Assembly (NCBI GenBank): GCA_030390025.1
Contig: CM059425.1
Span: 174,778,001-174,842,000 of the forward strand
Length of the DNA: 64,000 nucleotides
Direction: 5' to 3'
Origin: Squalus acanthias
Taxonomy: Eukaryota
Shown here: positions 1 to 64,000 of the stretch, in pieces
Layout: every line of letters starts with the position of its first letter
How positions within the stretch are numbered: the first letter of the stretch is position 1
The notes under the pieces: model-generated
The model's input: only the letters and a program-made list of their open reading frames with translations
Databases searched by the model: none
What the model was told of the DNA's origin: nothing
Position numbers and translations under genes: made by a program

Positions 1-679
1 ATTTGAGATGAGTCTTTCTGGATTTTATTTACTGTCCCTTAATAGAAGATTCTTGTTTGTCCATTTCTGATTTATTTTCCATCTTGTCTATAGTTCAAAA
101 TGATCAGAGCAATGAACAGTGACTGAACAAGTAAAATTCTGTTTTTATTACATGATCTTCTGGGGCTTTTACCAATGACTGTTCCATGATTCTGTTTTTC
201 TGTTAAAGCTGAAAGCTAGTAGTCTTGCTTATAATATACAATGGGGTCGATATTCAACAGCAGCAACTTGCATTTATATAGCATCATTAGAAAAACGTCT
301 CCAGGCACTTCAGAGAAGTGCAATCACACAAAAATGAACACCGAGCTAAAGAAGGAGGCTTAGAAATTGGATATGACCCGAAAATGAGCGGTGTCATGGC
401 GCAGCGCTATTTAGCTGCGCTGGTTCAAAGTGGTCCAGGTAGCACGCAAAATTCCTGCTGAGTGCTCATTTGCATAATAAAGTGCTGATCTCGGCGCTAA
501 ATGTAGTGCTGTTTGGCTTACTGCTCAACAGGTGGGCCAAAAGCAGGTGCAGTCTAATTTCAAGTAATGTTTAGCCTCGGCTTTCTCCACTACTTAAAGG
601 GGAAGAGCTTTGATGCAGCAGCACCTCATTGTCATTGCAGTTTGAGATCGAATTGGAATCACACCTGAAGTTGGAAGAC

Positions 680-2506
680 ATGGCTGAGCACCAGCAAAGA
701 AAACGAGCCAGAAGGTTCTCCGATGCAGCTCTGTAGGCACTGGTGGTGACTGTGGAGAGGAGGCGGGTTGTCCTGTTCCCACAAACTGGCAGGAAACCAT
801 CAGCCCAAGCATCGAGAAGGCTCTGGCAAGAGATATGTGGGTACGTGACAGCCAGCACTGTGGTCCCCAGGACATGGATCCAGTGCTATAAGAAGTTTAA
901 TGATCTCACACGGCAGGTCAAGGTGAGTGAAGGCTTCAGCAAATGCCATATCCCACCATCTGCACCACAAGCCTCACTCTGCTCAATGCACCACACCACC
1001 AGCACTCACCTACTAGCAATCTCTACCTTTCACCACTCATACCTCACAATCATAGTTTCACTTCACTCTCACAACTTTAGCACTGCTGCAACTCTCACGC
1101 CCACATCTCACACCTTGCACACACTGACAGCTATTCAACTATGGTAAGCGCATCACCCAAACACATTGCACTACACTCACTGACGCACTTCCCTTTCTCT
1201 TGCAGGCCAAGGTGGCTCACAACCGCCGTGAACAGTGGCAGACGGGAGGCGGCTAAGCCGCAATACAGGCCTTGAGCCAACTGGAGAAGAGCATGCTCGA
1301 CATCATTGGAGGGGAAGTAACCGAGGCCGTGGCAACAGGCAAAGTTGAAGCCCTTGGGGACAATAACAGTATGCTCATTCCTCATCCTTCTTCTCACACT
1401 CACTTCCCCCTCATCCCACAATCTCTTCTCACTTGCAAGCTGTTGATGCTGTATGCACGGATATCTTGCTTTCCCCCCTGCTCCCCATAATCCGACTCTT
1501 GTGCCTTTCTGCTTTCAGATGACCAAGATCTGCCAGCCACCCAGCCTGTCCCCAAAGTAATGGAGGAGAGTGAAGGAGAAAAAGAAGGCACACCGTCACT
1601 GCACCTGACACTCGCAGACCCGAGCTCAGAAACTGGCACTGCACGGAATTTAGAGGGTAGTTTCGATGTGGGATCTGCACACGATGAGGCACCGGGCACA
1701 AGTGGGCTGCAGCAAGGCCAGAGGAAAGGGTACTTGGGGGGCGAGTTCGCACGTGAGTTCTGCTGCACCTCGATGGGGCGGCCTTCAGAAGAAGGGTGAT
1801 GGGCATGCACGCCGAATTGCTAGGTGCAATGGCAAGCCTGCCAAACAGCCTCTTGGCAATGTCAAGGAGCATGGAGGAGTCCGGCTCCAACATTGGACAG
1901 GGCTTTGCGCAGAGCTTGGAGACCATGATTTCCAGACTGAAAATGATCAATAACTCCAGGAGAAACCTTGTCGACTCAGACATGATGCTGTGTGTGATGG
2001 GCGATGTTGTGGCTGCCATTGTAGCACAGGTGGAAACGACCCAACGCCTCTGCTGCACTGGAAGCGTAGACTGCTCTCCTGCTGTCTCAGCTTGCTGCCA
2101 TGCAAGCTCAGACTGCTGCCATCATGGCTGGGTTTACCATTGTCGACCAGGGCTTGCAGGGTATTGCAGCAGGTCAGCAATCTGTCCTACAACAAATTGC
2201 TAGGAATGCTGAGGTGCTGCCTGGGGGAGTGGCAGTGGGTCTGTGGAGCACGAACCTGCAGTCCTCTCTCAGGATGACAGCATTCTTATTCCCACCACTA
2301 CCACGCCACCATTGCCTTTGCCGCTGCCTGTTGGCCAGCCAGCTCAGACTGCTGCCGGCTATGCCGAGGTGGTGCAGTCTACAGCCGGGTCATCTAGGTC
2401 CACAGCTGGTCGAGGTCGTCCTGCAAGGCCTTCTGAAGTGTTCCCCGCCCCCCCCCCCCCGCCAGCCTCCAGGAAACTCAGTAGCCACTGGGAGAGCACT
2501 GCTTAG
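680..2506 (+). pseudogene. Harbinger Myb/SANT (trihelix-like) DNA-binding protein, 3 exons (~680-922, 1206-~1368, 1519-2506), inactivated
   Basis: MAEHQQRKRARRFSDAAL*ALVVTVERRRVVLFP...WQEI...RTWIQCYKKFNDL motif; GT-AG intron 923-1205; in-frame stops and frameshifts. Confidence 0.8.
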
Positions 2507-2753
2507 GAACACCAAGTAGGAAAGGGCACACGAACGACAGGCACTAAGGGATAGCACAAGGGTGATTAGTTGATATTGTAATGTAAATTGAATAGTGATA
2601 AATCTATTAATTTTGGTTGGAATGTTTGTTTTGTGGTGGCTCTCATTTCAACTTTGTGCCCAGGAGGACGCTGTGATATTCTGTGACAGAGGGATGGTAT
2701 GATGGGAATGTGGTTGATGGGATGTGGTGAGCAACGGGGATCTGGGGTTTCAT

Positions 2754-3897
2754 TCACTGGAATCGGAGTCTTATGAGGCGTTCACGGACAGCGGTGGGGG
2801 GGATTTGCTGCCTTCCTCCTTGTCCTCTTCCTCTTGCTCCTCTTGCTCTTACTCCTCCTCTTCCTCTCCCTTGTCCTCTTCCTGAGGTGGTCCTGCAATT
2901 CCTGTTGGCAAAGTCTGCGCCCTCGTGATGACCAAGTTGTGCAGCATGCAACAGACCACCACGAAATGGGACAACTGCTCCGCTAAGTACTGGAGGGTTC
3001 CTCCCGAGCGGTTAAGGCAGCAGAACCTTTATTTCAGCAAGCCGATGGTCTGCTTGATGATGTTCTGGTGGCATCATGGCTCTCATTATATGAGTGCTGG
3101 GCACGAGTGTTGGGGTTGCGGAGGGGAGTCATGAGGCAGGTGCAGAGCGGATAGCCCTTGTCTCCGAGCAGCCACCCTCGGGTTTGACTTGGTGGCTGGA
3201 AGATTGCTGGCACACCGGACTGACGCAGGATGAAGTCATCATGACTGCTGCCAGGATAGCAGGCATTGACCATCAGGATGCGCTGGGCGTGGTTGCACAG
3301 CGACTACACATTAAGTGAGTGGTAGCTTTTGCGGTTATGGAACATCTCAGGATTGTTATGCGGCGCCTGCAAAGCCACATGGGTGCAGTCAATGAAGCCT
3401 TGCACCATGGGGAAGCCCGCTATCCTGGCAAAACTACATGCGCAGTCCTCCTGCTGCTTCTGCTCAAAGAGAGGACAATGTAGTCCCTTCTCCTGGTATG
3501 GAGTGCCTTTGTGACCTTCCGGTTTCAGCGATGGATGGTAAACTGGGAGATGTTAGCTATGTCTCCTGCTGCAGACTTGAAGGATCCGCTGGCGAAGAAA
3601 TTGAGGGCCACTGGGAGAGCCGTGTTCACCATGCTCTGAGGCTCCAGGTCTGGTTGCAGGAGGTGGCAAGCTCTGTGACCACTTCCTTGGTGAAGCGGAG
3701 CCTCCAAAAACAATGCTCCTGATTTAAGTGGAGATAAGAGAAGCGCTCTCTGAAGACCCTAGGTGGGTAAAGCCTCCTATTGAGAGCCCTCCTGGCGCTC
3801 CTCCTCCTCCCTCTGCGGGCATCTTCTCTTCTTCACTGCCTCCGCTCCCTCTCCGGAAGTACTCGAACGCGAGGGGGACTGCCAGTAGAGCTCCCAT
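2754..3897 (-). pseudogene. Harbinger DDE transposase (HARBI1-like), frameshifted
   Basis: Fragments VALNFFASGSF, VNACYPGSSHDDFILRQS and GWLLGDKGYPLCTCLMTPLRNP...YNESH, then an acidic tail; split across frames. Confidence 0.88.
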
Positions 3898-3974
3898 GAC
3901 GGTGAGCAAGTGTTGTGAGCAGAAGCCTTTGAATAAGAATGAAGGCATTCTCCACTTGCACTAACATTCCCTGC

Positions 3975-4420
3975 TGAAGGTGGGGCAAAGGGAAGGTAGA
4001 TGCACAAGAGGCAAGAGTTGAAGGAACAGTGTTCTTAGGGTAGGTTGTAGGGCTAGAGGAGGTTAGAGATAGTGATGGGCAAGGCAATGAAGGGATTTAA
4101 ACATGACTATGACAATTTTACATTGGTGACATTGGGAAACCAGCAGCCAATGTAGTTCAGCAAGCACTGCAGTGATGGATGACTAACTTGGTGTGGTATA
4201 GGATATGGGTCACAAAATTTTGGATGAGCTGAAATTTACAGTGCGTGGAAGATGGGAGGTTGGACAGGAGAGCATTGGAATAGTTGAATCTGAAGGTGAC
4301 AAAGGCATGGATAACAAGTTCAGCATGAAGTGGGCAGTGGTGGTCGGCAATGTTGCAGAAGTGGAAGTAGGCGGTATTTGTGATAGAGAGAATATGGGGT
4401 CAGAAGCTCAACTCCGGGTC
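3975..4420 (-). mobile_element. Old L2 LINE fragment (also 255-356 and 7530-7960), split by younger insertions
   Basis: Colinear similarity to the better-preserved L2 copies at 7972-8760 and 38058-38850. Confidence 0.6.
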
Positions 4421-7400
4421 AAATTTTTTTTAACGTTCCTGGGATGTGGGCATCGCTGGCAAGGCCACTATTTATTGCTCATCCCTAAATGCCCTTGAGA
4501 AGGTGGTGGTGAGCCGCGTTCTTGAATCGCTGCAGTCAGTGTGGTGAAGGTACTCCCATAATGCTGTTAGGGAGTGAGTTCAAGGATTTTGACCCAGCAA
4601 CGATGAAGGAATGACGATATATTTCCATGATGCGGAGATAGTCCAACAGCTTTATTTGAAATCACAAGCTTTCGGAGCGCTGCTCCTTCGTCAGGTGAAG
4701 CGCTCCGAAAGCTTGTGATTTCAAATAAAGCTGTTGGACTATAACCTGGTGATATATTTCCAAGTCAAGATGGTGTGTAACTTGGAAGGGAACTTGCAGG
4801 TGATGGTGTTCCCATGCACCTGCTGCCCTTGTCCTTCTAGGTGGTAGAGGTCGTGGGTTTGGGAGGTGCTGCCAAAGAAGCCTTGGCGAGTTGCTGCAGT
4901 GCATCTTGTAGATGGTACATGCTGCAGCCATGGTGCTCCGGTGGTGAAGGGAGTGAATGTTTAAGGTGATGGATGGGGTGCCAATCAAACAGGCTGCTTT
5001 GCCCTGGATGGTGTCGAGCTTCTTGAAATTTTGTTGGAGCTGCACTCATCCAGGCAAGTGGAGATTATTCCATCACACTCCTTACTTGTGCCTTGTAGAT
5101 GGTGGAAAGGCTTTGGGGAGTCAGGAGATGAGACACTCGCCGCAGAATACCTAGCCTCTGACCTGCTCTTGTTGCCACAGTATTTATGTGGCTGGTCCAG
5201 TTAAGTTTCTGGTCAATGGTGACCCCCCAGGATGTTGATGGTGGGGGGATTCGACGATGGTAATGCCATTGAATGTCAAGGAGAGGTGGTTTAACTCTCG
5301 CTTGTTGGAGATAGTCATTGCCTGGCACTTGTGTGGCGCGAATGTTACTTGCCACTTATCAGCCCAAGCATGGTTGTCTTCCAGGTCTTGCTGCATGCAG
5401 GCATGAACTGCTTCATTATCAGTTGTGAATGGAACTGAACACTGTGCAATCATCAGCAAACATCCCCACTTCTGATCTCTTGGTGGACGGAAGGTCATTG
5501 ATGAAGCAGCTGAAGATGGTTGGGCCTAGGACACTGCCCTGAGGAACTCATGCAGCGATGTCCTGGGGCTGAGATGATTGACCTCCAACAATCACACCCA
5601 TCTTCCTTTGTGTTAGGTATGACTCCAGCCATTGGAGAGTTTTCCCCCCGATTCCCACTGACTTCAGTTTTACTAGCGCTCCTTGATGCCACACTCAGTC
5701 AAATGCTGCCTTGATGTCAAGGGCAGTCACTCTCACCTCACCTCTGGAATTCAGCTCTTTTGTCCATGTTTGGACCAAGGCTGCAATGATGTCTGGAGCT
5801 GAATGGTCCTGGCGGAACCTGAACTGAACACCGGTGAGCAGGTGAGTAAGTGCCACTTGATAGCACTGTTGACGACACCTTCCATCACTTTGCTGATGAT
5901 TGAGAGTAGACTGATTTGGCGGTAATTGGCCGGTTTGGATTTGTGGACAGGACATACCTGGGCAGTTTTCCACATTGTCGGGTAGATGCCAGTGTTGTAG
6001 CTGTACTGGAACAGCTAGGCTAGCGGCGTGGCTAGTTCTGGAGCACAAGTATTCAGCACAACAGCTGGGATGTTGTCAGGGCCCAAAGCCTTTGCTGTAT
6101 TCAGTGTGCTCAGCCATTTATTGATATCATGTGGAGTGAATCGAATTGGCTGAAAACTGGCTTCTGTGATGGTAGGGACCTCAGGATGAGGCTAATGTGG
6201 ATCATCCGCTCAGCACTTCTGGCTGAAGATGGTTGCAAACGCTTCAGCCTTGTCTTTTGCACTCCCGTGCTGGGCTCCGCCATCATTGAGGATGGGGATA
6301 TTCATGGAGCCGCCTCCTCCCGTTAGTTGTTTATTTGTCCATCACTATTCACGACTGGATGTGGCAGGACTGCAAAGCTTTGATCTAATCCGTTGATTGT
6401 GGGATCGCTTAGCTCTGTCTATAGCATGCTGCTTCTGTTGTTTAGCATGCATGTAGTCCTGTGTTGCAGCTTCCCCAGGTTGGCACCTCATTTTTAGGTA
6501 TGCCTGGTGCTGCTCCTGGCATGCTCTTCGGCACTCTTCAGTGAACCAGGGTTGGTCCCCTGGCTTGATGGTAATGGTAGAGTGAGGTATATGCCGGGCC
6601 ATGAGGTTACAAATTGTGCTGGGATACAATTCTACTGCTGCTGATGGCCCACAGCGCCTCATGTCTGCCCAGTTTTGAGCTGCTAGATCTGTTCTGCATC
6701 TATCCCATTTAGCATGGTGGTAGTGCCACACAGCACGATTGCGGGTGTTCTCAGTGTAAAGATGGGACTTCGTCTCCACAAGGACTGTGCGGTGGTCACT
6801 GCTACCAATGCTGTCATGGACAGATGCATCTGCAACAGGTAGATTGGTGAGGACGAGGTCAAGTAGGTTTTTCCCTCATGTTGGTTCTCTCACCAACTGC
6901 CACAGGCCCAGTCTGGCAACTATGTCCTTCAGGATTCAGCCAGCTTGGTCAGTAGTGGTGCTACTGAGCCACTCTTGGTGATGGACATTGAAGTCCCCCA
7001 CCCAGAGTACATTCTGTGCCCTTGCTACCCTCAGTAATGCTTCCAAGTGATGTTCAACATGGAGGAGTACTGATTCATCAGCTGAAGTAGGGTGGTAGGT
7101 GGCAATCAGCAGTAGGTTTCCTTGCCCATGCTTGACCTGAAGCGTTGAGACTTCATATGGTCCGGAGTCAACGTTGAGGATTTCCAGGGCCACTCCTTCC
7201 CGACTGTGTACCACTGTGCCGCCACCCCTGGTGGGTCTGTCCTCCCGGTGGGACAGGACATATCCAGGGATGGTGATGGAGGAGTCTGGGACATTGTCTG
7301 AAAGGTATGATTCTGTGAGTATGACTAGTCTGCAGGACAGCTCTCCCAATTTTGGCACAAGACCCGAGATGTTTGTGATGAGGACTTTGCAGAGTCGAAT

Positions 7401-7530
7401 GGGCTGGGTGTGCCGTTGTCGTGTTCGAAGCTGGTGCCTAGGTTGATGCCGGGTGGTCCGTCCGGTTTTATTATTTTTTGTCGCGGTTTGTTACAACTGA
7501 GTGGCTTGCTAGGCCATTTCAGAGGGCAGT
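4421..7530 (-). mobile_element. Near full-length non-LTR retrotransposon (APE endonuclease + RT), decayed; clade not determined
   Basis: APE motifs LVILTESYL and LWVGDFNVHHQEW; RT motifs NYRQISLLSIISKVME and VTALDIKAAFD; C-terminal IYKAQVRSVME; A-rich 3' tail at ~4421-4432. Confidence 0.85.
4628..4750. mobile_element. Penelope-like element terminal fragment forming a perfect 44-bp hairpin, 12-bp TSD
   Basis: Arms 4638-4681 and 4699-4742 are exact reverse complements; GATATATTTCCA is duplicated at 4616-4627 and 4751-4762; - strand reads CTGACGA-aGGAGCagcGCTCC-GAAA. Confidence 0.8.
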
Positions 7531-7971
7531 CAATAGTCGGATAGCAATGTTACGAATGTCAGCCTGAGATAGTGGCCTGTGGCTTGGAATGGATGGTAAC
7601 AGTACGGAGTTTGTGGCAGGGGCCCAAGGCAATGACTTTGGTTTTCCCAAGGCTTAATTGAGGAAATTGGAGGCCATCCACGACAGGATGTCAGACCAGC
7701 AGTCTGACAGCACAGAGACAGTGAAGAGAACCGGAAAGTTGGTAGAGAGGTAGAGCTGAGTGTTGTCAGCGTACATCTGGAAGCTGATCTAATCTCTGTG
7801 GATGATGTCTCCAAGTGATAGTATATAGATGAGGAAGAGGAGGGGGCCAAGGGCAGATCCTTCGGGGTCTCCAGAGGTAATATTGCTGGGACGGTGTAGG
7901 ATTGCTTGCTCTCCTGGACACTACTGTTAACAACCTGGGAGAAAAGCAGAACTGCACATCTATGTACCTCA

Positions 7972-8760
7972 GACAACAACAACTTGTATTTGTATAGCGC
8001 CTTTAACGTCGTAAAATGTCCCAAGGCGCTTCACAGGAGTATTTTAAGAAAAAATAATTTGACACCGAGCCACATAAGGAGAAATTAGGGCAGGTGACCA
8101 AAAGCTTGGTCAAAGAGGTAGGTTTCAAGAAGCGTCTTAAAGGCGGAAAGAGAGGTAGAGAGGCGGAGAGGTTTAGGCAGGGAATTCCAGAGCTTAGGGC
8201 CTAGGCAACAGAAGGCGCAGCCACCAATGGTTGAGCGATTATAATCAGGGATGCTCGAGGGCAGAATTAGAGGAGCGCAGATATCTCTGGGTGGGGCGAG
8301 GGGGGGTGGTTGTGGGGCTGAAGGAGATTACAGAGATAGGGAGGGGTGAGGCCATGGAGGGATTTGAAAACAAGGATGAGAATTTTGAAATCGAGGCGTT
8401 GCTGAACCGGGAGCCAATGAGCACAGGGGTGATGGGTGAACAGGACTTGGTGCGCGTTAGGACACGGGCAGCCGAGTTTTGGATGAACTCAAGTGTACGT
8501 AGGGTAGAATGTGGGAGGCCAGCCAGGAGTGCGTTGGAATAGTCAAGTCTAGAGATAACAAAGACATGGATGAGGGTTTCGGCAGCAGATGAGCTGAGGC
8601 AAGGGCGGAGACGGGCAATGTTACGGAGGTGGAAGTAGGCGGTCTTAGTTATGCCGCAGATATGTGGTCGGAAACTAATTTCAGGGTCAAATATGGCGCC
8701 AAAGTTGCAAACAGTGTGGTTCACCCTCAAACAGATGTTAGGGAGAGGGATGGAGTCAAG
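7972..8760 (-). mobile_element. L2 LINE 3' portion
   Basis: ORF 8245..8730 FHLRNIARLRPCLSSSAAETLIHVFVISRLDYSNALLAGLP; (TTG)n tail at ~7972-7984. Confidence 0.85.
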
Positions 8761-9354
8761 TCAGACTTTGAGAGGAGAGAAAACCTTGGAAATATCGTCA
8801 TAAAGGCGGGAAAGGCCCTGCACAGGGCGGGAGGGTGGGACCAATTTAAAGGTGAATAATTAACCTTCAGCTCTGTAGCATTCTCATTCCCACCTCAATC
8901 TAAATTACCAACACGAAGTTCTGAAAAGGGTATTGAGCCAGATTGATCACATGGGTGCAATTGATTGCCAGGAAGGGACAGGGGCACGACCAGGATAATG
9001 GGCAAAAGCAGAGGCCGGCAGCAGTGAGAAATGATTGAAAAGACAGGTACTGTGCGGGAATATGAAGGGAAAACAGGGAGGATGATAGAAACACAGGGAA
9101 TATGAAGGTAAATTGATTTGGAATAATGGAAGGCTCGCTCTTGGTAGAGAAAACAATTTCAGCCGGACCCCAAAAACAACTTTGAAAATGGGTTACGCAG
9201 ACTTGCTTTGATTTATAAATGATTTTGTAATTCATCTCATTAAAATCTTTCTAATGTACAAAACAAAAAGACTGCAATATTTTATTCGGTCCTAATGATA
9301 TGAGACACTCAACCACGTTAAATATAATATCATTTGCAAACAGTGGGCAAACAT

Positions 9355-10630
9355 CATGTAATCAATGTCATGTGATCACACTGGATTGTACAGTGGAGGA
9401 GAGGCGTTAGAGGCGGGTGGTGTGCTTGGGCTGCATAGAGGATGAGGAGGGAAAGTGCACCACAGTCACAGTAACAGAGGATGCCATTTGTGCCTCTGAA
9501 TAGGGTCGTTACAGTGCTGTTGGAAAGATTCAAGCATAGAGTTGTGGGAAAGATGGGTCTGGATTTGGGAGACAACAACACATTCAAGGACTTTGGGGGG
9601 GAAAGGGAGGTTGAAGATGGGGTGGTTGTTTCTGAAGACATAGAAAAAGAGGTTGAGGAAGGATTTTTTGAGAAATGGTGGGGTGATGATGACTGTTTGG
9701 AAGGGGAGAGGACCATTTACAACAGCAGCTCGCATGGGGGCCAACAAAGGAAATGGGTGATCAGCATTTTGGGAGGAATGGGGTCAAGGGATCAGGAGGG
9801 GAGTCTGAGGGACAAGATGAGCGGGCATGAGGGAACATGGGAGAAACTAGAGAAAGAGGCAGAATCGGGTTGGGCAGGGGGGTGCTTCTGGGAAGGATTC
9901 GCTTGGTGGGGAAGGGAGAAGCAGCAGAATTAACTACACAGATGCTCTCAATCTCAGTGACATGGAAGTCCATGAGCTCCTCGCAATAATTGGAAATGTG
10001 GGTGGAGGGGAGAGAGATTTAAGGAGACGGTTAGTAGTGGAGAAAAGAAGCCGGGGTTATCTTTGCTCCAGGATAATCTTGGTGTAGCAGGCATTTTTGG
10101 CAGAGGAGAGTGACGCCTGATATTGCTTGTTGCTTCAGCCAGATCTGGTGACGGATGGTTAAACCTGTTGTGCATCAGATACACTTATGTATGTTCTCCT
10201 TGGACTTGAGAGCGACGATGGAGGCTATACCAGGTGGAACCAGTAACAAAGTGAAAGTTTTGCTGGGGATAAGGGTATCGAAGATGGAGGTGAGTGAGTG
10301 GTTAAGCAGATCGAAGTATTGTGGCAAATTGGGGCCAAAAGCTAGGCAGTTGGGAATTTGCAAGTGCAGTTGTAAGTCCTGTTTGATGAATCCAGATACA
10401 TTTTTGAGGAGGTCACTAATAAGATCGATAAGTGAGTGTCTATGGATGTTATCTATTTGGATTTCCAGAAGGCATTCGATAAAGTTCTGCAGAAGAGACC
10501 GTTAACAAAAGTGAGAGCGCATGGTACTCAAGGTAGCCTTTTGACTTGGGCTGGAAATTGATTGGGAGGTAGGAGACAAAGAGTGGGGATAAAGGGTACG
10601 TACTCTGATTGGCGGGATGTGATAAGTGGT
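9355..10630. mobile_element. Degraded L2 RT fragment (-, ~9355-10380) followed by a CR1 RT fragment (+, ~10390-10630)
   Basis: Residual motif NHPIFNLPFPPKVLECVV; degraded CR1 YLDFQKAFDK-like sequence at ~10450-10485. Confidence 0.6.
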
Positions 10631-11219
10631 CACATCCTCATCAATCCAAGATACACACAACATCCCCACAACTGCTAACTTCCCTGACTCTCTTAACTGT
10701 TCCCATACCCAACCCTAAATTATTACAAATACAGCTGCCCCTCTTCCCAACAGCCGCCTTGTTTGCCATGAGCAACACCACTAAAGATGCACTTCATTAA
10801 ACAACACCATGTCTTCTCACTTCCTGAGAGCAATGGAGATCAAATAGCGATATAAAACCATGCATCTAGTGCAATTTCCAGTACATGGTTAAGTGTCACC
10901 ACAACAACAACTTGGATTTGCTTCTGTCCTTAATGTAAGAAAAATTCCAAAGCGCTTCACAGATGGCATAAAGGGGACTTGCGCTGACCAGGAAGGCAGA
11001 GATTAGGGTGACCAAAGCTTGGTCGAAGAGGAATTTTGAGAAGGTTTTTAATGGAGGCTGTGGCAAAATGAGGGACACGTACAAAAGGTGAGCGTCAGAG
11101 GAGCAGTGTTTTTGGGGTGGGAGGATATCAGGCTGGAGCTGCAGAGATGTAGGGCAGTGCCATGGAAGGATTCACAAATGAAGATGAGAACTTTAAATTT
11201 AATGGCCTGTGTACTCTGA

Positions 11220-11965
11220 TGCCTACAGGTGTGTACGAGCTGTGTACACACCCGTAGGGACATCGGAAATGCCGGTTTCAGGCATGTGAAGCGCATGTGC
11301 TGAAAACCGGCATTTCCGATCTGTCAAGAATCCTCTTGACAGATTGGACGCCTGCCCTGGAGAAGGGCCTCTGCGGGTGGAGAGTTCCACTTTCTGCAGA
11401 ACCTCTGCCTGCTGAAAACCCTTAGAAATCTTACGCTTGGTAAAAGCAGGTGTAAGGCCTGCTTTTACCAGCATAAGAGTTTAAAAAAGTAAAAAAAAAA
11501 TGTTTTTCACTCATGTATAATTTAAAAATACTTTTAAAAAAGGTAAGTTTATTTTTAGCCCCGTAAAAAAACTTTTAATTATTTTTTCAAAAAATTAAAT
11601 TTTTGCTTAAAATATTTAATTTAATGTAAATTTAACTCATTTTAAAAACTTGATTTTTTTTTTAAATTTATTTAATGTTTTAGTGTCTTTTTTCAGTGAT
11701 CCCCATTCATACTTTTGACAGTTCTATCTGTCAAAAGTATGAAGGGGGATTCCCTTCTTTCATTGGCTCGTCTGGCTCATGTGGTCCCAGGGACGCTTGC
11801 GAATCGCATACGCCCCGGGATACGTGGGCCCTGCGCATTTCGACTGTGGCGAGGCCCAGGAGCGGAAGTGTCCGGACCTCGGGAGCCCTCGGTTAAGTGC
11901 GGAGATTTATTTCCGATAGGAGGCAACCGTACGCAGGAAGCCTCCTATCGGAAATTACGGGCTAA
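11220..11965. mobile_element. Non-autonomous DNA transposon (MITE-like); inverted relative of 52847-54054
   Basis: GC-rich ends with an AT-rich core; shared internal palindrome TGGTAAAAGCAGG...CCTGCTTTTACCA; right end GGAAATTACGGGCTA. Confidence 0.65.
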
Positions 11966-12434
11966 TGTATTGGGCACAGTGAACTAATGTGTAGGTTAGT
12001 GAGGATGGGGTAGATAGACAAGTGGAACTTACTACAGGACAGGATATGTGCAGCATTGGTTTGAACACAGTGTATGGATGGTGGGAGACCAGCAATGAGT
12101 GCGCTGAAGTCGTGCAAACTTTTATATTGTGCTTACAAAAAGTATAAAGAAACAGGCCGTCCTGTGAAATGTACCAAGACCCCAGCTATTGAAAATACGG
12201 TAAATGACCAGTAGCCAGAATGTCTGATCCTGACTGATTTTACAAGTCACACTGAAAAACAGAAAGCAGGTCTGGGTCCTGACCTGCAGCTTGAAGAGCC
12301 ATTAAACATTAAACTCACACAGTGTTTACTTAACAGTAAATATACTTTATAGCCTTGGAGGGACATAATTTCATCTTAGAAGCAGGATCATGTATTTTGC
12401 AATAAATAGTGCAATTCTCCTGTCCTTATAAAGA

Positions 12435-13168
12435 GCCTGCTGGAATTTGCTGGTCCTGAAGTATGCATCGCACAAGGATCTTGCGATCCTTGTGTCGCGA
12501 ACTTCGGGTTTTCCGGCCTTCAATTCAAATTAACCAAGTATATTGGAGATCTCCTTGTGCAAACTGCTGTGACGTCAATAAGCTGTCTAAGCAGCCAATC
12601 AAAATGCAGAATTCTCACAGACAGCGAACTAGGAAGTGAGTAAGCTCTTAAAATTCTAACTTTTAAAAATTTTAGAGAGAGCAAAAGAAAGATTGGGGCC
12701 TCATGTGGGGAAAAGGCAAACCTGAAATAAAGATGGGCAAACTTCAAAGAAAAATTAAAAACCATTTTTTGAAAAGTTTCTTAATTTTAATTTTTTATTA
12801 AAATGGACAAATTTCACACTTCACAAAATTAAAATTAGTTTTCCAGGCCATTAACATTTGTTTAGCAGTAATAATGCTGTTAAAACCCCAGTTACACCTG
12901 ATCCCTTTGGGTCTAACTTTTAGTGGGGAATTTAACAGCATAATTACTGCGGAAGAGCCGAAGTTTTCATCAATTTCCCAGATTTGGGTGATTACACAGA
13001 TTGCTGGCTCTGTGGGGTGGGGCACAGCGCAGCCTGTTTCGGAGCTGTGAATGACAGACTGCAACTTCAGGATTTCCGCATGCCATCCCGAAATTGCGGT
13101 CATTTCCAAAGGTGGAATGACGGCGAACGCTGCCAGTTCGCTGTCATTCCAACCGCAAATTCCGGGCC
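12435..13168. mobile_element. MITE-like element; inverted copy of 31912-32692
   Basis: Imperfect TIRs (GGAATTTGC ... GCAAATTCCGGGCC); end-to-end similarity to the 31912 copy. Confidence 0.75.
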
Positions 13169-16119
13169 AGCGTATCATTTGACTTACAATGAGCAGTGCC
13201 ACAGGAGATCCGCTAGTCTCTGTCTAATATAGTAACCATCTTGCGTATTTGCGCGCTTTCTCTAATTATCTCAATTACTTGGTGTAACATCACACTTTCT
13301 CAGTTACACTTTGTTGATTAGTTCAAAGTAAAACAGTAAAGGTAGGAAATGCATGAATCAAAAGTGGCTAGAAAACTATCAATGAGAAATGAATATAAAC
13401 TTATGAAAATAACTAAGCCTAAATAACCAGCCAGGATACCAATAATCGAAAAGTAAACCAATCAAATCACTCAATACATTTTTAGAAAAAATACTTTTTT
13501 TCCCACTAGTTGAATTTTTAAAGTCCAAATTAAGGTTTGTAGCATAATAAGTTCAAAAATTACATATTTCATAATAACATACATCATTAAACTTAACTGC
13601 AGAGCTGTATTTTAATACCAGTTTATGAAACATTTACTTGAAGGCCCGAGCCCTTCACAAAAGCCTGGAACTAGACTTGATATTTTTGTCCAAATCTGTG
13701 ACGATTAGCTGAAGGCAGATCCTGCAGTCTGCATATGTGCAGTGTGCACAATTCACTGTATGCATCAGCAGTATTTTGTCAGCTCAATTAATAGAACTTT
13801 AGCCTCTAACAGTATCTGGTTTTTTTCTTCAGAATTATTTGAAGAAAAGCTAGAGGACAAATTTCAAAAAGTTTATTGAGGTAAATAGCATGAGTATTTT
13901 TTTAAACCGAGAGGGTGTGTGAGATTGAGTAAAAGGTGACAGTATTGCTTCGCCATCTGTGGCAGCTTTTATTGATTTTCTAATTCAAAATATTCTTTGT
14001 TCTCATTGAAAATGAGATTGTGTTATGTAAAATACTTTGTGTTTTAACTTTAATCCAAATTTGATTTGTACATTTTGGAACTTTTTAAATCAGTTTTTTC
14101 ACAAAGGATTTGGGAATGAGTTCGATTTATGGCTTGCTTTTTAAATGAAATCAATTTGCACAGGTTTAAAGTGCCACAGGATGCAGCCCATTGGACCAAG
14201 GATTTATTTGTTTCTGGGCCAGGCATTATCTATTAAAGCTGGACAAGCCAGTTTGTGAATCTTACACCTTGCAGTCAATTGACTCATCCCTGGATTAATG
14301 GCCCGGAATTTGCAGTCAGCGGCAAAGCGGTTCATAGTTTATATTTATAAAAGTATAGTTGAACTTGTGGCAGATGGATACTTTGTAGTTATCAAAATTA
14401 AAGATAAATTTGTGCACTTGACACTTCTTTCAGTGGCACTGCAGATACCTTGTTAAAATTTCTTAGACGTGAAGGAAAAAAAAATGCAGTTGCTAAACTA
14501 CCAGCTGTTGTCAAATTATTGCAGTGTTGTTTAAGCAATTGTGATACTGTGGCAATTTAATTGTTCACTCATTAATTCCTATACAACATACCTTGTGTTT
14601 TCCTTTTATAAAGGTTGTATTCTTATGTGATAATTTAGGAATTACTTTACTGAATGAGACTGCTGGGAACTTAGTTATTGGAAGCATTCCACAAAGCGTT
14701 TCCCACCAATTTCTGTTAAATGGACTGCAGGTCAGAAATAGAGGCAGAATAAGATCTACAGTAACTGGAAATGTTTCAACTGAAACGGTTTTGAAGAAAT
14801 CCATTTTGTGAAAGCTGCCTTATTTGCATAAAAAAATATAGTTTTAATCAGTGCTTTACTATCTTCAACTCCATTAACTAAGAAAAAGTATTTTTTTTGT
14901 TTTGAACTGTGAATTTGTATCTGGAAAATTGAAAGTTTGAGGCTGAACTCCTTATACCCCTGTTAAATGTTGTAAGACAGCAGGACTTGTTTCAAAAAGC
15001 ACTTAACGGACACTCATTTGTAGTTACAAAATCTGAGAACTTATTTCTGCTGTAACAACCTATAGTAATGTTTTGTGAATGTTTTCAAAGTTAAGATATT
15101 AAAATTGTAAGTAAACTAAAATTAAACTCTGCACTTGGCTCCAATTTCTTCAGGTTATGATGTGTTGTATTGTAGATGTTTTTAAGCTGTGTCCAGTATC
15201 CCTCTTTATGTTGGAGTAGGACCAAGCCCCACAATATTCTGGTATTGGCAACCCTTGTTTCTGTGCCCCATGAAAAGGCCATTGAGCCCTTCAAGTCTGA
15301 GTCGATGATTTTCTCTACAGAAGCCACCTAGTTTAATCGCTGTTCCTCCCCGTTCCTCACATCCTTTAATAATCGTTTTCAAGCAACAATCTAATTTCCT
15401 TTCAGAAGTGCTTAAGGACTCTACTTTAGCAAACGTTTATGGCCGCTGTGCCAGCCTGCAGCAGGACGCCTCTCCCAATGTGACAGTGTCGGGCACAATC
15501 CTACGTATTGCCTGGGAATTAGATTTGTGGTGAGTATAATTTGGAGGAGGTCTGTTGAGTTGAATTGCACAATTGAGCCGGCGAGGGCTGGTAGATTGAA
15601 AAAAAAAATTATATATATCTGCACTTCTTAATCTTTACGATAAATCCTTGGCGTGATGGAGTTGCTCCATACAGGTACAGGACAAGAAGCGAAGATCAAT
15701 CTGATAAATAGTCATGTTGCACTTCAATGAAAGGCAAAGCAGACACAAATCATGGCCATCAGGTGTTGTAATAGCTTTACTGGACTTCATGTAGCATTTA
15801 CAATTTTTTTTTTTAACTGGTTGGGCATGACTGACATGGCTGAATTGGAGTGGTACTGATCGGAAGATGTATGTTAATGCAATATGTGAGCGCATGATTC
15901 AGCAGTAGTGGCAATCAACACCACACAATACAATTTCTTGTGCACAGATCTGAACCAGAGTTCCTTTTTTCCCTCCACCAAGGAATGGTGTTCTCTGTTC
16001 CTGTGCTGTGTTTCATGAGTGCTATTTTTATCACTTTACATTGTTTATCTTTTCAGCTTTTTACTGTAGTGCTTTTTTCAGTTAGATTTTTCTTGTGTTT
16101 ATATACATATACATATCAA

Positions 16120-16850
16120 CAGGAGTAGACCATTCATCCGCTTAAGCCTGTCCTGCTATTGGATCATTGCTGATCGCTACCTCAACTCCATTTATCTGCC
16201 TTTGTTTCATATCCCTTGATGCCCTTGCCCAACACAAATCTGTTTGTGAAAATGTCAATTAACCCAGCATCCACGGCCTTTTGGAGGAGAGAATTCCATA
16301 TTTCCACGACCCTTTGTGTGGATAAAATGTTTCTTGATTTCACTCCGAAATAGCCTAGCTCTAATTTTAAGATTATGCCCTCTTGTTCTGGATTCACCAA
16401 CCAGAAATAGATTCTCTGTATCAACCCCATTGAATCCTTTTATCAGAGGGGACGGTAGCATAGTGGTTCTGTTACTGGGCTAGTAATCCAGAGGCCTGCA
16501 CTAATAATCTGGAGACATGAGTTCAAATCCCACCACGGCAGCTGTGGAATTTAAATTCAGTTAATTAAATAAAAGAAAAAGCTAGACCAGTACCAGTAAT
16601 GACTATGACAATGTCCTTTAGGGGAAGGAAATCTGCTGCTCTTACCTGGTCTGGCCTATATGTGACTCTTCACTGCCCTCTTGACTCTGAAATGGCCTAG
16701 CAAACCTCACGGACTGCACAACCTTCTTGATGGGCAATGCTGGCCTTGCCACATGAATAATAAAAAGATTTTAAGCACCTTGATTCGATCACCCCGCAGC
16801 TGTATAAACTCAGGGGAATACAAGCCAAGTTTATGCAGGCTATCATCTTC
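16120..16850 (-). mobile_element. CR1 LINE 3' end interrupted by a SINE
   Basis: TQRVVEIWNSL and LGLYSPEF...GDRIKVLKI remnants on either side of 16447-16766. Confidence 0.7.
16447..16766 (+). mobile_element. tRNA-derived SINE sharing 5'-UTR and 3'-tail segments with the LINE at 4421-7530
   Basis: A-box-like GGTAGCATAGTGG and B-box GAGTTCAAATCCC; CTGAAATGGCCTAGCAA and GCTGGCCTTGCC segments; A-rich tail. Confidence 0.7.
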
Positions 16851-17890
16851 CATTCTGATTGCGGTGTTTGGGATCCTCTTTCCTTCCTGCCCTCTTTGCT
16901 CCCCATCTAGTTTAAATGATTCTCTTTTTTCAACGAGGCTCCTCATAGTTCTTGGTCTAATATTTAAGTGTAGCTCATATGTCCTATATTCGTTCTTTAT
17001 ATCTCATAAACCATCCAGTTAACTTATGACAGTTACATTTGTTTTTAATAGTATGTTTTTATATGCTATGGGGAAAGAACAGAGGAGTGATCTAGTTAGC
17101 AAAAGAGGAGCGAGTTCGAGGTTTATGGAGGGAATTCCTATGATAATGTGGTAGATATGTATACCCTTAAATGGCTCAGACGTACGTTTGTGGCATTTGA
17201 AGGATTAAGTTAACATTATGTTACAATACATTACTTCGTATTCTCTGTGGAAAGTTTTTACAGTAGAGAGATGCATAGTAATTTAAGTGGTGTTTGTTTA
17301 ATTTTTTTGCTTCCTTCAGAATGCAGTTATTTTAATAGAGATTGCAGGAATCCATTGTTACATTACCTTGTGCATTTGTGGGGATTTTTCTTTCAGAACA
17401 ATTAGCTGTAGATTAGTTCATTACAGTATCTCCTTAATGGTTTTCTTGTTCTGACCCAGGGCTTTTGCCTGTTGGAAGGTACTGAATGGCTAAGGGTTGA
17501 TTTAGCAGTGCTGCTCAGATTGTTTTTAATCTGCCTCCTACTGTGAAACTGTGGGCATCCTGAGGCTGTCACTTTTTTAAAGTTAATAAATCTTCGGAGA
17601 CCTCACTGTCAAGGCGGGTTTTGTTATGCTAAATTGGACATTCTGAACCAAATAGAATACGAACTTGGTGGCCAGATTTTGGTGTTTTGTCAAAGGTGAG
17701 AGAAGGCTGCTTATAGCTGACTTGAGCTAATGCACACTGTGATTTTGGTTTTGTAAATGGCTGCCACTTCCGAGCCTTGGTGACAGCTGGTGTGACCTTC
17801 TAGCTGCCTGGACCTATTGGCCTTGTGCCAGTCATCTGCTACAGCAAGCAGCCTCTACCACTCATACAGACAGGGATTTAATTGACTATG

Positions 17891-18010
17891 GGAAGCAGCT
17901 GTGTAATCTTCTGGATGAAGGCCAGCAAATATCCTCCAGAACTAAAGGAGATTGTCTGCAATATGATTGGATGATTAAGAGAACACGTGAGTGGAATGGC
18001 TGTATTCACT
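17891..18010 (+). promoter_or_regulatory. APC: APC promoter 1A homologue
   Basis: GAAGCAGCTGTGTAATC..CTGGATG, reverse CCAAT box GATTGG (17965-17970), E-box CACGTG (17984-17989) and TGGCTGTATT, in the same order as the human APC promoter 1A as I recall it. Confidence 0.78.
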
Positions 18011-18068
18011 TGTGTTTTAACACAGGGAAGGGTGAAAAAATGGAGGTATACACTGCTTCAGAAATGGG
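18001..18068 (+). other. APC: APC 5'-UTR exon 1A homologue (start site approximate; splice donor at 18069)
   Basis: AATGGAGGT...TCAGAAATGGG|GTAGGTG matches the recalled human exon 1A end AATGGAGGT...TCGGAAATGGG|GTAGGTG; good GT donor. Confidence 0.8.
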
Positions 18069-19739
18069 GTAGGTGAAAATCAATTTTTTAAAATAGAATT
18101 ATTGTGTTTTATTGCCAGTAGGTTATATATAATTGTAACACCGTGTTCGTATTTACTGTTGAGTGGATTTGCCATTACAGTAGATCAGATATGGCTTTAT
18201 TTTGCGCGCATCAGCCTTTCCTGCTCTGAAAAGGAGGGTTGGGAAAGAAGGAGGCATTGTACTCTGTACAAGGATTGATGTTGGTGCTTAAGCAGAAGAC
18301 TGTTTCTCAGGAAACGAGAATGGAACCCAAAAAATTGTAGAGATAGATACTAAATGAAATACTGGTTTATTCCTGTTATGAATAAAGAGACTAAAGCAGA
18401 TTGCTTGATTCGAGAATAAGCTTATGAGGTTATAATGCAGTTGTTCATACCGGGTCTTGATGCAGAGGTTGGTAAAATTGCAATTTGCCCCTTTTTCCTT
18501 TTTGCTAGATCTGGTGGTCAGTTTATACACTTCAGTTTTCTCTCTCCTAAGTATAAGATATTTGTGTTTTAATGATGCCATGCTGTGTCTTTATAGCTGC
18601 TGAGTGGTGCTTTTTGTGGTTGACTGCAACCTCAGCTCCGAAAGCTGCGTAAGAGCTAACGTTGCTGCATTGCTGATTTTAAAAAACATATTTGGGAACT
18701 CAGGTTTTGTGTGTGATAATGGAAACCCTACTACAGGGAAAAATGCCTTTTGTGTGACATTATTTGAACTGAAATGAGGTTATGTTAGCCAGAGTAAATT
18801 GTATCATGAAGTGGATTTTATGGAAAGGAAAAACAGCTGTTGTAATTTCTTTTGTATGAAACAACACAATAGCTCAGCTGAAATCTGCGCTTTGAACTGA
18901 ACGCTCAGAAATCTTGTTAAATTATTTATTCACTGTCATTTAAAACAAATGGGATTTTCCTCACTGCATATCAGTAACAAAACATATAGATTACTATAAT
19001 CTGGCTGTTGTGTGCTCACATTTAAGTGTATGCTATGAACCTTTTTTCCCAGACATTTTAGGATTACAATTCTATTTTAAAATGGAGAATTTTTATGAAG
19101 ACCTACGAAGGAATATAAAGACTTGTGTACAGCTGAACTGCAGTACATAATGTTAGAATTTTACTACGGTGATTTTTTTTGCTGAGGTCTATTTAAATCG
19201 TGAGGCTAAATTGTATGTATTTTGATAGCTACCTAGAAAATCAGTTCATATAATTTCCCTCAAAATTGTGATCAAGGGACTAGCCAAAATGAATCTGTAG
19301 TGATTCGATATGGTTGCTACTCACAGAATCCGTTTCCCTTGATAGAGTTAGTGATATATGAATGCAAACAGTGTACAGTACTTCTTCAAAATATAAAGCC
19401 TGCTGCAGACATTCAAGCAAATACAAATCATGTCTGAATGCATGAAGTGCAGGTATTGTGTTGGTATCCCTGTTGCGAATTTGGTAGGTCATTGAGAATG
19501 ACGTTGTCTTTGGCCTCTTAACTATTTGAGGATTTATCTCCTTCATACCCTTGCAATAAGAGAAATATTCACCTTTTTCCCTTTGGCATACTCAGATAAT
19601 ATAATTTTCACTAAATGGACACAAATAAATTTGGGGTTTAGGGTACAGCAGATAAATGTTTTCCTTTTTCTTTCTTCTCTTCCTATACTGAAGAGCATGA
19701 CTGTTGCTGGGGTATAGTTCTACAGGTGCTTGCAGCCCT

Positions 19740-20030
19740 TGAGGTTGCATCAAAGTAGCTATTCTTTGTGTGACCTGAGTCCAAGAATGTCAGCAGGCAA
19801 TTCACCTATGGAGGGCATAAAAACCAAAACTAATCCTGACCTTACCTGACATCTACACATCCGTACTTTCTGGCAGAGCAATTGGATAGCAGTCAGACGG
19901 GAACCATAGCTCATTCCAGCCCCATCCCAAGTAGAGGAACACTGAAATGTCCCAACTGTTTCCCTGGCTAAGGTGTGCTAACTCAGCATAGATTTGGGAT
20001 TGAACCCGAGTTTCTATGGCTTAATGCTGC
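19740..20030 (-). mobile_element. Ancient tRNA-derived SINE remnant
   Basis: - strand B-box GGGTTCAATCCC followed by TGCTGAGTTAGC. Confidence 0.45.
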
Positions 20031-20459
20031 ATGGAAAATCTTTTGATTCAAAAATGCAATAGTCAGTTTTTAATAAGTTGAGTGGCATTTATTCCAATAT
20101 AGTACAAATTTCTGCAATATAGATTATGGGAAAGTGGTTATTAATTAATATTGTGTGGCTTTGTGCGGGCTAGTTGCCTATCTAGTAAAATATAATTAAA
20201 GTATTTTAGAGCTCTTGTTGACTTCAATATTTGGAGGGGATTTTTTATTCACAGTATTTTATACCCTTCAGGAACGGCCATTTGGGTCTTTTTTACCCAT
20301 CTTCTTGCATTGTATTTTCTCTCCCAGGCTCTGTGAGTCTTCAAAGAGAGAGTGACCATGAAGCCTTTGTCATTATTTACTAGCCACCAGCAGCTGCAAA
20401 ACAGTGGCCCAGTAGAGACCGTGCAAATTTTGGCTTACTATGTACAATGGCTGAGATTG

Positions 20460-20637
20460 AAGGAAAGAAAGAAGTTGCATTTATATAGCGCATTTCACGA
20501 CCTCAGAACGTCCCAACATGCTTTACAGCCAATTAAGTACTTTTGGAGTGTAGTCACTGTTGTAATGTAGGAAACACGGCAGCCAATTTCGACACAGCAA
20601 GCTCCCACAAACAGCAATGTGATAATGACCAGATATT
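20460..20637 (-). mobile_element. SINE 3' half (Deu-domain/L2-tail type), cut by Harbinger copy 2
   Basis: Same GCTATATAAATGCAAG(TTTC)n tail and body as the copies at 30715, 31530, 51610 and 61365. Confidence 0.7.
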
Positions 20638-20931
20638 GGGCTAAAAATTCAATTAGGTTAAAAAACGGGTACGGGATCCCGATGCGCAATCGGCCCGCGC
20701 CCATTGAAAGTAATGCAGGCAGCACATGACATTTGTGGTGCCTGCAAATTATCATTATTGATGCGTGCAGCCCAGTGCTGAGTGTGCTGCAGGGGGCCGA
20801 TGTTTGTGCGAGGCTAGCTCTATTTAAAGCTAGCCTCCACTTTTAAAGACAGTCTGTACCTCTTAAAAGTGAGGTACATTCTGCATTCAGCAGCTGCTGG
20901 AAGTGCTCGTCAAGGCAACTGTCACTCAGTA

Positions 20932-22846
20932 ATGGCTCAACAGGGCAGAGAAAAGGCACCAGGGTTCTCCGACGCAGCACTAGAGGCCTTAATGCAGGGG
21001 GTAGAATGGAGGAGACAGGTCCTCTACCCGCAGTGGGTCAGGAGGCCCTCCAGACTCTCAGTCAGGCACTGAGAGCAGATTGCTGAAGCGATCACTGCCA
21101 GCAGTCTTGCCCCGAGGGCCTGGACCCAATGCTGAAAGAAGTTCAATAACCTCACATGAGTGGTCAAGGTTAGTGAATGCATCCCAACTGCACCACTAGT
21201 CTCTCACACTGCTCAATGCACCACACCCCCATCACTCACTTACCAACAATCTCAATCAGTCACGACACATACCTCACATTCATAGCTTCACCTCACCCTC
21301 ACACACTTGCCACTGCTGCAAGACTCGCACCCACATCTGACACCTTGCACACACTGCCAGCTATTCAACCATGATAGGCACATCACTCAAACACATTACG
21401 CCACACTCACTGACACACTTCCCTTTCTCTTGCAGCGAAAGGTGGTTCATAACTGCAGGCAGCAGCAGCTAGCTGGCGGGGGACAGGCAAGCCTGCATAT
21501 CCTGACCCAGCTGGAAGAGACCGTGCTTGACATTATTGGAGGGGACGTCACTGAGGCCGTGGTGATCGGCGAGGCCGAAAGCATTGAAGATGATGGTATG
21601 CTCATACCTAATCCTTCTCCTCACATCCCACTTCCCCCTCATCCCACAATCTCTTCTCACTTAAAAGCTGCTGATGGTGTAAGCAATGCACATCTTGCTT
21701 TCCCCCCACTCCCCTCACCACAACCCTACCCTTGTGCCTTTCTCCTTTCAGATACACAAGAACTTCAACCTGGCCAGCCAGTGCAGCAAGAGCAAGATGA
21801 GAGTGATGGAGAAGAAGAGACACAGTTACTCGATCTCACACTCGCAGGCACCAGTTCAGAAACTGTCACTGGCGTACTTTAGAGGGTATTATAGAGGTGG
21901 GATCTGCACATGGTGAGTCACCGGGCACAAGTGGGCTGCAGCCAGGGCAGAGGGAAAGGGCAGCACAGGTGCCAGCTCCCCAGAGGACGAGATTGCACAC
22001 GATTTCTGCTGCAGAGGACTCAGATGAGGACTTCGATGGGGCTGCCTACAGAAGAAGGGTGATGGGCATGCACACAGAAATTCTTGGTGCATTGGCAGGC
22101 CTACCAGAGAGCCTGTTGTCACTGTCAAGGAGCATGGAGGAGTCCGGCTCCAACCTTGCACAGGGCTTTGCGCAGAACTTGGAGCTCTGATTTCCAGGAT
22201 GGAAGTGATGGGCAACTCTGCTAGCGCAACCATGATACAGGGTCTGATGGCTGATGTGTCAGCTTCCATTGCAGCTCGAGCAGAAGTCACCCAACATCTG
22301 AGTGATGCAGTGGAAGCTCAGACTTCTGACATACAAGCTCAACTTGCTGCTAAGCAAGCTCAGACTGCTCTAATGCAGGCTCAGCATGCTGCCACGCAAG
22401 TTCAGACTGCTGCCGTCATGGCTGGGTTTACGAGTGTGGAAAGGGGCTTGCAGGGTGTCGCAGCAGTCCAGCAATCTGTCCTCCAGATTACTAGGATTGC
22501 TCATCCGCCACCCTGGGGGAGTGGCAGTGGCTCTGTGGACCACAAACCTGCTGTCCTCTTTTAGGAAATCAGCATTCGTACTCCCACCACTGCCACTCCG
22601 CCAGTGCCATTTTAGTTGCCTGTCAGCCAGCCATCCCAGGCTGCTGCCTTCCATGCCGAGATGGTGCAGACTACAGCCGGGCCTTCTAGGCCCAAAGCTG
22701 CTCGAGGTCGTCCTGCAAGGCCATCTGCAGTCTCCCCCACTGAAAGTCAGCAGCCTTCCACCAGCCATGCTGCAGCCACTGGGGTAGCACTTCATAGGAG
22801 CACTAGGACAGGCAAAGGCACTAAGGGATTGCACAAGGGTGATTAA
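20932..22846 (+). pseudogene. Harbinger Myb/SANT protein, 3 exons (20932-21168, 21436-21595, 21752-22846), multiple stops
   Basis: MAQQGREKAPGFSDAALEALMQGVEWRRQVLYP...WTQC*KKFNNL; GT-AG introns at the same positions as copy 1; Ala/Gln-rich coiled-coil-like C-terminal region. Confidence 0.8.
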
Positions 22847-22989
22847 TTGACTTTGTTATGTACTACTGGATTGAATGATTTATAAATGTGGTTTGGAATG
22901 TTTGTTTTGTGGTGGCTTTCATTTCAGCATTGTGGCCAAGAGGATGCTGTGATCTTCTGTGGGGAGGTGTTGAGTAAAGGGAATCTGGG

Positions 22990-24036
22990 GGTTTCATTCA
23001 GGGGAACTGGAGTCTGATAATGCAGCCCGTCTGGAATGGGGATACTCCTTCCTTCCTCCTTTTCCTCTTCCTCCTGCTCATCATCCTGCTGCTGCTTCTC
23101 CGCCGGAACCCGTGGTGGAAAGGGCTGAGCCCTCATGGTAGCCAAGTTGTGGAGGATGCAGCAGACCACCACGAATTGGGACACCCACTCCGGCGTGTAC
23201 TGGAAGGCTCCTCCCGAGCGGTCAAGGCAGCGGAAGTGTTGCTTCAGCACCCTGATGCTCTGCTCGATGAAGTTCCTCGTGGCAGCATGGCTCTCATTAT
23301 ATGAGTGCTGTCCACGACTGATAGGGTGGCAGAGGGGAGTCATCAGCCAGATGTAGGGCGGATAGTCTTTGTCGCCGAACAGCCACCCTTGGGTTTGACG
23401 TAATGGCTGGAAGATTGCTGGCACAGCTTACTGATGCAGGATGAATGCATCATGACTGCTGCCAGGATAGCAGGCATTCACCATCATGATGTGCTTGGCA
23501 TGGTTGAACACCAACTGGACATTAAGTGAGTGGAACCCGTTGTGGTTACAGAACAGCTCACCATTGAGGTGCGGCGCCCGCAATGCCATGTGTGTGAAGT
23601 CGATGGCACCCTGTACCATGGGAAGCCCGATATCCTGGCAAAGCCACATGCGTGCTCCTTCTGACTCTGACCTCCCAGATGCACTGATGGACGGCGAACT
23701 GCGAGATGTTTGCTATGTTGCCTGTTCCAGCGTAGAAGGATCCTCTGGGGAAATAAATCAGGGCCACGGTTACCTTGAGGACTACTGACAGCACCGTCCT
23801 CACCCTGCTCTGAGGCTGCAGGTCTGGTTCCAAGAGGTGGCAGAGTTCTGTGACCACTTCCTTGGTGAAGTGGAGCCACTGACCACACTGCTCCTGGCTT
23901 AGGTGCAGGTTGGAGAAGTGCTCCCTGAAGACCCTAGAGGGGTAAGGCCTCCTGCTGAGAGCTCTCCTTTCTCCTCTCCCTCCCCTCCCCTCCCCCCCCC
24001 CCTCCAGCACTAGGGGGACTGCAACTAGAGTCCCAT
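22990..24036 (-). pseudogene. Harbinger DDE transposase (HARBI1-like), frameshifted
   Basis: VQGAIDFTHMAL, GFHSLNVQLV, YPGSSHDAFIL, WLFGDKDYP, HAATRNFIEQSIRVLKQHFRCLD, VCCILHN. Confidence 0.9.
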
Positions 24037-24489
24037 GACTGGGAGCAAATGGTTTAGTCAGAGGCCTTCCAGTAGCAGCCAACGCCTTCCCAATGTTCAG
24101 CAGCACTCCCTGTACACTTTACCAACTTTTAAAATCTCTTCCAGCACTCCAGTACTCCTACAAACTCTTCAAGAGCCAGTACAAAAGCAATAAGCAACTT
24201 ACCAGCATATCAAATTTTTGTGACTAAATACGTAGGTAACCACTAATAGAAATAGTTTTTGCTTACTTTAAGGAAAGCTTTAAATAAAGCCAGCTAAAAT
24301 TATTGGTTCACAACAGTGAGATGTAATAGTAACATCCTACTGCCACTTTCTGTTAAACTTTTTTGCTGGTAGAATCTTAGTATCATTACCTGTGTCTATG
24401 TGCGGCTCCTCCACAAGCTTGTCAGAACCATCTTTATTTGAAGGTAGTTAACACAGGTAGCCGAAATTGTACACATCATTTACAATGAG

Positions 24490-24850
24490 GAAATAACAAC
24501 AGAAAATGCTGGAAATACACAGCAGGTCAGGCAGCATCCGTGGAGAGAGAAACAGAGTTAACGTTTCAGGTCGAAGACCTTTCATCAGAACTGGAAAAAA
24601 GCAGGAAATGAAATAGATTTAAAGCAAGTATAATGCTGGGAAAAGGGGGAGGGGATGAAAGAACAAAAAGGAAGGTCAGTGGTAGGATAGAAAGCAGGAG
24701 AGATTAAGAGACATTGAGAGACATTAAGAGATATTCAAGGCAAGAGGAGGTGGTAATGTGACAGGTTGAGGCTAGATGAAGTGTGAAATGCGCTGGCAGA
24801 ATGAAGGACAGCTGCCAGCTTCTGGGAGGGAAGAAAAAAAGGGGCCAAAC
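24490..24850 (-). mobile_element. Penelope-like element terminal repeat with minimal hammerhead motif
   Basis: - strand AGTT-CTGATGA-AAGGTCTTCGACCT-GAAACGTTA-ACT (24556-24592), followed by the typical GATGCTGCCTGACCTGCTG...TTTCCAGCATTTTCTG tail. Confidence 0.75.
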
Positions 24851-26589
24851 AAAAGGGTGGATGAAAAAATAAAATAAAATATATATATATATGTGATAGG
24901 GACTTTGGGAAACTGTTGGAAATAATTTTTCAAGGAATATTGTGCAGGATAATGAGTTGCCTAATACGGTTTATGATTCTTGTTATGGTATGTTTTTGGT
25001 CAGCTTGAGACTGACGGATTATACCTCCATTGAATTTCTCACCTGAACAACAGCTCTTTCTTGATCCTTAACTGCACTGAACTATCAATATTGGGTATGA
25101 CTTTAAATGATCCAGTTAGGCTTGAACGAAGTATCTGGTCCAATGGTAAGAGCTTAATAATGGCCTTCTTAAATGCTTGCTTGTAGTTATTTCTTTGCAT
25201 GTTGGTATACCTGTCAAATCTTTGTCTCTATAACTAGAGTCTCTGGAGAGTAACAGTCTCTGAAAGTCACATGGAGTTACAGTTGCCTTATTATTTGTAG
25301 AAACAAACAATCCTTCTAAAAACTTAATTATTTTTTCAAACTTAATGTTGATAAAAGAGCTCCCCCCCCCCCCCCCCATCACCCATCAAGTTGAATTGTG
25401 CGTGGAGAGTAACCTAGTACTGCAGAACATTGAGAGAGGTAGGTAAATCTAGTTTTACTGGACAAGTTGCTAGCTAAATTCTTCACACCTTATGTTATGA
25501 TGCATTGGAATGTTTGCCACATGCAGATCAAAAATTAACTTGACTGATTCATTTTTCTAATATTTCTGTGAATACTGCAGTTTGAAGCAAGATTTAAATC
25601 TTTAGAATCTTGGAAATCAGTTTGGGGATCTTGGTTGCTTCACATTACAATATGATATGTTTTTTACAACTTAGATATTTGATGTGTAAGTTGGATTTAT
25701 GTATGTATTTCAGCAGCATGATGGTTTCTAATTTCTGTTGAACAAAACTATGGTTTCTAATGATACAATAGTTCAAATGACTTGTGTTGGAGTTTCTCAG
25801 GTCATTATGATGATTCATGGTGTTACTCATTTAAATGATACACAACAGAAAAGCTTTTTTAAGCGTGATAACAATAAGCCATTTAAAAGGAGGTTTCATT
25901 TCAGAATTTAAATAATGATCTAAAGGGACATTCTGTGACTAATCTATGTAATATTGATCTTTCACCCCTTTCTTCACTAAAAATACTGTCATTAAGTCAC
26001 AATTGGAGCAATTAATGGGTTTCTATTTTCAGGCAAACATAATTGAGTGTCAGAGGAATTTGCAAATAAATGATTGTTCTAAATTTTTGAGATTATTTAC
26101 ATGACTGATTTGAAATGTTACAAGGCCAAGATGTGAAACACCAGACAAATTATTCTTATGGAAGGGGAAACTAAGAAGTGAGTTTAATGGAGGCAGGCTT
26201 TGTATTGTGGACAGAGTCCTATGGTTAAAGAATTAAGTTCGTTTGGAAGAAGAGTTTACATTGCGTAGTTTTATGTCTGTGCAGTAACTGATTTATTATT
26301 AGATTAGTTTGTATTGCTTGATTAACACTTTCGGATTTCATTGCATGTTTTAAAAGTAGTTTTGTGACTTTAAGTACCTAATAAGGTATTTCAGAAAAGG
26401 TTGCATAATGAGCATGATAATTTTAGTAGATTGCATATTCTGAATCTTATCATGATGCCTGATAGAATAGAACTAGCTTTGATGGAGCTTGGTAAATCAA
26501 GTTTAGAGGCTATTATCCAATACATATCGGCTGCAAGTGACGAGTTAATAACTTCAGTTCTTGTGTAGTTGAGTGCATGTTACTGCAAT

Positions 26590-26810
26590 GGAATTGGGTG
26601 GTGTAGTGGGTTAAGCATTGACCTTTCACCTCAGGTTCAAATCCAGCCCAGGCTGATATGATGAAAGTCACCTCTCTCTCTATTGACTATAACAGTCTTT
26701 TGTGAAGTGAGTTTTGGCAGTCTCAATCCAGTTTCTGGTGGATATGGGACTAATTTAGCAATCTCTGAGAGGCCACAGGATGACTGGTGTGGCAACTGGA
26801 AAAGAAAATG
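26590..26810 (+). mobile_element. LF-SINE-like tRNA SINE fragment
   Basis: CCTTTCACCTC, GGTTCAAATCCAGCCCAGG, GAAAGTCA, TGTGAAGTGAGTT..GTCTCAATCCAGTT.CTGGTGGA and GAGAGGCCA blocks in the order recalled for the LF-SINE consensus. Confidence 0.62.
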
Positions 26811-26814
26811 TTGC

Positions 26815-27370
26815 ATCGTAACATCTAGACTTGACTATTCCAATGCTCTCCTGGGCAGCCTCCCATCTTCCACCGTACATCAACTTGAGCTCATCCAGAA
26901 CTCTGCTGCCCGTAACCTAACTCGCACCAAGTCCCGTTCACCCTTCACCCTTATGCTCGCTGACTTATTTGGCTCCCAGTCCGGCAACGCCTCGATTTTT
27001 AACATTTTCATGCTTGTTTTCAAATCCCTCTGTGGCCTCGCCCCACCCTATCTCTGTTACCTCCATCAGCCCTACAACCCTGCGAGATCTCTGCACTCCT
27101 CCAATTCTGGCCTCTTGAGCATCCCTGATTCTAATCGCTACACCATTGCCCTTAGCTATGGAATTCCCTCCCTAAATCTCTGTGCTTCTCTACCTCTCCT
27201 CCATTAAGACGTTGCTTAAAACCTACCTCTTTGACCAAGTTTTTGGTCATCTGTCCTAATAAAACCTTATGTGGCTCAGTATCAAATTTTGATTGATAAT
27301 GTTCCTGTGAATAGCCTTGGGATGTTTTACTACGTTAAAGGCCCTATATAAATGCAAATTGTTGTTGTTT
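26815..27370 (+). mobile_element. L2 LINE 3' end
   Basis: TSRLDYSNALLGSLP...LIQNSAARNLTRTK; (TTG)n tail at ~27358-27370. Confidence 0.82.
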
Positions 27371-27862
27371 AAACTGGATAAAATGTTGCACTGGTACAGT
27401 AGGAAATGCTTTTCTGAAGCTGGAGCTGAGGCACATAATTTGGATAGAGTAGAGGTAACTTTACATCTGGAGTACCTGAGCTAGGAGTACTTGAGGTGAT
27501 GTGAGTATGTGAATTGGGAAGATTTCCAGTCACTACCACTAATGTACTTCACCTTGATGAGCACAAAAGTATCCTCTTTTTGGGTTTCCTCTGAAACTGC
27601 TTTTATATTGTTCTTGGGCCTGTGGTCTTACCTTGCAGTCTAGCCAAAATCAGGCACTTCCAAAGCAAAGGATTATGTCAACCATTGTTGAAGCAGATTC
27701 CATAAATTCTATAAAATGAGAATTAGCTTGTTGCTTGAACAAAAGGAATATCCGTGTGCTTGGGGAGCAAGCAGCAGAATGGGATTAAAATAATTGGCTC
27801 GCTTGAGACAAAATCCAGTTCAGACTTGATGATTCGAGTGGCTTGTTTCTGTGCTGCAACGT

Positions 27863-28620
27863 TGGCACAGAAATTGCTGCAAAAATAATGGCGAGTTCAC
27901 TGCGCCCACCATTATTAGTTCGTAAAAAAAAAACCCAGCAACTTGTGGCAAAGGGATACATCATGAGTTTCGATTTACTGCAAATTGCTGGACGATTTAT
28001 GCTGTTCCCCCATTAGCCTCGCAACCTTGCCATGAGCCTCCCTATAGACATTGATTGTGTGTCAAGTAATTGCTGGATTTGTGCCATTAATGCAAATTAA
28101 TCTCGACGTAGCCATTTAGGGCTGGTAATTCACGTTGTAAGGACCCTGTTAATGTGATTTATGGTCCTGACATGCCACGCAGCCTTGGAGGCCCAGAAAG
28201 GGAACAATGAAATTGTGGAGTCTCACTCCTGCAGGTAGTAAATTGTTCCTAGAGGTTTTTAAATTTTAAATAAAAAAAATTTTCTTGCATTTCCTTTGTC
28301 TTTTTTTCTCTCTCTCTCTCTCAATCCACTCTTTTTCCTTATCTTTATTTCTTTCCAGCTGTAATTTGACTCTAATTTACACTCTTTCTTTCTCCATTGT
28401 TCGCTCGGTTTCCTTCTCTATCCTTTTGTTTCATTGGTTAAGGACCACTGGGCACGACCTTCATGAGGTCCCAGATGTAACATTGACATCGCTGCGGCAT
28501 TATCAATTCCCATTTCCAACAATTTGTGGTGCAAATATAGTGTGATCTGAAGGCTGGGGTAAGTAGTCCAGGTCCCATCGCTCACCATGAGATGTGCCAT
28601 TCCAGCAATTTTTGAGCTAA
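27863..28620. mobile_element. MITE-like element related to 34804-35540
   Basis: Imperfect TIR TGGCACAGAAATTGCTG / CAGCAATTTTTGAGCTA; shared subterminal AAAATAA...CACCATTATT. Confidence 0.6.
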
Positions 28621-29979
28621 TGTGTTTCTGTAGCACATGTCCTACCTCTCTGAGTGACAGTATATTAGTCTACAAATGTGCTAGGCCACTGGACCACCTC
28701 TAGTGAAGCTACTTCACTGGTGTTTAATAACATTTAAATAAAGAACATTTTGTTTACCATCCAGGGTTCACTAGTCAGAGTTTATACTGTACACTGAGAC
28801 TCTGATAAGTTAATGAAAAATTTGCACATCTATTTGATGCAACAGAGTAAAAATCCAATAAAGTTACACATTGCTTTAGATTAATTAAGTCTCTCTGAAC
28901 AATGTCACTCTATCAGGATTTCACTCTGCAATTTGGTGACAAACTGTTTCATAGGTCATTCACCTACTTGTCTAATTTTGAACATTTTTTATTTTACAAA
29001 ATACAATAAGGAAACTTTGCAGATGGTCATATGCTGTATCTGTTTTCAGTTCAAATTACAGGAGACAGTTTGATTTAAAAACACGGGAATGCCAATATAC
29101 AATAAAACACAGCTCATTAAGACACGATGCAGTACTCCATTATGGAGAGGACTCAGCTGTAACCTCTTAAGATGTTTAATTTGTGATTCCATTCTACTGA
29201 GGAAATCGCAAGCAATATGATCAGCTGATGATAGAGGGCATTTATTTTTAAGTCGCAACCTGTCACTGCAGTTAATGCATTAATCACTAAGATGTAACTG
29301 ATTGCATTTAGCTGGCAAAGAGGAGCAGGAAGTGTTTGGGGAAGCAATCTGTCACACCAGTCAGTCTAGATTGTTCCTTAAATCAGATTTCAACTAATGT
29401 AGTCTGTAGGCGGGTTATCAATAATAATTAAGATTTTAAAGATGTGCTAATTTTATGCATTTTGGAAATAATGTCCATCTCTTTGTCCTGGGTATCTGCA
29501 GCTCTCTTTTGACTTGAGCTGACTCTTTTGTTTCTGCAAGGGATGCTAAGATTCATGGGAGGAGGGCCACTCTGTGTCTGAGGGCGAGGGAGGCGAGTCG
29601 GCGTTGTGGGTGTGGACTCTTTTGTCAGTAGGTACTCCTGGGCTGTTTGCCTGTCTTTTCTCTAAATAATTGGAACATTTTCTGTTATTTCAGGTTTCCG
29701 GCATTTGCGCATTTCTTTTTAGTCATTGGTTGAAGCTTGATACTGCTTCCTGAGAAAACATTTAAGTTAAGCCAAGAAGCTCTTGTAAAAGAGATGTTGA
29801 ATTGCTCATTAACAAATGAATATTGTTTGTACATTTTCAGTTTTGCATTAACTGCTTAGATTTTGCAATCAAGGGTCGGTGAAATGTCGTTGGTGTACTG
29901 AAGTTGATTTGCTTTTTGTGGTGGTGGTATACATTTTTCCCTAGAAATGTTTGACTCTCAAATTCCTTTAAGGATGGGC

Positions 29980-31250
29980 AGTCCAAAGAACAGAAACACT
30001 TGAAAATTGGGCTGTCCTCGTTAGATCAGAGGTGATTACAGGTTGATTTGATGTAGGTATTTAAAATTATGCTGGGATGGGAATAGATAGAAATAGACTG
30101 TTTCCAATGGTTATAGGAACATGGATATAAGATTAAACGTATGAGATTTAGAACAGAGAGCAAGAGAAGCATTTTTATCGTCATCTTCCAAAGCTCTCTT
30201 GATTTGGGAATTGTGTAGTTAGATTGGAAAATTGCTAATGCCTCTATTGTTTAAGAAAGGTGGGAGAGAGAAACCATTAACTACAGACCTGCCAGTTTAA
30301 CTTCAGTTGTGGTGAAGTTACTAGAATTTAACATTAGGGACAAAGTGATTGAGCTGATCAGAGAGAGTCTATCTATATGGACTTCAAGAAGGCATGTGAT
30401 TAGGTTCCACACAAGAGATAATTGGCCAAAATTGAAGTGCACAGAATTGGCAACAATCGAGTGACCTGGGTTGGAAATTGGTTGGGGGGTAGACGGATTT
30501 GTCTTGGTGGGCAAGGCAAAGTTGGGGGAAGCAGTACATGTTGGAGTGAGAGGGGTTTAGGAGATGGTTGGTAGTGGAGAAAAGAAGCCAGAATGATCTT
30601 GAAGTAGTTGGCATTTTTGGCAGAGGGGTAACCCATGGCTAAATTACTTGTGTGCCAGATACCAATGTGCACCCTTTGGCGTTGAGGGAGCGAAGATGGG
30701 GGCCATATTAATGAAAAAGACTTGCATTTATATAGTGCCTTTCACGACCACCGAACATCCTAAAGCACTTTACAGCCAATGAAGTACTTTTGAAGTGTAG
30801 TTACTGTTGTAATGTAGCAATGATATCGACTGGGTTAAAAGAGAGTAAATGTTTCACGGGGACAAGGGCAACAAAGGTGGACGTGAGGGACTGGTTGAGC
30901 AAATTGACAGCTGCAGAAGTATTGTGGCGAATGGAGGCCCAACACCAAGGCAGTTGAGATTTAGAAAGTGCAGTTATAAGTGACTTAGGGGAGAATTTTT
31001 TCCAGAGATAGACACAAAAGGAAGTAAAGTTAGGAAGGGGTAGAGCGATGTATGTGGTAGAGGATACACGAAAGTGGTCAGAGGTGGCCATCTCTGTGAT
31101 TGAGACCTTGGCAGTAGAGAGGCACAGGAAACGGCAAGGTCGAGGGGCAGGTCATAAATATGGGTGGGAGTGTTTATATGGAAGGAGATGGTTAAGGAGG
31201 GCAGTGAATTCCGAGGAGAGCTTTGTTGATAGCACCATAGTCATCGCTTC
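29980..31250. mobile_element. Mosaic of degraded CR1 (+), L2 (-) and SINE fragments
   Basis: Residual LFKKGGREK..NYRPASLTSVV at ~30245-30315; SINE tail at 30715-30820. Confidence 0.55.
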
Positions 31251-31404
31251 TTAAAAGATTCCTTTCTTCCTCCTAAACTGCAAATATTCTATCCTATTAT
31301 TTCTCATCCTTACATCTTCACTATGTTGAAATTATGACTAATTGCACAGTCCTACTCCTAGCTCATTGTTTCTGAGGATCTCATTCCTTTCCCTCTACAA
31401 TCTT

Positions 31405-32850
31405 GCGTCAGTAGGTTGTAGGTTCAAATACCACTCCAGCAAGTAATCTAGGCTGATACTTCAGTGCAGTACTGAGGGGATTGTCAGAGGTGCTGTCGTT
31501 TGGATGTTGAGCCAAAGCTATGCCAGTTCAGGTAAAGAAAGACTTGCATTAATATAGTGCCTTTCACGACTCCGGACGTCCCAAAGCGCTTTACAGCCAA
31601 TGAAGCACTTTTGAAGTGCAGTCACTGTTGTAATGTAGGAAATGCGGCAGCCAATTGCGCACAGCAAGCTCCCACAAACAGAAATGTTATAATGACCAGA
31701 TAATCTGTTTTTGTTATGTTGATTGAGGGATAAATATTGGCCAGGACACCTGCTCTTCTTCGAAATAGTGCCATAGGATATTTTACGTCCACCTGAGAGA
31801 GCAGATGGGGCCTCGGTGGACATGAAAGATCCCACAACAGTATTCAAAGTAGAGCCAGGATTTGTGTGTCCTCGGGCCAACATTGCTCCCTTAGCCAACA
31901 TCAAAAAATATGGCCCTGAATTTGTGGTCGGTGTGATGGCGTACTCTGAGTATGCTGTCAATACCACCTTTGAAACTGACCACAGCTTCGGGATTTGGCG
32001 TATGGACAAGCGCATGCGGAAATCTCGAAGTTGCAGTCTGTCAGTGACCGCTCCAAAACTGGCTGCACTGTCCCCACCCTCCACAGAACTGGCAATCCGT
32101 GAAATCTCATAAATCATTGAAACTGACGAAAACTTCGGCTCTTCCACAGTAAGTACACTGTTAAATTTCCCACTAAAAGTTAGACCCAAGGTGATTTCGG
32201 TGTAACTGGGGTTTCAACAGCGTATTGACTGCTAAACAAATGTTAAGGGCCTGGAAAACTAATTTAAATTTTGTACAGTGTGAAATTTGTCCACTTTAAT
32301 AAAAATTGCAATTTTTAAGAAATTTCCCCCCCAATTTTTTTAACATTTTTCTTTACGTTTGTGCATCTTTATTTTAGGTTTGCCTTTTCCCCACGTGAGA
32401 GCTGCAATCATTCTTTTGCTCGCGCTAACTATTTTAAAAAGTTAAAATTTTATGGGCTTGCCCGTTTCCTTGTTTGCTGTCTGTGAATTTTGCCTTTTGA
32501 TTGGCTGCTTAGACAGTCTGTTGACGTCACAGCACTTCGCACGAGGCGATCCCCATTAAGTTCTGTTGAATTGAATTCAAGGTCGGAAAACCCTAAGTTC
32601 TCGACACAGGGATTGCGAGATCACTGTGTGGAGTGTACTTCAGGGCCAGCAGCGAACACCTTTGCTTCGCTGCTGGCCGCAAATTCTGGGCCATTCAACA
32701 TTAACTGGCCATTCATTTCATTTACTATTTGTGGGGCCTTGCTGTGTGAAATTGGCTACTGTGTTTGTGTAAATAACAACAGTGGGCTACAATTCAAAAG
32801 TAATTTATTGGCTGTGTAGTGCTTCAAGATGTCCTGAGGATGTGATGGGC
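31405..32850 (+). mobile_element. Deu-domain-type SINE split by an antisense SINE (~31530-31815) and a MITE (31912-32692)
   Basis: Head GGTTGTAGGTTCAAA; body pieces resume in order at 31816 and 32695, colinear with the more intact copy at 51610-52010. Confidence 0.65.
31912..32692. mobile_element. MITE-like element with terminal inverted repeats
   Basis: GGCCCTGAATTTGTGGTC ... GGCCGCAAATTCTGGGCC; same family as 12435-13168. Confidence 0.8.
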
Positions 32851-33679
32851 TTTTTTTTCCTATCCATCCATCCAACCCTAGATTTGAGGTCACCTTATCA
32901 CCACTTCCTGATTGACCTTTTTTATTTTCAAATTCAGTGATGTTCTGCACCATGGCTTGGCCCTTCACCAAGGGATTTCTCAGTTGAAAACGTAGTGTAT
33001 TTCTAGATGGTTGATTTTACATTCTTTGGACCAATTTTGCGCAGATTGGTTTCTTTGGATATCACTCCTTTTTAATTGACTCCTACCTGAACTACATATT
33101 GTAATGTTGATTCTTTATTTATTTATTTTCTGCATTACAGCTAGTAATTTTATTGTAATTCTTACAAAATGGTCTTGTTTGTTATTTTCACCATGTTCCT
33201 GTTTGTTAGTGAACATTCTGGCATTATGTTGCAATAGGGGAGCCAAGAGCTGATTTATGTACAGGACCTAACCAGATGCTTCAATAAACTTGAGGCCACC
33301 TATTCAGTGTAACACAGGCTGGTGCATTCTTTTTTGGGAAGAATTATTTTATTCATATCTCACCTCATACTGCCCTCAGTCTTGGTAAATTATATTGCTT
33401 GTTATTAACATGTCATATGGCTAATAGATCTATTGTATGTACTAATATCCTCAGATTCTCCTTTACAACTGTAAAATTATTGCATTCTTGTATTTCAGAT
33501 CTGGGTGGAGGTGTCCTTCACATGTACAAATGGGTTTATCATCAGTATTGTAAAAACGTTCTTTAATAAACCTGCATTTGTCATTGTTTTTCCCCTGGCC
33601 TCTGCAGTAAAGTTATTTTAAATACTGAGAGTTTCTTTTGTCTTGTACAAGTGCTTGGTCCAATTGTCGCTTAAAATAA

Positions 33680-34000
33680 ATCTGTGCTGTACTCTCTACA
33701 ATGTCAGTATATCCTTCCTGAGGTGTGGTGCTCAGTACTGAATGCAGTACTCCAGATGGGTCTGACCAAGGCTCTGTATAATTGTAGCATAACTTCTTGC
33801 CCTTTGTGTTCCAACCCTCTTGAGATAAAGGCCAACATTCCGTTTTGATTACTTTTTGTATCTGTCCAAGAGCACTTTTGTGTTTTGTGTACTTGGACAT
33901 CTAAATCCCTTTGCTCCTCCACATTTTCTAGTCTCTCGCCATGAAAAAAAAATTCCAATTTGTCTTTGTTCCAAAGTGGGTTACCTCATGCTTCTCCATG
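33680..34000 (-). mobile_element. CR1 ORF2 C-terminal fragment
   Basis: GMLAFISRGLEHKGQEVMLQLYRALVRP. Confidence 0.75.
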
Positions 34001-34803
34001 TAAAACATGCTAAATTGCTTAATCAACTGACATTTTAGTCTGGCAACTCATGATGATGAAGTGCTAAGTTTCATTAATGGCTTTATATGGGTTATCAACT
34101 TAAACAGTGTGAGGGCGATTTGTCACCATTGATTGCTAAGGTTGATTCGCAAGGCATAGTTGGTTAGGCGGGTGTCCCCTTCCCTCACAGCTCCAAATGC
34201 ATCTTTCCTGAAGCTTAGCGCTCGGCCGCAGAGGGTGAATGCCTAGAAGAGGACCACTCCACCGGTCTAGGGTATATGACGTAGCTATTCCCTTGCAAGA
34301 CCAAACGACCAAGACCATTACTAGGTTCACATAGGGAAGTCAAGCTCCAAAACCCTGAAGATAGTTTTTCCTTTGTAATTGTATTGGATCAAAGCAGTAC
34401 CTGGTGTTTTAAATCCAAATAGTCAGTTGATGCCAATCTTCAAATCCCTATTAATTTGAAACTCATTAATCCTAATATATTTCATCTATAGTTACTTCAT
34501 TAGAGTTGTGTGCAAAGTGTGAAATACATAGGGATTATTAACAAGCTGGAAATCTATGGGAACTGCAAACAAATGTAATTTTGCTGCCGAACAACAGTTA
34601 TTGATTACCTGCTAGTAATGTGAAGTACGCAGTGTGGAAATTATCTGAAGTTGATCACAGAATCTTAATAGGCTTTTGTAGAAGCTCTGAGTTTAAGCTT
34701 CTGATGGCATCTGTGTTATAAATATTACAAGAGTTGGTAATTACGAACTGTATTTCCCAATATGGTGAGCACAACTTTAGTATTAAGTTTTTATTGTTAA
34801 TAA

Positions 34804-35540
34804 TGGCCTGGAATTTGCAGTAAAAATAACCCGGTGAGGCTATCAGCGCTCACCATTATTAAGGAGTAAATCGAACAGCAATTTCTGGTGTCCGCACATG
34901 CGCAAAAATCAGGAGGTTGCTGTCAGAGATGCCCTGCTCCTCTAGAAGTTGCATTATCTAGAGGAGACTTGGCATTTAAATACATGCAGTATGTGAAGTT
35001 GGGGTACTTGTGTGATAGATACCACTAAAGTCGCCAGAAAACGGTTAGGGCTTGTCCATTCAAGTGCAAGTGAATTTTTAACAGTGTGATAATTGTTCAT
35101 TACTGCCAAACAGCCTCCCCGGCACGAAAATTAACTTTTACAAGTGTGGAGCCTCATTCCTTCAGATTTTAATTATTGTTGGAGATTTTAAAAATTTTTA
35201 AACTTTAAACATTTTTTTTTACTTTAAGTCTCTTCGCTCTATCTCTTAATCACCTCTTTCCCTCTCTTTATTTCACTTTCTGCACATAATTTTGCATTGA
35301 ATTAACTATTCTAATTTACACTTCCTGGTTTAGACTCTGCGTGCCTCAGTAAGGATTTTTCAATCTGTGGTTAAGGAGACACACCGTTGCTTGCCCTGTT
35401 CAGACAGGTCCCAGATCCCCTGTAGAGGATGCCACCCTGTTTTTGATTTCTAATAACCACAACTTTCAGTCTGTGGGCAAGTGTAAGTGTAATGAACGGT
35501 GAGCGCCATTCATTCGCCGCTGACTGCAAAATCCGGGTCA
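34804..35540. mobile_element. MITE-like element with TIRs, flanked by TAA/TTA
   Basis: TGGCCTGGAATTTGCAGT ... ACTGCAAAATCCGGGTCA. Confidence 0.75.
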
Positions 35541-36959
35541 TTATGTCTAACTGTTGTAATGTAATTTTAAAAACTAATTTTAAATTGGAAACTCTGCTCG
35601 ATAAGGGCTACTTGTTAGAGGAGTTATGTGGGGGGAGGGGCGGGGACACACTGAGTGAGGTGCCCCTTGGCATGGTATTGGGATAAGTACTGTTTCTAAT
35701 TTATATCAATAACTTAGATCAGAAATTCAAAGCAAATTGGTCAAATTTTCAGACGATACCAAGCTAGCAGAAACAGTGGAATCAAAGAAGACAGAACAGA
35801 AATTACAGAATGAGTTAAACAAAAAGGCGTGTGGCAGAACAGTGACAGATAAATGTGAAGTGTGGCATATAGGCAGGAAAAATGGGCCAAGTAGAGTCCA
35901 AGAACTATGCTGAAATAGCTTAGGATGAAATTGAAAGAAACGTAGGAGTCTTGCCAGACGTGACGCTCAACATGTCCAAGCACTACAGAGCAGCAATCAA
36001 CAAAGAATGTTTCAACAGATAGCGACAACAATAGAATACAAGTCAGAGGAAGTAATGATTAAATCACTCCATGAGTACTGTCTCCATTTGTGATCGCCAG
36101 GAAAGAAGGGAATGGTCAAATATCATCTGGAAGTCTAGGTACAACATGTCATGATGCTGCAGTCCACTTCAAAAAACGTCAAGGAGATTATTCCTCTTTT
36201 GTATCCACATTGACTGCTGTTCACTCAGTTATTATTGTACAGATAATCTTTGTTTCCACAGATACTGCCTGACTTGCTGAGTGTTTTAAGCATTTTCTGA
36301 TTTTATTTCAGAGTTCCACCATCTGTAGTATTTTGCTTTTTGTTAATGGATCTGTAGTTGCTCAAGTCTATTGTGTTGCCCTTTTTGAAAATGGGCACCA
36401 CGTTGGGTCTGCTTCCAACTTACAGTCATTAGAGAGTATCTTGCAAATCTCTTCTGTAATCTCTCAGCACTTTGGGATAAATACAATTTATCCCTGGGGG
36501 TTTATTGTTTTTAAGTCCTTTCAGTGTGTCCGGGACATCCATCTTATTTACATGAAAGTCATTAATTTTGCCTGGGTTAACTCTGTTTGAGGAGGGCATG
36601 CTGCTTATGTCTTCCCTTGCAACTGCTTGGAGGAAGTAGTCACATAGATTCTGTGCTGTCTTATGCTGTCTTTTGTTTCGAGTGCATTTGCATTTTTTGG
36701 TTCTTGCCTCTGCTCTAACTGCCTCCATACTATACAAGTCCTGAAATAACTTCTTACTGTTAGGCTATGCATCTTCAGCTCTGTTTTTGTTTAGGTTTTT
36801 CTTTCGGCCTCTGATCACACTGTTTTAAATTATTTCTCCACGTTCTAATTTTCATCACAGTGGAATAAAATGTATATGCCATTAATGGTATGATATACAG
36901 CTTTATATCCTTATCTAAGGAGCCTACTTTTAACAATCTCATTTTTATTGAAACTTTAG

Positions 36960-37470
36960 TACCTAAAAAAAAAAAGTGTTGATGAATTCAGTTCAGTACA
37001 ATTGGGGGCTGGGAGCAGCACGGGGAGGGGGTTGGGAACAATTGGGAAGCAGAGGGGGTGGGGGGCAGTTAGGGAACGATCGGCGGCTGGGAAGTGGCAG
37101 GCGACATCGGGGGGATCGGAAGCCTGCTGGGGTCTCCGATCGCGGCGGGGGGGTGGGTTCGGTCGGATGCTGGATCCAGGAGCTAAGTGTAAAGGCACAT
37201 ACCTCCTAGATGCAGCAGTCCTCTCCTTACTTTAGCTGGCGGGTTTCACAAGGCCTGCAAAATCCGACCAGCTAAAGTTTAATTAAAAATGGAGGTTAAA
37301 TCAGAGGCTCCCAACCTCATTATAATAGTTAAATGGACGACCTGCCTCCTGGCAGCGGGTTGGCAATTCCCCGTTCCTAATCCCCCCCCGCCCCCCCCCC
37401 CCCGGTCCCGCTACCGTTAAAACTGGAAGTGGGCGGGTTGGAAGCAGGTTTTTTTAGGTTAAAATTCCCC
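36960..37470. mobile_element. GC-rich partial non-autonomous DNA-transposon remnant
   Basis: CpG-rich patch with recurring GCGGGTT motifs and an end AAAATTCCCCC resembling the MITE termini; other end not found. Confidence 0.4.
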
Positions 37471-38057
37471 CCATGATGTCGAATGGAAAAAGGACAAAGA
37501 TGATATCAGATGGAGTCTTGGAAAAAGAATTCCCTGCTGTGAAATACAGTTAAATTGGAGCTAAAGTAAAGAATCTCTTGGGACAGTAATCTTTTATGAC
37601 TGTGACAAATCATTATTTGGGGAAATTACTGTCGTTGTAGAACTCTTGTTTCCTTATTCTTTTTCGAGGATGTGCTTTAATTCAGATAGCTGCCTCCCCT
37701 CCCTTTGCCCCTTAGTTGTTCCCGTAAGACAGCAAATTTCACAGGAGAGGTTTTATTTTGTCACTAGCCCCTTCAAAGGAACTATCTGGGCTACACATAC
37801 CTTGATTCACTACCTGGATCATTCCTCCAGTAGCCAACAGAAATTCATGTTTATCATTTTCTTGACATTGTAAAATCTTCAGTAGCAGCCATTAATTGCT
37901 TTGTTAAGATGGATAGCCTTTTAACACACAATGATGTATTGTTTATTGCAGCTTACTTAAAATGCACAAGTGAAATTAGAGTTGCTAACAAGACATTTTA
38001 ATAAATGTTATAATAGGTTTGTGTTGCTGATTAGACCAAAGACCAGTTTTCTGTATT

Positions 38058-38850
38058 CAACAACAACAACTTGTATTTATATAGCGCCTTTAACGTAGTA
38101 AAACGTTTCAGCAGCAGATGAGCTGAGGCAAGGGTGGAGACGGGCAATGTTACGGAGGTGGAAGTAGGTGGTCTTTGTTATGCTGCGGATATGTGGTCGG
38201 AAGCTCATTTCAGGGTCAAATATGACACCAAGGTTGCGAACAGTGTGGTTCAGCCTCAGACAGATGTTAGGGAGAGAGATGGAGTCAGTGGCTCGGGAAC
38301 GGAGTTTGTAGCGGGGACCGAAAACAATGGCTTCGGTCTTCCCAATATTTAATTGGAGAAAATGTTTGCTCATCCAGAACTGTGTCGGACAAGCAGTCTA
38401 TGACAATTTAGACACCGTGGAGGGGTCGAGAGAAGAGGTAGTGAGGTAGAGCTGGGTGTCGTCAGCGTACATGTGGAAACTGACGGTGTTTTCGGATGAT
38501 GTCACCAAGGGGCAACATGTCGATGAGAAATAGGAGGGGGCCACGGATAGATCCTTGGGGGACACCAGAGGTAACGATGCAGGAGCGGGAAGAGAAGCCG
38601 TTGCAGGTGATTCTCTGGTTACGATTAAACAGATAAGAATGGAACCAGGTGAGTGCAGTCCAACCCAGCTGGACAACGGTGGAGAGGCGTTGAAGGATGG
38701 TGTGGTCAACTGTGTCAAAGGCTGCAGACAAGTCAAGAAGGACGAGGAGGCATAGCTTACCTTTGTCACAGTCACAAACGATGTCATTTGTGACTTTGAT
38801 GAGAGCCGTTTCGGTACTGTGGCAAGGGTGGAAACCTGATTCAAGGCAAT
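38058..38850 (-). mobile_element. L2 LINE RT fragment joined directly to its 3' tail (internal deletion at ~38105)
   Basis: SAAFDTVDH, GVPQGSIRGPLLF, HMYADDTQLY, FHLRNIARLHPCLSSSAAET, then an immediate (TTG)n tail. Confidence 0.85.
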
Positions 38851-39199
38851 CACATAGTCACTGTTGGGTGGTGGGGGCGGGGGCGGGGAAGGGGAGGGTG
38901 TGGGATGTGGTGTGGGCGGGGAGAGACCTGAAAAGATGACACTGCTATAAAGTATATTGGTACTTCTCTTAACCTTCTCTGACCCAGTGAAAATTGTCTC
39001 GGTATCTCAAGTTTCCTTAAAGGTTGCTGATAACTGGTATCATCCTGGTAAATCTATAGTGTACACTGTCTTTAATGTCCCCTCTATATAGAGCACCTAA
39101 AACTGCCTAGTTGTTTGTCTAACTTAATTTCCTTGTACTAAATCGAGCAATGCTTCTTTCCTGATTTGGAAAACAAAGTAAGAGTTATCTAGGAGACCA

Positions 39200-41600
39200 A
39201 GGAGTGCATGCGAGATGGTTTCCTGGATCAGTATGTGGAGGAACCAACCAGGGAACAGGCTATTCTGGATCTGGTACTGTGTAATGAGAAAGGGCTAATC
39301 AATAATCTTGTGGTAAAGGGGCCTTCAGGGACAAGTGACCATAATATGATTGAATTTTACATTAAGTTTGAGAGTGATGTAGTCCAATCTGAAACTAAGG
39401 TCTTCAATCTAAACAGAGGAAACTACAAGGGTATGAGGGACAAGTTGGCCATGGTAGATTGGGAGACTACACTAAAAGGTATGAAGGTGGACATACAATG
39501 GCTAACATTCAAGGAATTAATGCATAATTTGCAACAAACATATATTCCTCTAGGAAATAAAAACCCAAAAGGAAAAGTGATCCAACCATGGCTAACAAAA
39601 GAAATTAAAGCTAGTATTAAGTCAAAGGAGGAAGCTTATAAAGTTGCCAGAAAAAGCGGTCAGCCTGAGGATTGGGATCTTTTTAGAAATCAGCAAAGGG
39701 GGGCCAAGAAATTGATAAAGAAAGGGAAAATGGAATATGAGCACAAACTAGCGAAAAATATAAAAACGGATTATAAAAGCTTCTATAGGTATGTGAAAAG
39801 GAAAAGACTGGCGAAGGTAAATGTAGGTCCTTTACAGTCAGAGACGGGAGAACTTATAATGGGGAATGAGGAAATGGCAGAGAAATTAAATAAATACTTT
39901 GTTTCTGTCTTCATGGAGGAAGACACAAAAAACCTTCCAGAAATACGAGAAAACCAAGGGTGTGGCGAGAATGAGGAACTTAAAGAAAGTATTATTAGTA
40001 CATAAACAGTACTAGCAAAATTAATGGGACTAAAAGTCGACAAATCCCAAGGACCGGATGACCTACATCCTAGGGTTTTGAAAGAGGTGGCCATTGGAAT
40101 AGTGGACGCATTGGTTGTCATCTTCCAAAATTCTATAGATTCTGGAACGGTTCCTGCAGATTGGAGGATAGCAAATGTAACCCCGCTATTTAAGAAAGGA
40201 GGGAGAGAGAAAACGGGGAACTACAGACCTGTTAGCCTCACATCAGTAGTTGGGAAAATGCTGGAATCTATTATAAAGAATGCAATAACTGGGCACCTAG
40301 AAACTAATAGTAAGATTGGGCAGAGTCAACATGGATTTATGAAAGGGAAATCCTGTTTGACAAACCTATTGGAGTTCTTTGAGGATGTAACTAGTGGAGT
40401 AGACAAAGGGGAACCAGTAGATGTGGTGTATTTGGATTTTCAGAAGGCCTTCGATAAGGTCCCACATAAGAGGTTGGTGAACAAAATTAGGGCACATGGA
40501 ATTGGGGGTAATATACTAGCATGGATTGAGAATTGGTTAACAGACAGAAAACAAAGAGTAGGGATAAACGGGTCTTTTTCAGGATGGCAGGCTGTGACTA
40601 GTGGGGTACCGCAAGGATCGGTGCTTGGGCCCCAGCTATTCACAATCTATATCAATGATTTGGATGAGGGGACTAAATGTAACATTTCCAAATTTGCTGA
40701 TGATACAAAGCTAGTTGGGAGTGTCAGTTGCGAAGAGGATGTGAAGAGGCTTCAAGGGGATCTCGACAGGCTCAGTGAGTGGGCGAGAACATGGCAGATG
40801 GAATATAATGTGGATAAATGTGAAGTTATCCACTTTGGTAGGAAAAACAGAAAGGCAGAGTATTTCCTAAATGGTGAAAGATTGGGGAATGCAGATGCTC
40901 AAAGGGACCTGGGTGTCCTTGTACATGAGTCACTGAAAGTGAATGTGCAGGTGCAGGAAGGCAAATGGTATGCTGGCCTTCATTACAAGAGGATTTGAGC
41001 AAAGAAGTCTTACTCCAATTATATAGGGCCTTGGTGAGACCACACCTGGAGTACTGTGTACAATTTTGGTCTCCTTGCCTAAGGAAGGATATACTTGCCA
41101 TAGAGGGAGTGCAACGAAGGTTCACGAGATTGATTCCTGGGATGGCGGGACTGTCGTATGAGAAGAGATTGAGTAAACTAGGCCTGTATTCTCTTGAATT
41201 CAGAAGAATGAGAGGGGATCTCATTGAAGCATACAAAATTATTACAGGGCTTGATAGGGTGGATGCTGGGAGAATGTTTCCCTTGGCTGGGGAGTCTAGA
41301 ACCAGGGACCACAGCCTCAGGATAAAGTTTAGGCCATTCAGGACTGAGATGAGAAGAAGTTTCTTCACACAGAGAGTGGTGAATCTTTGGAATTCTCTAC
41401 CCCAGAGGGCTGTGGAGGCTCAGTCATTGGGTATATTCAAAACAGAAGTCGATAGATTTCTGACTAATAAGGGCATCAAGGGATATGGCGATAGGGCCGG
41501 TGAATGGAGTTGAGGCAGAAGAGCAGCCATGATCTCATTGAATGGCGGAGCAGGCTCGAAGGTCCGAATGGCCTACTCCTGCTCCTGTTGCTTATGTTCT
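39200..41600 (+). mobile_element. CR1 LINE, 5'-truncated, young (ORF2 with about two frameshifts)
   Basis: ORFs 39208..40005, 40024..40998 ([27 protein letters not shown]) and 40965..41513; 3' end CCGAATGGCCTACTCCTGCTCC. Confidence 0.95.
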
Positions 41601-42299
41601 TAAGGAGCCTTATGTTTGAGCAGATGGCATTCTTTAATTCCAGTCATGTCTTCTGCATTAGCAGACTTCAACCTTTGAATTGGCTTCAGTTAGTGTCAAT
41701 GGCTCATGGGTACTAGCCAATTATATTCAAGCCTGTAGTTTCTTTCTGTAATGACAAGATGTGCATCACCTCTTCTGGAAGGAGGAACCAGAAAATCATC
41801 TAGTTTTACAAGCATGCTAATCGACACGCATTAACTGTTTTAGCTAGGAATCGATTTCTACACATCCATTACTATCGGGTGGGGAGGGGAAGATATCATT
41901 ATAATATTTTCCTGCTTGATGCTTATTAATATCCGTCATGTCTTCTAGTTCTGTATTAACAGTCCAGATTTAATCACTGCTTAATCTGGAATATTCATTT
42001 CTCTTAGCATTTTAAAACTTGGATCATATCTTCTTTCAGGACAAGTTTAGTTCTGTAATTCTTAGAACCTATTCTTCGCGCTTCTCTTTGAGCCCTCCAA
42101 ATGCATCAGTGTCCTTCTGAAGGCGAGGTACTCATAATTGCTCATAGTAGAAAGAAAGGAAGACAAATTTATATTGGGGTGAGTCAGGCTCATGTGCTTT
42201 GTATGCATCCGACTTGAATGTTGCTGAACTTGATTATATTTTTTAGTTCAGCTAATTTACATGTTAAGGACAAGTGCCAAGAATGATTCATACCTCCGA

Positions 42300-42720
42300 G
42301 AACATAAGAATTAGAAGCAGGAGGAGGCCAAACGGCCCTTCGAGCCTGCTCCGCCATTCAGTAAGATCTTGGCTGATCCTCGACCTCAACTCCATTTTCC
42401 CGCCCGATCCCCATATCCCTTGATTCCCCTAGAGTCCAAAAATCTGTCGATCTCAGGCTTGAATATACTCAATGACTGAGCATCCACAGCCCTTTCGGGT
42501 TGAGAATTCCAAAGATTCACAACTCTCTGAGTGAAGAAATTCCTCCTCATCTCAGTCTTACATGGCTGACCCCTTTTCCTGAGATTACGCCCCCTAGTTC
42601 TAGACTCTCCAGTCAGGGGAAGCAACCTCTCAGCATCTACCCTGTCAATCCCCCTCAGTATCTTATATGTTTCAATGAGATCACCTCTCATTCTTCTGAA
42701 CTCCAAAGTGTATAGGCCCT
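42300..42720 (-). mobile_element. CR1 LINE 3' end
   Basis: EFRRMRGDLIETYKIL...FFTQRVVNLWNS. Confidence 0.9.
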
Positions 42721-43519
42721 ATATAGTGCTATATGGTGCTGTTCATTGGGGGAGGGATTTTATGTGCTGCTTCAAATCTTCAAGGCCTGCAACTTCTAAA
42801 AGGGGCTTTTGTTGTTAGCTATGGTTCTAGAATGAGAAGGAAAATGTTGGTTAGCAGTTGTGGCGACAGTAGCAGGGTGCCTTTTTTAAGGAGGAGACTG
42901 TAGAAATCTTGCTGCAGCAAGTACAGCAGAAGGGGGACATCCTGTTCTATCCTGATGGTTGTCAGGTCAGCTGAAATGTGGGTCAGTGTTGAAAATATTC
43001 AGTAACCTTAATAGGAATGACAAGGTAGGGGACGGCAGTGTGACCTCGTAATAATGCAGCGCAACAACTATTTGTAGCATGAACAGTTACCTCCTATCCA
43101 CACTTAACACCACCTCTGTTTCCCAGCACCACTTCCTTCAGCAGGAACCTCAACCATATCCAGGTGCAGCACCTCCATGATGCATGTTTGCATTTTCCCA
43201 ACACCTATGAATAACACCCTGATACATGGGTATCAGTGCATGTCATGACAGCAATATCAGCTACTCAGTGTATGCCACTGATTTTGCAGAAGAGATGAAG
43301 AGGACAAGAACAGGGGAGGACCAGCAAGCTTACATATCTTTCTAACTTTTGACGAGCAGGCCCTTCAAATACATGAACTGAATTTTGAAACTGAAGCAAA
43401 AGATGAGGAAGAAGGTGGCCTGGTCCCAACTGAGGGTTTGTAGCATACTTATCTTGTTTTTGGTTTCCATTATTTGAGTCATGCACTCAGTATTATCAAA
43501 GCATACGTTGGAACAGCAA

Positions 43520-46500
43520 ATCCATGCCAGTAAAGAGCGCGAGAGCAGCAACGAGAGGAGCGGCAAGAGGAGCGGGAGCAGCGGCGCTGTAAAGAGTGCG
43601 AGAGGAAGTGGAGGCAGTGGACCTGGGCGAGACCAGAGCGGGGGCAGAGCGAAAGAGGCAGCGGCTCACCAGAGGCAGAATCCAAAAGAGTGACGTCAGA
43701 GTAGAAAAAGTGACATCGGCACAAGGGAAGGAACTGATTGGTGAGTAGCTGGTGAGTTTTTTTTTTTAAGTTTGAAGTTTATTTCTGCTAAGTTAATTCT
43801 TAGTCTATTAAATAGAGGCATGGCAGGGCAGCTCAGTTCTGTGGAGTGCACATCCTGTGCCATGTGGGATGTCCTGGATGCTTCACGTAGCCTGGATGAC
43901 CACATGTGCAGGAAGTGTCACCAGCTACGGCCGCTCGAGATCCGTGTTTCAGAGCTTGAGCGGCAGCTGGAGTCACTGCGCTGCATCCGCGAGGCTGAGA
44001 GTTATGTGGATAGCACGTTTCTGGAGGTGGTCACCCCGCAGCTTAAGAGTATGCAGGCAGAGAGGGAATGGGTGACCGCCAGACAGAAGAGGAGGACCAG
44101 GCAGGTAGTGCAAGAGTCCCCGGAGTGCATCTCGCTCTCCAACCAGTATTCTGTTCTGAGTACTGGTGGGGGTGATGGTTCCACTGGGGAGTGCAGCCAG
44201 AGACTAGATCAAGGCACCACGGGTGGCTCAGCTATACAGGGGGGGAGGAAAAAGAGTGGAAGAGCAATAGTGGTAGGGGATTCGATAGGAGAGCAGTCGG
44301 GCGTTTCTGTGGCCGCAGACGTGACTCCAGAATGGTATGTTGCCTCTCTGGTGCCAGAGTCAAGGCTGTCACTGAGCGACTGCAGGACACTCTGAGGGGG
44401 GAGGGTGAACTGCCAGAGGTCTTTGTCCATATCCGTACCAACGACATAGGCAGAAAGAGGGATGAGGTCCTGCAGGCAGAGTTTAGGGAGCTAGGAGAGA
44501 GATTAAAAAGCAGGACCTCAAAGGTAGTAATCTTCAGATTACTCCCGGTGCCACGTGCTAGTCAGTACAGGAATAGGAGGATAGAACAGATGAATGAGTG
44601 GCTGGAGAGATGGTGCAGGAGGGAGGGTTTTAGATTCCTGAGGCATTGGGACTGTTTCTGGGGAAGGTGGGACCTGTACAAGCCGGACGGGTTACACCTC
44701 AACAGAGCCGGGTCCAATATTCTCACGGGGAGGTTTGCTAGTGCGGTTGGAGAGGATTTAAGCTAGCTTGGCAGGGGGTTGGGCACCAGCATATAGGAGT
44801 AGAAAAGAGGAATAAGGTGCATGAAAGAGTGAGTGTGTTGGATAGTACTGGAGAAGAAAGTAGTACCATATTAGATAGGAGCAGACTAAGAAAGACTACA
44901 AAAAATTCAAAAATGGATTTAGAATGCATGTAAACACACAAAGTGTGGTGAATAAGAGTGGTGAACTACAAGCACAATTAGCCATGTGGCAATAACGGAA
45001 ACGTGGCTTAAAAACAGTGAGGACTGGACACTTAATATTCAAGGGTACAAGGTGTTCATAAAAGATAGCGAAGGAAAAAAGGGAGGTGGCGTGGCAGTGC
45101 TGATTAAGGAAGACATTGTAGTGTTGGAAAGGGAGGATGTTCTTCAGGGGACAAGGACAGAAACCATTTGGTTAGAGTTGAGGAGCAAATGAAGGGATAA
45201 TTACCAGTCCTAGCCCTTTTTGGGCCACCCCGGATCTGGCGTATTCCCCAGACGTTCACCTTCAACTAAAGTTAGAGATAGCCGAATCCTATAAGACGTT
45301 TAATTGGGTCGAAAGGTTCAGACTATCTCTCCCTAAAGAAAGGAACGACTTGAAGATGTTACCATCCTCCAGACAGCACTATTAATAAGTTTAACTAGAC
45401 TAACTTTCCGGATATTATGAGGGTCCGGAAAACTCCTCCAGAATTCTGCAACTCCTCACCAAAGAGTGTACAGAGATTGAGTTTGCGAGTTTGATACAGA
45501 AGTACTATGTGAGATAGTTCTAAAAATATATAGATTTATTAAAGAACCGACATGTAGTTAACAGTTGGTGAGTCAATCGCAACTTTAACAGTTCAAAATA
45601 CAAATAGCTTACAATTCTTCTCAGAGATCCTTATTCTCAAATCTTAACTTCGTTACATTTTTACATTTCGTACTTATTTCTAATCCAGAATATTCACCAA
45701 AATCAAATACCTTTGATTACCCGAGACTCTCAGAGTTGTAAACTTAGAGCTTGTCTCTGAAGTTGAGAATCGCTTGCCCCTTCCAGCGACTTCTGTTTTC
45801 CCATTTGAAAATCCTATCTTTTATACTCTTTCTCAGTGGTATATCCTTTGAAGTTTTCTGCTGATGTAAGCTAATTATCTCTAGTCATATTTCTGTTGAC
45901 TTCTTTCTATTCTTACTGTCAGTTCAGCTGTTAGCTTGCAGACTTGTGTCTGCTGTGTAGGTGTTCGAAACTTATAAAAAACGGTTATAACTGATGTATC
46001 TGTTTGATGCCATTCTTACGAAGGTCTTCCATTCAATTCTTAAATCACCTCAGCTGGTTATAAGCAGACGTCGTGTCTCCTAACTGTTCCAAGTTCAATA
46101 CAAACACAATGTGATTGCTTGGTGCATCTATTGATGTCATATTTACAAAGTCTTTTGTTTGTATCTTTTACAACATGTGAATTAAAAACACTTCAACTAG
46201 GGTGATCTATGCAATTCTTATTTGCCTCAGTTAGTTGTATTGCAGATTTATGTCTCCTGTCTTTCATTTGATGTCATATTTATGAAGGCATATTATTCTT
46301 TAATGTTCTGTGTTTCTGTTCGAAGTGTTAGTTTTATGACACCTTAAACTGGGGATTCCATTGTGTTCTTCCGAAAGCTCAGACTTTCTGGAAGCTCTAA
46401 TCTGCTGCTTCAATGAGGCTTTTGTTTCAGTGTCAACAACTGATCTTTATCTCAAAAGCCTGTATGGTATTTACAGCTTTGTGTTAACAACTCATCTTAT

Positions 46501-46835
46501 CTCAGAAGCCTGTATTTACAGCTTTAGCTTGTTAAGGCTTCCAGATTTTTAAACCCAGTTTGTCATGTTTTAATAATCAAAATTCTTTCATAGGATGGTG
46601 TATTTTTCTGAAATATGGCTATTCCTTTACACAAAAAGGGTATGATCACGCTATTGGGGGGAGTCTATAGGCCTCCAAATAGTGAGAGGGAGGTAGAGGA
46701 GCAAATCTGCAGGGAAATCGCAGAGATATGCAAGAGCTATAGAGTGGTAATATTGGGGGACTTCAATTACCAAAAAAAAAGGGCATGGACTCGATGGGCC
46801 GAATGGCCTCTTTCTGTGCTGTTATGACTCTATGA
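43520..46835 (+). mobile_element. CR1 LINE with 5'UTR, ORF1 (zinc finger + coiled coil + SGNH esterase) and APE start; RT deleted; interrupted by a solo LTR
   Basis: CTSCAMW..CRKC, VVGDS, HIRTNDIG, PDGLHLN; AITETWL...WLELRSK|KGMITLLGGVYRPPN..LGDFNY; jumps to the CR1 3' tail at ~46780. Confidence 0.88.
45190..46631 (-). mobile_element. Solo LTR (ERV-like or Gypsy-like), 1442 bp, 4-bp TSD CAAA
   Basis: TG...CA termini; CAAA at 45186-45189 and 46632-46635; the CR1 reading frame resumes across it; - strand TATAAAA (~45820) upstream of AATAAA (45535-45540). Confidence 0.82.
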
Positions 46836-49699
46836 TTGTAGGTGAATACTCCATGCCACTAATTTGTAATGAAGAATGTGTTTGTAATGCTTTATCTTCT
46901 CTTCTATAGGTATAGCAGAAGAAGCTAAGCTGGGGCCCAACAATTGGGCGCAATCATGTACTTCACAGCACATCGTATCACTCAGTCTCACCCTGGTATC
47001 CTCTCTAGGGGATTTAGAAAGTCAATATAAGGAGAGTACACTCGGTGAGGCAGCACAAGGGTGCAGGAGCAAGTGGATGTGGCACAAGGGTAGTAAGAAA
47101 CAGATGGCAAGAAGGTGAGATCACAACCATGCACAGCTAATGGGGACAAGGATCCTGATTAGTAGGGTCCAGATTTTAAAAGAACCATGTGATCTGAGCA
47201 TGAAAGATTGTTCATGTCATTGGGGAGTATACCGACCAGCTTTCATCACATGGGGACTAGTGTGGAGGATCCCACAACCTATAAAGGTGGTGCATTAATG
47301 CATGGGATAAAAACACTGCAATGCACCATGGAGTACATGGCAACTCCAGAGCCATTAGGGGTGGAGCCCTCCCAGGATTGAGGCCCCAATGGCAGTCTTG
47401 GCATATCTCAAGAATGCTCAGATTTCTGCCGTACAAGCCGTGAGCTTTAATGTTGATTCTTCATTGGATAGCTTTGGTAATCAAAGGGAGTGAACTATTG
47501 ATAGGGACTTCAATAAAGTTGTTGCTGACATTTAGTCAGCTGGGCTGCAAACCACCATGATGCTGTTGCTGACTCTTCTGTTGGCAGTGCATCTGCATCA
47601 TTTCACCAGGCCCCTTTGATGTACTGAAAAATAAGCAGGATAAGGCTGCACAGGTAACTAGAAGTGGTGCGTGCAGCTGGACTATCTCAGGCCCATATGA
47701 TTGAGTGCAACCTCAATCCCAGAAGTCTCACATGGTCACAGCTGCCAGTCTCTTCACAGGTTCCAACTATTGGGATAAAACTGAGAAGAAGCACATAATT
47801 CGGTTAGTGAGGGGAAGTGCAATGGTAGCAAGCAATAGAATTAGAGAAACAGTAATTGGATAAGAAAATATTGTAATATTGTAGTTACAAGCGCAGAGTG
47901 TTTCATTGATATGGTTCAGGGCCATATTTATGCAGTATAGCTGGTGGTTAAGAAAGTTGCTGTACAAATGTAGTTGATGGGGATTTTTCAGACATGGGAA
48001 GGTAGAGGGAGGACTAAGTGCTAAGGGTGGATGGGGTAATTATAAGAAGTTGTTATCGGAGAGACCGTCAAACAGCTCTTGCATCTGGCAAAGGTGCTTG
48101 TTCACTTGGATCGTTTGGCTCCTCAAGGTCCTGAATGAAGTACCTGTGGTAATGTTCAGTGCCCTCCTGCTGTGGCATGTCCATGTTCATATTGATTCCT
48201 CAAAGAAAAGCAAAATTATGGATCATGCAGTAAACAACAATGATTCATGACACTTCGGTCAGGCTTTGGCTATTATATGCCTTTTGAGCTATAAAGGCAT
48301 TGGAATCTTTGTTTTCCCATGCTTGTGCTGTTAATGAAAGCTCTGGTTAATGCATGCACCTCATTGCACCTGTGCTCGGAATCTGAATGGAGCTGCTGTA
48401 GTTATGGTTATGAGCTATGGTTGGAGAGAGTAGACAGGCACTCAGAAGCCAACTTTGCACTTCTCTTTGTGGATCAAATAAGGGGGCAGTAGTGGATGGC
48501 CTTAAAATGAAAGCATCACAGCTGTTGCAGGGGAAAGAGGCATTTACTTGCGTGATTCTATGCAGATGGTTATAGACTTCTTGCACAATGGTATAATGAT
48601 GACCTTTTTAGTTTATGAATTTTCCACTATTATATGTCGGAGCACATGGGGTTACACGTGTGCAATCAGTGATACCCTGGACTTTAAAGAATGCAGCCGT
48701 TTGGCAAAACTTTAGGGCTGTTGCTGATTGTCCATAGGGGAAGTGATAAAATTGCTTACTCTAGGAAATAACATGACAATCACCTGCTTTATGCATCTGT
48801 GGACTTCAGACTAACTGCTGATGTTTCTACCATCTGCTTGTAAAGAGTTGAAGGCAGAAAAAGTTCAGGGCTGGCAGCACCATTCTTCTGGAGTTTGGCT
48901 AGAGGTCATCATAATTTACACAGCACAATACTGCTGCTGCTGCCTTATTGAATCTAAACCTTTACATGCGTTGTCCCTCAGACAAATAAAGATAAGTCCG
49001 CCGTTGCTGATAGATTTGGTTGGAAAAGTAATGGTGGGTAGGAGCCCTCTTCCTGTAATGTCTCCTGGTTCCAATTGCATCCATTGGTTCCTCTTCATCC
49101 TCTGTTTCTCCAAGTGATACAAATAAAGTCGGATTTCCATCGGAACACTGGAGATAATGATCTCTAAAGCTGCCCTGCAAAGCTCCTTGCCCCACACAGT
49201 TGAGCAGAAAGGAAAAATAATGAAGCTAAAGTCTGTACGTTGTTGGCTGCCCCTTTAACGAATCTTTTATGGAAATGTGCAGCCCAGCAACTGTCAACAC
49301 CCAGTTTATATAGGCAAGATTTGAAAGTGACATTGCACTGGCATGTTAACTGGAAAAAGATCATGAAAGAGTAATGACATCACTGGGACATCATTATGAT
49401 ACTATGAGGCTCCTGCCTCTTTCAGGAGCCTGCTCCTGCCACCAGTCCCTCTGAAAATGTAGGGGATGTACAAAAGGGGTGGAGACCCAGTGTTACAGGT
49501 ATCTGCAACTTTTTCCAGTCCTGTCTGCCCTGGAAACTGCCGCACATGGGACATTAACCAACATATAAACCGGCTCCATGGCCTGTTAACCATATTTTAG
49601 AAACATCTCAAAAGTGTTTTGCACACAATGAATTGCTATGACATGCAGTAACTGTTGTGTAGGCAAAAGTGACTACCATTTTCCACAATTCTGCTTGAC

Positions 49700-51300
49700 A
49701 AACTTAATTTAAAAATTTTGAGGAGGTAACAGCAATGGTAGATGGGGGAAATCCATGGATGTAGTGTACATGGACTTTAGGGAAGAATTTGACACAGTAC
49801 CTATGGAAGGTTACTAGAGAAGATGAAGGAGTGTAGAATTAGGGGTAGGATAGTAAACTGGATTAAAAATTGGTTAGTAAAGGGAAAAGATTTAAGGGCA
49901 GTTTTTCCAGAGTGATTGGAAGTTGGGTGGTGGTGTCTCACTCAGTTTAGATTTGGGGTCCTTTTGTTCACTGCTTATCAACCATTTTGATATCGGTCAA
50001 GAGGGAATGGAGTAGAAATTTGTAAATTATACCAAAATAGGAGGTATAGTTAATTTTTTAGAAAGCCAAAGGAAGTTGCAAAGGAATATTGAAAAGATGG
50101 GGGAAATGGGCTAAAAAATAGCAAATGGAATTGAATTTGAATAAGCGCGGTCATATATTTTGGTTAAAAAAATAACAGCAGTAATTATTCTCTGAAAGTA
50201 AGTAGTTATGGTGCTGTGGAAGAGCAGAGAGAGTTGGGGATATAGATTCACAGGATATTGAAGACAGAACCTCAGGTTGATAAGGCCATTTAAAAAAAAA
50301 TAGCTAATAGAATTCTTGGTTTTATCAGAAGGGGTATAGAATATAAAACCAAGGTAATGATGAGCCTACATAAAACCTTAATGTGGTTGCCATTAGACTA
50401 CTGTATGCAGTATTGGGCTCCACACTGTAGAAAGGATATTGAGGCTTTACAGTGGGTACAATGCAGATTTACTGGGATACTACCTGGTATGAGGCAATGC
50501 AAATATGAGGAAAGACTTGAAAAAAAATTTTTTTCATTAAAATAATGCAGATTATGGGGCAATATGATAGAATTATTTAAAATTATGAAAGGATGGATCA
50601 GAGTAGATAGAAGCAGGTTGTTTCCAGTTGTTGAGGGGTTTGGAACAAGAGGCCATGGACGCAAAAATAAATGTAAGAGATTTAGAACAGAGAGGAAGAG
50701 AAACTTCTTTATTTTCTCATCCTTCCATGGCCTCGCCCTTCCCTATCTCTGAATCTCCTCCAGCCCCACAAGCCTCCGAGATATCTGCGCTCTTCCAATT
50801 CAGGCCTCTTGAGCATCCCTGATTTTAATCACTCCACTATTGGTGGCTGTGCCTTCAGCTGCCAAGAACCTAATCTCTGGAATTCCCTCCCTAAACCTCA
50901 CCTCATATCTTCCTCTCTTTTCTCCTTTTAAGGTGCTCCATAAAACCTACCTCTTTGACCAATCTGTCCTAATATCTTCCTATGTGGCTTGGTGTCAGAC
51001 TTTGTTTTATAACGCTCCTGTGACGTGCCTTGGGATGTTTTACTACGTTAAAGGCGCTATATAAATACAAGTTGTTGTTGTACACAGGAAGTTGTGAGGC
51101 TGTGGAATTCATTTCCAAGGTTAGTGGTTGAGGCAGAAACTGTATCGGCATTCAAGATCAGATTGAATAGGTGGATGAAGGAAAAGCTATCAAAACGATT
51201 TGGGAACAGGATAAATATCATTGGGAGTATTTGCTCACGTGGATGGTAAATACCGACACAGACTGGTTCGGTCGAATGGCCTGTTGTTACTTCTATGTAT
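49700..51300 (+). mobile_element. Old CR1 3' half with a nested L2 3' end (~50710-51080)
   Basis: LDYCMQYWAPHCRKDIEAL and YEERLEK; L2 (TTG)n tail at ~51070; CR1 3' end at ~51280. Confidence 0.75.
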
Positions 51301-51609
51301 ATTTCTACGAAGAATGGTCACTTGGAGGAGGTATAGAAGGGCTTTTGGTTTCAGTGCTTTCAGGAGAGGAGAGGAGAGGAGTAAAATAATAAGAAAAATT
51401 CTGGGCGTTATTCACCTAAGTTTGTTTTTTAAGATTTGGATTGCATAGAATGTACAGCACAGAAACAGGCCATTCGGCCCAACAGGTCTATGCCGGTGTT
51501 TATGCTCCACACGTTGATTTCGCTCTCTTTTATAAATTATAATAAAAGTGGCTTTCCTGTAAGAGAGATTACTCGGGATTCACTACATCTGAACCTTTTA
51601 ATTTTAGTA

Positions 51610-52010
51610 TCAACTTGGCTCAGCACTAACATTTGTGCTTCTCTGAATCAGAAGGTTGTGGGTTGAACCCGCACTGCAGGACTTAGCCCATAATATTAGC
51701 TGCATTGTCAGAGGTGCTATCTTTTAGACAAGGTGTATAACATGTTCAGGGGAATGTGAAATGTACCATGATGCTAGTCAAAGAAGAGCTGGGGAGTTCT
51801 CCAGGCCAGTGTTTATCCCTCAATCAACATCGCCAAGAACAGATAAACTTGTTATTTATCTTGTTGCTATTTGTGAAACCTTGCTGTGTGCAAATTGGCT
51901 GCCATATTTCCCTATGTAACAACAGTGACTACACTGTTATTCATTGGCTGTGAATTGCATTTGGGTGTCCTGAGGGCACAAAAGGTGCTATATAAATGCA
52001 AGTTCTTTCT
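51610..52010 (+). mobile_element. tRNA-derived Deu-domain-type SINE with L2-like tail
   Basis: TGGCTCAG A-box, GAATCAGAAGGTTGTGGGTTGAACCC head, TGCATTGTCAGAGGTGC body, GCTATATAAATGCAAGTTCTTTC tail. Confidence 0.7.
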
Positions 52011-52846
52011 TGTGTTTGAGTGATGCCTTAATCAAACTCAATAGATATAGACTATTCCACAACCCACACTGGTTGAATGGCGCTACTCTGTTTTATAGTT
52101 CATGATTCTAAGCAGGGCAAGCTTCGCAGGTGTAATTCTTCAATTTTAAAAAATTATATTAATTAAATTATGCATTGCAAAGCATAATTTCTTTTCCATA
52201 TGATTACTTATGGCGGACCAAATTAGGTTTAATAGAAAAAAATGAAAATGATGTATGGCAATTTACTGCGTTTCCCCTTAACCAGCATACGAGGTCAAAA
52301 AATCGCAGGTATTAACATGGATCTCACCACTCTGTAACACAGTATATAGAAGAACCAGGACAAATTTTTCATTTAAAAAAATTTTAGCACTAGTTGATCT
52401 CCTATGGAGTTGCTCATGCCAAGTTGGAGGAAAAGTTGCTTTATCTATCCAATGGTTTAGTCTACAGTGAGCATGAGAACCTCTGCTATTACTTCTATCC
52501 CTCACTGTTAACTGCTTACCCTCTGGTTTGTCTTGTGCAATACCGTCCCGCCACACAGTCTCCTCCCCTGCCACCCCTACCCCCTTGTCTTCTCACCTCT
52601 CCCCTCATCCCGCCTAAACTTCAGCTGTTGACTTCCTCCATGACTGCCTACCTGCTCCCTCATTGATTACTCCCTGCCTCGCGCACCCTTCCCACAAGCC
52701 TCATTTTCTTATCCTGACAGAGTATTGTCACTGTGGCTTTTAATGTTTAATATGCTTCATCGTGTGTGTTTCTTGCCTTTGTAATGACTGTTGTGAATTC
52801 TTTAATTAAAGGCTTTTCCAGATTTATTAGAAAGTGGCAAAGACTA

Positions 52847-54054
52847 TGACCAGAAATTATGGTTGGAGGCTTCCCGCGGGCGAATGCCTCCGAACCGCAA
52901 GTAAAATCCATACTTACCTGATGGCCCCGGACCTAAGAAGACTCGTGCTCCTGGGCCTGCAGGCGTATGCCTGTGAAAAGGCCCACATTTCCCAGGGGCA
53001 TATGCAGTTCGCAAGCATCCCTGGGATCACGTGGGCCAGCCCAACCAATCAAAAAGGGAGATTCCCATTCTGGATTCCATTTACATACGGAAACCACATA
53101 AGCAGAATAGGAATCCCCTAAAAATACACTATCACAGCACTTAAATAAAAATAAATGATCACATGTTTAAAATGAATTAAAATACAGGAAACTCTTTCGT
53201 ATCCGGCACCTACGGGACCGGGATGGTGCCGGTAGATTAAAAATTCCGGATAACGGAGAGGTATACCTACCGAGGCAATTTATATATCGGCCGACATCAG
53301 ACCAGAAGAAGGTAATTCTGTGGGGGTGTTCCGAACTCCGGAGGGGAGGTGGGACATGGAGTGGCAATGGCCCAAGCTGGTTTTGTAAAAGCCAAAGGAG
53401 CACACCTGCTTATTCTGGCCCCACAGGTATACAGTAAAACTTACCTTTGGGTTCCTCTTTGGCTGGACGGCCAGCTGATACTGTGCGGGGAAGATTGCAA
53501 CGCCCACAGCGACGGCGGGAACAAGTGGTAAGTCATTCCCCACCATTTTCGGGACACTACTGCCCCGTTCCTTCTGGGGCGGAAGCCTCAAAACCTACTG
53601 CTGAATTTTGCCGGTTATTAAAGAATTCCGGATGGTTAAGTGCCGTTTAAACAAGAGTTTACTGTACAATTTAATTAAACATTTAAAACAAAAATTTAAT
53701 TTTTTGAAAAATAAATTTAAAGCTTTCTAAAAGGGCCAAAAATAACCTAAACTAATTTTAAAGGGTTTTTGAATGTTTAAATGATTAAAAAAAAATTATT
53801 TAATATTTATTTAAACCCTTACACTGGTAAAAGAAGACCTTACGCCTGCTTTTACCAGGCGTAAGAGTTTTGTGGGCATTCACTGGGCAGTAGTTGTGCA
53901 AATAGCCCAATCCTGTGCCAGCGAATGTCCATTTCCTGCGGATGGGCACGATCTGTCAAGCTGAAATTTGATCGATCGTAAGTTCTGGGTTTTCTCGCAT
54001 GCGGAAACCCGGAACTTGTGCATACGCAGTCATAGTCCCCGGAAAATCCGGGCC
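52847..54054. mobile_element. MITE-like element (relative of 11220-11965) hosting a nested pogo/Tigger-type MITE
   Basis: TGACCAGAAATTATGG ... CCGGAAAATCCGGGCC ends; shared internal palindrome at ~53824-53858. Confidence 0.7.
53185..53664. mobile_element. Tc1/mariner-pogo (Tigger-like) MITE with TA TSD
   Basis: TA|CAGGAAACTCTT...CGGCAC and GTGCCG...AAGAGTTTACTG|TA; ~28-bp imperfect TIRs. Confidence 0.78.
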
Positions 54055-54499
54055 TGTATTTTAATAAAAAGTAATAAAGGCTGCTGGCAATCGATCAATA
54101 AACTATGTTTACTGAAATCGATATACTCATGAACACACTCCATAAGGATAGGTTGACATCACTGCAGCACATCCTGGTCATTGAAATGTTCTTGTGCACT
54201 GTATAAAGAGAAAAGCCCTTTTAACAGATATTGCTGAAAAAGAATTAAAATAATTGTAGACTAATTTAAACCGATGTTCTGAGGAATGATGGATGAATTT
54301 TAATGTAAAAATAAATCTAACATATTAAGGAATAGGAAACATGTACCTTGTAAAATATGCTCATTAGAGGATATGCAAAACATACTAATGAACGCACTTC
54401 ACATGGTACATGTTTCATATTCCATAATTTATTGTGACAATTGATGACTCGATACCTCTGTTCTGTGGTGAATTAAATTTTATCACAACTGCCTCCTCC

Positions 54500-56030
54500 T
54501 TCACTACTACATTGCCAGGATCCTCTTCTCTAGTGAAGATAGAGGGAAAGACCTCAGCCTCCATTTTAGTCTCTAATTGGCGCAAACCTTCCTTTGATTA
54601 CCCTTTTACTGTTTATATGTCTGTAAAAGACTTTTGGGTTCCCTTTTCTGTTGGCCGCTATTCTCATTCTCATACTCTCTCTTTGCCCCTCTTTGTTCCC
54701 TTTTCAGCTTGGATGTCTACTGTATTATCAACCTTACATTGTCATAGCCTCCTTTTTCTGTTTCATTTTGATCTTTATATCTTTAGTCATCCAGGGAGCT
54801 TGAGCTTTGGCTGTCCTTTTCCCCTTGCAGGAATGTGTCTACTCTGTACTTGAACTATCTCCTCTTTGAGGGTCTCCTCCCATTGGTCAGTTACTATTTT
54901 ACTACCAATGTTTGATTCCAATCCACCTGGGCCAGATTTCTTTTTAACACACTGAATTTAGTCCTCCTCTACTTAAGTATTTTTACACTTGATTGTTCCT
55001 TGTCCTTTTCCATAACTATTCTAAACCTGATATTATGATCACTATTCCCCAAATGCTCCCCCACTGAAACATGCTCCACTTGCCCCACTTCATTCCCCAG
55101 AACTAGATACATACTAGGATAATTTAAGTCCCCCATTACCACTACTCTACAGTTCTTGCATCTTTCTGTAATTTACTTGCAAATTTGCTCCTCTGTCTCC
55201 TTCCCACTATTTGGTGGCCTACAGTATGCACCCAGTGGTGTAATAGCTCCTCTGTTGTTCCTTAATTCTAACCAAATAGATTCTGTCTTTGACCCCCCAC
55301 AACTACATCATCCCTTTCTAGTGTTATAATAGTTTCTTTGATCAGTAGTGCCAGCCCCCCTCGATTTTTTTCCTTCCCTGTTTGCTGAATACCTTGCAGT
55401 CAGGAATATCAAGTTCTCAGTCCTCTCCTTCTTTGGGCCAGGTCTCTGTTCTTGCCACTATATCATAGTCCCACGTGGCAACTTGTGCCAACCCTATTTA
55501 CCACGCTATGTGAATTTACGTACGTGCACTCCAAACCCACCTTAGACTGCCTCATATTTACTCTCTGTCTGATCCCTCCTATTTTTGAACTATTCTTTAC
55601 TCTAATTTGTGTCTCCCCGTCCTCTGTGCACCTTGTTTCTCCTCTCTAATGTTTCATCCTGGTGCCCAGCCCCCTGCCAAATTAATTTAAACCTTCCCCC
55701 ACAGCACTAGTTAACTTCCCTGTGAGGAGATTGGTCCCAGCTCTGTTGAGGTGCAACCCATCCAGCTCCCTCCTGCTCCTGAACTGGTCCCAATGCCGCA
55801 GGATTCTGAAGCTCTCCCTCCTGCTTCATTTCTCCGGCCATGTGTTAACCAGTTTTATCCGTCTATTCCTATACTAAGTAGTGCATGGCAGTGGGAGTAC
55901 TCCAGAGATTACTACCTTTTGAGGTCCTCCTTAGCTCCTGAAACTCGACTGCAGAACCTCAACCCTTTTCCCGATGTCATTGGTTCCCACATGGACCACG
56001 ACTTCTGGCTGTTCCCCTTCCCTCACCCTC
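54500..56030 (-). mobile_element. CR1 LINE fragment (ORF1 esterase end and APE region with internal deletions)
   Basis: EQPEVVVHVGTNDIGK (55931..56146); antisense APE-like segments. Confidence 0.72.
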
Positions 56031-56983
56031 CCAGTGAAAAGATGATGGAGAGGGTCCAGATCTGTCGAGGTGCTGACAGATACACATAATTTAGATATAA
56101 CCTGTCTTTTTGACTTGAACTGTGAGCGCATGTGACTACTGGACATGGGGGCAGGATTAGTGAACCTAGAATGAAACTAGAAACTACGAATATGTTTTTC
56201 TGATAGAGACCATGTGGTACAGACTCCTAGCCAAACAATTGATGCTGTGGTGATTAACTCCTTCAAAAATGCCAAATAAATTGTTGGGCTTGGATTCTAT
56301 GGACTGAGATGATCAAATATTCCAGAGAACAGAATGATTTCTGTGCTTCCGGCACTGACTGATGGGATTTGTCCATGGAGGGCATCTGGCCATGGTTGAA
56401 TGCTGAAGATGTGGATTAATTGATATTCTGCAATTTTACTTGATTATCTTTGAGAATCAAATAGAAATTGGGCAGAACTTTGCGGAGGGGATTAAATCAA
56501 TAGAGCAAAATCCATCATGAGGTAGATTGCTCATGTTCTGTGGTAAGGACGGGCTTGATGGGCCAAAATTGCCTTTTCTTATTCCTTGGTTTCTTAATTT
56601 CCTATGGCTTCAGAGGCAATACAATAAGATGCATAATGCTCGTGGAGAGGCAGAATTCTGCAAATTTTCTGTAAAAGTAACAGTGAACTTAAGACTTTAT
56701 AATCTTGCCTTCAGTGCAATTATGTTAGGTGTGATTTAAATATTGGAGATCAAAGGCTAAACTACAATTCAAAGGGAGCTAACAGGAAGAAATTAAACCA
56801 AAAGTTACATCTGCTATCATAATCTGGCAAATGTGAATAATTTAAAGTCTTGGAAGCTGAAATGTGCAGTTTTTAATTGGCACACTGTAAACTCATTGTC
56901 AGTTTTGTAACAAGCCATGTTCCAACGATAGAAGTGTAGCTAATATATCTGTATTTTTTAAACAGGTCAGTGTCTAGTTCAGG

Positions 56984-57124
56984 ATGGCTGCATCATCAGC
57001 TTCATATGATCAGCTCCTGAAGCAGGTAGAGGCACTTAAAATGGAGAATTCAAATCTGCGACAGGAATTAGAGGACAACTCAAACCATCTGACACAACTA
57101 GAGACAGAGGCATCCAACATGAAG
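56984..57124 (+). CDS. APC: Adenomatous polyposis coli protein, first coding exon (exon 56966-57124; N-terminal oligomerisation coiled coil); gene continues beyond the window
   Basis: MAASSASYDQLLKQVEALKMENSNLRQELEDNSNHLTQLETEASNMK, near-identical to the human APC N-terminus; acceptor TTTTTTAAACAG at 56965, 18-nt UTR portion, phase-0 donor AAG|GTACAT. Not in the ORF track because it is under 60 aa. Confidence 0.97.
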
Positions 57125-57970
57125 GTACATTTCAGTTTTCTGTAAAACTGAAAATCATTTTGCATCTTGGACAGACGTGTTCCTACAGTATGTTTTGGGT
57201 TAGGCATATGGCATTAGAAAAAGTTGTCCAAGAGTGACATTGCGTAATTTGATGTGGTTGAGTTTTGTTATGTGCAGTTCGGTGGTTAAGATGCTGAGGA
57301 CTGACCTCATTACAGCAGACTTGAAGCCTGTTGGGTTCAATTTTTTCCTGCATCTGTCAAAAGCATTCTATTGCTGTTAAGAGGAGCTCATATTTTAAGA
57401 TAAATCCACAATTAAAAGCAGGCACATGCTGGAGTTCCCAAAATGCGTTACAGTGAAATTGTAAGATGTCGTCTGTACTTGCCATTCTGAGGCTGATAAG
57501 TACAGAATAAAATTACTGCCTGTAAGACTGCTATCATAATGCCTGCTTAGAATTACAAAGATAACTATAGAGGGAGTAGTTCTTCCTTCCATAGAAATCT
57601 ACCGTCTCCCCATCACTGTGTCCTACTACCTTTTGAAAGATTCGAGAGTTTTTGCCTTCATTACCCTACCTGAAAGACAATTTCACCTATCGATCACTTT
57701 TTGTGTGAAGTGCTTCCCAACATCAGTCCTGAATTTGTATTTTCGTATGTGTACATATATCCATCCCCTTGCCTTTCAGTCTTGTATTTTGAAATAGTGG
57801 TCAGATTCGCTTTTTTATCTTCTTAATAACTTTTATGTTTCTGTAAAGCTCCCCTCTCGTGTCTTTTCAAGGCTGAAGGATCCCAAGTTTTTCTAAACTT
57901 TTCTCAACTCCTTCCTCAGACAGTAAGGGTCAGCCTCCTGGCCCTTCCATGGCTTGCATATCCCCTAGTT

Positions 57971-58726
57971 CAGTGTTTCTCAAACTGGGGTCTGTAGAGA
58001 CTTTCCAGAGGGTCGGCGGCTGAAGGTAATTTGAAGCCTGCTCCTCTTTATAAAACCAACACTGATTCAGTTCTTGCGAATTATTCTCAATGGTTGGGCC
58101 CACAGCTCTCACTTTGCAACGAGCACTCCCTGCCGGTTGAGCTAATTCATCTCCCTGGCGCCAAGACCCTGCGTCATCCTCCCGACACGTGATCAGAACG
58201 CCTGCGGGGCCCTTCAAACACATGCCTGAACGTGTTCACGCAAACACATACAATCCCACAGTGTAGCTGTTACAGAACATGGCAGTGGGACAGTATGGTG
58301 GTGAGTCATGCTTCCAGCAGCATTCCAGCATGTGCATGGGCGCTCGAGCCCTCACTCACCTTGGCCAGCCTGCTGATGGCTTAAACAATTGTTTAGCACT
58401 AAATGGCTAATTTTGAAGTGGGCAGGATTATTGTAAATTAAATTCAATGCAAGTAAGTGCAAATGTTGCTGCGGAGTACCCAAAATTGGTGTGAAAAGCA
58501 GGCAGACCCATCTCACTGTTACCTGTAAGTAAATACTTGTTTTCTTAAAAGCATTATTAAAACTCTTTACATGCAGCACTTTCATGTTATGAGTATTATA
58601 TAGTATTATAATTTAGATGGGGGATCCGTGATTACTAATTGATTTGAAAAGGGGTCCTTCAGAGGTCCATGATTCCTAATCGATATGAAGAGGGGTCCTT
58701 CAACCAAAAAAGTTTCAGAACCACTG
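57971..58726. mobile_element. hAT (Charlie-like) non-autonomous transposon
   Basis: TIRs CAGTGTTTCTCAAACT / AGTTTCAGAACCACTG; 8-bp TSD CCCTAGTT vs CCCTCGTT. Confidence 0.85.
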
Positions 58727-59720
58727 CCCTCGTTAGTTTGCCACCATGAATCAAAATCATTTCCCTTCTAATTTACAATACCTTGCACTTGTATTGAATT
58801 TATTTTACAATAATTCTGCCCACTTCAAAATTTTGTCTCGGTCCTTCCGTGGTTGCTTCTTACACTGGCTACTAGGAGAGAGCGCTGCACATTTGAGTTT
58901 ACACAAATGCACATAGCTTTACTCCCAGCTGGTAAATTTTTAATGTTTTTAGAGCAAGGGTGGGAATATTTATTTTCTCAAAACATCAAAAATGCTGTAC
59001 TTAAGTTTGTAAAGTTACATTTCACATGGTGTCAAGCGCAAGAAGTATCAGAAGGTCTCCAAGGGGTTTTGTGCCACTGCATTTTGGAGTCCAATCAGCA
59101 CCCAACAAAGGAGTTACACCATTGCCTGTTCCGATGTCCAGTAGAATCATGCATAAGTGTACATTCGGAGAAAGTGAGTGGATGTTTGGGGCTTTCTCAC
59201 GGGGAGAATCTTGCCGGGGGGGGGGGGGTGTGGGGGATATCATCAGCCATGTTTGCACAATAGACACACCAATTTGAGAGAGGTATTCTCTGTGCTATCA
59301 GGCAGTCTGTCCAACATGAAGTTATGGACAAGTCAGCATTGCCTCCAATTTGAACATTGGCAAGACTGAAGTGATTGAACTGAGTTTCAAAAGCATATTG
59401 TGGCCACCACCAAGACCATTTGCTTCCACCTCTGAAACAATGCCCCTCTCTGTCCTTGCGTCACTTCCACTGCAGCTGGAACCTTAATCCATGCTTTTGT
59501 CATCTGCAGAATTGATTTCTCTAAAGTCCTAATGTTTTTGGCTCTTTTTAAACCTTACCCTAGATTATTTTGGCTCTCATATCCTAGATCATTTTCAAGA
59601 ATGAGTCCCAAATCCCCAAACCTTGAAGAGTGTCGATCCTTGCCTTGATATATAGGTAAGCTTTCGGTAACATACCCAGTAATGAATGAACTAAGTCTGT
59701 TTCGTCATTTCTTTTAGATA

Positions 59721-60416
59721 CAGTCCTCACTGCTTATAGCGGATGTGTTCGTGCAAACGCAATTTGCCCGAAATACACCACGGCCGGTATAGCTCATACG
59801 GTGCCATACTTAGTATTTTGCCGCTGTGCTTTGGTTACTATCAGTAATCAGTTACTTCAAAACCAATACATATTTCTTATTTTAATTGTTTTTGTTTTTA
59901 CAAAATTCTGTTTGGAAACCATTTAGGAAGAAGTGAACAATAGCAGTAGCAGTTATCAAGATAACAGTTATCAATCTACTTTTGTAATGTTTCTGATTTT
60001 ATAAAATTACAGCCTTTTTGTATTGACTGTTAGTACAATTGACAATAATACATCCATTATAAGTTATTTCTGGAACCATGCAATAGGAGAGCTTATTGAA
60101 CTGTCACTGGGTAGGGATCAGAATAGTTATGAGTTAACGAGTTAGCGATATGACAGTATTTTCTTTTAATCTGAGGTTTGGTTTGCAGAGTTTTTCCTTG
60201 CTTTCTCTATCAGTTGGCATCAGCTAAGAATCATCTATTATGGCCATCACTACATCTTGTATCTTCTGTTTTTGCCAGAAATAAACGGAGCACATAAGAC
60301 GCTATAACCGGCAACTTTGAAATTGACGTTAATGCAAATGGATAATGGTAATCCTTCTTTGGCCGATATAAGCGTCTGCCCGTTTTAAACCTGGACGTTT
60401 TAAGTGGTGGGGACAG
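59721..60416. mobile_element. Old pogo/Tigger-like MITE with TA TSD
   Basis: TA|CAGTCCTCACTGCTTATAGCG ... CGTTTTAAGTGGTGGGGACAG|TA imperfect TIRs. Confidence 0.6.
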
Positions 60417-60739
60417 TACTGAATTACTGAATGGAGAGAGAGGGGGGGAGCGGATGGGGAGAGAGAGAAGTGGGAGCGGATGGAGAGAGAGAAGGGGAGT
60501 GGATGGAGAGAGAGAGAGAGAGAGGAGCTTATAACTTGTATGCCTCCATCAGATCCCACTTTAGTCTTGAAAAGTGACGAGTGTTAGAGCAGACCTTCTT
60601 TAAAATGTAGAATAGAAAGGAATTTATTATACGAGTACTAAGCAAGCAAATAATTTAATAGTGCTATCTATCTGTACTGTACTAAATAAGTTACATCTGT
60701 GCAGATTTCCTGTCTCCCAAAGACCTGGGCTTTGACTTA

Positions 60740-61360
60740 ATGGAAAGAGGGGAAGGGGCAAGCGGATGGAGAGAGCGAGGGGCGGAATGGATAGAGAAAG
60801 AAGGGGGAGCGGGTGGAGAGAGAGAGAGAAGTGGGTGCGGATGGGGAGAGAGAGAGATGGGGGTGCGGATGGGGAGAGAGAGAGATGGGGGTGCGGATGG
60901 GGAGAGAGAGATGGGGGTGCGGATGGGGAGAGAGAGAGATGGGGGTGCGGATGGGGAGAGAGAGAGATGGGGGTGCGGATGGGGAGAGAGAGAGATGGGG
61001 GTGCGGATGGGGAGAGAGAGAGATGGGGGTGCGGATGGGGAGAGAGAGAGATGGGGGTGCGGATGGGGAGAGAGAGAGATGGGGGTGCGGATGGGGAGAG
61101 AGAGAGATGGGGGTGCGGATGGGGAGAGAGAGAGATGGGGGTGCGGATGGGGAGAGAGAGAGATGGGGGTGCGGATGGGGAGAGAGAGAGATGGGGGTGC
61201 GGATGGGGAGAGAGAGAGATGGGGGTGCGGATGGGGAGAGAGAGAGATGGGGGTGCGGATGGGGAGAGAGAGATGGGGGTGCGGATGGGGAGAGAGAGAT
61301 GGGGAGAGAGAGATGGGGGTGCGGATGGGGAGAGAGAGCTGGGGGTGCGGATGGGGAGAG
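60740..61360 (+). repeat. G-rich minisatellite, 28-bp unit ATGGGGAGAGAGAGAGATGGGGGTGCGG (26-bp variants), about 18 copies
   Basis: Directly visible tandem array at ~60833-61360; degenerate precursor-like copies at 60430-60525 and 60740-60832. Confidence 0.95.
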
Positions 61361-61567
61361 TGCGTTTTGCAACCTCAGGAAAGCCCATAGTGCTTCACAA
61401 CCAATTAAGTACTTTTGAAGTGTAGTCACTGTTGTAATGTAAGGAAACGTGGCAACCAATTTTCTTACAGCAAGGTCCCAGAAACAGCAATGAGACAAAT
61501 GACCAGATAACCTGTTTTAGTAATATTGGTTGAGGAATAATTGTTGGCCAGGACTCTCCTGCTCTTC

Positions 61568-63095
61568 ATGGAAATAGTGGATGCATTGGTTGTCATCTTC
61601 CAAAATTCTGTAGATTATGGAACAGTTCCTGCAGATTGGAGGGTGGCAAATGTAACCCCACTATTTAAAAAAGGAGGGAGAGAGAAAACAGAGAACTACA
61701 GACCGGTTAGCCTAACATCAGTAGTAGGGAAAATGCTAGAGTCTATTATAAAGGATGTGATAACAGGACACTTAGAAAATATCAACGGGATTAGACAAAG
61801 TCAACATGGATTTATGAAAGGGAAATCATGTTTGACAAACCTACTGGAGTTTTTTGAGGATGTAACTGGTAGAATAGATAAGGGAGAACCAGCGGATGTG
61901 GTGTATCTGGATTTTCAGAAGGCCTTTGATAAAGTCCCACATAAGAGGTTAGTGTGCAAAATTAAAGCACATGGGATTGGGGGTAATATACTGGCATGGA
62001 TTGAAAATTGGTTAACAGACAGGAACAGACAGTAGGAATAAATGGGTCTTTTTCGGGATGGCAGGCGGTGACTAGTGGGGTACCGCAGGGATCAGTGCTT
62101 GGGCCCCAGCTGTTCACAATATATATCAATGATTTGGATGAGGGAACCAAATGTAATATTTCCAAGTTTGCTGACGACACGAAACTAGGTGGGGTTGTGA
62201 GGAGGATGCAGAGAGGCTTCAAGGCGATTTAGACAAGTTGAGTGAGTGGGCAAATACATGGCAGTTGCAGTGTAACGTGAATAAATGTGAAGTTATCCAC
62301 TTCGGTAGGAAAAACAGAAAGGTAGAGTATTATTTAAATGGTGATAGATTGGGAAATGCTGATGTACAAAGGGACCTGGGTGTCCTTGTACACCAGTCAC
62401 AAAGCAAACATGCAGGTGCAGCAAGCAGTTAGGAAGGCAAATGGTATGTTGGCCTTCATTGCAAGAGGATTTGAGTACAGGAGCAAGGATGTCTTACTAC
62501 AGTTGTACAGGGCCTTGGTGAGACCACATCTGGAGTATTGTGTGCAGTTTTGGTCTCCTTACCTAAGAAAGGATATACTTGCCATAGAGGGAGTGCAGCG
62601 AAGGTTCACCAGACTGATTCCTGGGATGGCAGGACTGTCGTATGAGGAGAGATTGGGTCGACTAGGCCTGTATTCACTGGAGTTTAGAAGAATGAGAGGG
62701 GATCTCATTGAAACGTATAAAATTCTGACAGGGCTAGACAGACTGGATGCAGGGAGGATGTTTCCCCTGGCTGGGGGGGGTCTAGAACGAGGGGTCACAG
62801 TCTCAGGATACGGGGTAGGACATTTAGGACTGAGATGAGGAGAAATTTCTTCACTCAGAGGGTGGTGAACCTGTGGAATTCTCTACCACAGAAGGCTGTG
62901 GAGGCCAAGTCACTGAATATATTTAAGAAGGAGATAGATAGATTTCTAGACACAAAAGGCATGAAGGGGGTATGGGGAGAGAGCGGGAATATGGTATTGA
63001 GTTAGAGGATCAGCCATGATCATATTAAATGGTGGAGCAGGCTCGAAGGGCCGAATGGCCTGCTCCTGCTCCTATTTTTCTATGTTTCTATGTTG
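61568..63095 (+). mobile_element. CR1 LINE, 5'-truncated, adjoining an antisense SINE (61365-61565)
   Basis: RT ORFs 61541..62035, 62008..62232 (FADD) and 62338..62838; 3' end GGGCCGAATGGCCTGCTCC with (TTCTATG)n. Confidence 0.93.
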
Positions 63096-63614
63096 CTTTG
63101 AAAAGTACAATTGGATCTTTTACATCCAGAATAGCCATGGTGATGGATCACAAAAAATACATTAATGTGTGGAGTTCTTGGCCTTTCAAATGCATTTAGA
63201 CTCTTCCACTCCCTAGGGACATTTATGATCATTTTGTGATGTGTATGTGTCATGTGTCTACTATAATGCAAGTGAAGAATTAATGAGGCTTATTCAAAAT
63301 TGATCACGGCTTTAGTGTTGGAGCAATGTATTGTTCAGTAGCAGAGGTCTACATGTTAATTGCTGCACCTACAGCTAGATTATCCATGTATTGGAAATGT
63401 TTGATAGGGTATTACTCTGATTCTTCTGTTGACAGATTGTCAAGAACCTGTAACACTGCTTTATAGATACGTTTTTTATAGGTATTCTATGACATTATCA
63501 AGAAGGTGCTAGAAAGATAATACTGTTGCTGCAATAACCCAAAATGGCACACAAAGGAATGTTTGGAGTACAGTTTTGTGTCCATTATGATGTTTTGCTT
63601 CATGTGCCCTTAAG

Positions 63615-64000
63615 GAAAAAAGGTGGGACTAACAAATCTAGAGCCCCCTGGATGTCTAGGGACATACAGGGTAGGATAAAAAAAAATGGAGGCATATGAC
63701 AGATACTGAGGGCTAAATACTCCAGAATCTTTATAGGAGTACAGAAAGTGCAGGGGTGCAATTAAAAATGATATTAGGAAAGCAAAGAGAGAGCATGAAA
63801 AATTCTTGGCAAATAAAATCAAGGAAAACCCAAAGATGTTTTATAAATATATTAAGAGTAAGAGGATAACTAAAGAAAGGGTAGGGCCTATTAGAGATCA
63901 TGAGGGTAATCTGTGTGTGGAGGCGGGAGACGTCGGTCGGGTTCTTAATGAATACTTTGCGTCTGTTTTCACAAAGGAGAGGGGCGAAGCAGACATTGCT
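63615..64000 (+). mobile_element. CR1 ORF2 linker region running off the window
   Basis: IRKAKREHEKFLANKIKENPKMFYKYIKSKR...VLNEYFASVFTKE. Confidence 0.8.

What the first reader, a model, noticed from the sequence alone, without database searches (positions are those of the whole stretch)
18040..57020. Deeply conserved out-of-frame upstream ORF overlapping the APC start codon, created by splicing across a 39-kb intron
Seen in sequence: exon 1A has two in-frame AUGs in strong Kozak context (AAAATGG at 18040, GAAATGG at 18064). Splicing 18068 to 56966 gives MEVYTASEMG-SVSSSGWLHHQLHMISS* (27 aa). This ORF passes the APC AUG (56984) out of frame and stops at TGA 57018-57020, just before a strong-context in-frame Met20 (57041). 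From memory, the human 1A transcript gives MEVLPDSEMGSKGSQGWLQLHMISC*, with the same two AUGs, the same 29-nt + 18-nt spacing and a stop at the equivalent place. Inference: keeping both uAUGs and exact UTR lengths between shark and human suggests a selected translational-control module. It could dampen APC output from promoter 1A, redirect ribosomes to Met20 to make an N-truncated APC, or encode a micropeptide. The C-terminal half is constrained by the APC frame, so only the UTR half is independent evidence. I do not know whether this has been described.
Basis: partly seen in the sequence, partly recalled or inferred. Interest (0 to 1): 0.85.

Follow-up and report, generated by a model that had tools for sequence, protein, structure and literature searches.

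The report
Ancient overlapping uORF on APC leader
The first exon of a shark's APC tumour-suppressor gene carries two upstream start codons whose spacing appears unchanged in mammals, and when this exon is spliced by its short splice site they would open a short reading frame across the real start codon, likely damping APC protein output from this promoter.

Summary
The arithmetic is right: AUGs at 18040 and 18064, donor after 18068, acceptor before 56966, a 27-codon out-of-frame ORF over the APC AUG (56984) ending at 57020. The junction itself was not seen. RNA-type contigs joined exon 2 to three other exons, one a downstream donor at 18467; the 18068 donor is supported indirectly (a contig starting at 18041; annotated chimaera and mammalian isoforms). 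Conservation was tested through database proteins that read exon 1A in other frames: 41 placental-mammal records keep N-G dipeptides at both AUG positions, with 42/24/6-nt spacing equal to the shark's, while little between them is kept. Best reading: a conserved repressive overlapping uORF on one 1A leader (0.5); main rival: promoter (YY1/TISU-like) plus splice-site constraint (0.33). No translation data; not found in print. A new member of a known kind.

The parts
17894..17920 (+). Upstream conserved promoter block (reads S-S-C-V-I-x-W-M in shark and in a monkey isoform)
   Evidence: P0350; function not tested
17965..17970 (+). Inverted CCAAT box of promoter 1A
   Evidence: sequence; 18 nt to the E-box in shark and monkey; CCAAT-factor binding in human known from a reference title only
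17984..17989 (+). E-box (USF-type)
   Evidence: sequence; H-V codons in mammalian isoforms; USF binding in human from a reference title only
17997..18006 (+). Conserved block, likely start-site region (W-L-Y in the mammalian frame); contains a further AUG at 17996 used by a chimaera gene model
   Evidence: start-site role inferred, not mapped
18040..18042 (+). uAUG1, strong context, 47 nt before the APC AUG in the short splice form; also resembles a YY1/TISU core
18064..18066 (+). uAUG2, strong context, in frame with uAUG1, 5 nt before the donor
18068..18069 (+). Short donor of exon 1A (phase 2 for the uORF); if unused, the uORF stops at TAG 18070-18072 after 10 codons
   Evidence: sequence; use inferred from contig start 18041 and from annotated isoforms P0294/P0289 and 41 mammalian records
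18069..18467 (+). Exon 1A extension ending at a second donor, joined to exon 2 in an RNA-type contig; holds 8 more AUGs
56966..57124 (+). APC first coding exon (18-nt untranslated part with an in-frame TAG, AUG 56984, Met20 57041, Met46 57119)
57018..57020 (+). Stop of the overlapping ORF, formed across the Leu12-Lys13 codons; 20 nt before Met20, 98 nt before Met46, 104 nt before the next exon junction

Best explanation
Exon 1A of this shark APC gene holds two strong-context upstream AUGs that, in the likely short splice form, would start an out-of-frame ORF running over the APC start codon and so likely act as an old, selected brake on APC translation from promoter 1A. Scanning ribosomes loaded near 18000 (inferred start) would meet uAUG1, then uAUG2; those that initiate elongate past the APC AUG and cannot make APC, so output depends on leaking past both. 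Termination 104 nt upstream of the next exon junction could also expose the mRNA to nonsense-mediated decay (inferred from the general rule, recalled). What matters is the AUGs and their frame, not the peptide or the stop. Using the 18467 donor instead turns the same AUGs into a 10-codon uORF that ends inside the unused donor. Shown: sequence, the 18467 form, protein-level conservation. Inferred: the short junction, the start site, initiation, repression.
For: Between shark and mammals only 8 of 24 positions of the exon's 3' part match, in three blocks: the start-site block, the uAUG1 context (N-G-G) and the uAUG2 context (N-G). All 10 distinct tails from 41 placental records keep both N-G pairs, while 10 of 24 columns vary; the residue before each N varies only as Q/R and G/E, which keeps a purine at -3. 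Spacing start-block to uAUG1 to uAUG2 to donor is 42/24/6 nt in both, whereas 2 of 3 intervals upstream in the promoter changed (63 vs 72, 15 vs 13). The mammalian coding frame cannot explain this: it has two stops in the shark (18018, 18033). A chimaera isoform matches the window at 23 of 24 residues up to the same donor. Vertebrate uORFs are usually weak-context and depleted within about 100 nt of the CDS, and strong, close ones are more repressive (PMC4890304 passages), so retention of two strong ones at -47 and -23 is atypical.
Against: No ribosome or reporter data; APC is absent from three published uORF tables, though one of them also lacks ATF4. The short junction to exon 2 was seen in 0 of 8 lays, other partners in 4 of 4. 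No DNA of any other vertebrate was obtained, so the AUG wobble bases are unverified, and 0 of 487 APC-like records inform on exon 1A in birds, reptiles, amphibians or bony fish. uAUG2 abuts the donor, and the whole exon is nearly invariant among cartilaginous fishes, so DNA-level constraint is certainly present. A/G changes at -3 are transitions and weak evidence. Stop and 18-nt spacer are not specific. The start site is not mapped; AUGs very near a cap leak in ordinary contexts (PMC2518114 passages).
Confidence: 0.5

Rival explanations
1. The AUGs are by-products of DNA- and splice-level elements: uAUG1 lies in a YY1/TISU-like downstream promoter element and uAUG2 in the exonic part of the 5' splice site of a short first exon whose length is fixed by promoter geometry. 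Any translational effect is tolerated because 1A is a minor promoter.
For: TISU is a YY1 element with an AUG core located just downstream of start sites (PMC2518114); APC's own 1B exon has a disease-relevant YY1 site containing A-T-G (PMC11078748 table and PMC12003607), and the shark 1B-type exon has a like motif (recognised from recall of the consensus). CCAAT-to-E-box spacing is also exact (18 nt). 23 of 24 identity in a non-uORF frame with a chimaera shows constraint over the whole exon. Human 1A transcripts are 25- to 1000-fold below 1B in colon and blood (PMC3240859).
Against: Does not explain why two AUGs stay in one frame with no indel over 72 nt while the bases between them diverge; the AUG of uAUG2 lies at -5 to -3, mostly outside the positions a donor needs (general knowledge). 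It is not exclusive of the best explanation, since TISU acts on both levels.
Confidence: 0.33
2. The ORF redirects ribosomes to make an N-terminally shortened APC: re-initiation at Met20 or Met46, or in-frame fusion when exon 1A splices to the phase-2 exon at +148339.
For: Met20 has a strong context and is Met in 325 of 328 records; uAUG1 is in frame with that downstream exon in silico; one shark gene model starts at Met46 (P0281).
Against: Only 20 nt separate the stop from Met20 and re-initiation falls with short distance; 32 of 47 columns of this exon are invariant in alignment A1, so Met20 is unremarkable; 0 of 487 records begin with the uORF N-terminus.
Confidence: 0.08
3. The 27-residue product is a functional micropeptide.
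For: The frame is open for 109 codons upstream in the shark genome; the flanking codons of the first ten are compatible with conservation.
Against: The five central codons share nothing between shark and mammals in the readable frame; the C-terminal 17 codons are dictated by exon 2; no homologue among 1.84 billion representatives (14 hits, 30-38% identity; the 3 scanned are Ig- or Tudor-repeat proteins), no Atlas hit, no Pfam family.
Confidence: 0.05
4. The conserved letters serve an alternative APC N-terminus (BS-APC type) read in another frame when exon 2 is skipped.
For: 41 mammalian records read the exon in phase 0 into the next exons; BS-APC is a described isoform (PMC10470845 passage; that these records are BS-APC is my inference); a chimaera model reads it in phase 1.
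Against: The phase-0 frame is closed in the shark; shark and mammal models use different frames; mammalian tails vary radically at 10 of 24 columns.
Confidence: 0.04

Closest known systems
Overlapping upstream ORFs (uoORF/oORF) of vertebrate 5' leaders
   Same: AUG in the leader, out of frame, stop downstream of the main AUG; 688 'uoORF' entries in the Ribo-seq table of PMC10032668.
   Different: Not in that table or in two others; exists only in one splice form; translation not shown.
Conserved inhibitory uORFs of Hox and EIF5 mRNAs (PMC8892498)
   Same: Deeply conserved uAUGs whose function would be inhibition rather than peptide.
   Different: Those have conserved weak contexts and sense initiation stringency; these are strong-context. 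That study listed APC only as its 1B transcript.
TISU / YY1 downstream element (PMC2518114)
   Same: AUG with purine -3 and G +4 close behind a start site, on the sense strand.
   Different: uAUG1 is probably about 40 nt from the inferred start (TISU: up to +30), departs from the core after the AUG-G (consensus recalled), and opens an out-of-frame ORF rather than the main one.
Human APC promoter 1A / exon 1A and the BS-APC isoform
   Same: CCAAT box, E-box, donor position, place between 1B and the first coding exon.
   Different: Shark 1A is not a CpG island (GC 0.36-0.40), its phase-0 frame is closed, and it has a 399-nt extension to a second donor.

Membership tests
Overlapping uORF (uoORF) | AUG upstream of and out of frame with the main AUG, stop downstream of it | tested here: met
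   (for the 18068|56966 form)
Overlapping uORF (uoORF) | The splice form that creates it exists | tested here: inconclusive
   0 of 8 lays show the junction; contig start 18041 and annotated isoforms support the donor
Overlapping uORF (uoORF) | AUGs lie inside the capped transcript | tested here: inconclusive
   contig covers from 18041; chimaera model reads from the 17996 equivalent; no cap data
Overlapping uORF (uoORF) | Ribosomes initiate there and main-ORF output falls | not testable with these tools
   APC absent from three tables
Conserved uORF | AUG position, frame and context kept across distant species | tested here: inconclusive
   met at protein-derived positions in 41 placental and 2 chimaera records; wobble bases and other classes unseen
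Conserved-peptide uORF / micropeptide | Peptide sequence conserved beyond start context | tested here: not met
   central five codons unmatched; no homologues; dN/dS not possible
ATF4-type re-initiation switch | A short re-initiation-permissive uORF upstream of the overlapping one (recalled definition) | tested here: not met
   downstream of 17997 both AUGs belong to one overlapping ORF
TISU / YY1 element | Core match, position up to +30 from the start, YY1 binding | tested here: inconclusive
   partial match by eye; start site unmapped; binding not testable
APC exon 1A orthologue | Promoter blocks, donor position and splicing into APC exons | tested here: met

The most novel reading that the evidence does not exclude
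APC exon 1A is a splice-controlled translational switch older than the shark-mammal split: the short donor makes a strongly repressive overlapping ORF, the long donor or exon-2 skipping lifts it, so promoter 1A transcripts yield little full-length APC unless spliced otherwise. This would give a mechanism for 1A methylation behaving as a passenger, and make 1A uAUG variants or uAUG-blocking oligonucleotides levers on APC dose.
Probability: 0.2. Interest if true: 0.72.

Novelty: new member of a known kind. Interest (0 to 1): 0.45.

Why it matters
APC is dose-sensitive, and promoter 1A is the one methylated in cancers, with debate on whether that methylation is a passenger (PMC8103321 passage). 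If the standard 1A leader is throttled by a conserved overlapping uORF, 1A mRNA levels overstate its protein contribution, variants at the two AUGs become interpretable, and one reporter experiment tests it. The class of element is common; the depth of conservation and the gene are what add interest.

Tried and rejected
No run on record as RNA was listed (kinds are guesses). X3, X4, X10 gave no contig on exon 1A: no evidence either way. Pattern scan for the two-AUG motif in JGI metagenome contigs: 0. Exon-2 relatives in metagenome and viral contigs: 0 confirmed of 150 and 50 candidates. phmmer and Atlas with the uORF frame: only repeat-protein noise or nothing. A paralogous exon 1A in 199 kb upstream of APC2: none; best local scores 18-28 against a background of 22 +/- 4, maximum 37. 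The CpG-rich stretch near 8000 is not the 1B promoter; it looks like a repeat by eye, and 1B lies 97 kb upstream of the window. Folding of the inferred leader: z = -1.9, not notable. An acceptor-like site before 18026 suggested an internal exon; untested, and its AG does not align with the mammalian frame by eye. The exon-4 join was off by one base and was redone (46 codons, out of frame). My argument that A/G at -3 excludes YY1 was dropped: TISU positions 1-4 were dispensable for YY1 binding. A recalled APC leader variant report was not found. Two look-ups of earlier scan findings were empty. Six cited-from-memory papers could not be opened (seven attempts), among them the GENCODE Ribo-seq catalogue paper, a human brain Ribo-seq study and the APC internal-initiation paper; two large supplements of PMC4890304 were unreadable; these may list this ORF.
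Full report
Setting. The window lies in a 3.7-Gb genome (G000:C1:174778001-174842000). The exon at 56966-57124 encodes the APC N-terminal coiled coil (PF16689); its closest named relatives are ray and shark APC proteins, so the organism is a cartilaginous fish, probably a shark. A second match is taken to be APC2 (66% identity; name inferred). Later APC exons lie 113-212 kb from the window start.

Observation. All coordinates and the 27-codon overlapping ORF are as stated. Unspliced, the ORF stops after 10 codons at TAG 18070-18072, inside the donor. Two strong-context AUGs open in this frame arise in 0.26% of 20,000 shuffles of 18000-18068, a post hoc figure.

Splicing. Twenty runs hold exon 2, none on record as RNA, 14 guessed RNA. 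Seven were laid in two calls, X6 twice. On exon 1A, 1 of 4 gave a contig: X6, 18041 to beyond 18400, no differences. On exon 2, 4 of 4 gave exon-bounded contigs with loose 5' ends. X6's is the same 586-nt contig and joins a donor after 18467 to 56966. X5's maps without mismatch to a 76-nt cassette exon 9.9 kb upstream of the window; X11's and X13's map, with 6 mismatches in 30, to a CpG-rich 1B-type exon 97 kb upstream. It remains likely: contigs overlap by 30 nt at forks, and 18041 is 30 nt before the base where a junction from 18068 into an exon beginning GT would fork; loss of the short branch in assembly clean-up is my inference. Independently, two Callorhinchus records (P0294, P0289) read exon 1A from the AUG equal to 17996 to this donor and on into exon 4, with 23 of 24 residues identical to the window, and 41 mammalian records end the exon at the same donor. 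In human, NM_000038 is a promoter-1A transcript (PMC3240859 passages); that it joins this donor to exon 2 is recalled.

Conservation. No DNA of other vertebrates could be had. Instead I used 487 APC-like proteins from three searches and three cluster look-ups (only the listed best hits and up to 15 members per cluster). Forty-one records from primates, rabbit, hamster, bats and a whale read exon 1A in phase 0. They give 10 distinct 24-residue tails, all ending N-G-G-x5-N-G, as does the same frame in the shark; each N-G spans one of the AUGs. Shark and mammal match at 8 of 24 positions: W-L-Y, N-G-G and N-G, with nothing in between (chance that 5 matches among 21 include those 4 positions is 8e-4, post hoc and ignoring adjacency). 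The residues before the two N's vary only as Q/R and G/E, keeping a purine at -3. Intervals are 42, 24 and 6 nt in both lineages, while upstream promoter intervals are 63 vs 72, 18 vs 18 and 15 vs 13. Limits: the third base of Asn, which makes the U of each AUG, cannot be read from protein; all 41 are placentals and many are near-duplicates; none of the bird, reptile, amphibian or bony-fish records showed exon 1A.

What is not independent evidence. Shark APC2 also has its acceptor 18 nt before the AUG and a stop in the same shifted frame at the same codon pair, and no exon-1A-like sequence was found in 199 kb upstream of it. The stop follows from Leu-Lys: 74% of 112 Leu codons in the large APC exon end in A or G, and 5 of 9 Leu-Lys pairs give such a stop. 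Among 20 records that read through the exon-2 spacer, 13 show 7 codons (21 nt; mostly unnamed, teleost-like) and 7 show 6; placing the acceptor at Q/K-V is inferred, and only lengths divisible by three can be seen this way. Met20 is Met in 325 of 328 records, but 32 of 47 columns of this exon are invariant and it lies only 20 nt after the stop.

Mechanism. I favour a selected translational brake (0.5). Vertebrate uORFs tend to have weak contexts and to avoid the 100 nt before the CDS, and strong, close ones repress more (PMC4890304 passages); two strong ones kept in one frame at -47 and -23 are hard to call neutral. Ribosomes starting there cannot re-initiate at the APC AUG, and the stop lies 104 nt before the next junction, a possible decay trigger (rule recalled). 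Donor choice changes the outcome: the 18467 form has ten AUGs from 18040 on, only one of which, in weak context, overlaps the APC AUG. The main rival (0.33) is DNA-level constraint: TISU is a YY1-bound AUG element just behind start sites (PMC2518114 passages), APC's 1B exon has a pathogenic YY1 site containing A-T-G (PMC11078748 table, PMC12003607 passage), the exon is nearly invariant among cartilaginous fishes, and 1A is the minor promoter in human colon and blood. The two can both hold. Truncated APC (0.08), micropeptide (0.05) and BS-type coding (0.04) are weak; the last frame has two stops in the shark.

Literature. Ten full-text searches (listings read, up to 30 rows each) showed no paper describing this ORF. 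APC is absent from the supplements of PMC10032668 (control: 688 uoORF entries, AXIN1 present, ATF4 absent), PMC4739776 (ATF4 present) and PMC5799362 (no control run), and from the main text of PMC13087467. PMC8892498 lists APC only as its 1B transcript (passages and supplement). PMC7253449 has one supplement row giving 15 high-impact uORF-perturbing variants for an APC transcript, not read further. PMC10470845 and PMC8103321 were seen as passages; PMC11437038 was irrelevant. The 1990s papers on APC's 5' exons are recalled, were not seen, and may mention these AUGs; automated uORF databases very probably list the human one.

Verdict. New member of a known kind; interest 0.45.

Noticed in passing
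window 18069-18467: A 399-nt extension of exon 1A to a second donor is joined to exon 2 in X6; 18041-18400 shows no difference between that run and the window. Possibly a strongly conserved or tissue-specific leader.
   Followed up: partly
G000:C1, about 97.2-97.5 kb upstream of the window start: 1B-type first exon in a CpG-rich stretch with a YY1-like motif. It too has an AUG (80 nt before the APC AUG, +4 G) that would overlap the APC AUG in the same frame; skate and catshark models fit that frame, a basking-shark model does not (compared by eye).
   Followed up: partly
G000:C1, 9962-9887 bases upstream of the window start: 76-nt cassette exon joined to exon 2 in X5; it also carries a weak-context AUG in the overlapping frame. 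All four leader forms examined have one such AUG.
   Followed up: partly
window 56966-56983: The in-frame TAG before the APC AUG is missing in skate and ray records, which gives predicted N-terminal extensions (P0262, P0265, P0016).
   Followed up: partly
G000:C1, exon 3 acceptor at +113491 from the window start: Tandem acceptor (NAGNAG-type) at exon 3; X6 shows a fork at the end of exon 2 whose second branch is not identified.
   Followed up: no
L002 / G000:C19:31680855-31681013 (-): The APC2-like exon keeps the 18-nt acceptor-to-AUG distance, so this spacer seems older than the APC/APC2 duplication; reason unknown.
   Followed up: partly
window 39193-41513 and 60231-62838: Long stop-free frames and strong purine skew, probably retroelement and simple-repeat DNA in the introns.
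   Followed up: no
P0121, P0253, P0259, P0449: APC isoforms of Scyliorhinus torazame are named 'signal recognition particle 19 kDa protein' in the database, which suggests a merged APC-SRP19 annotation.
   Followed up: no
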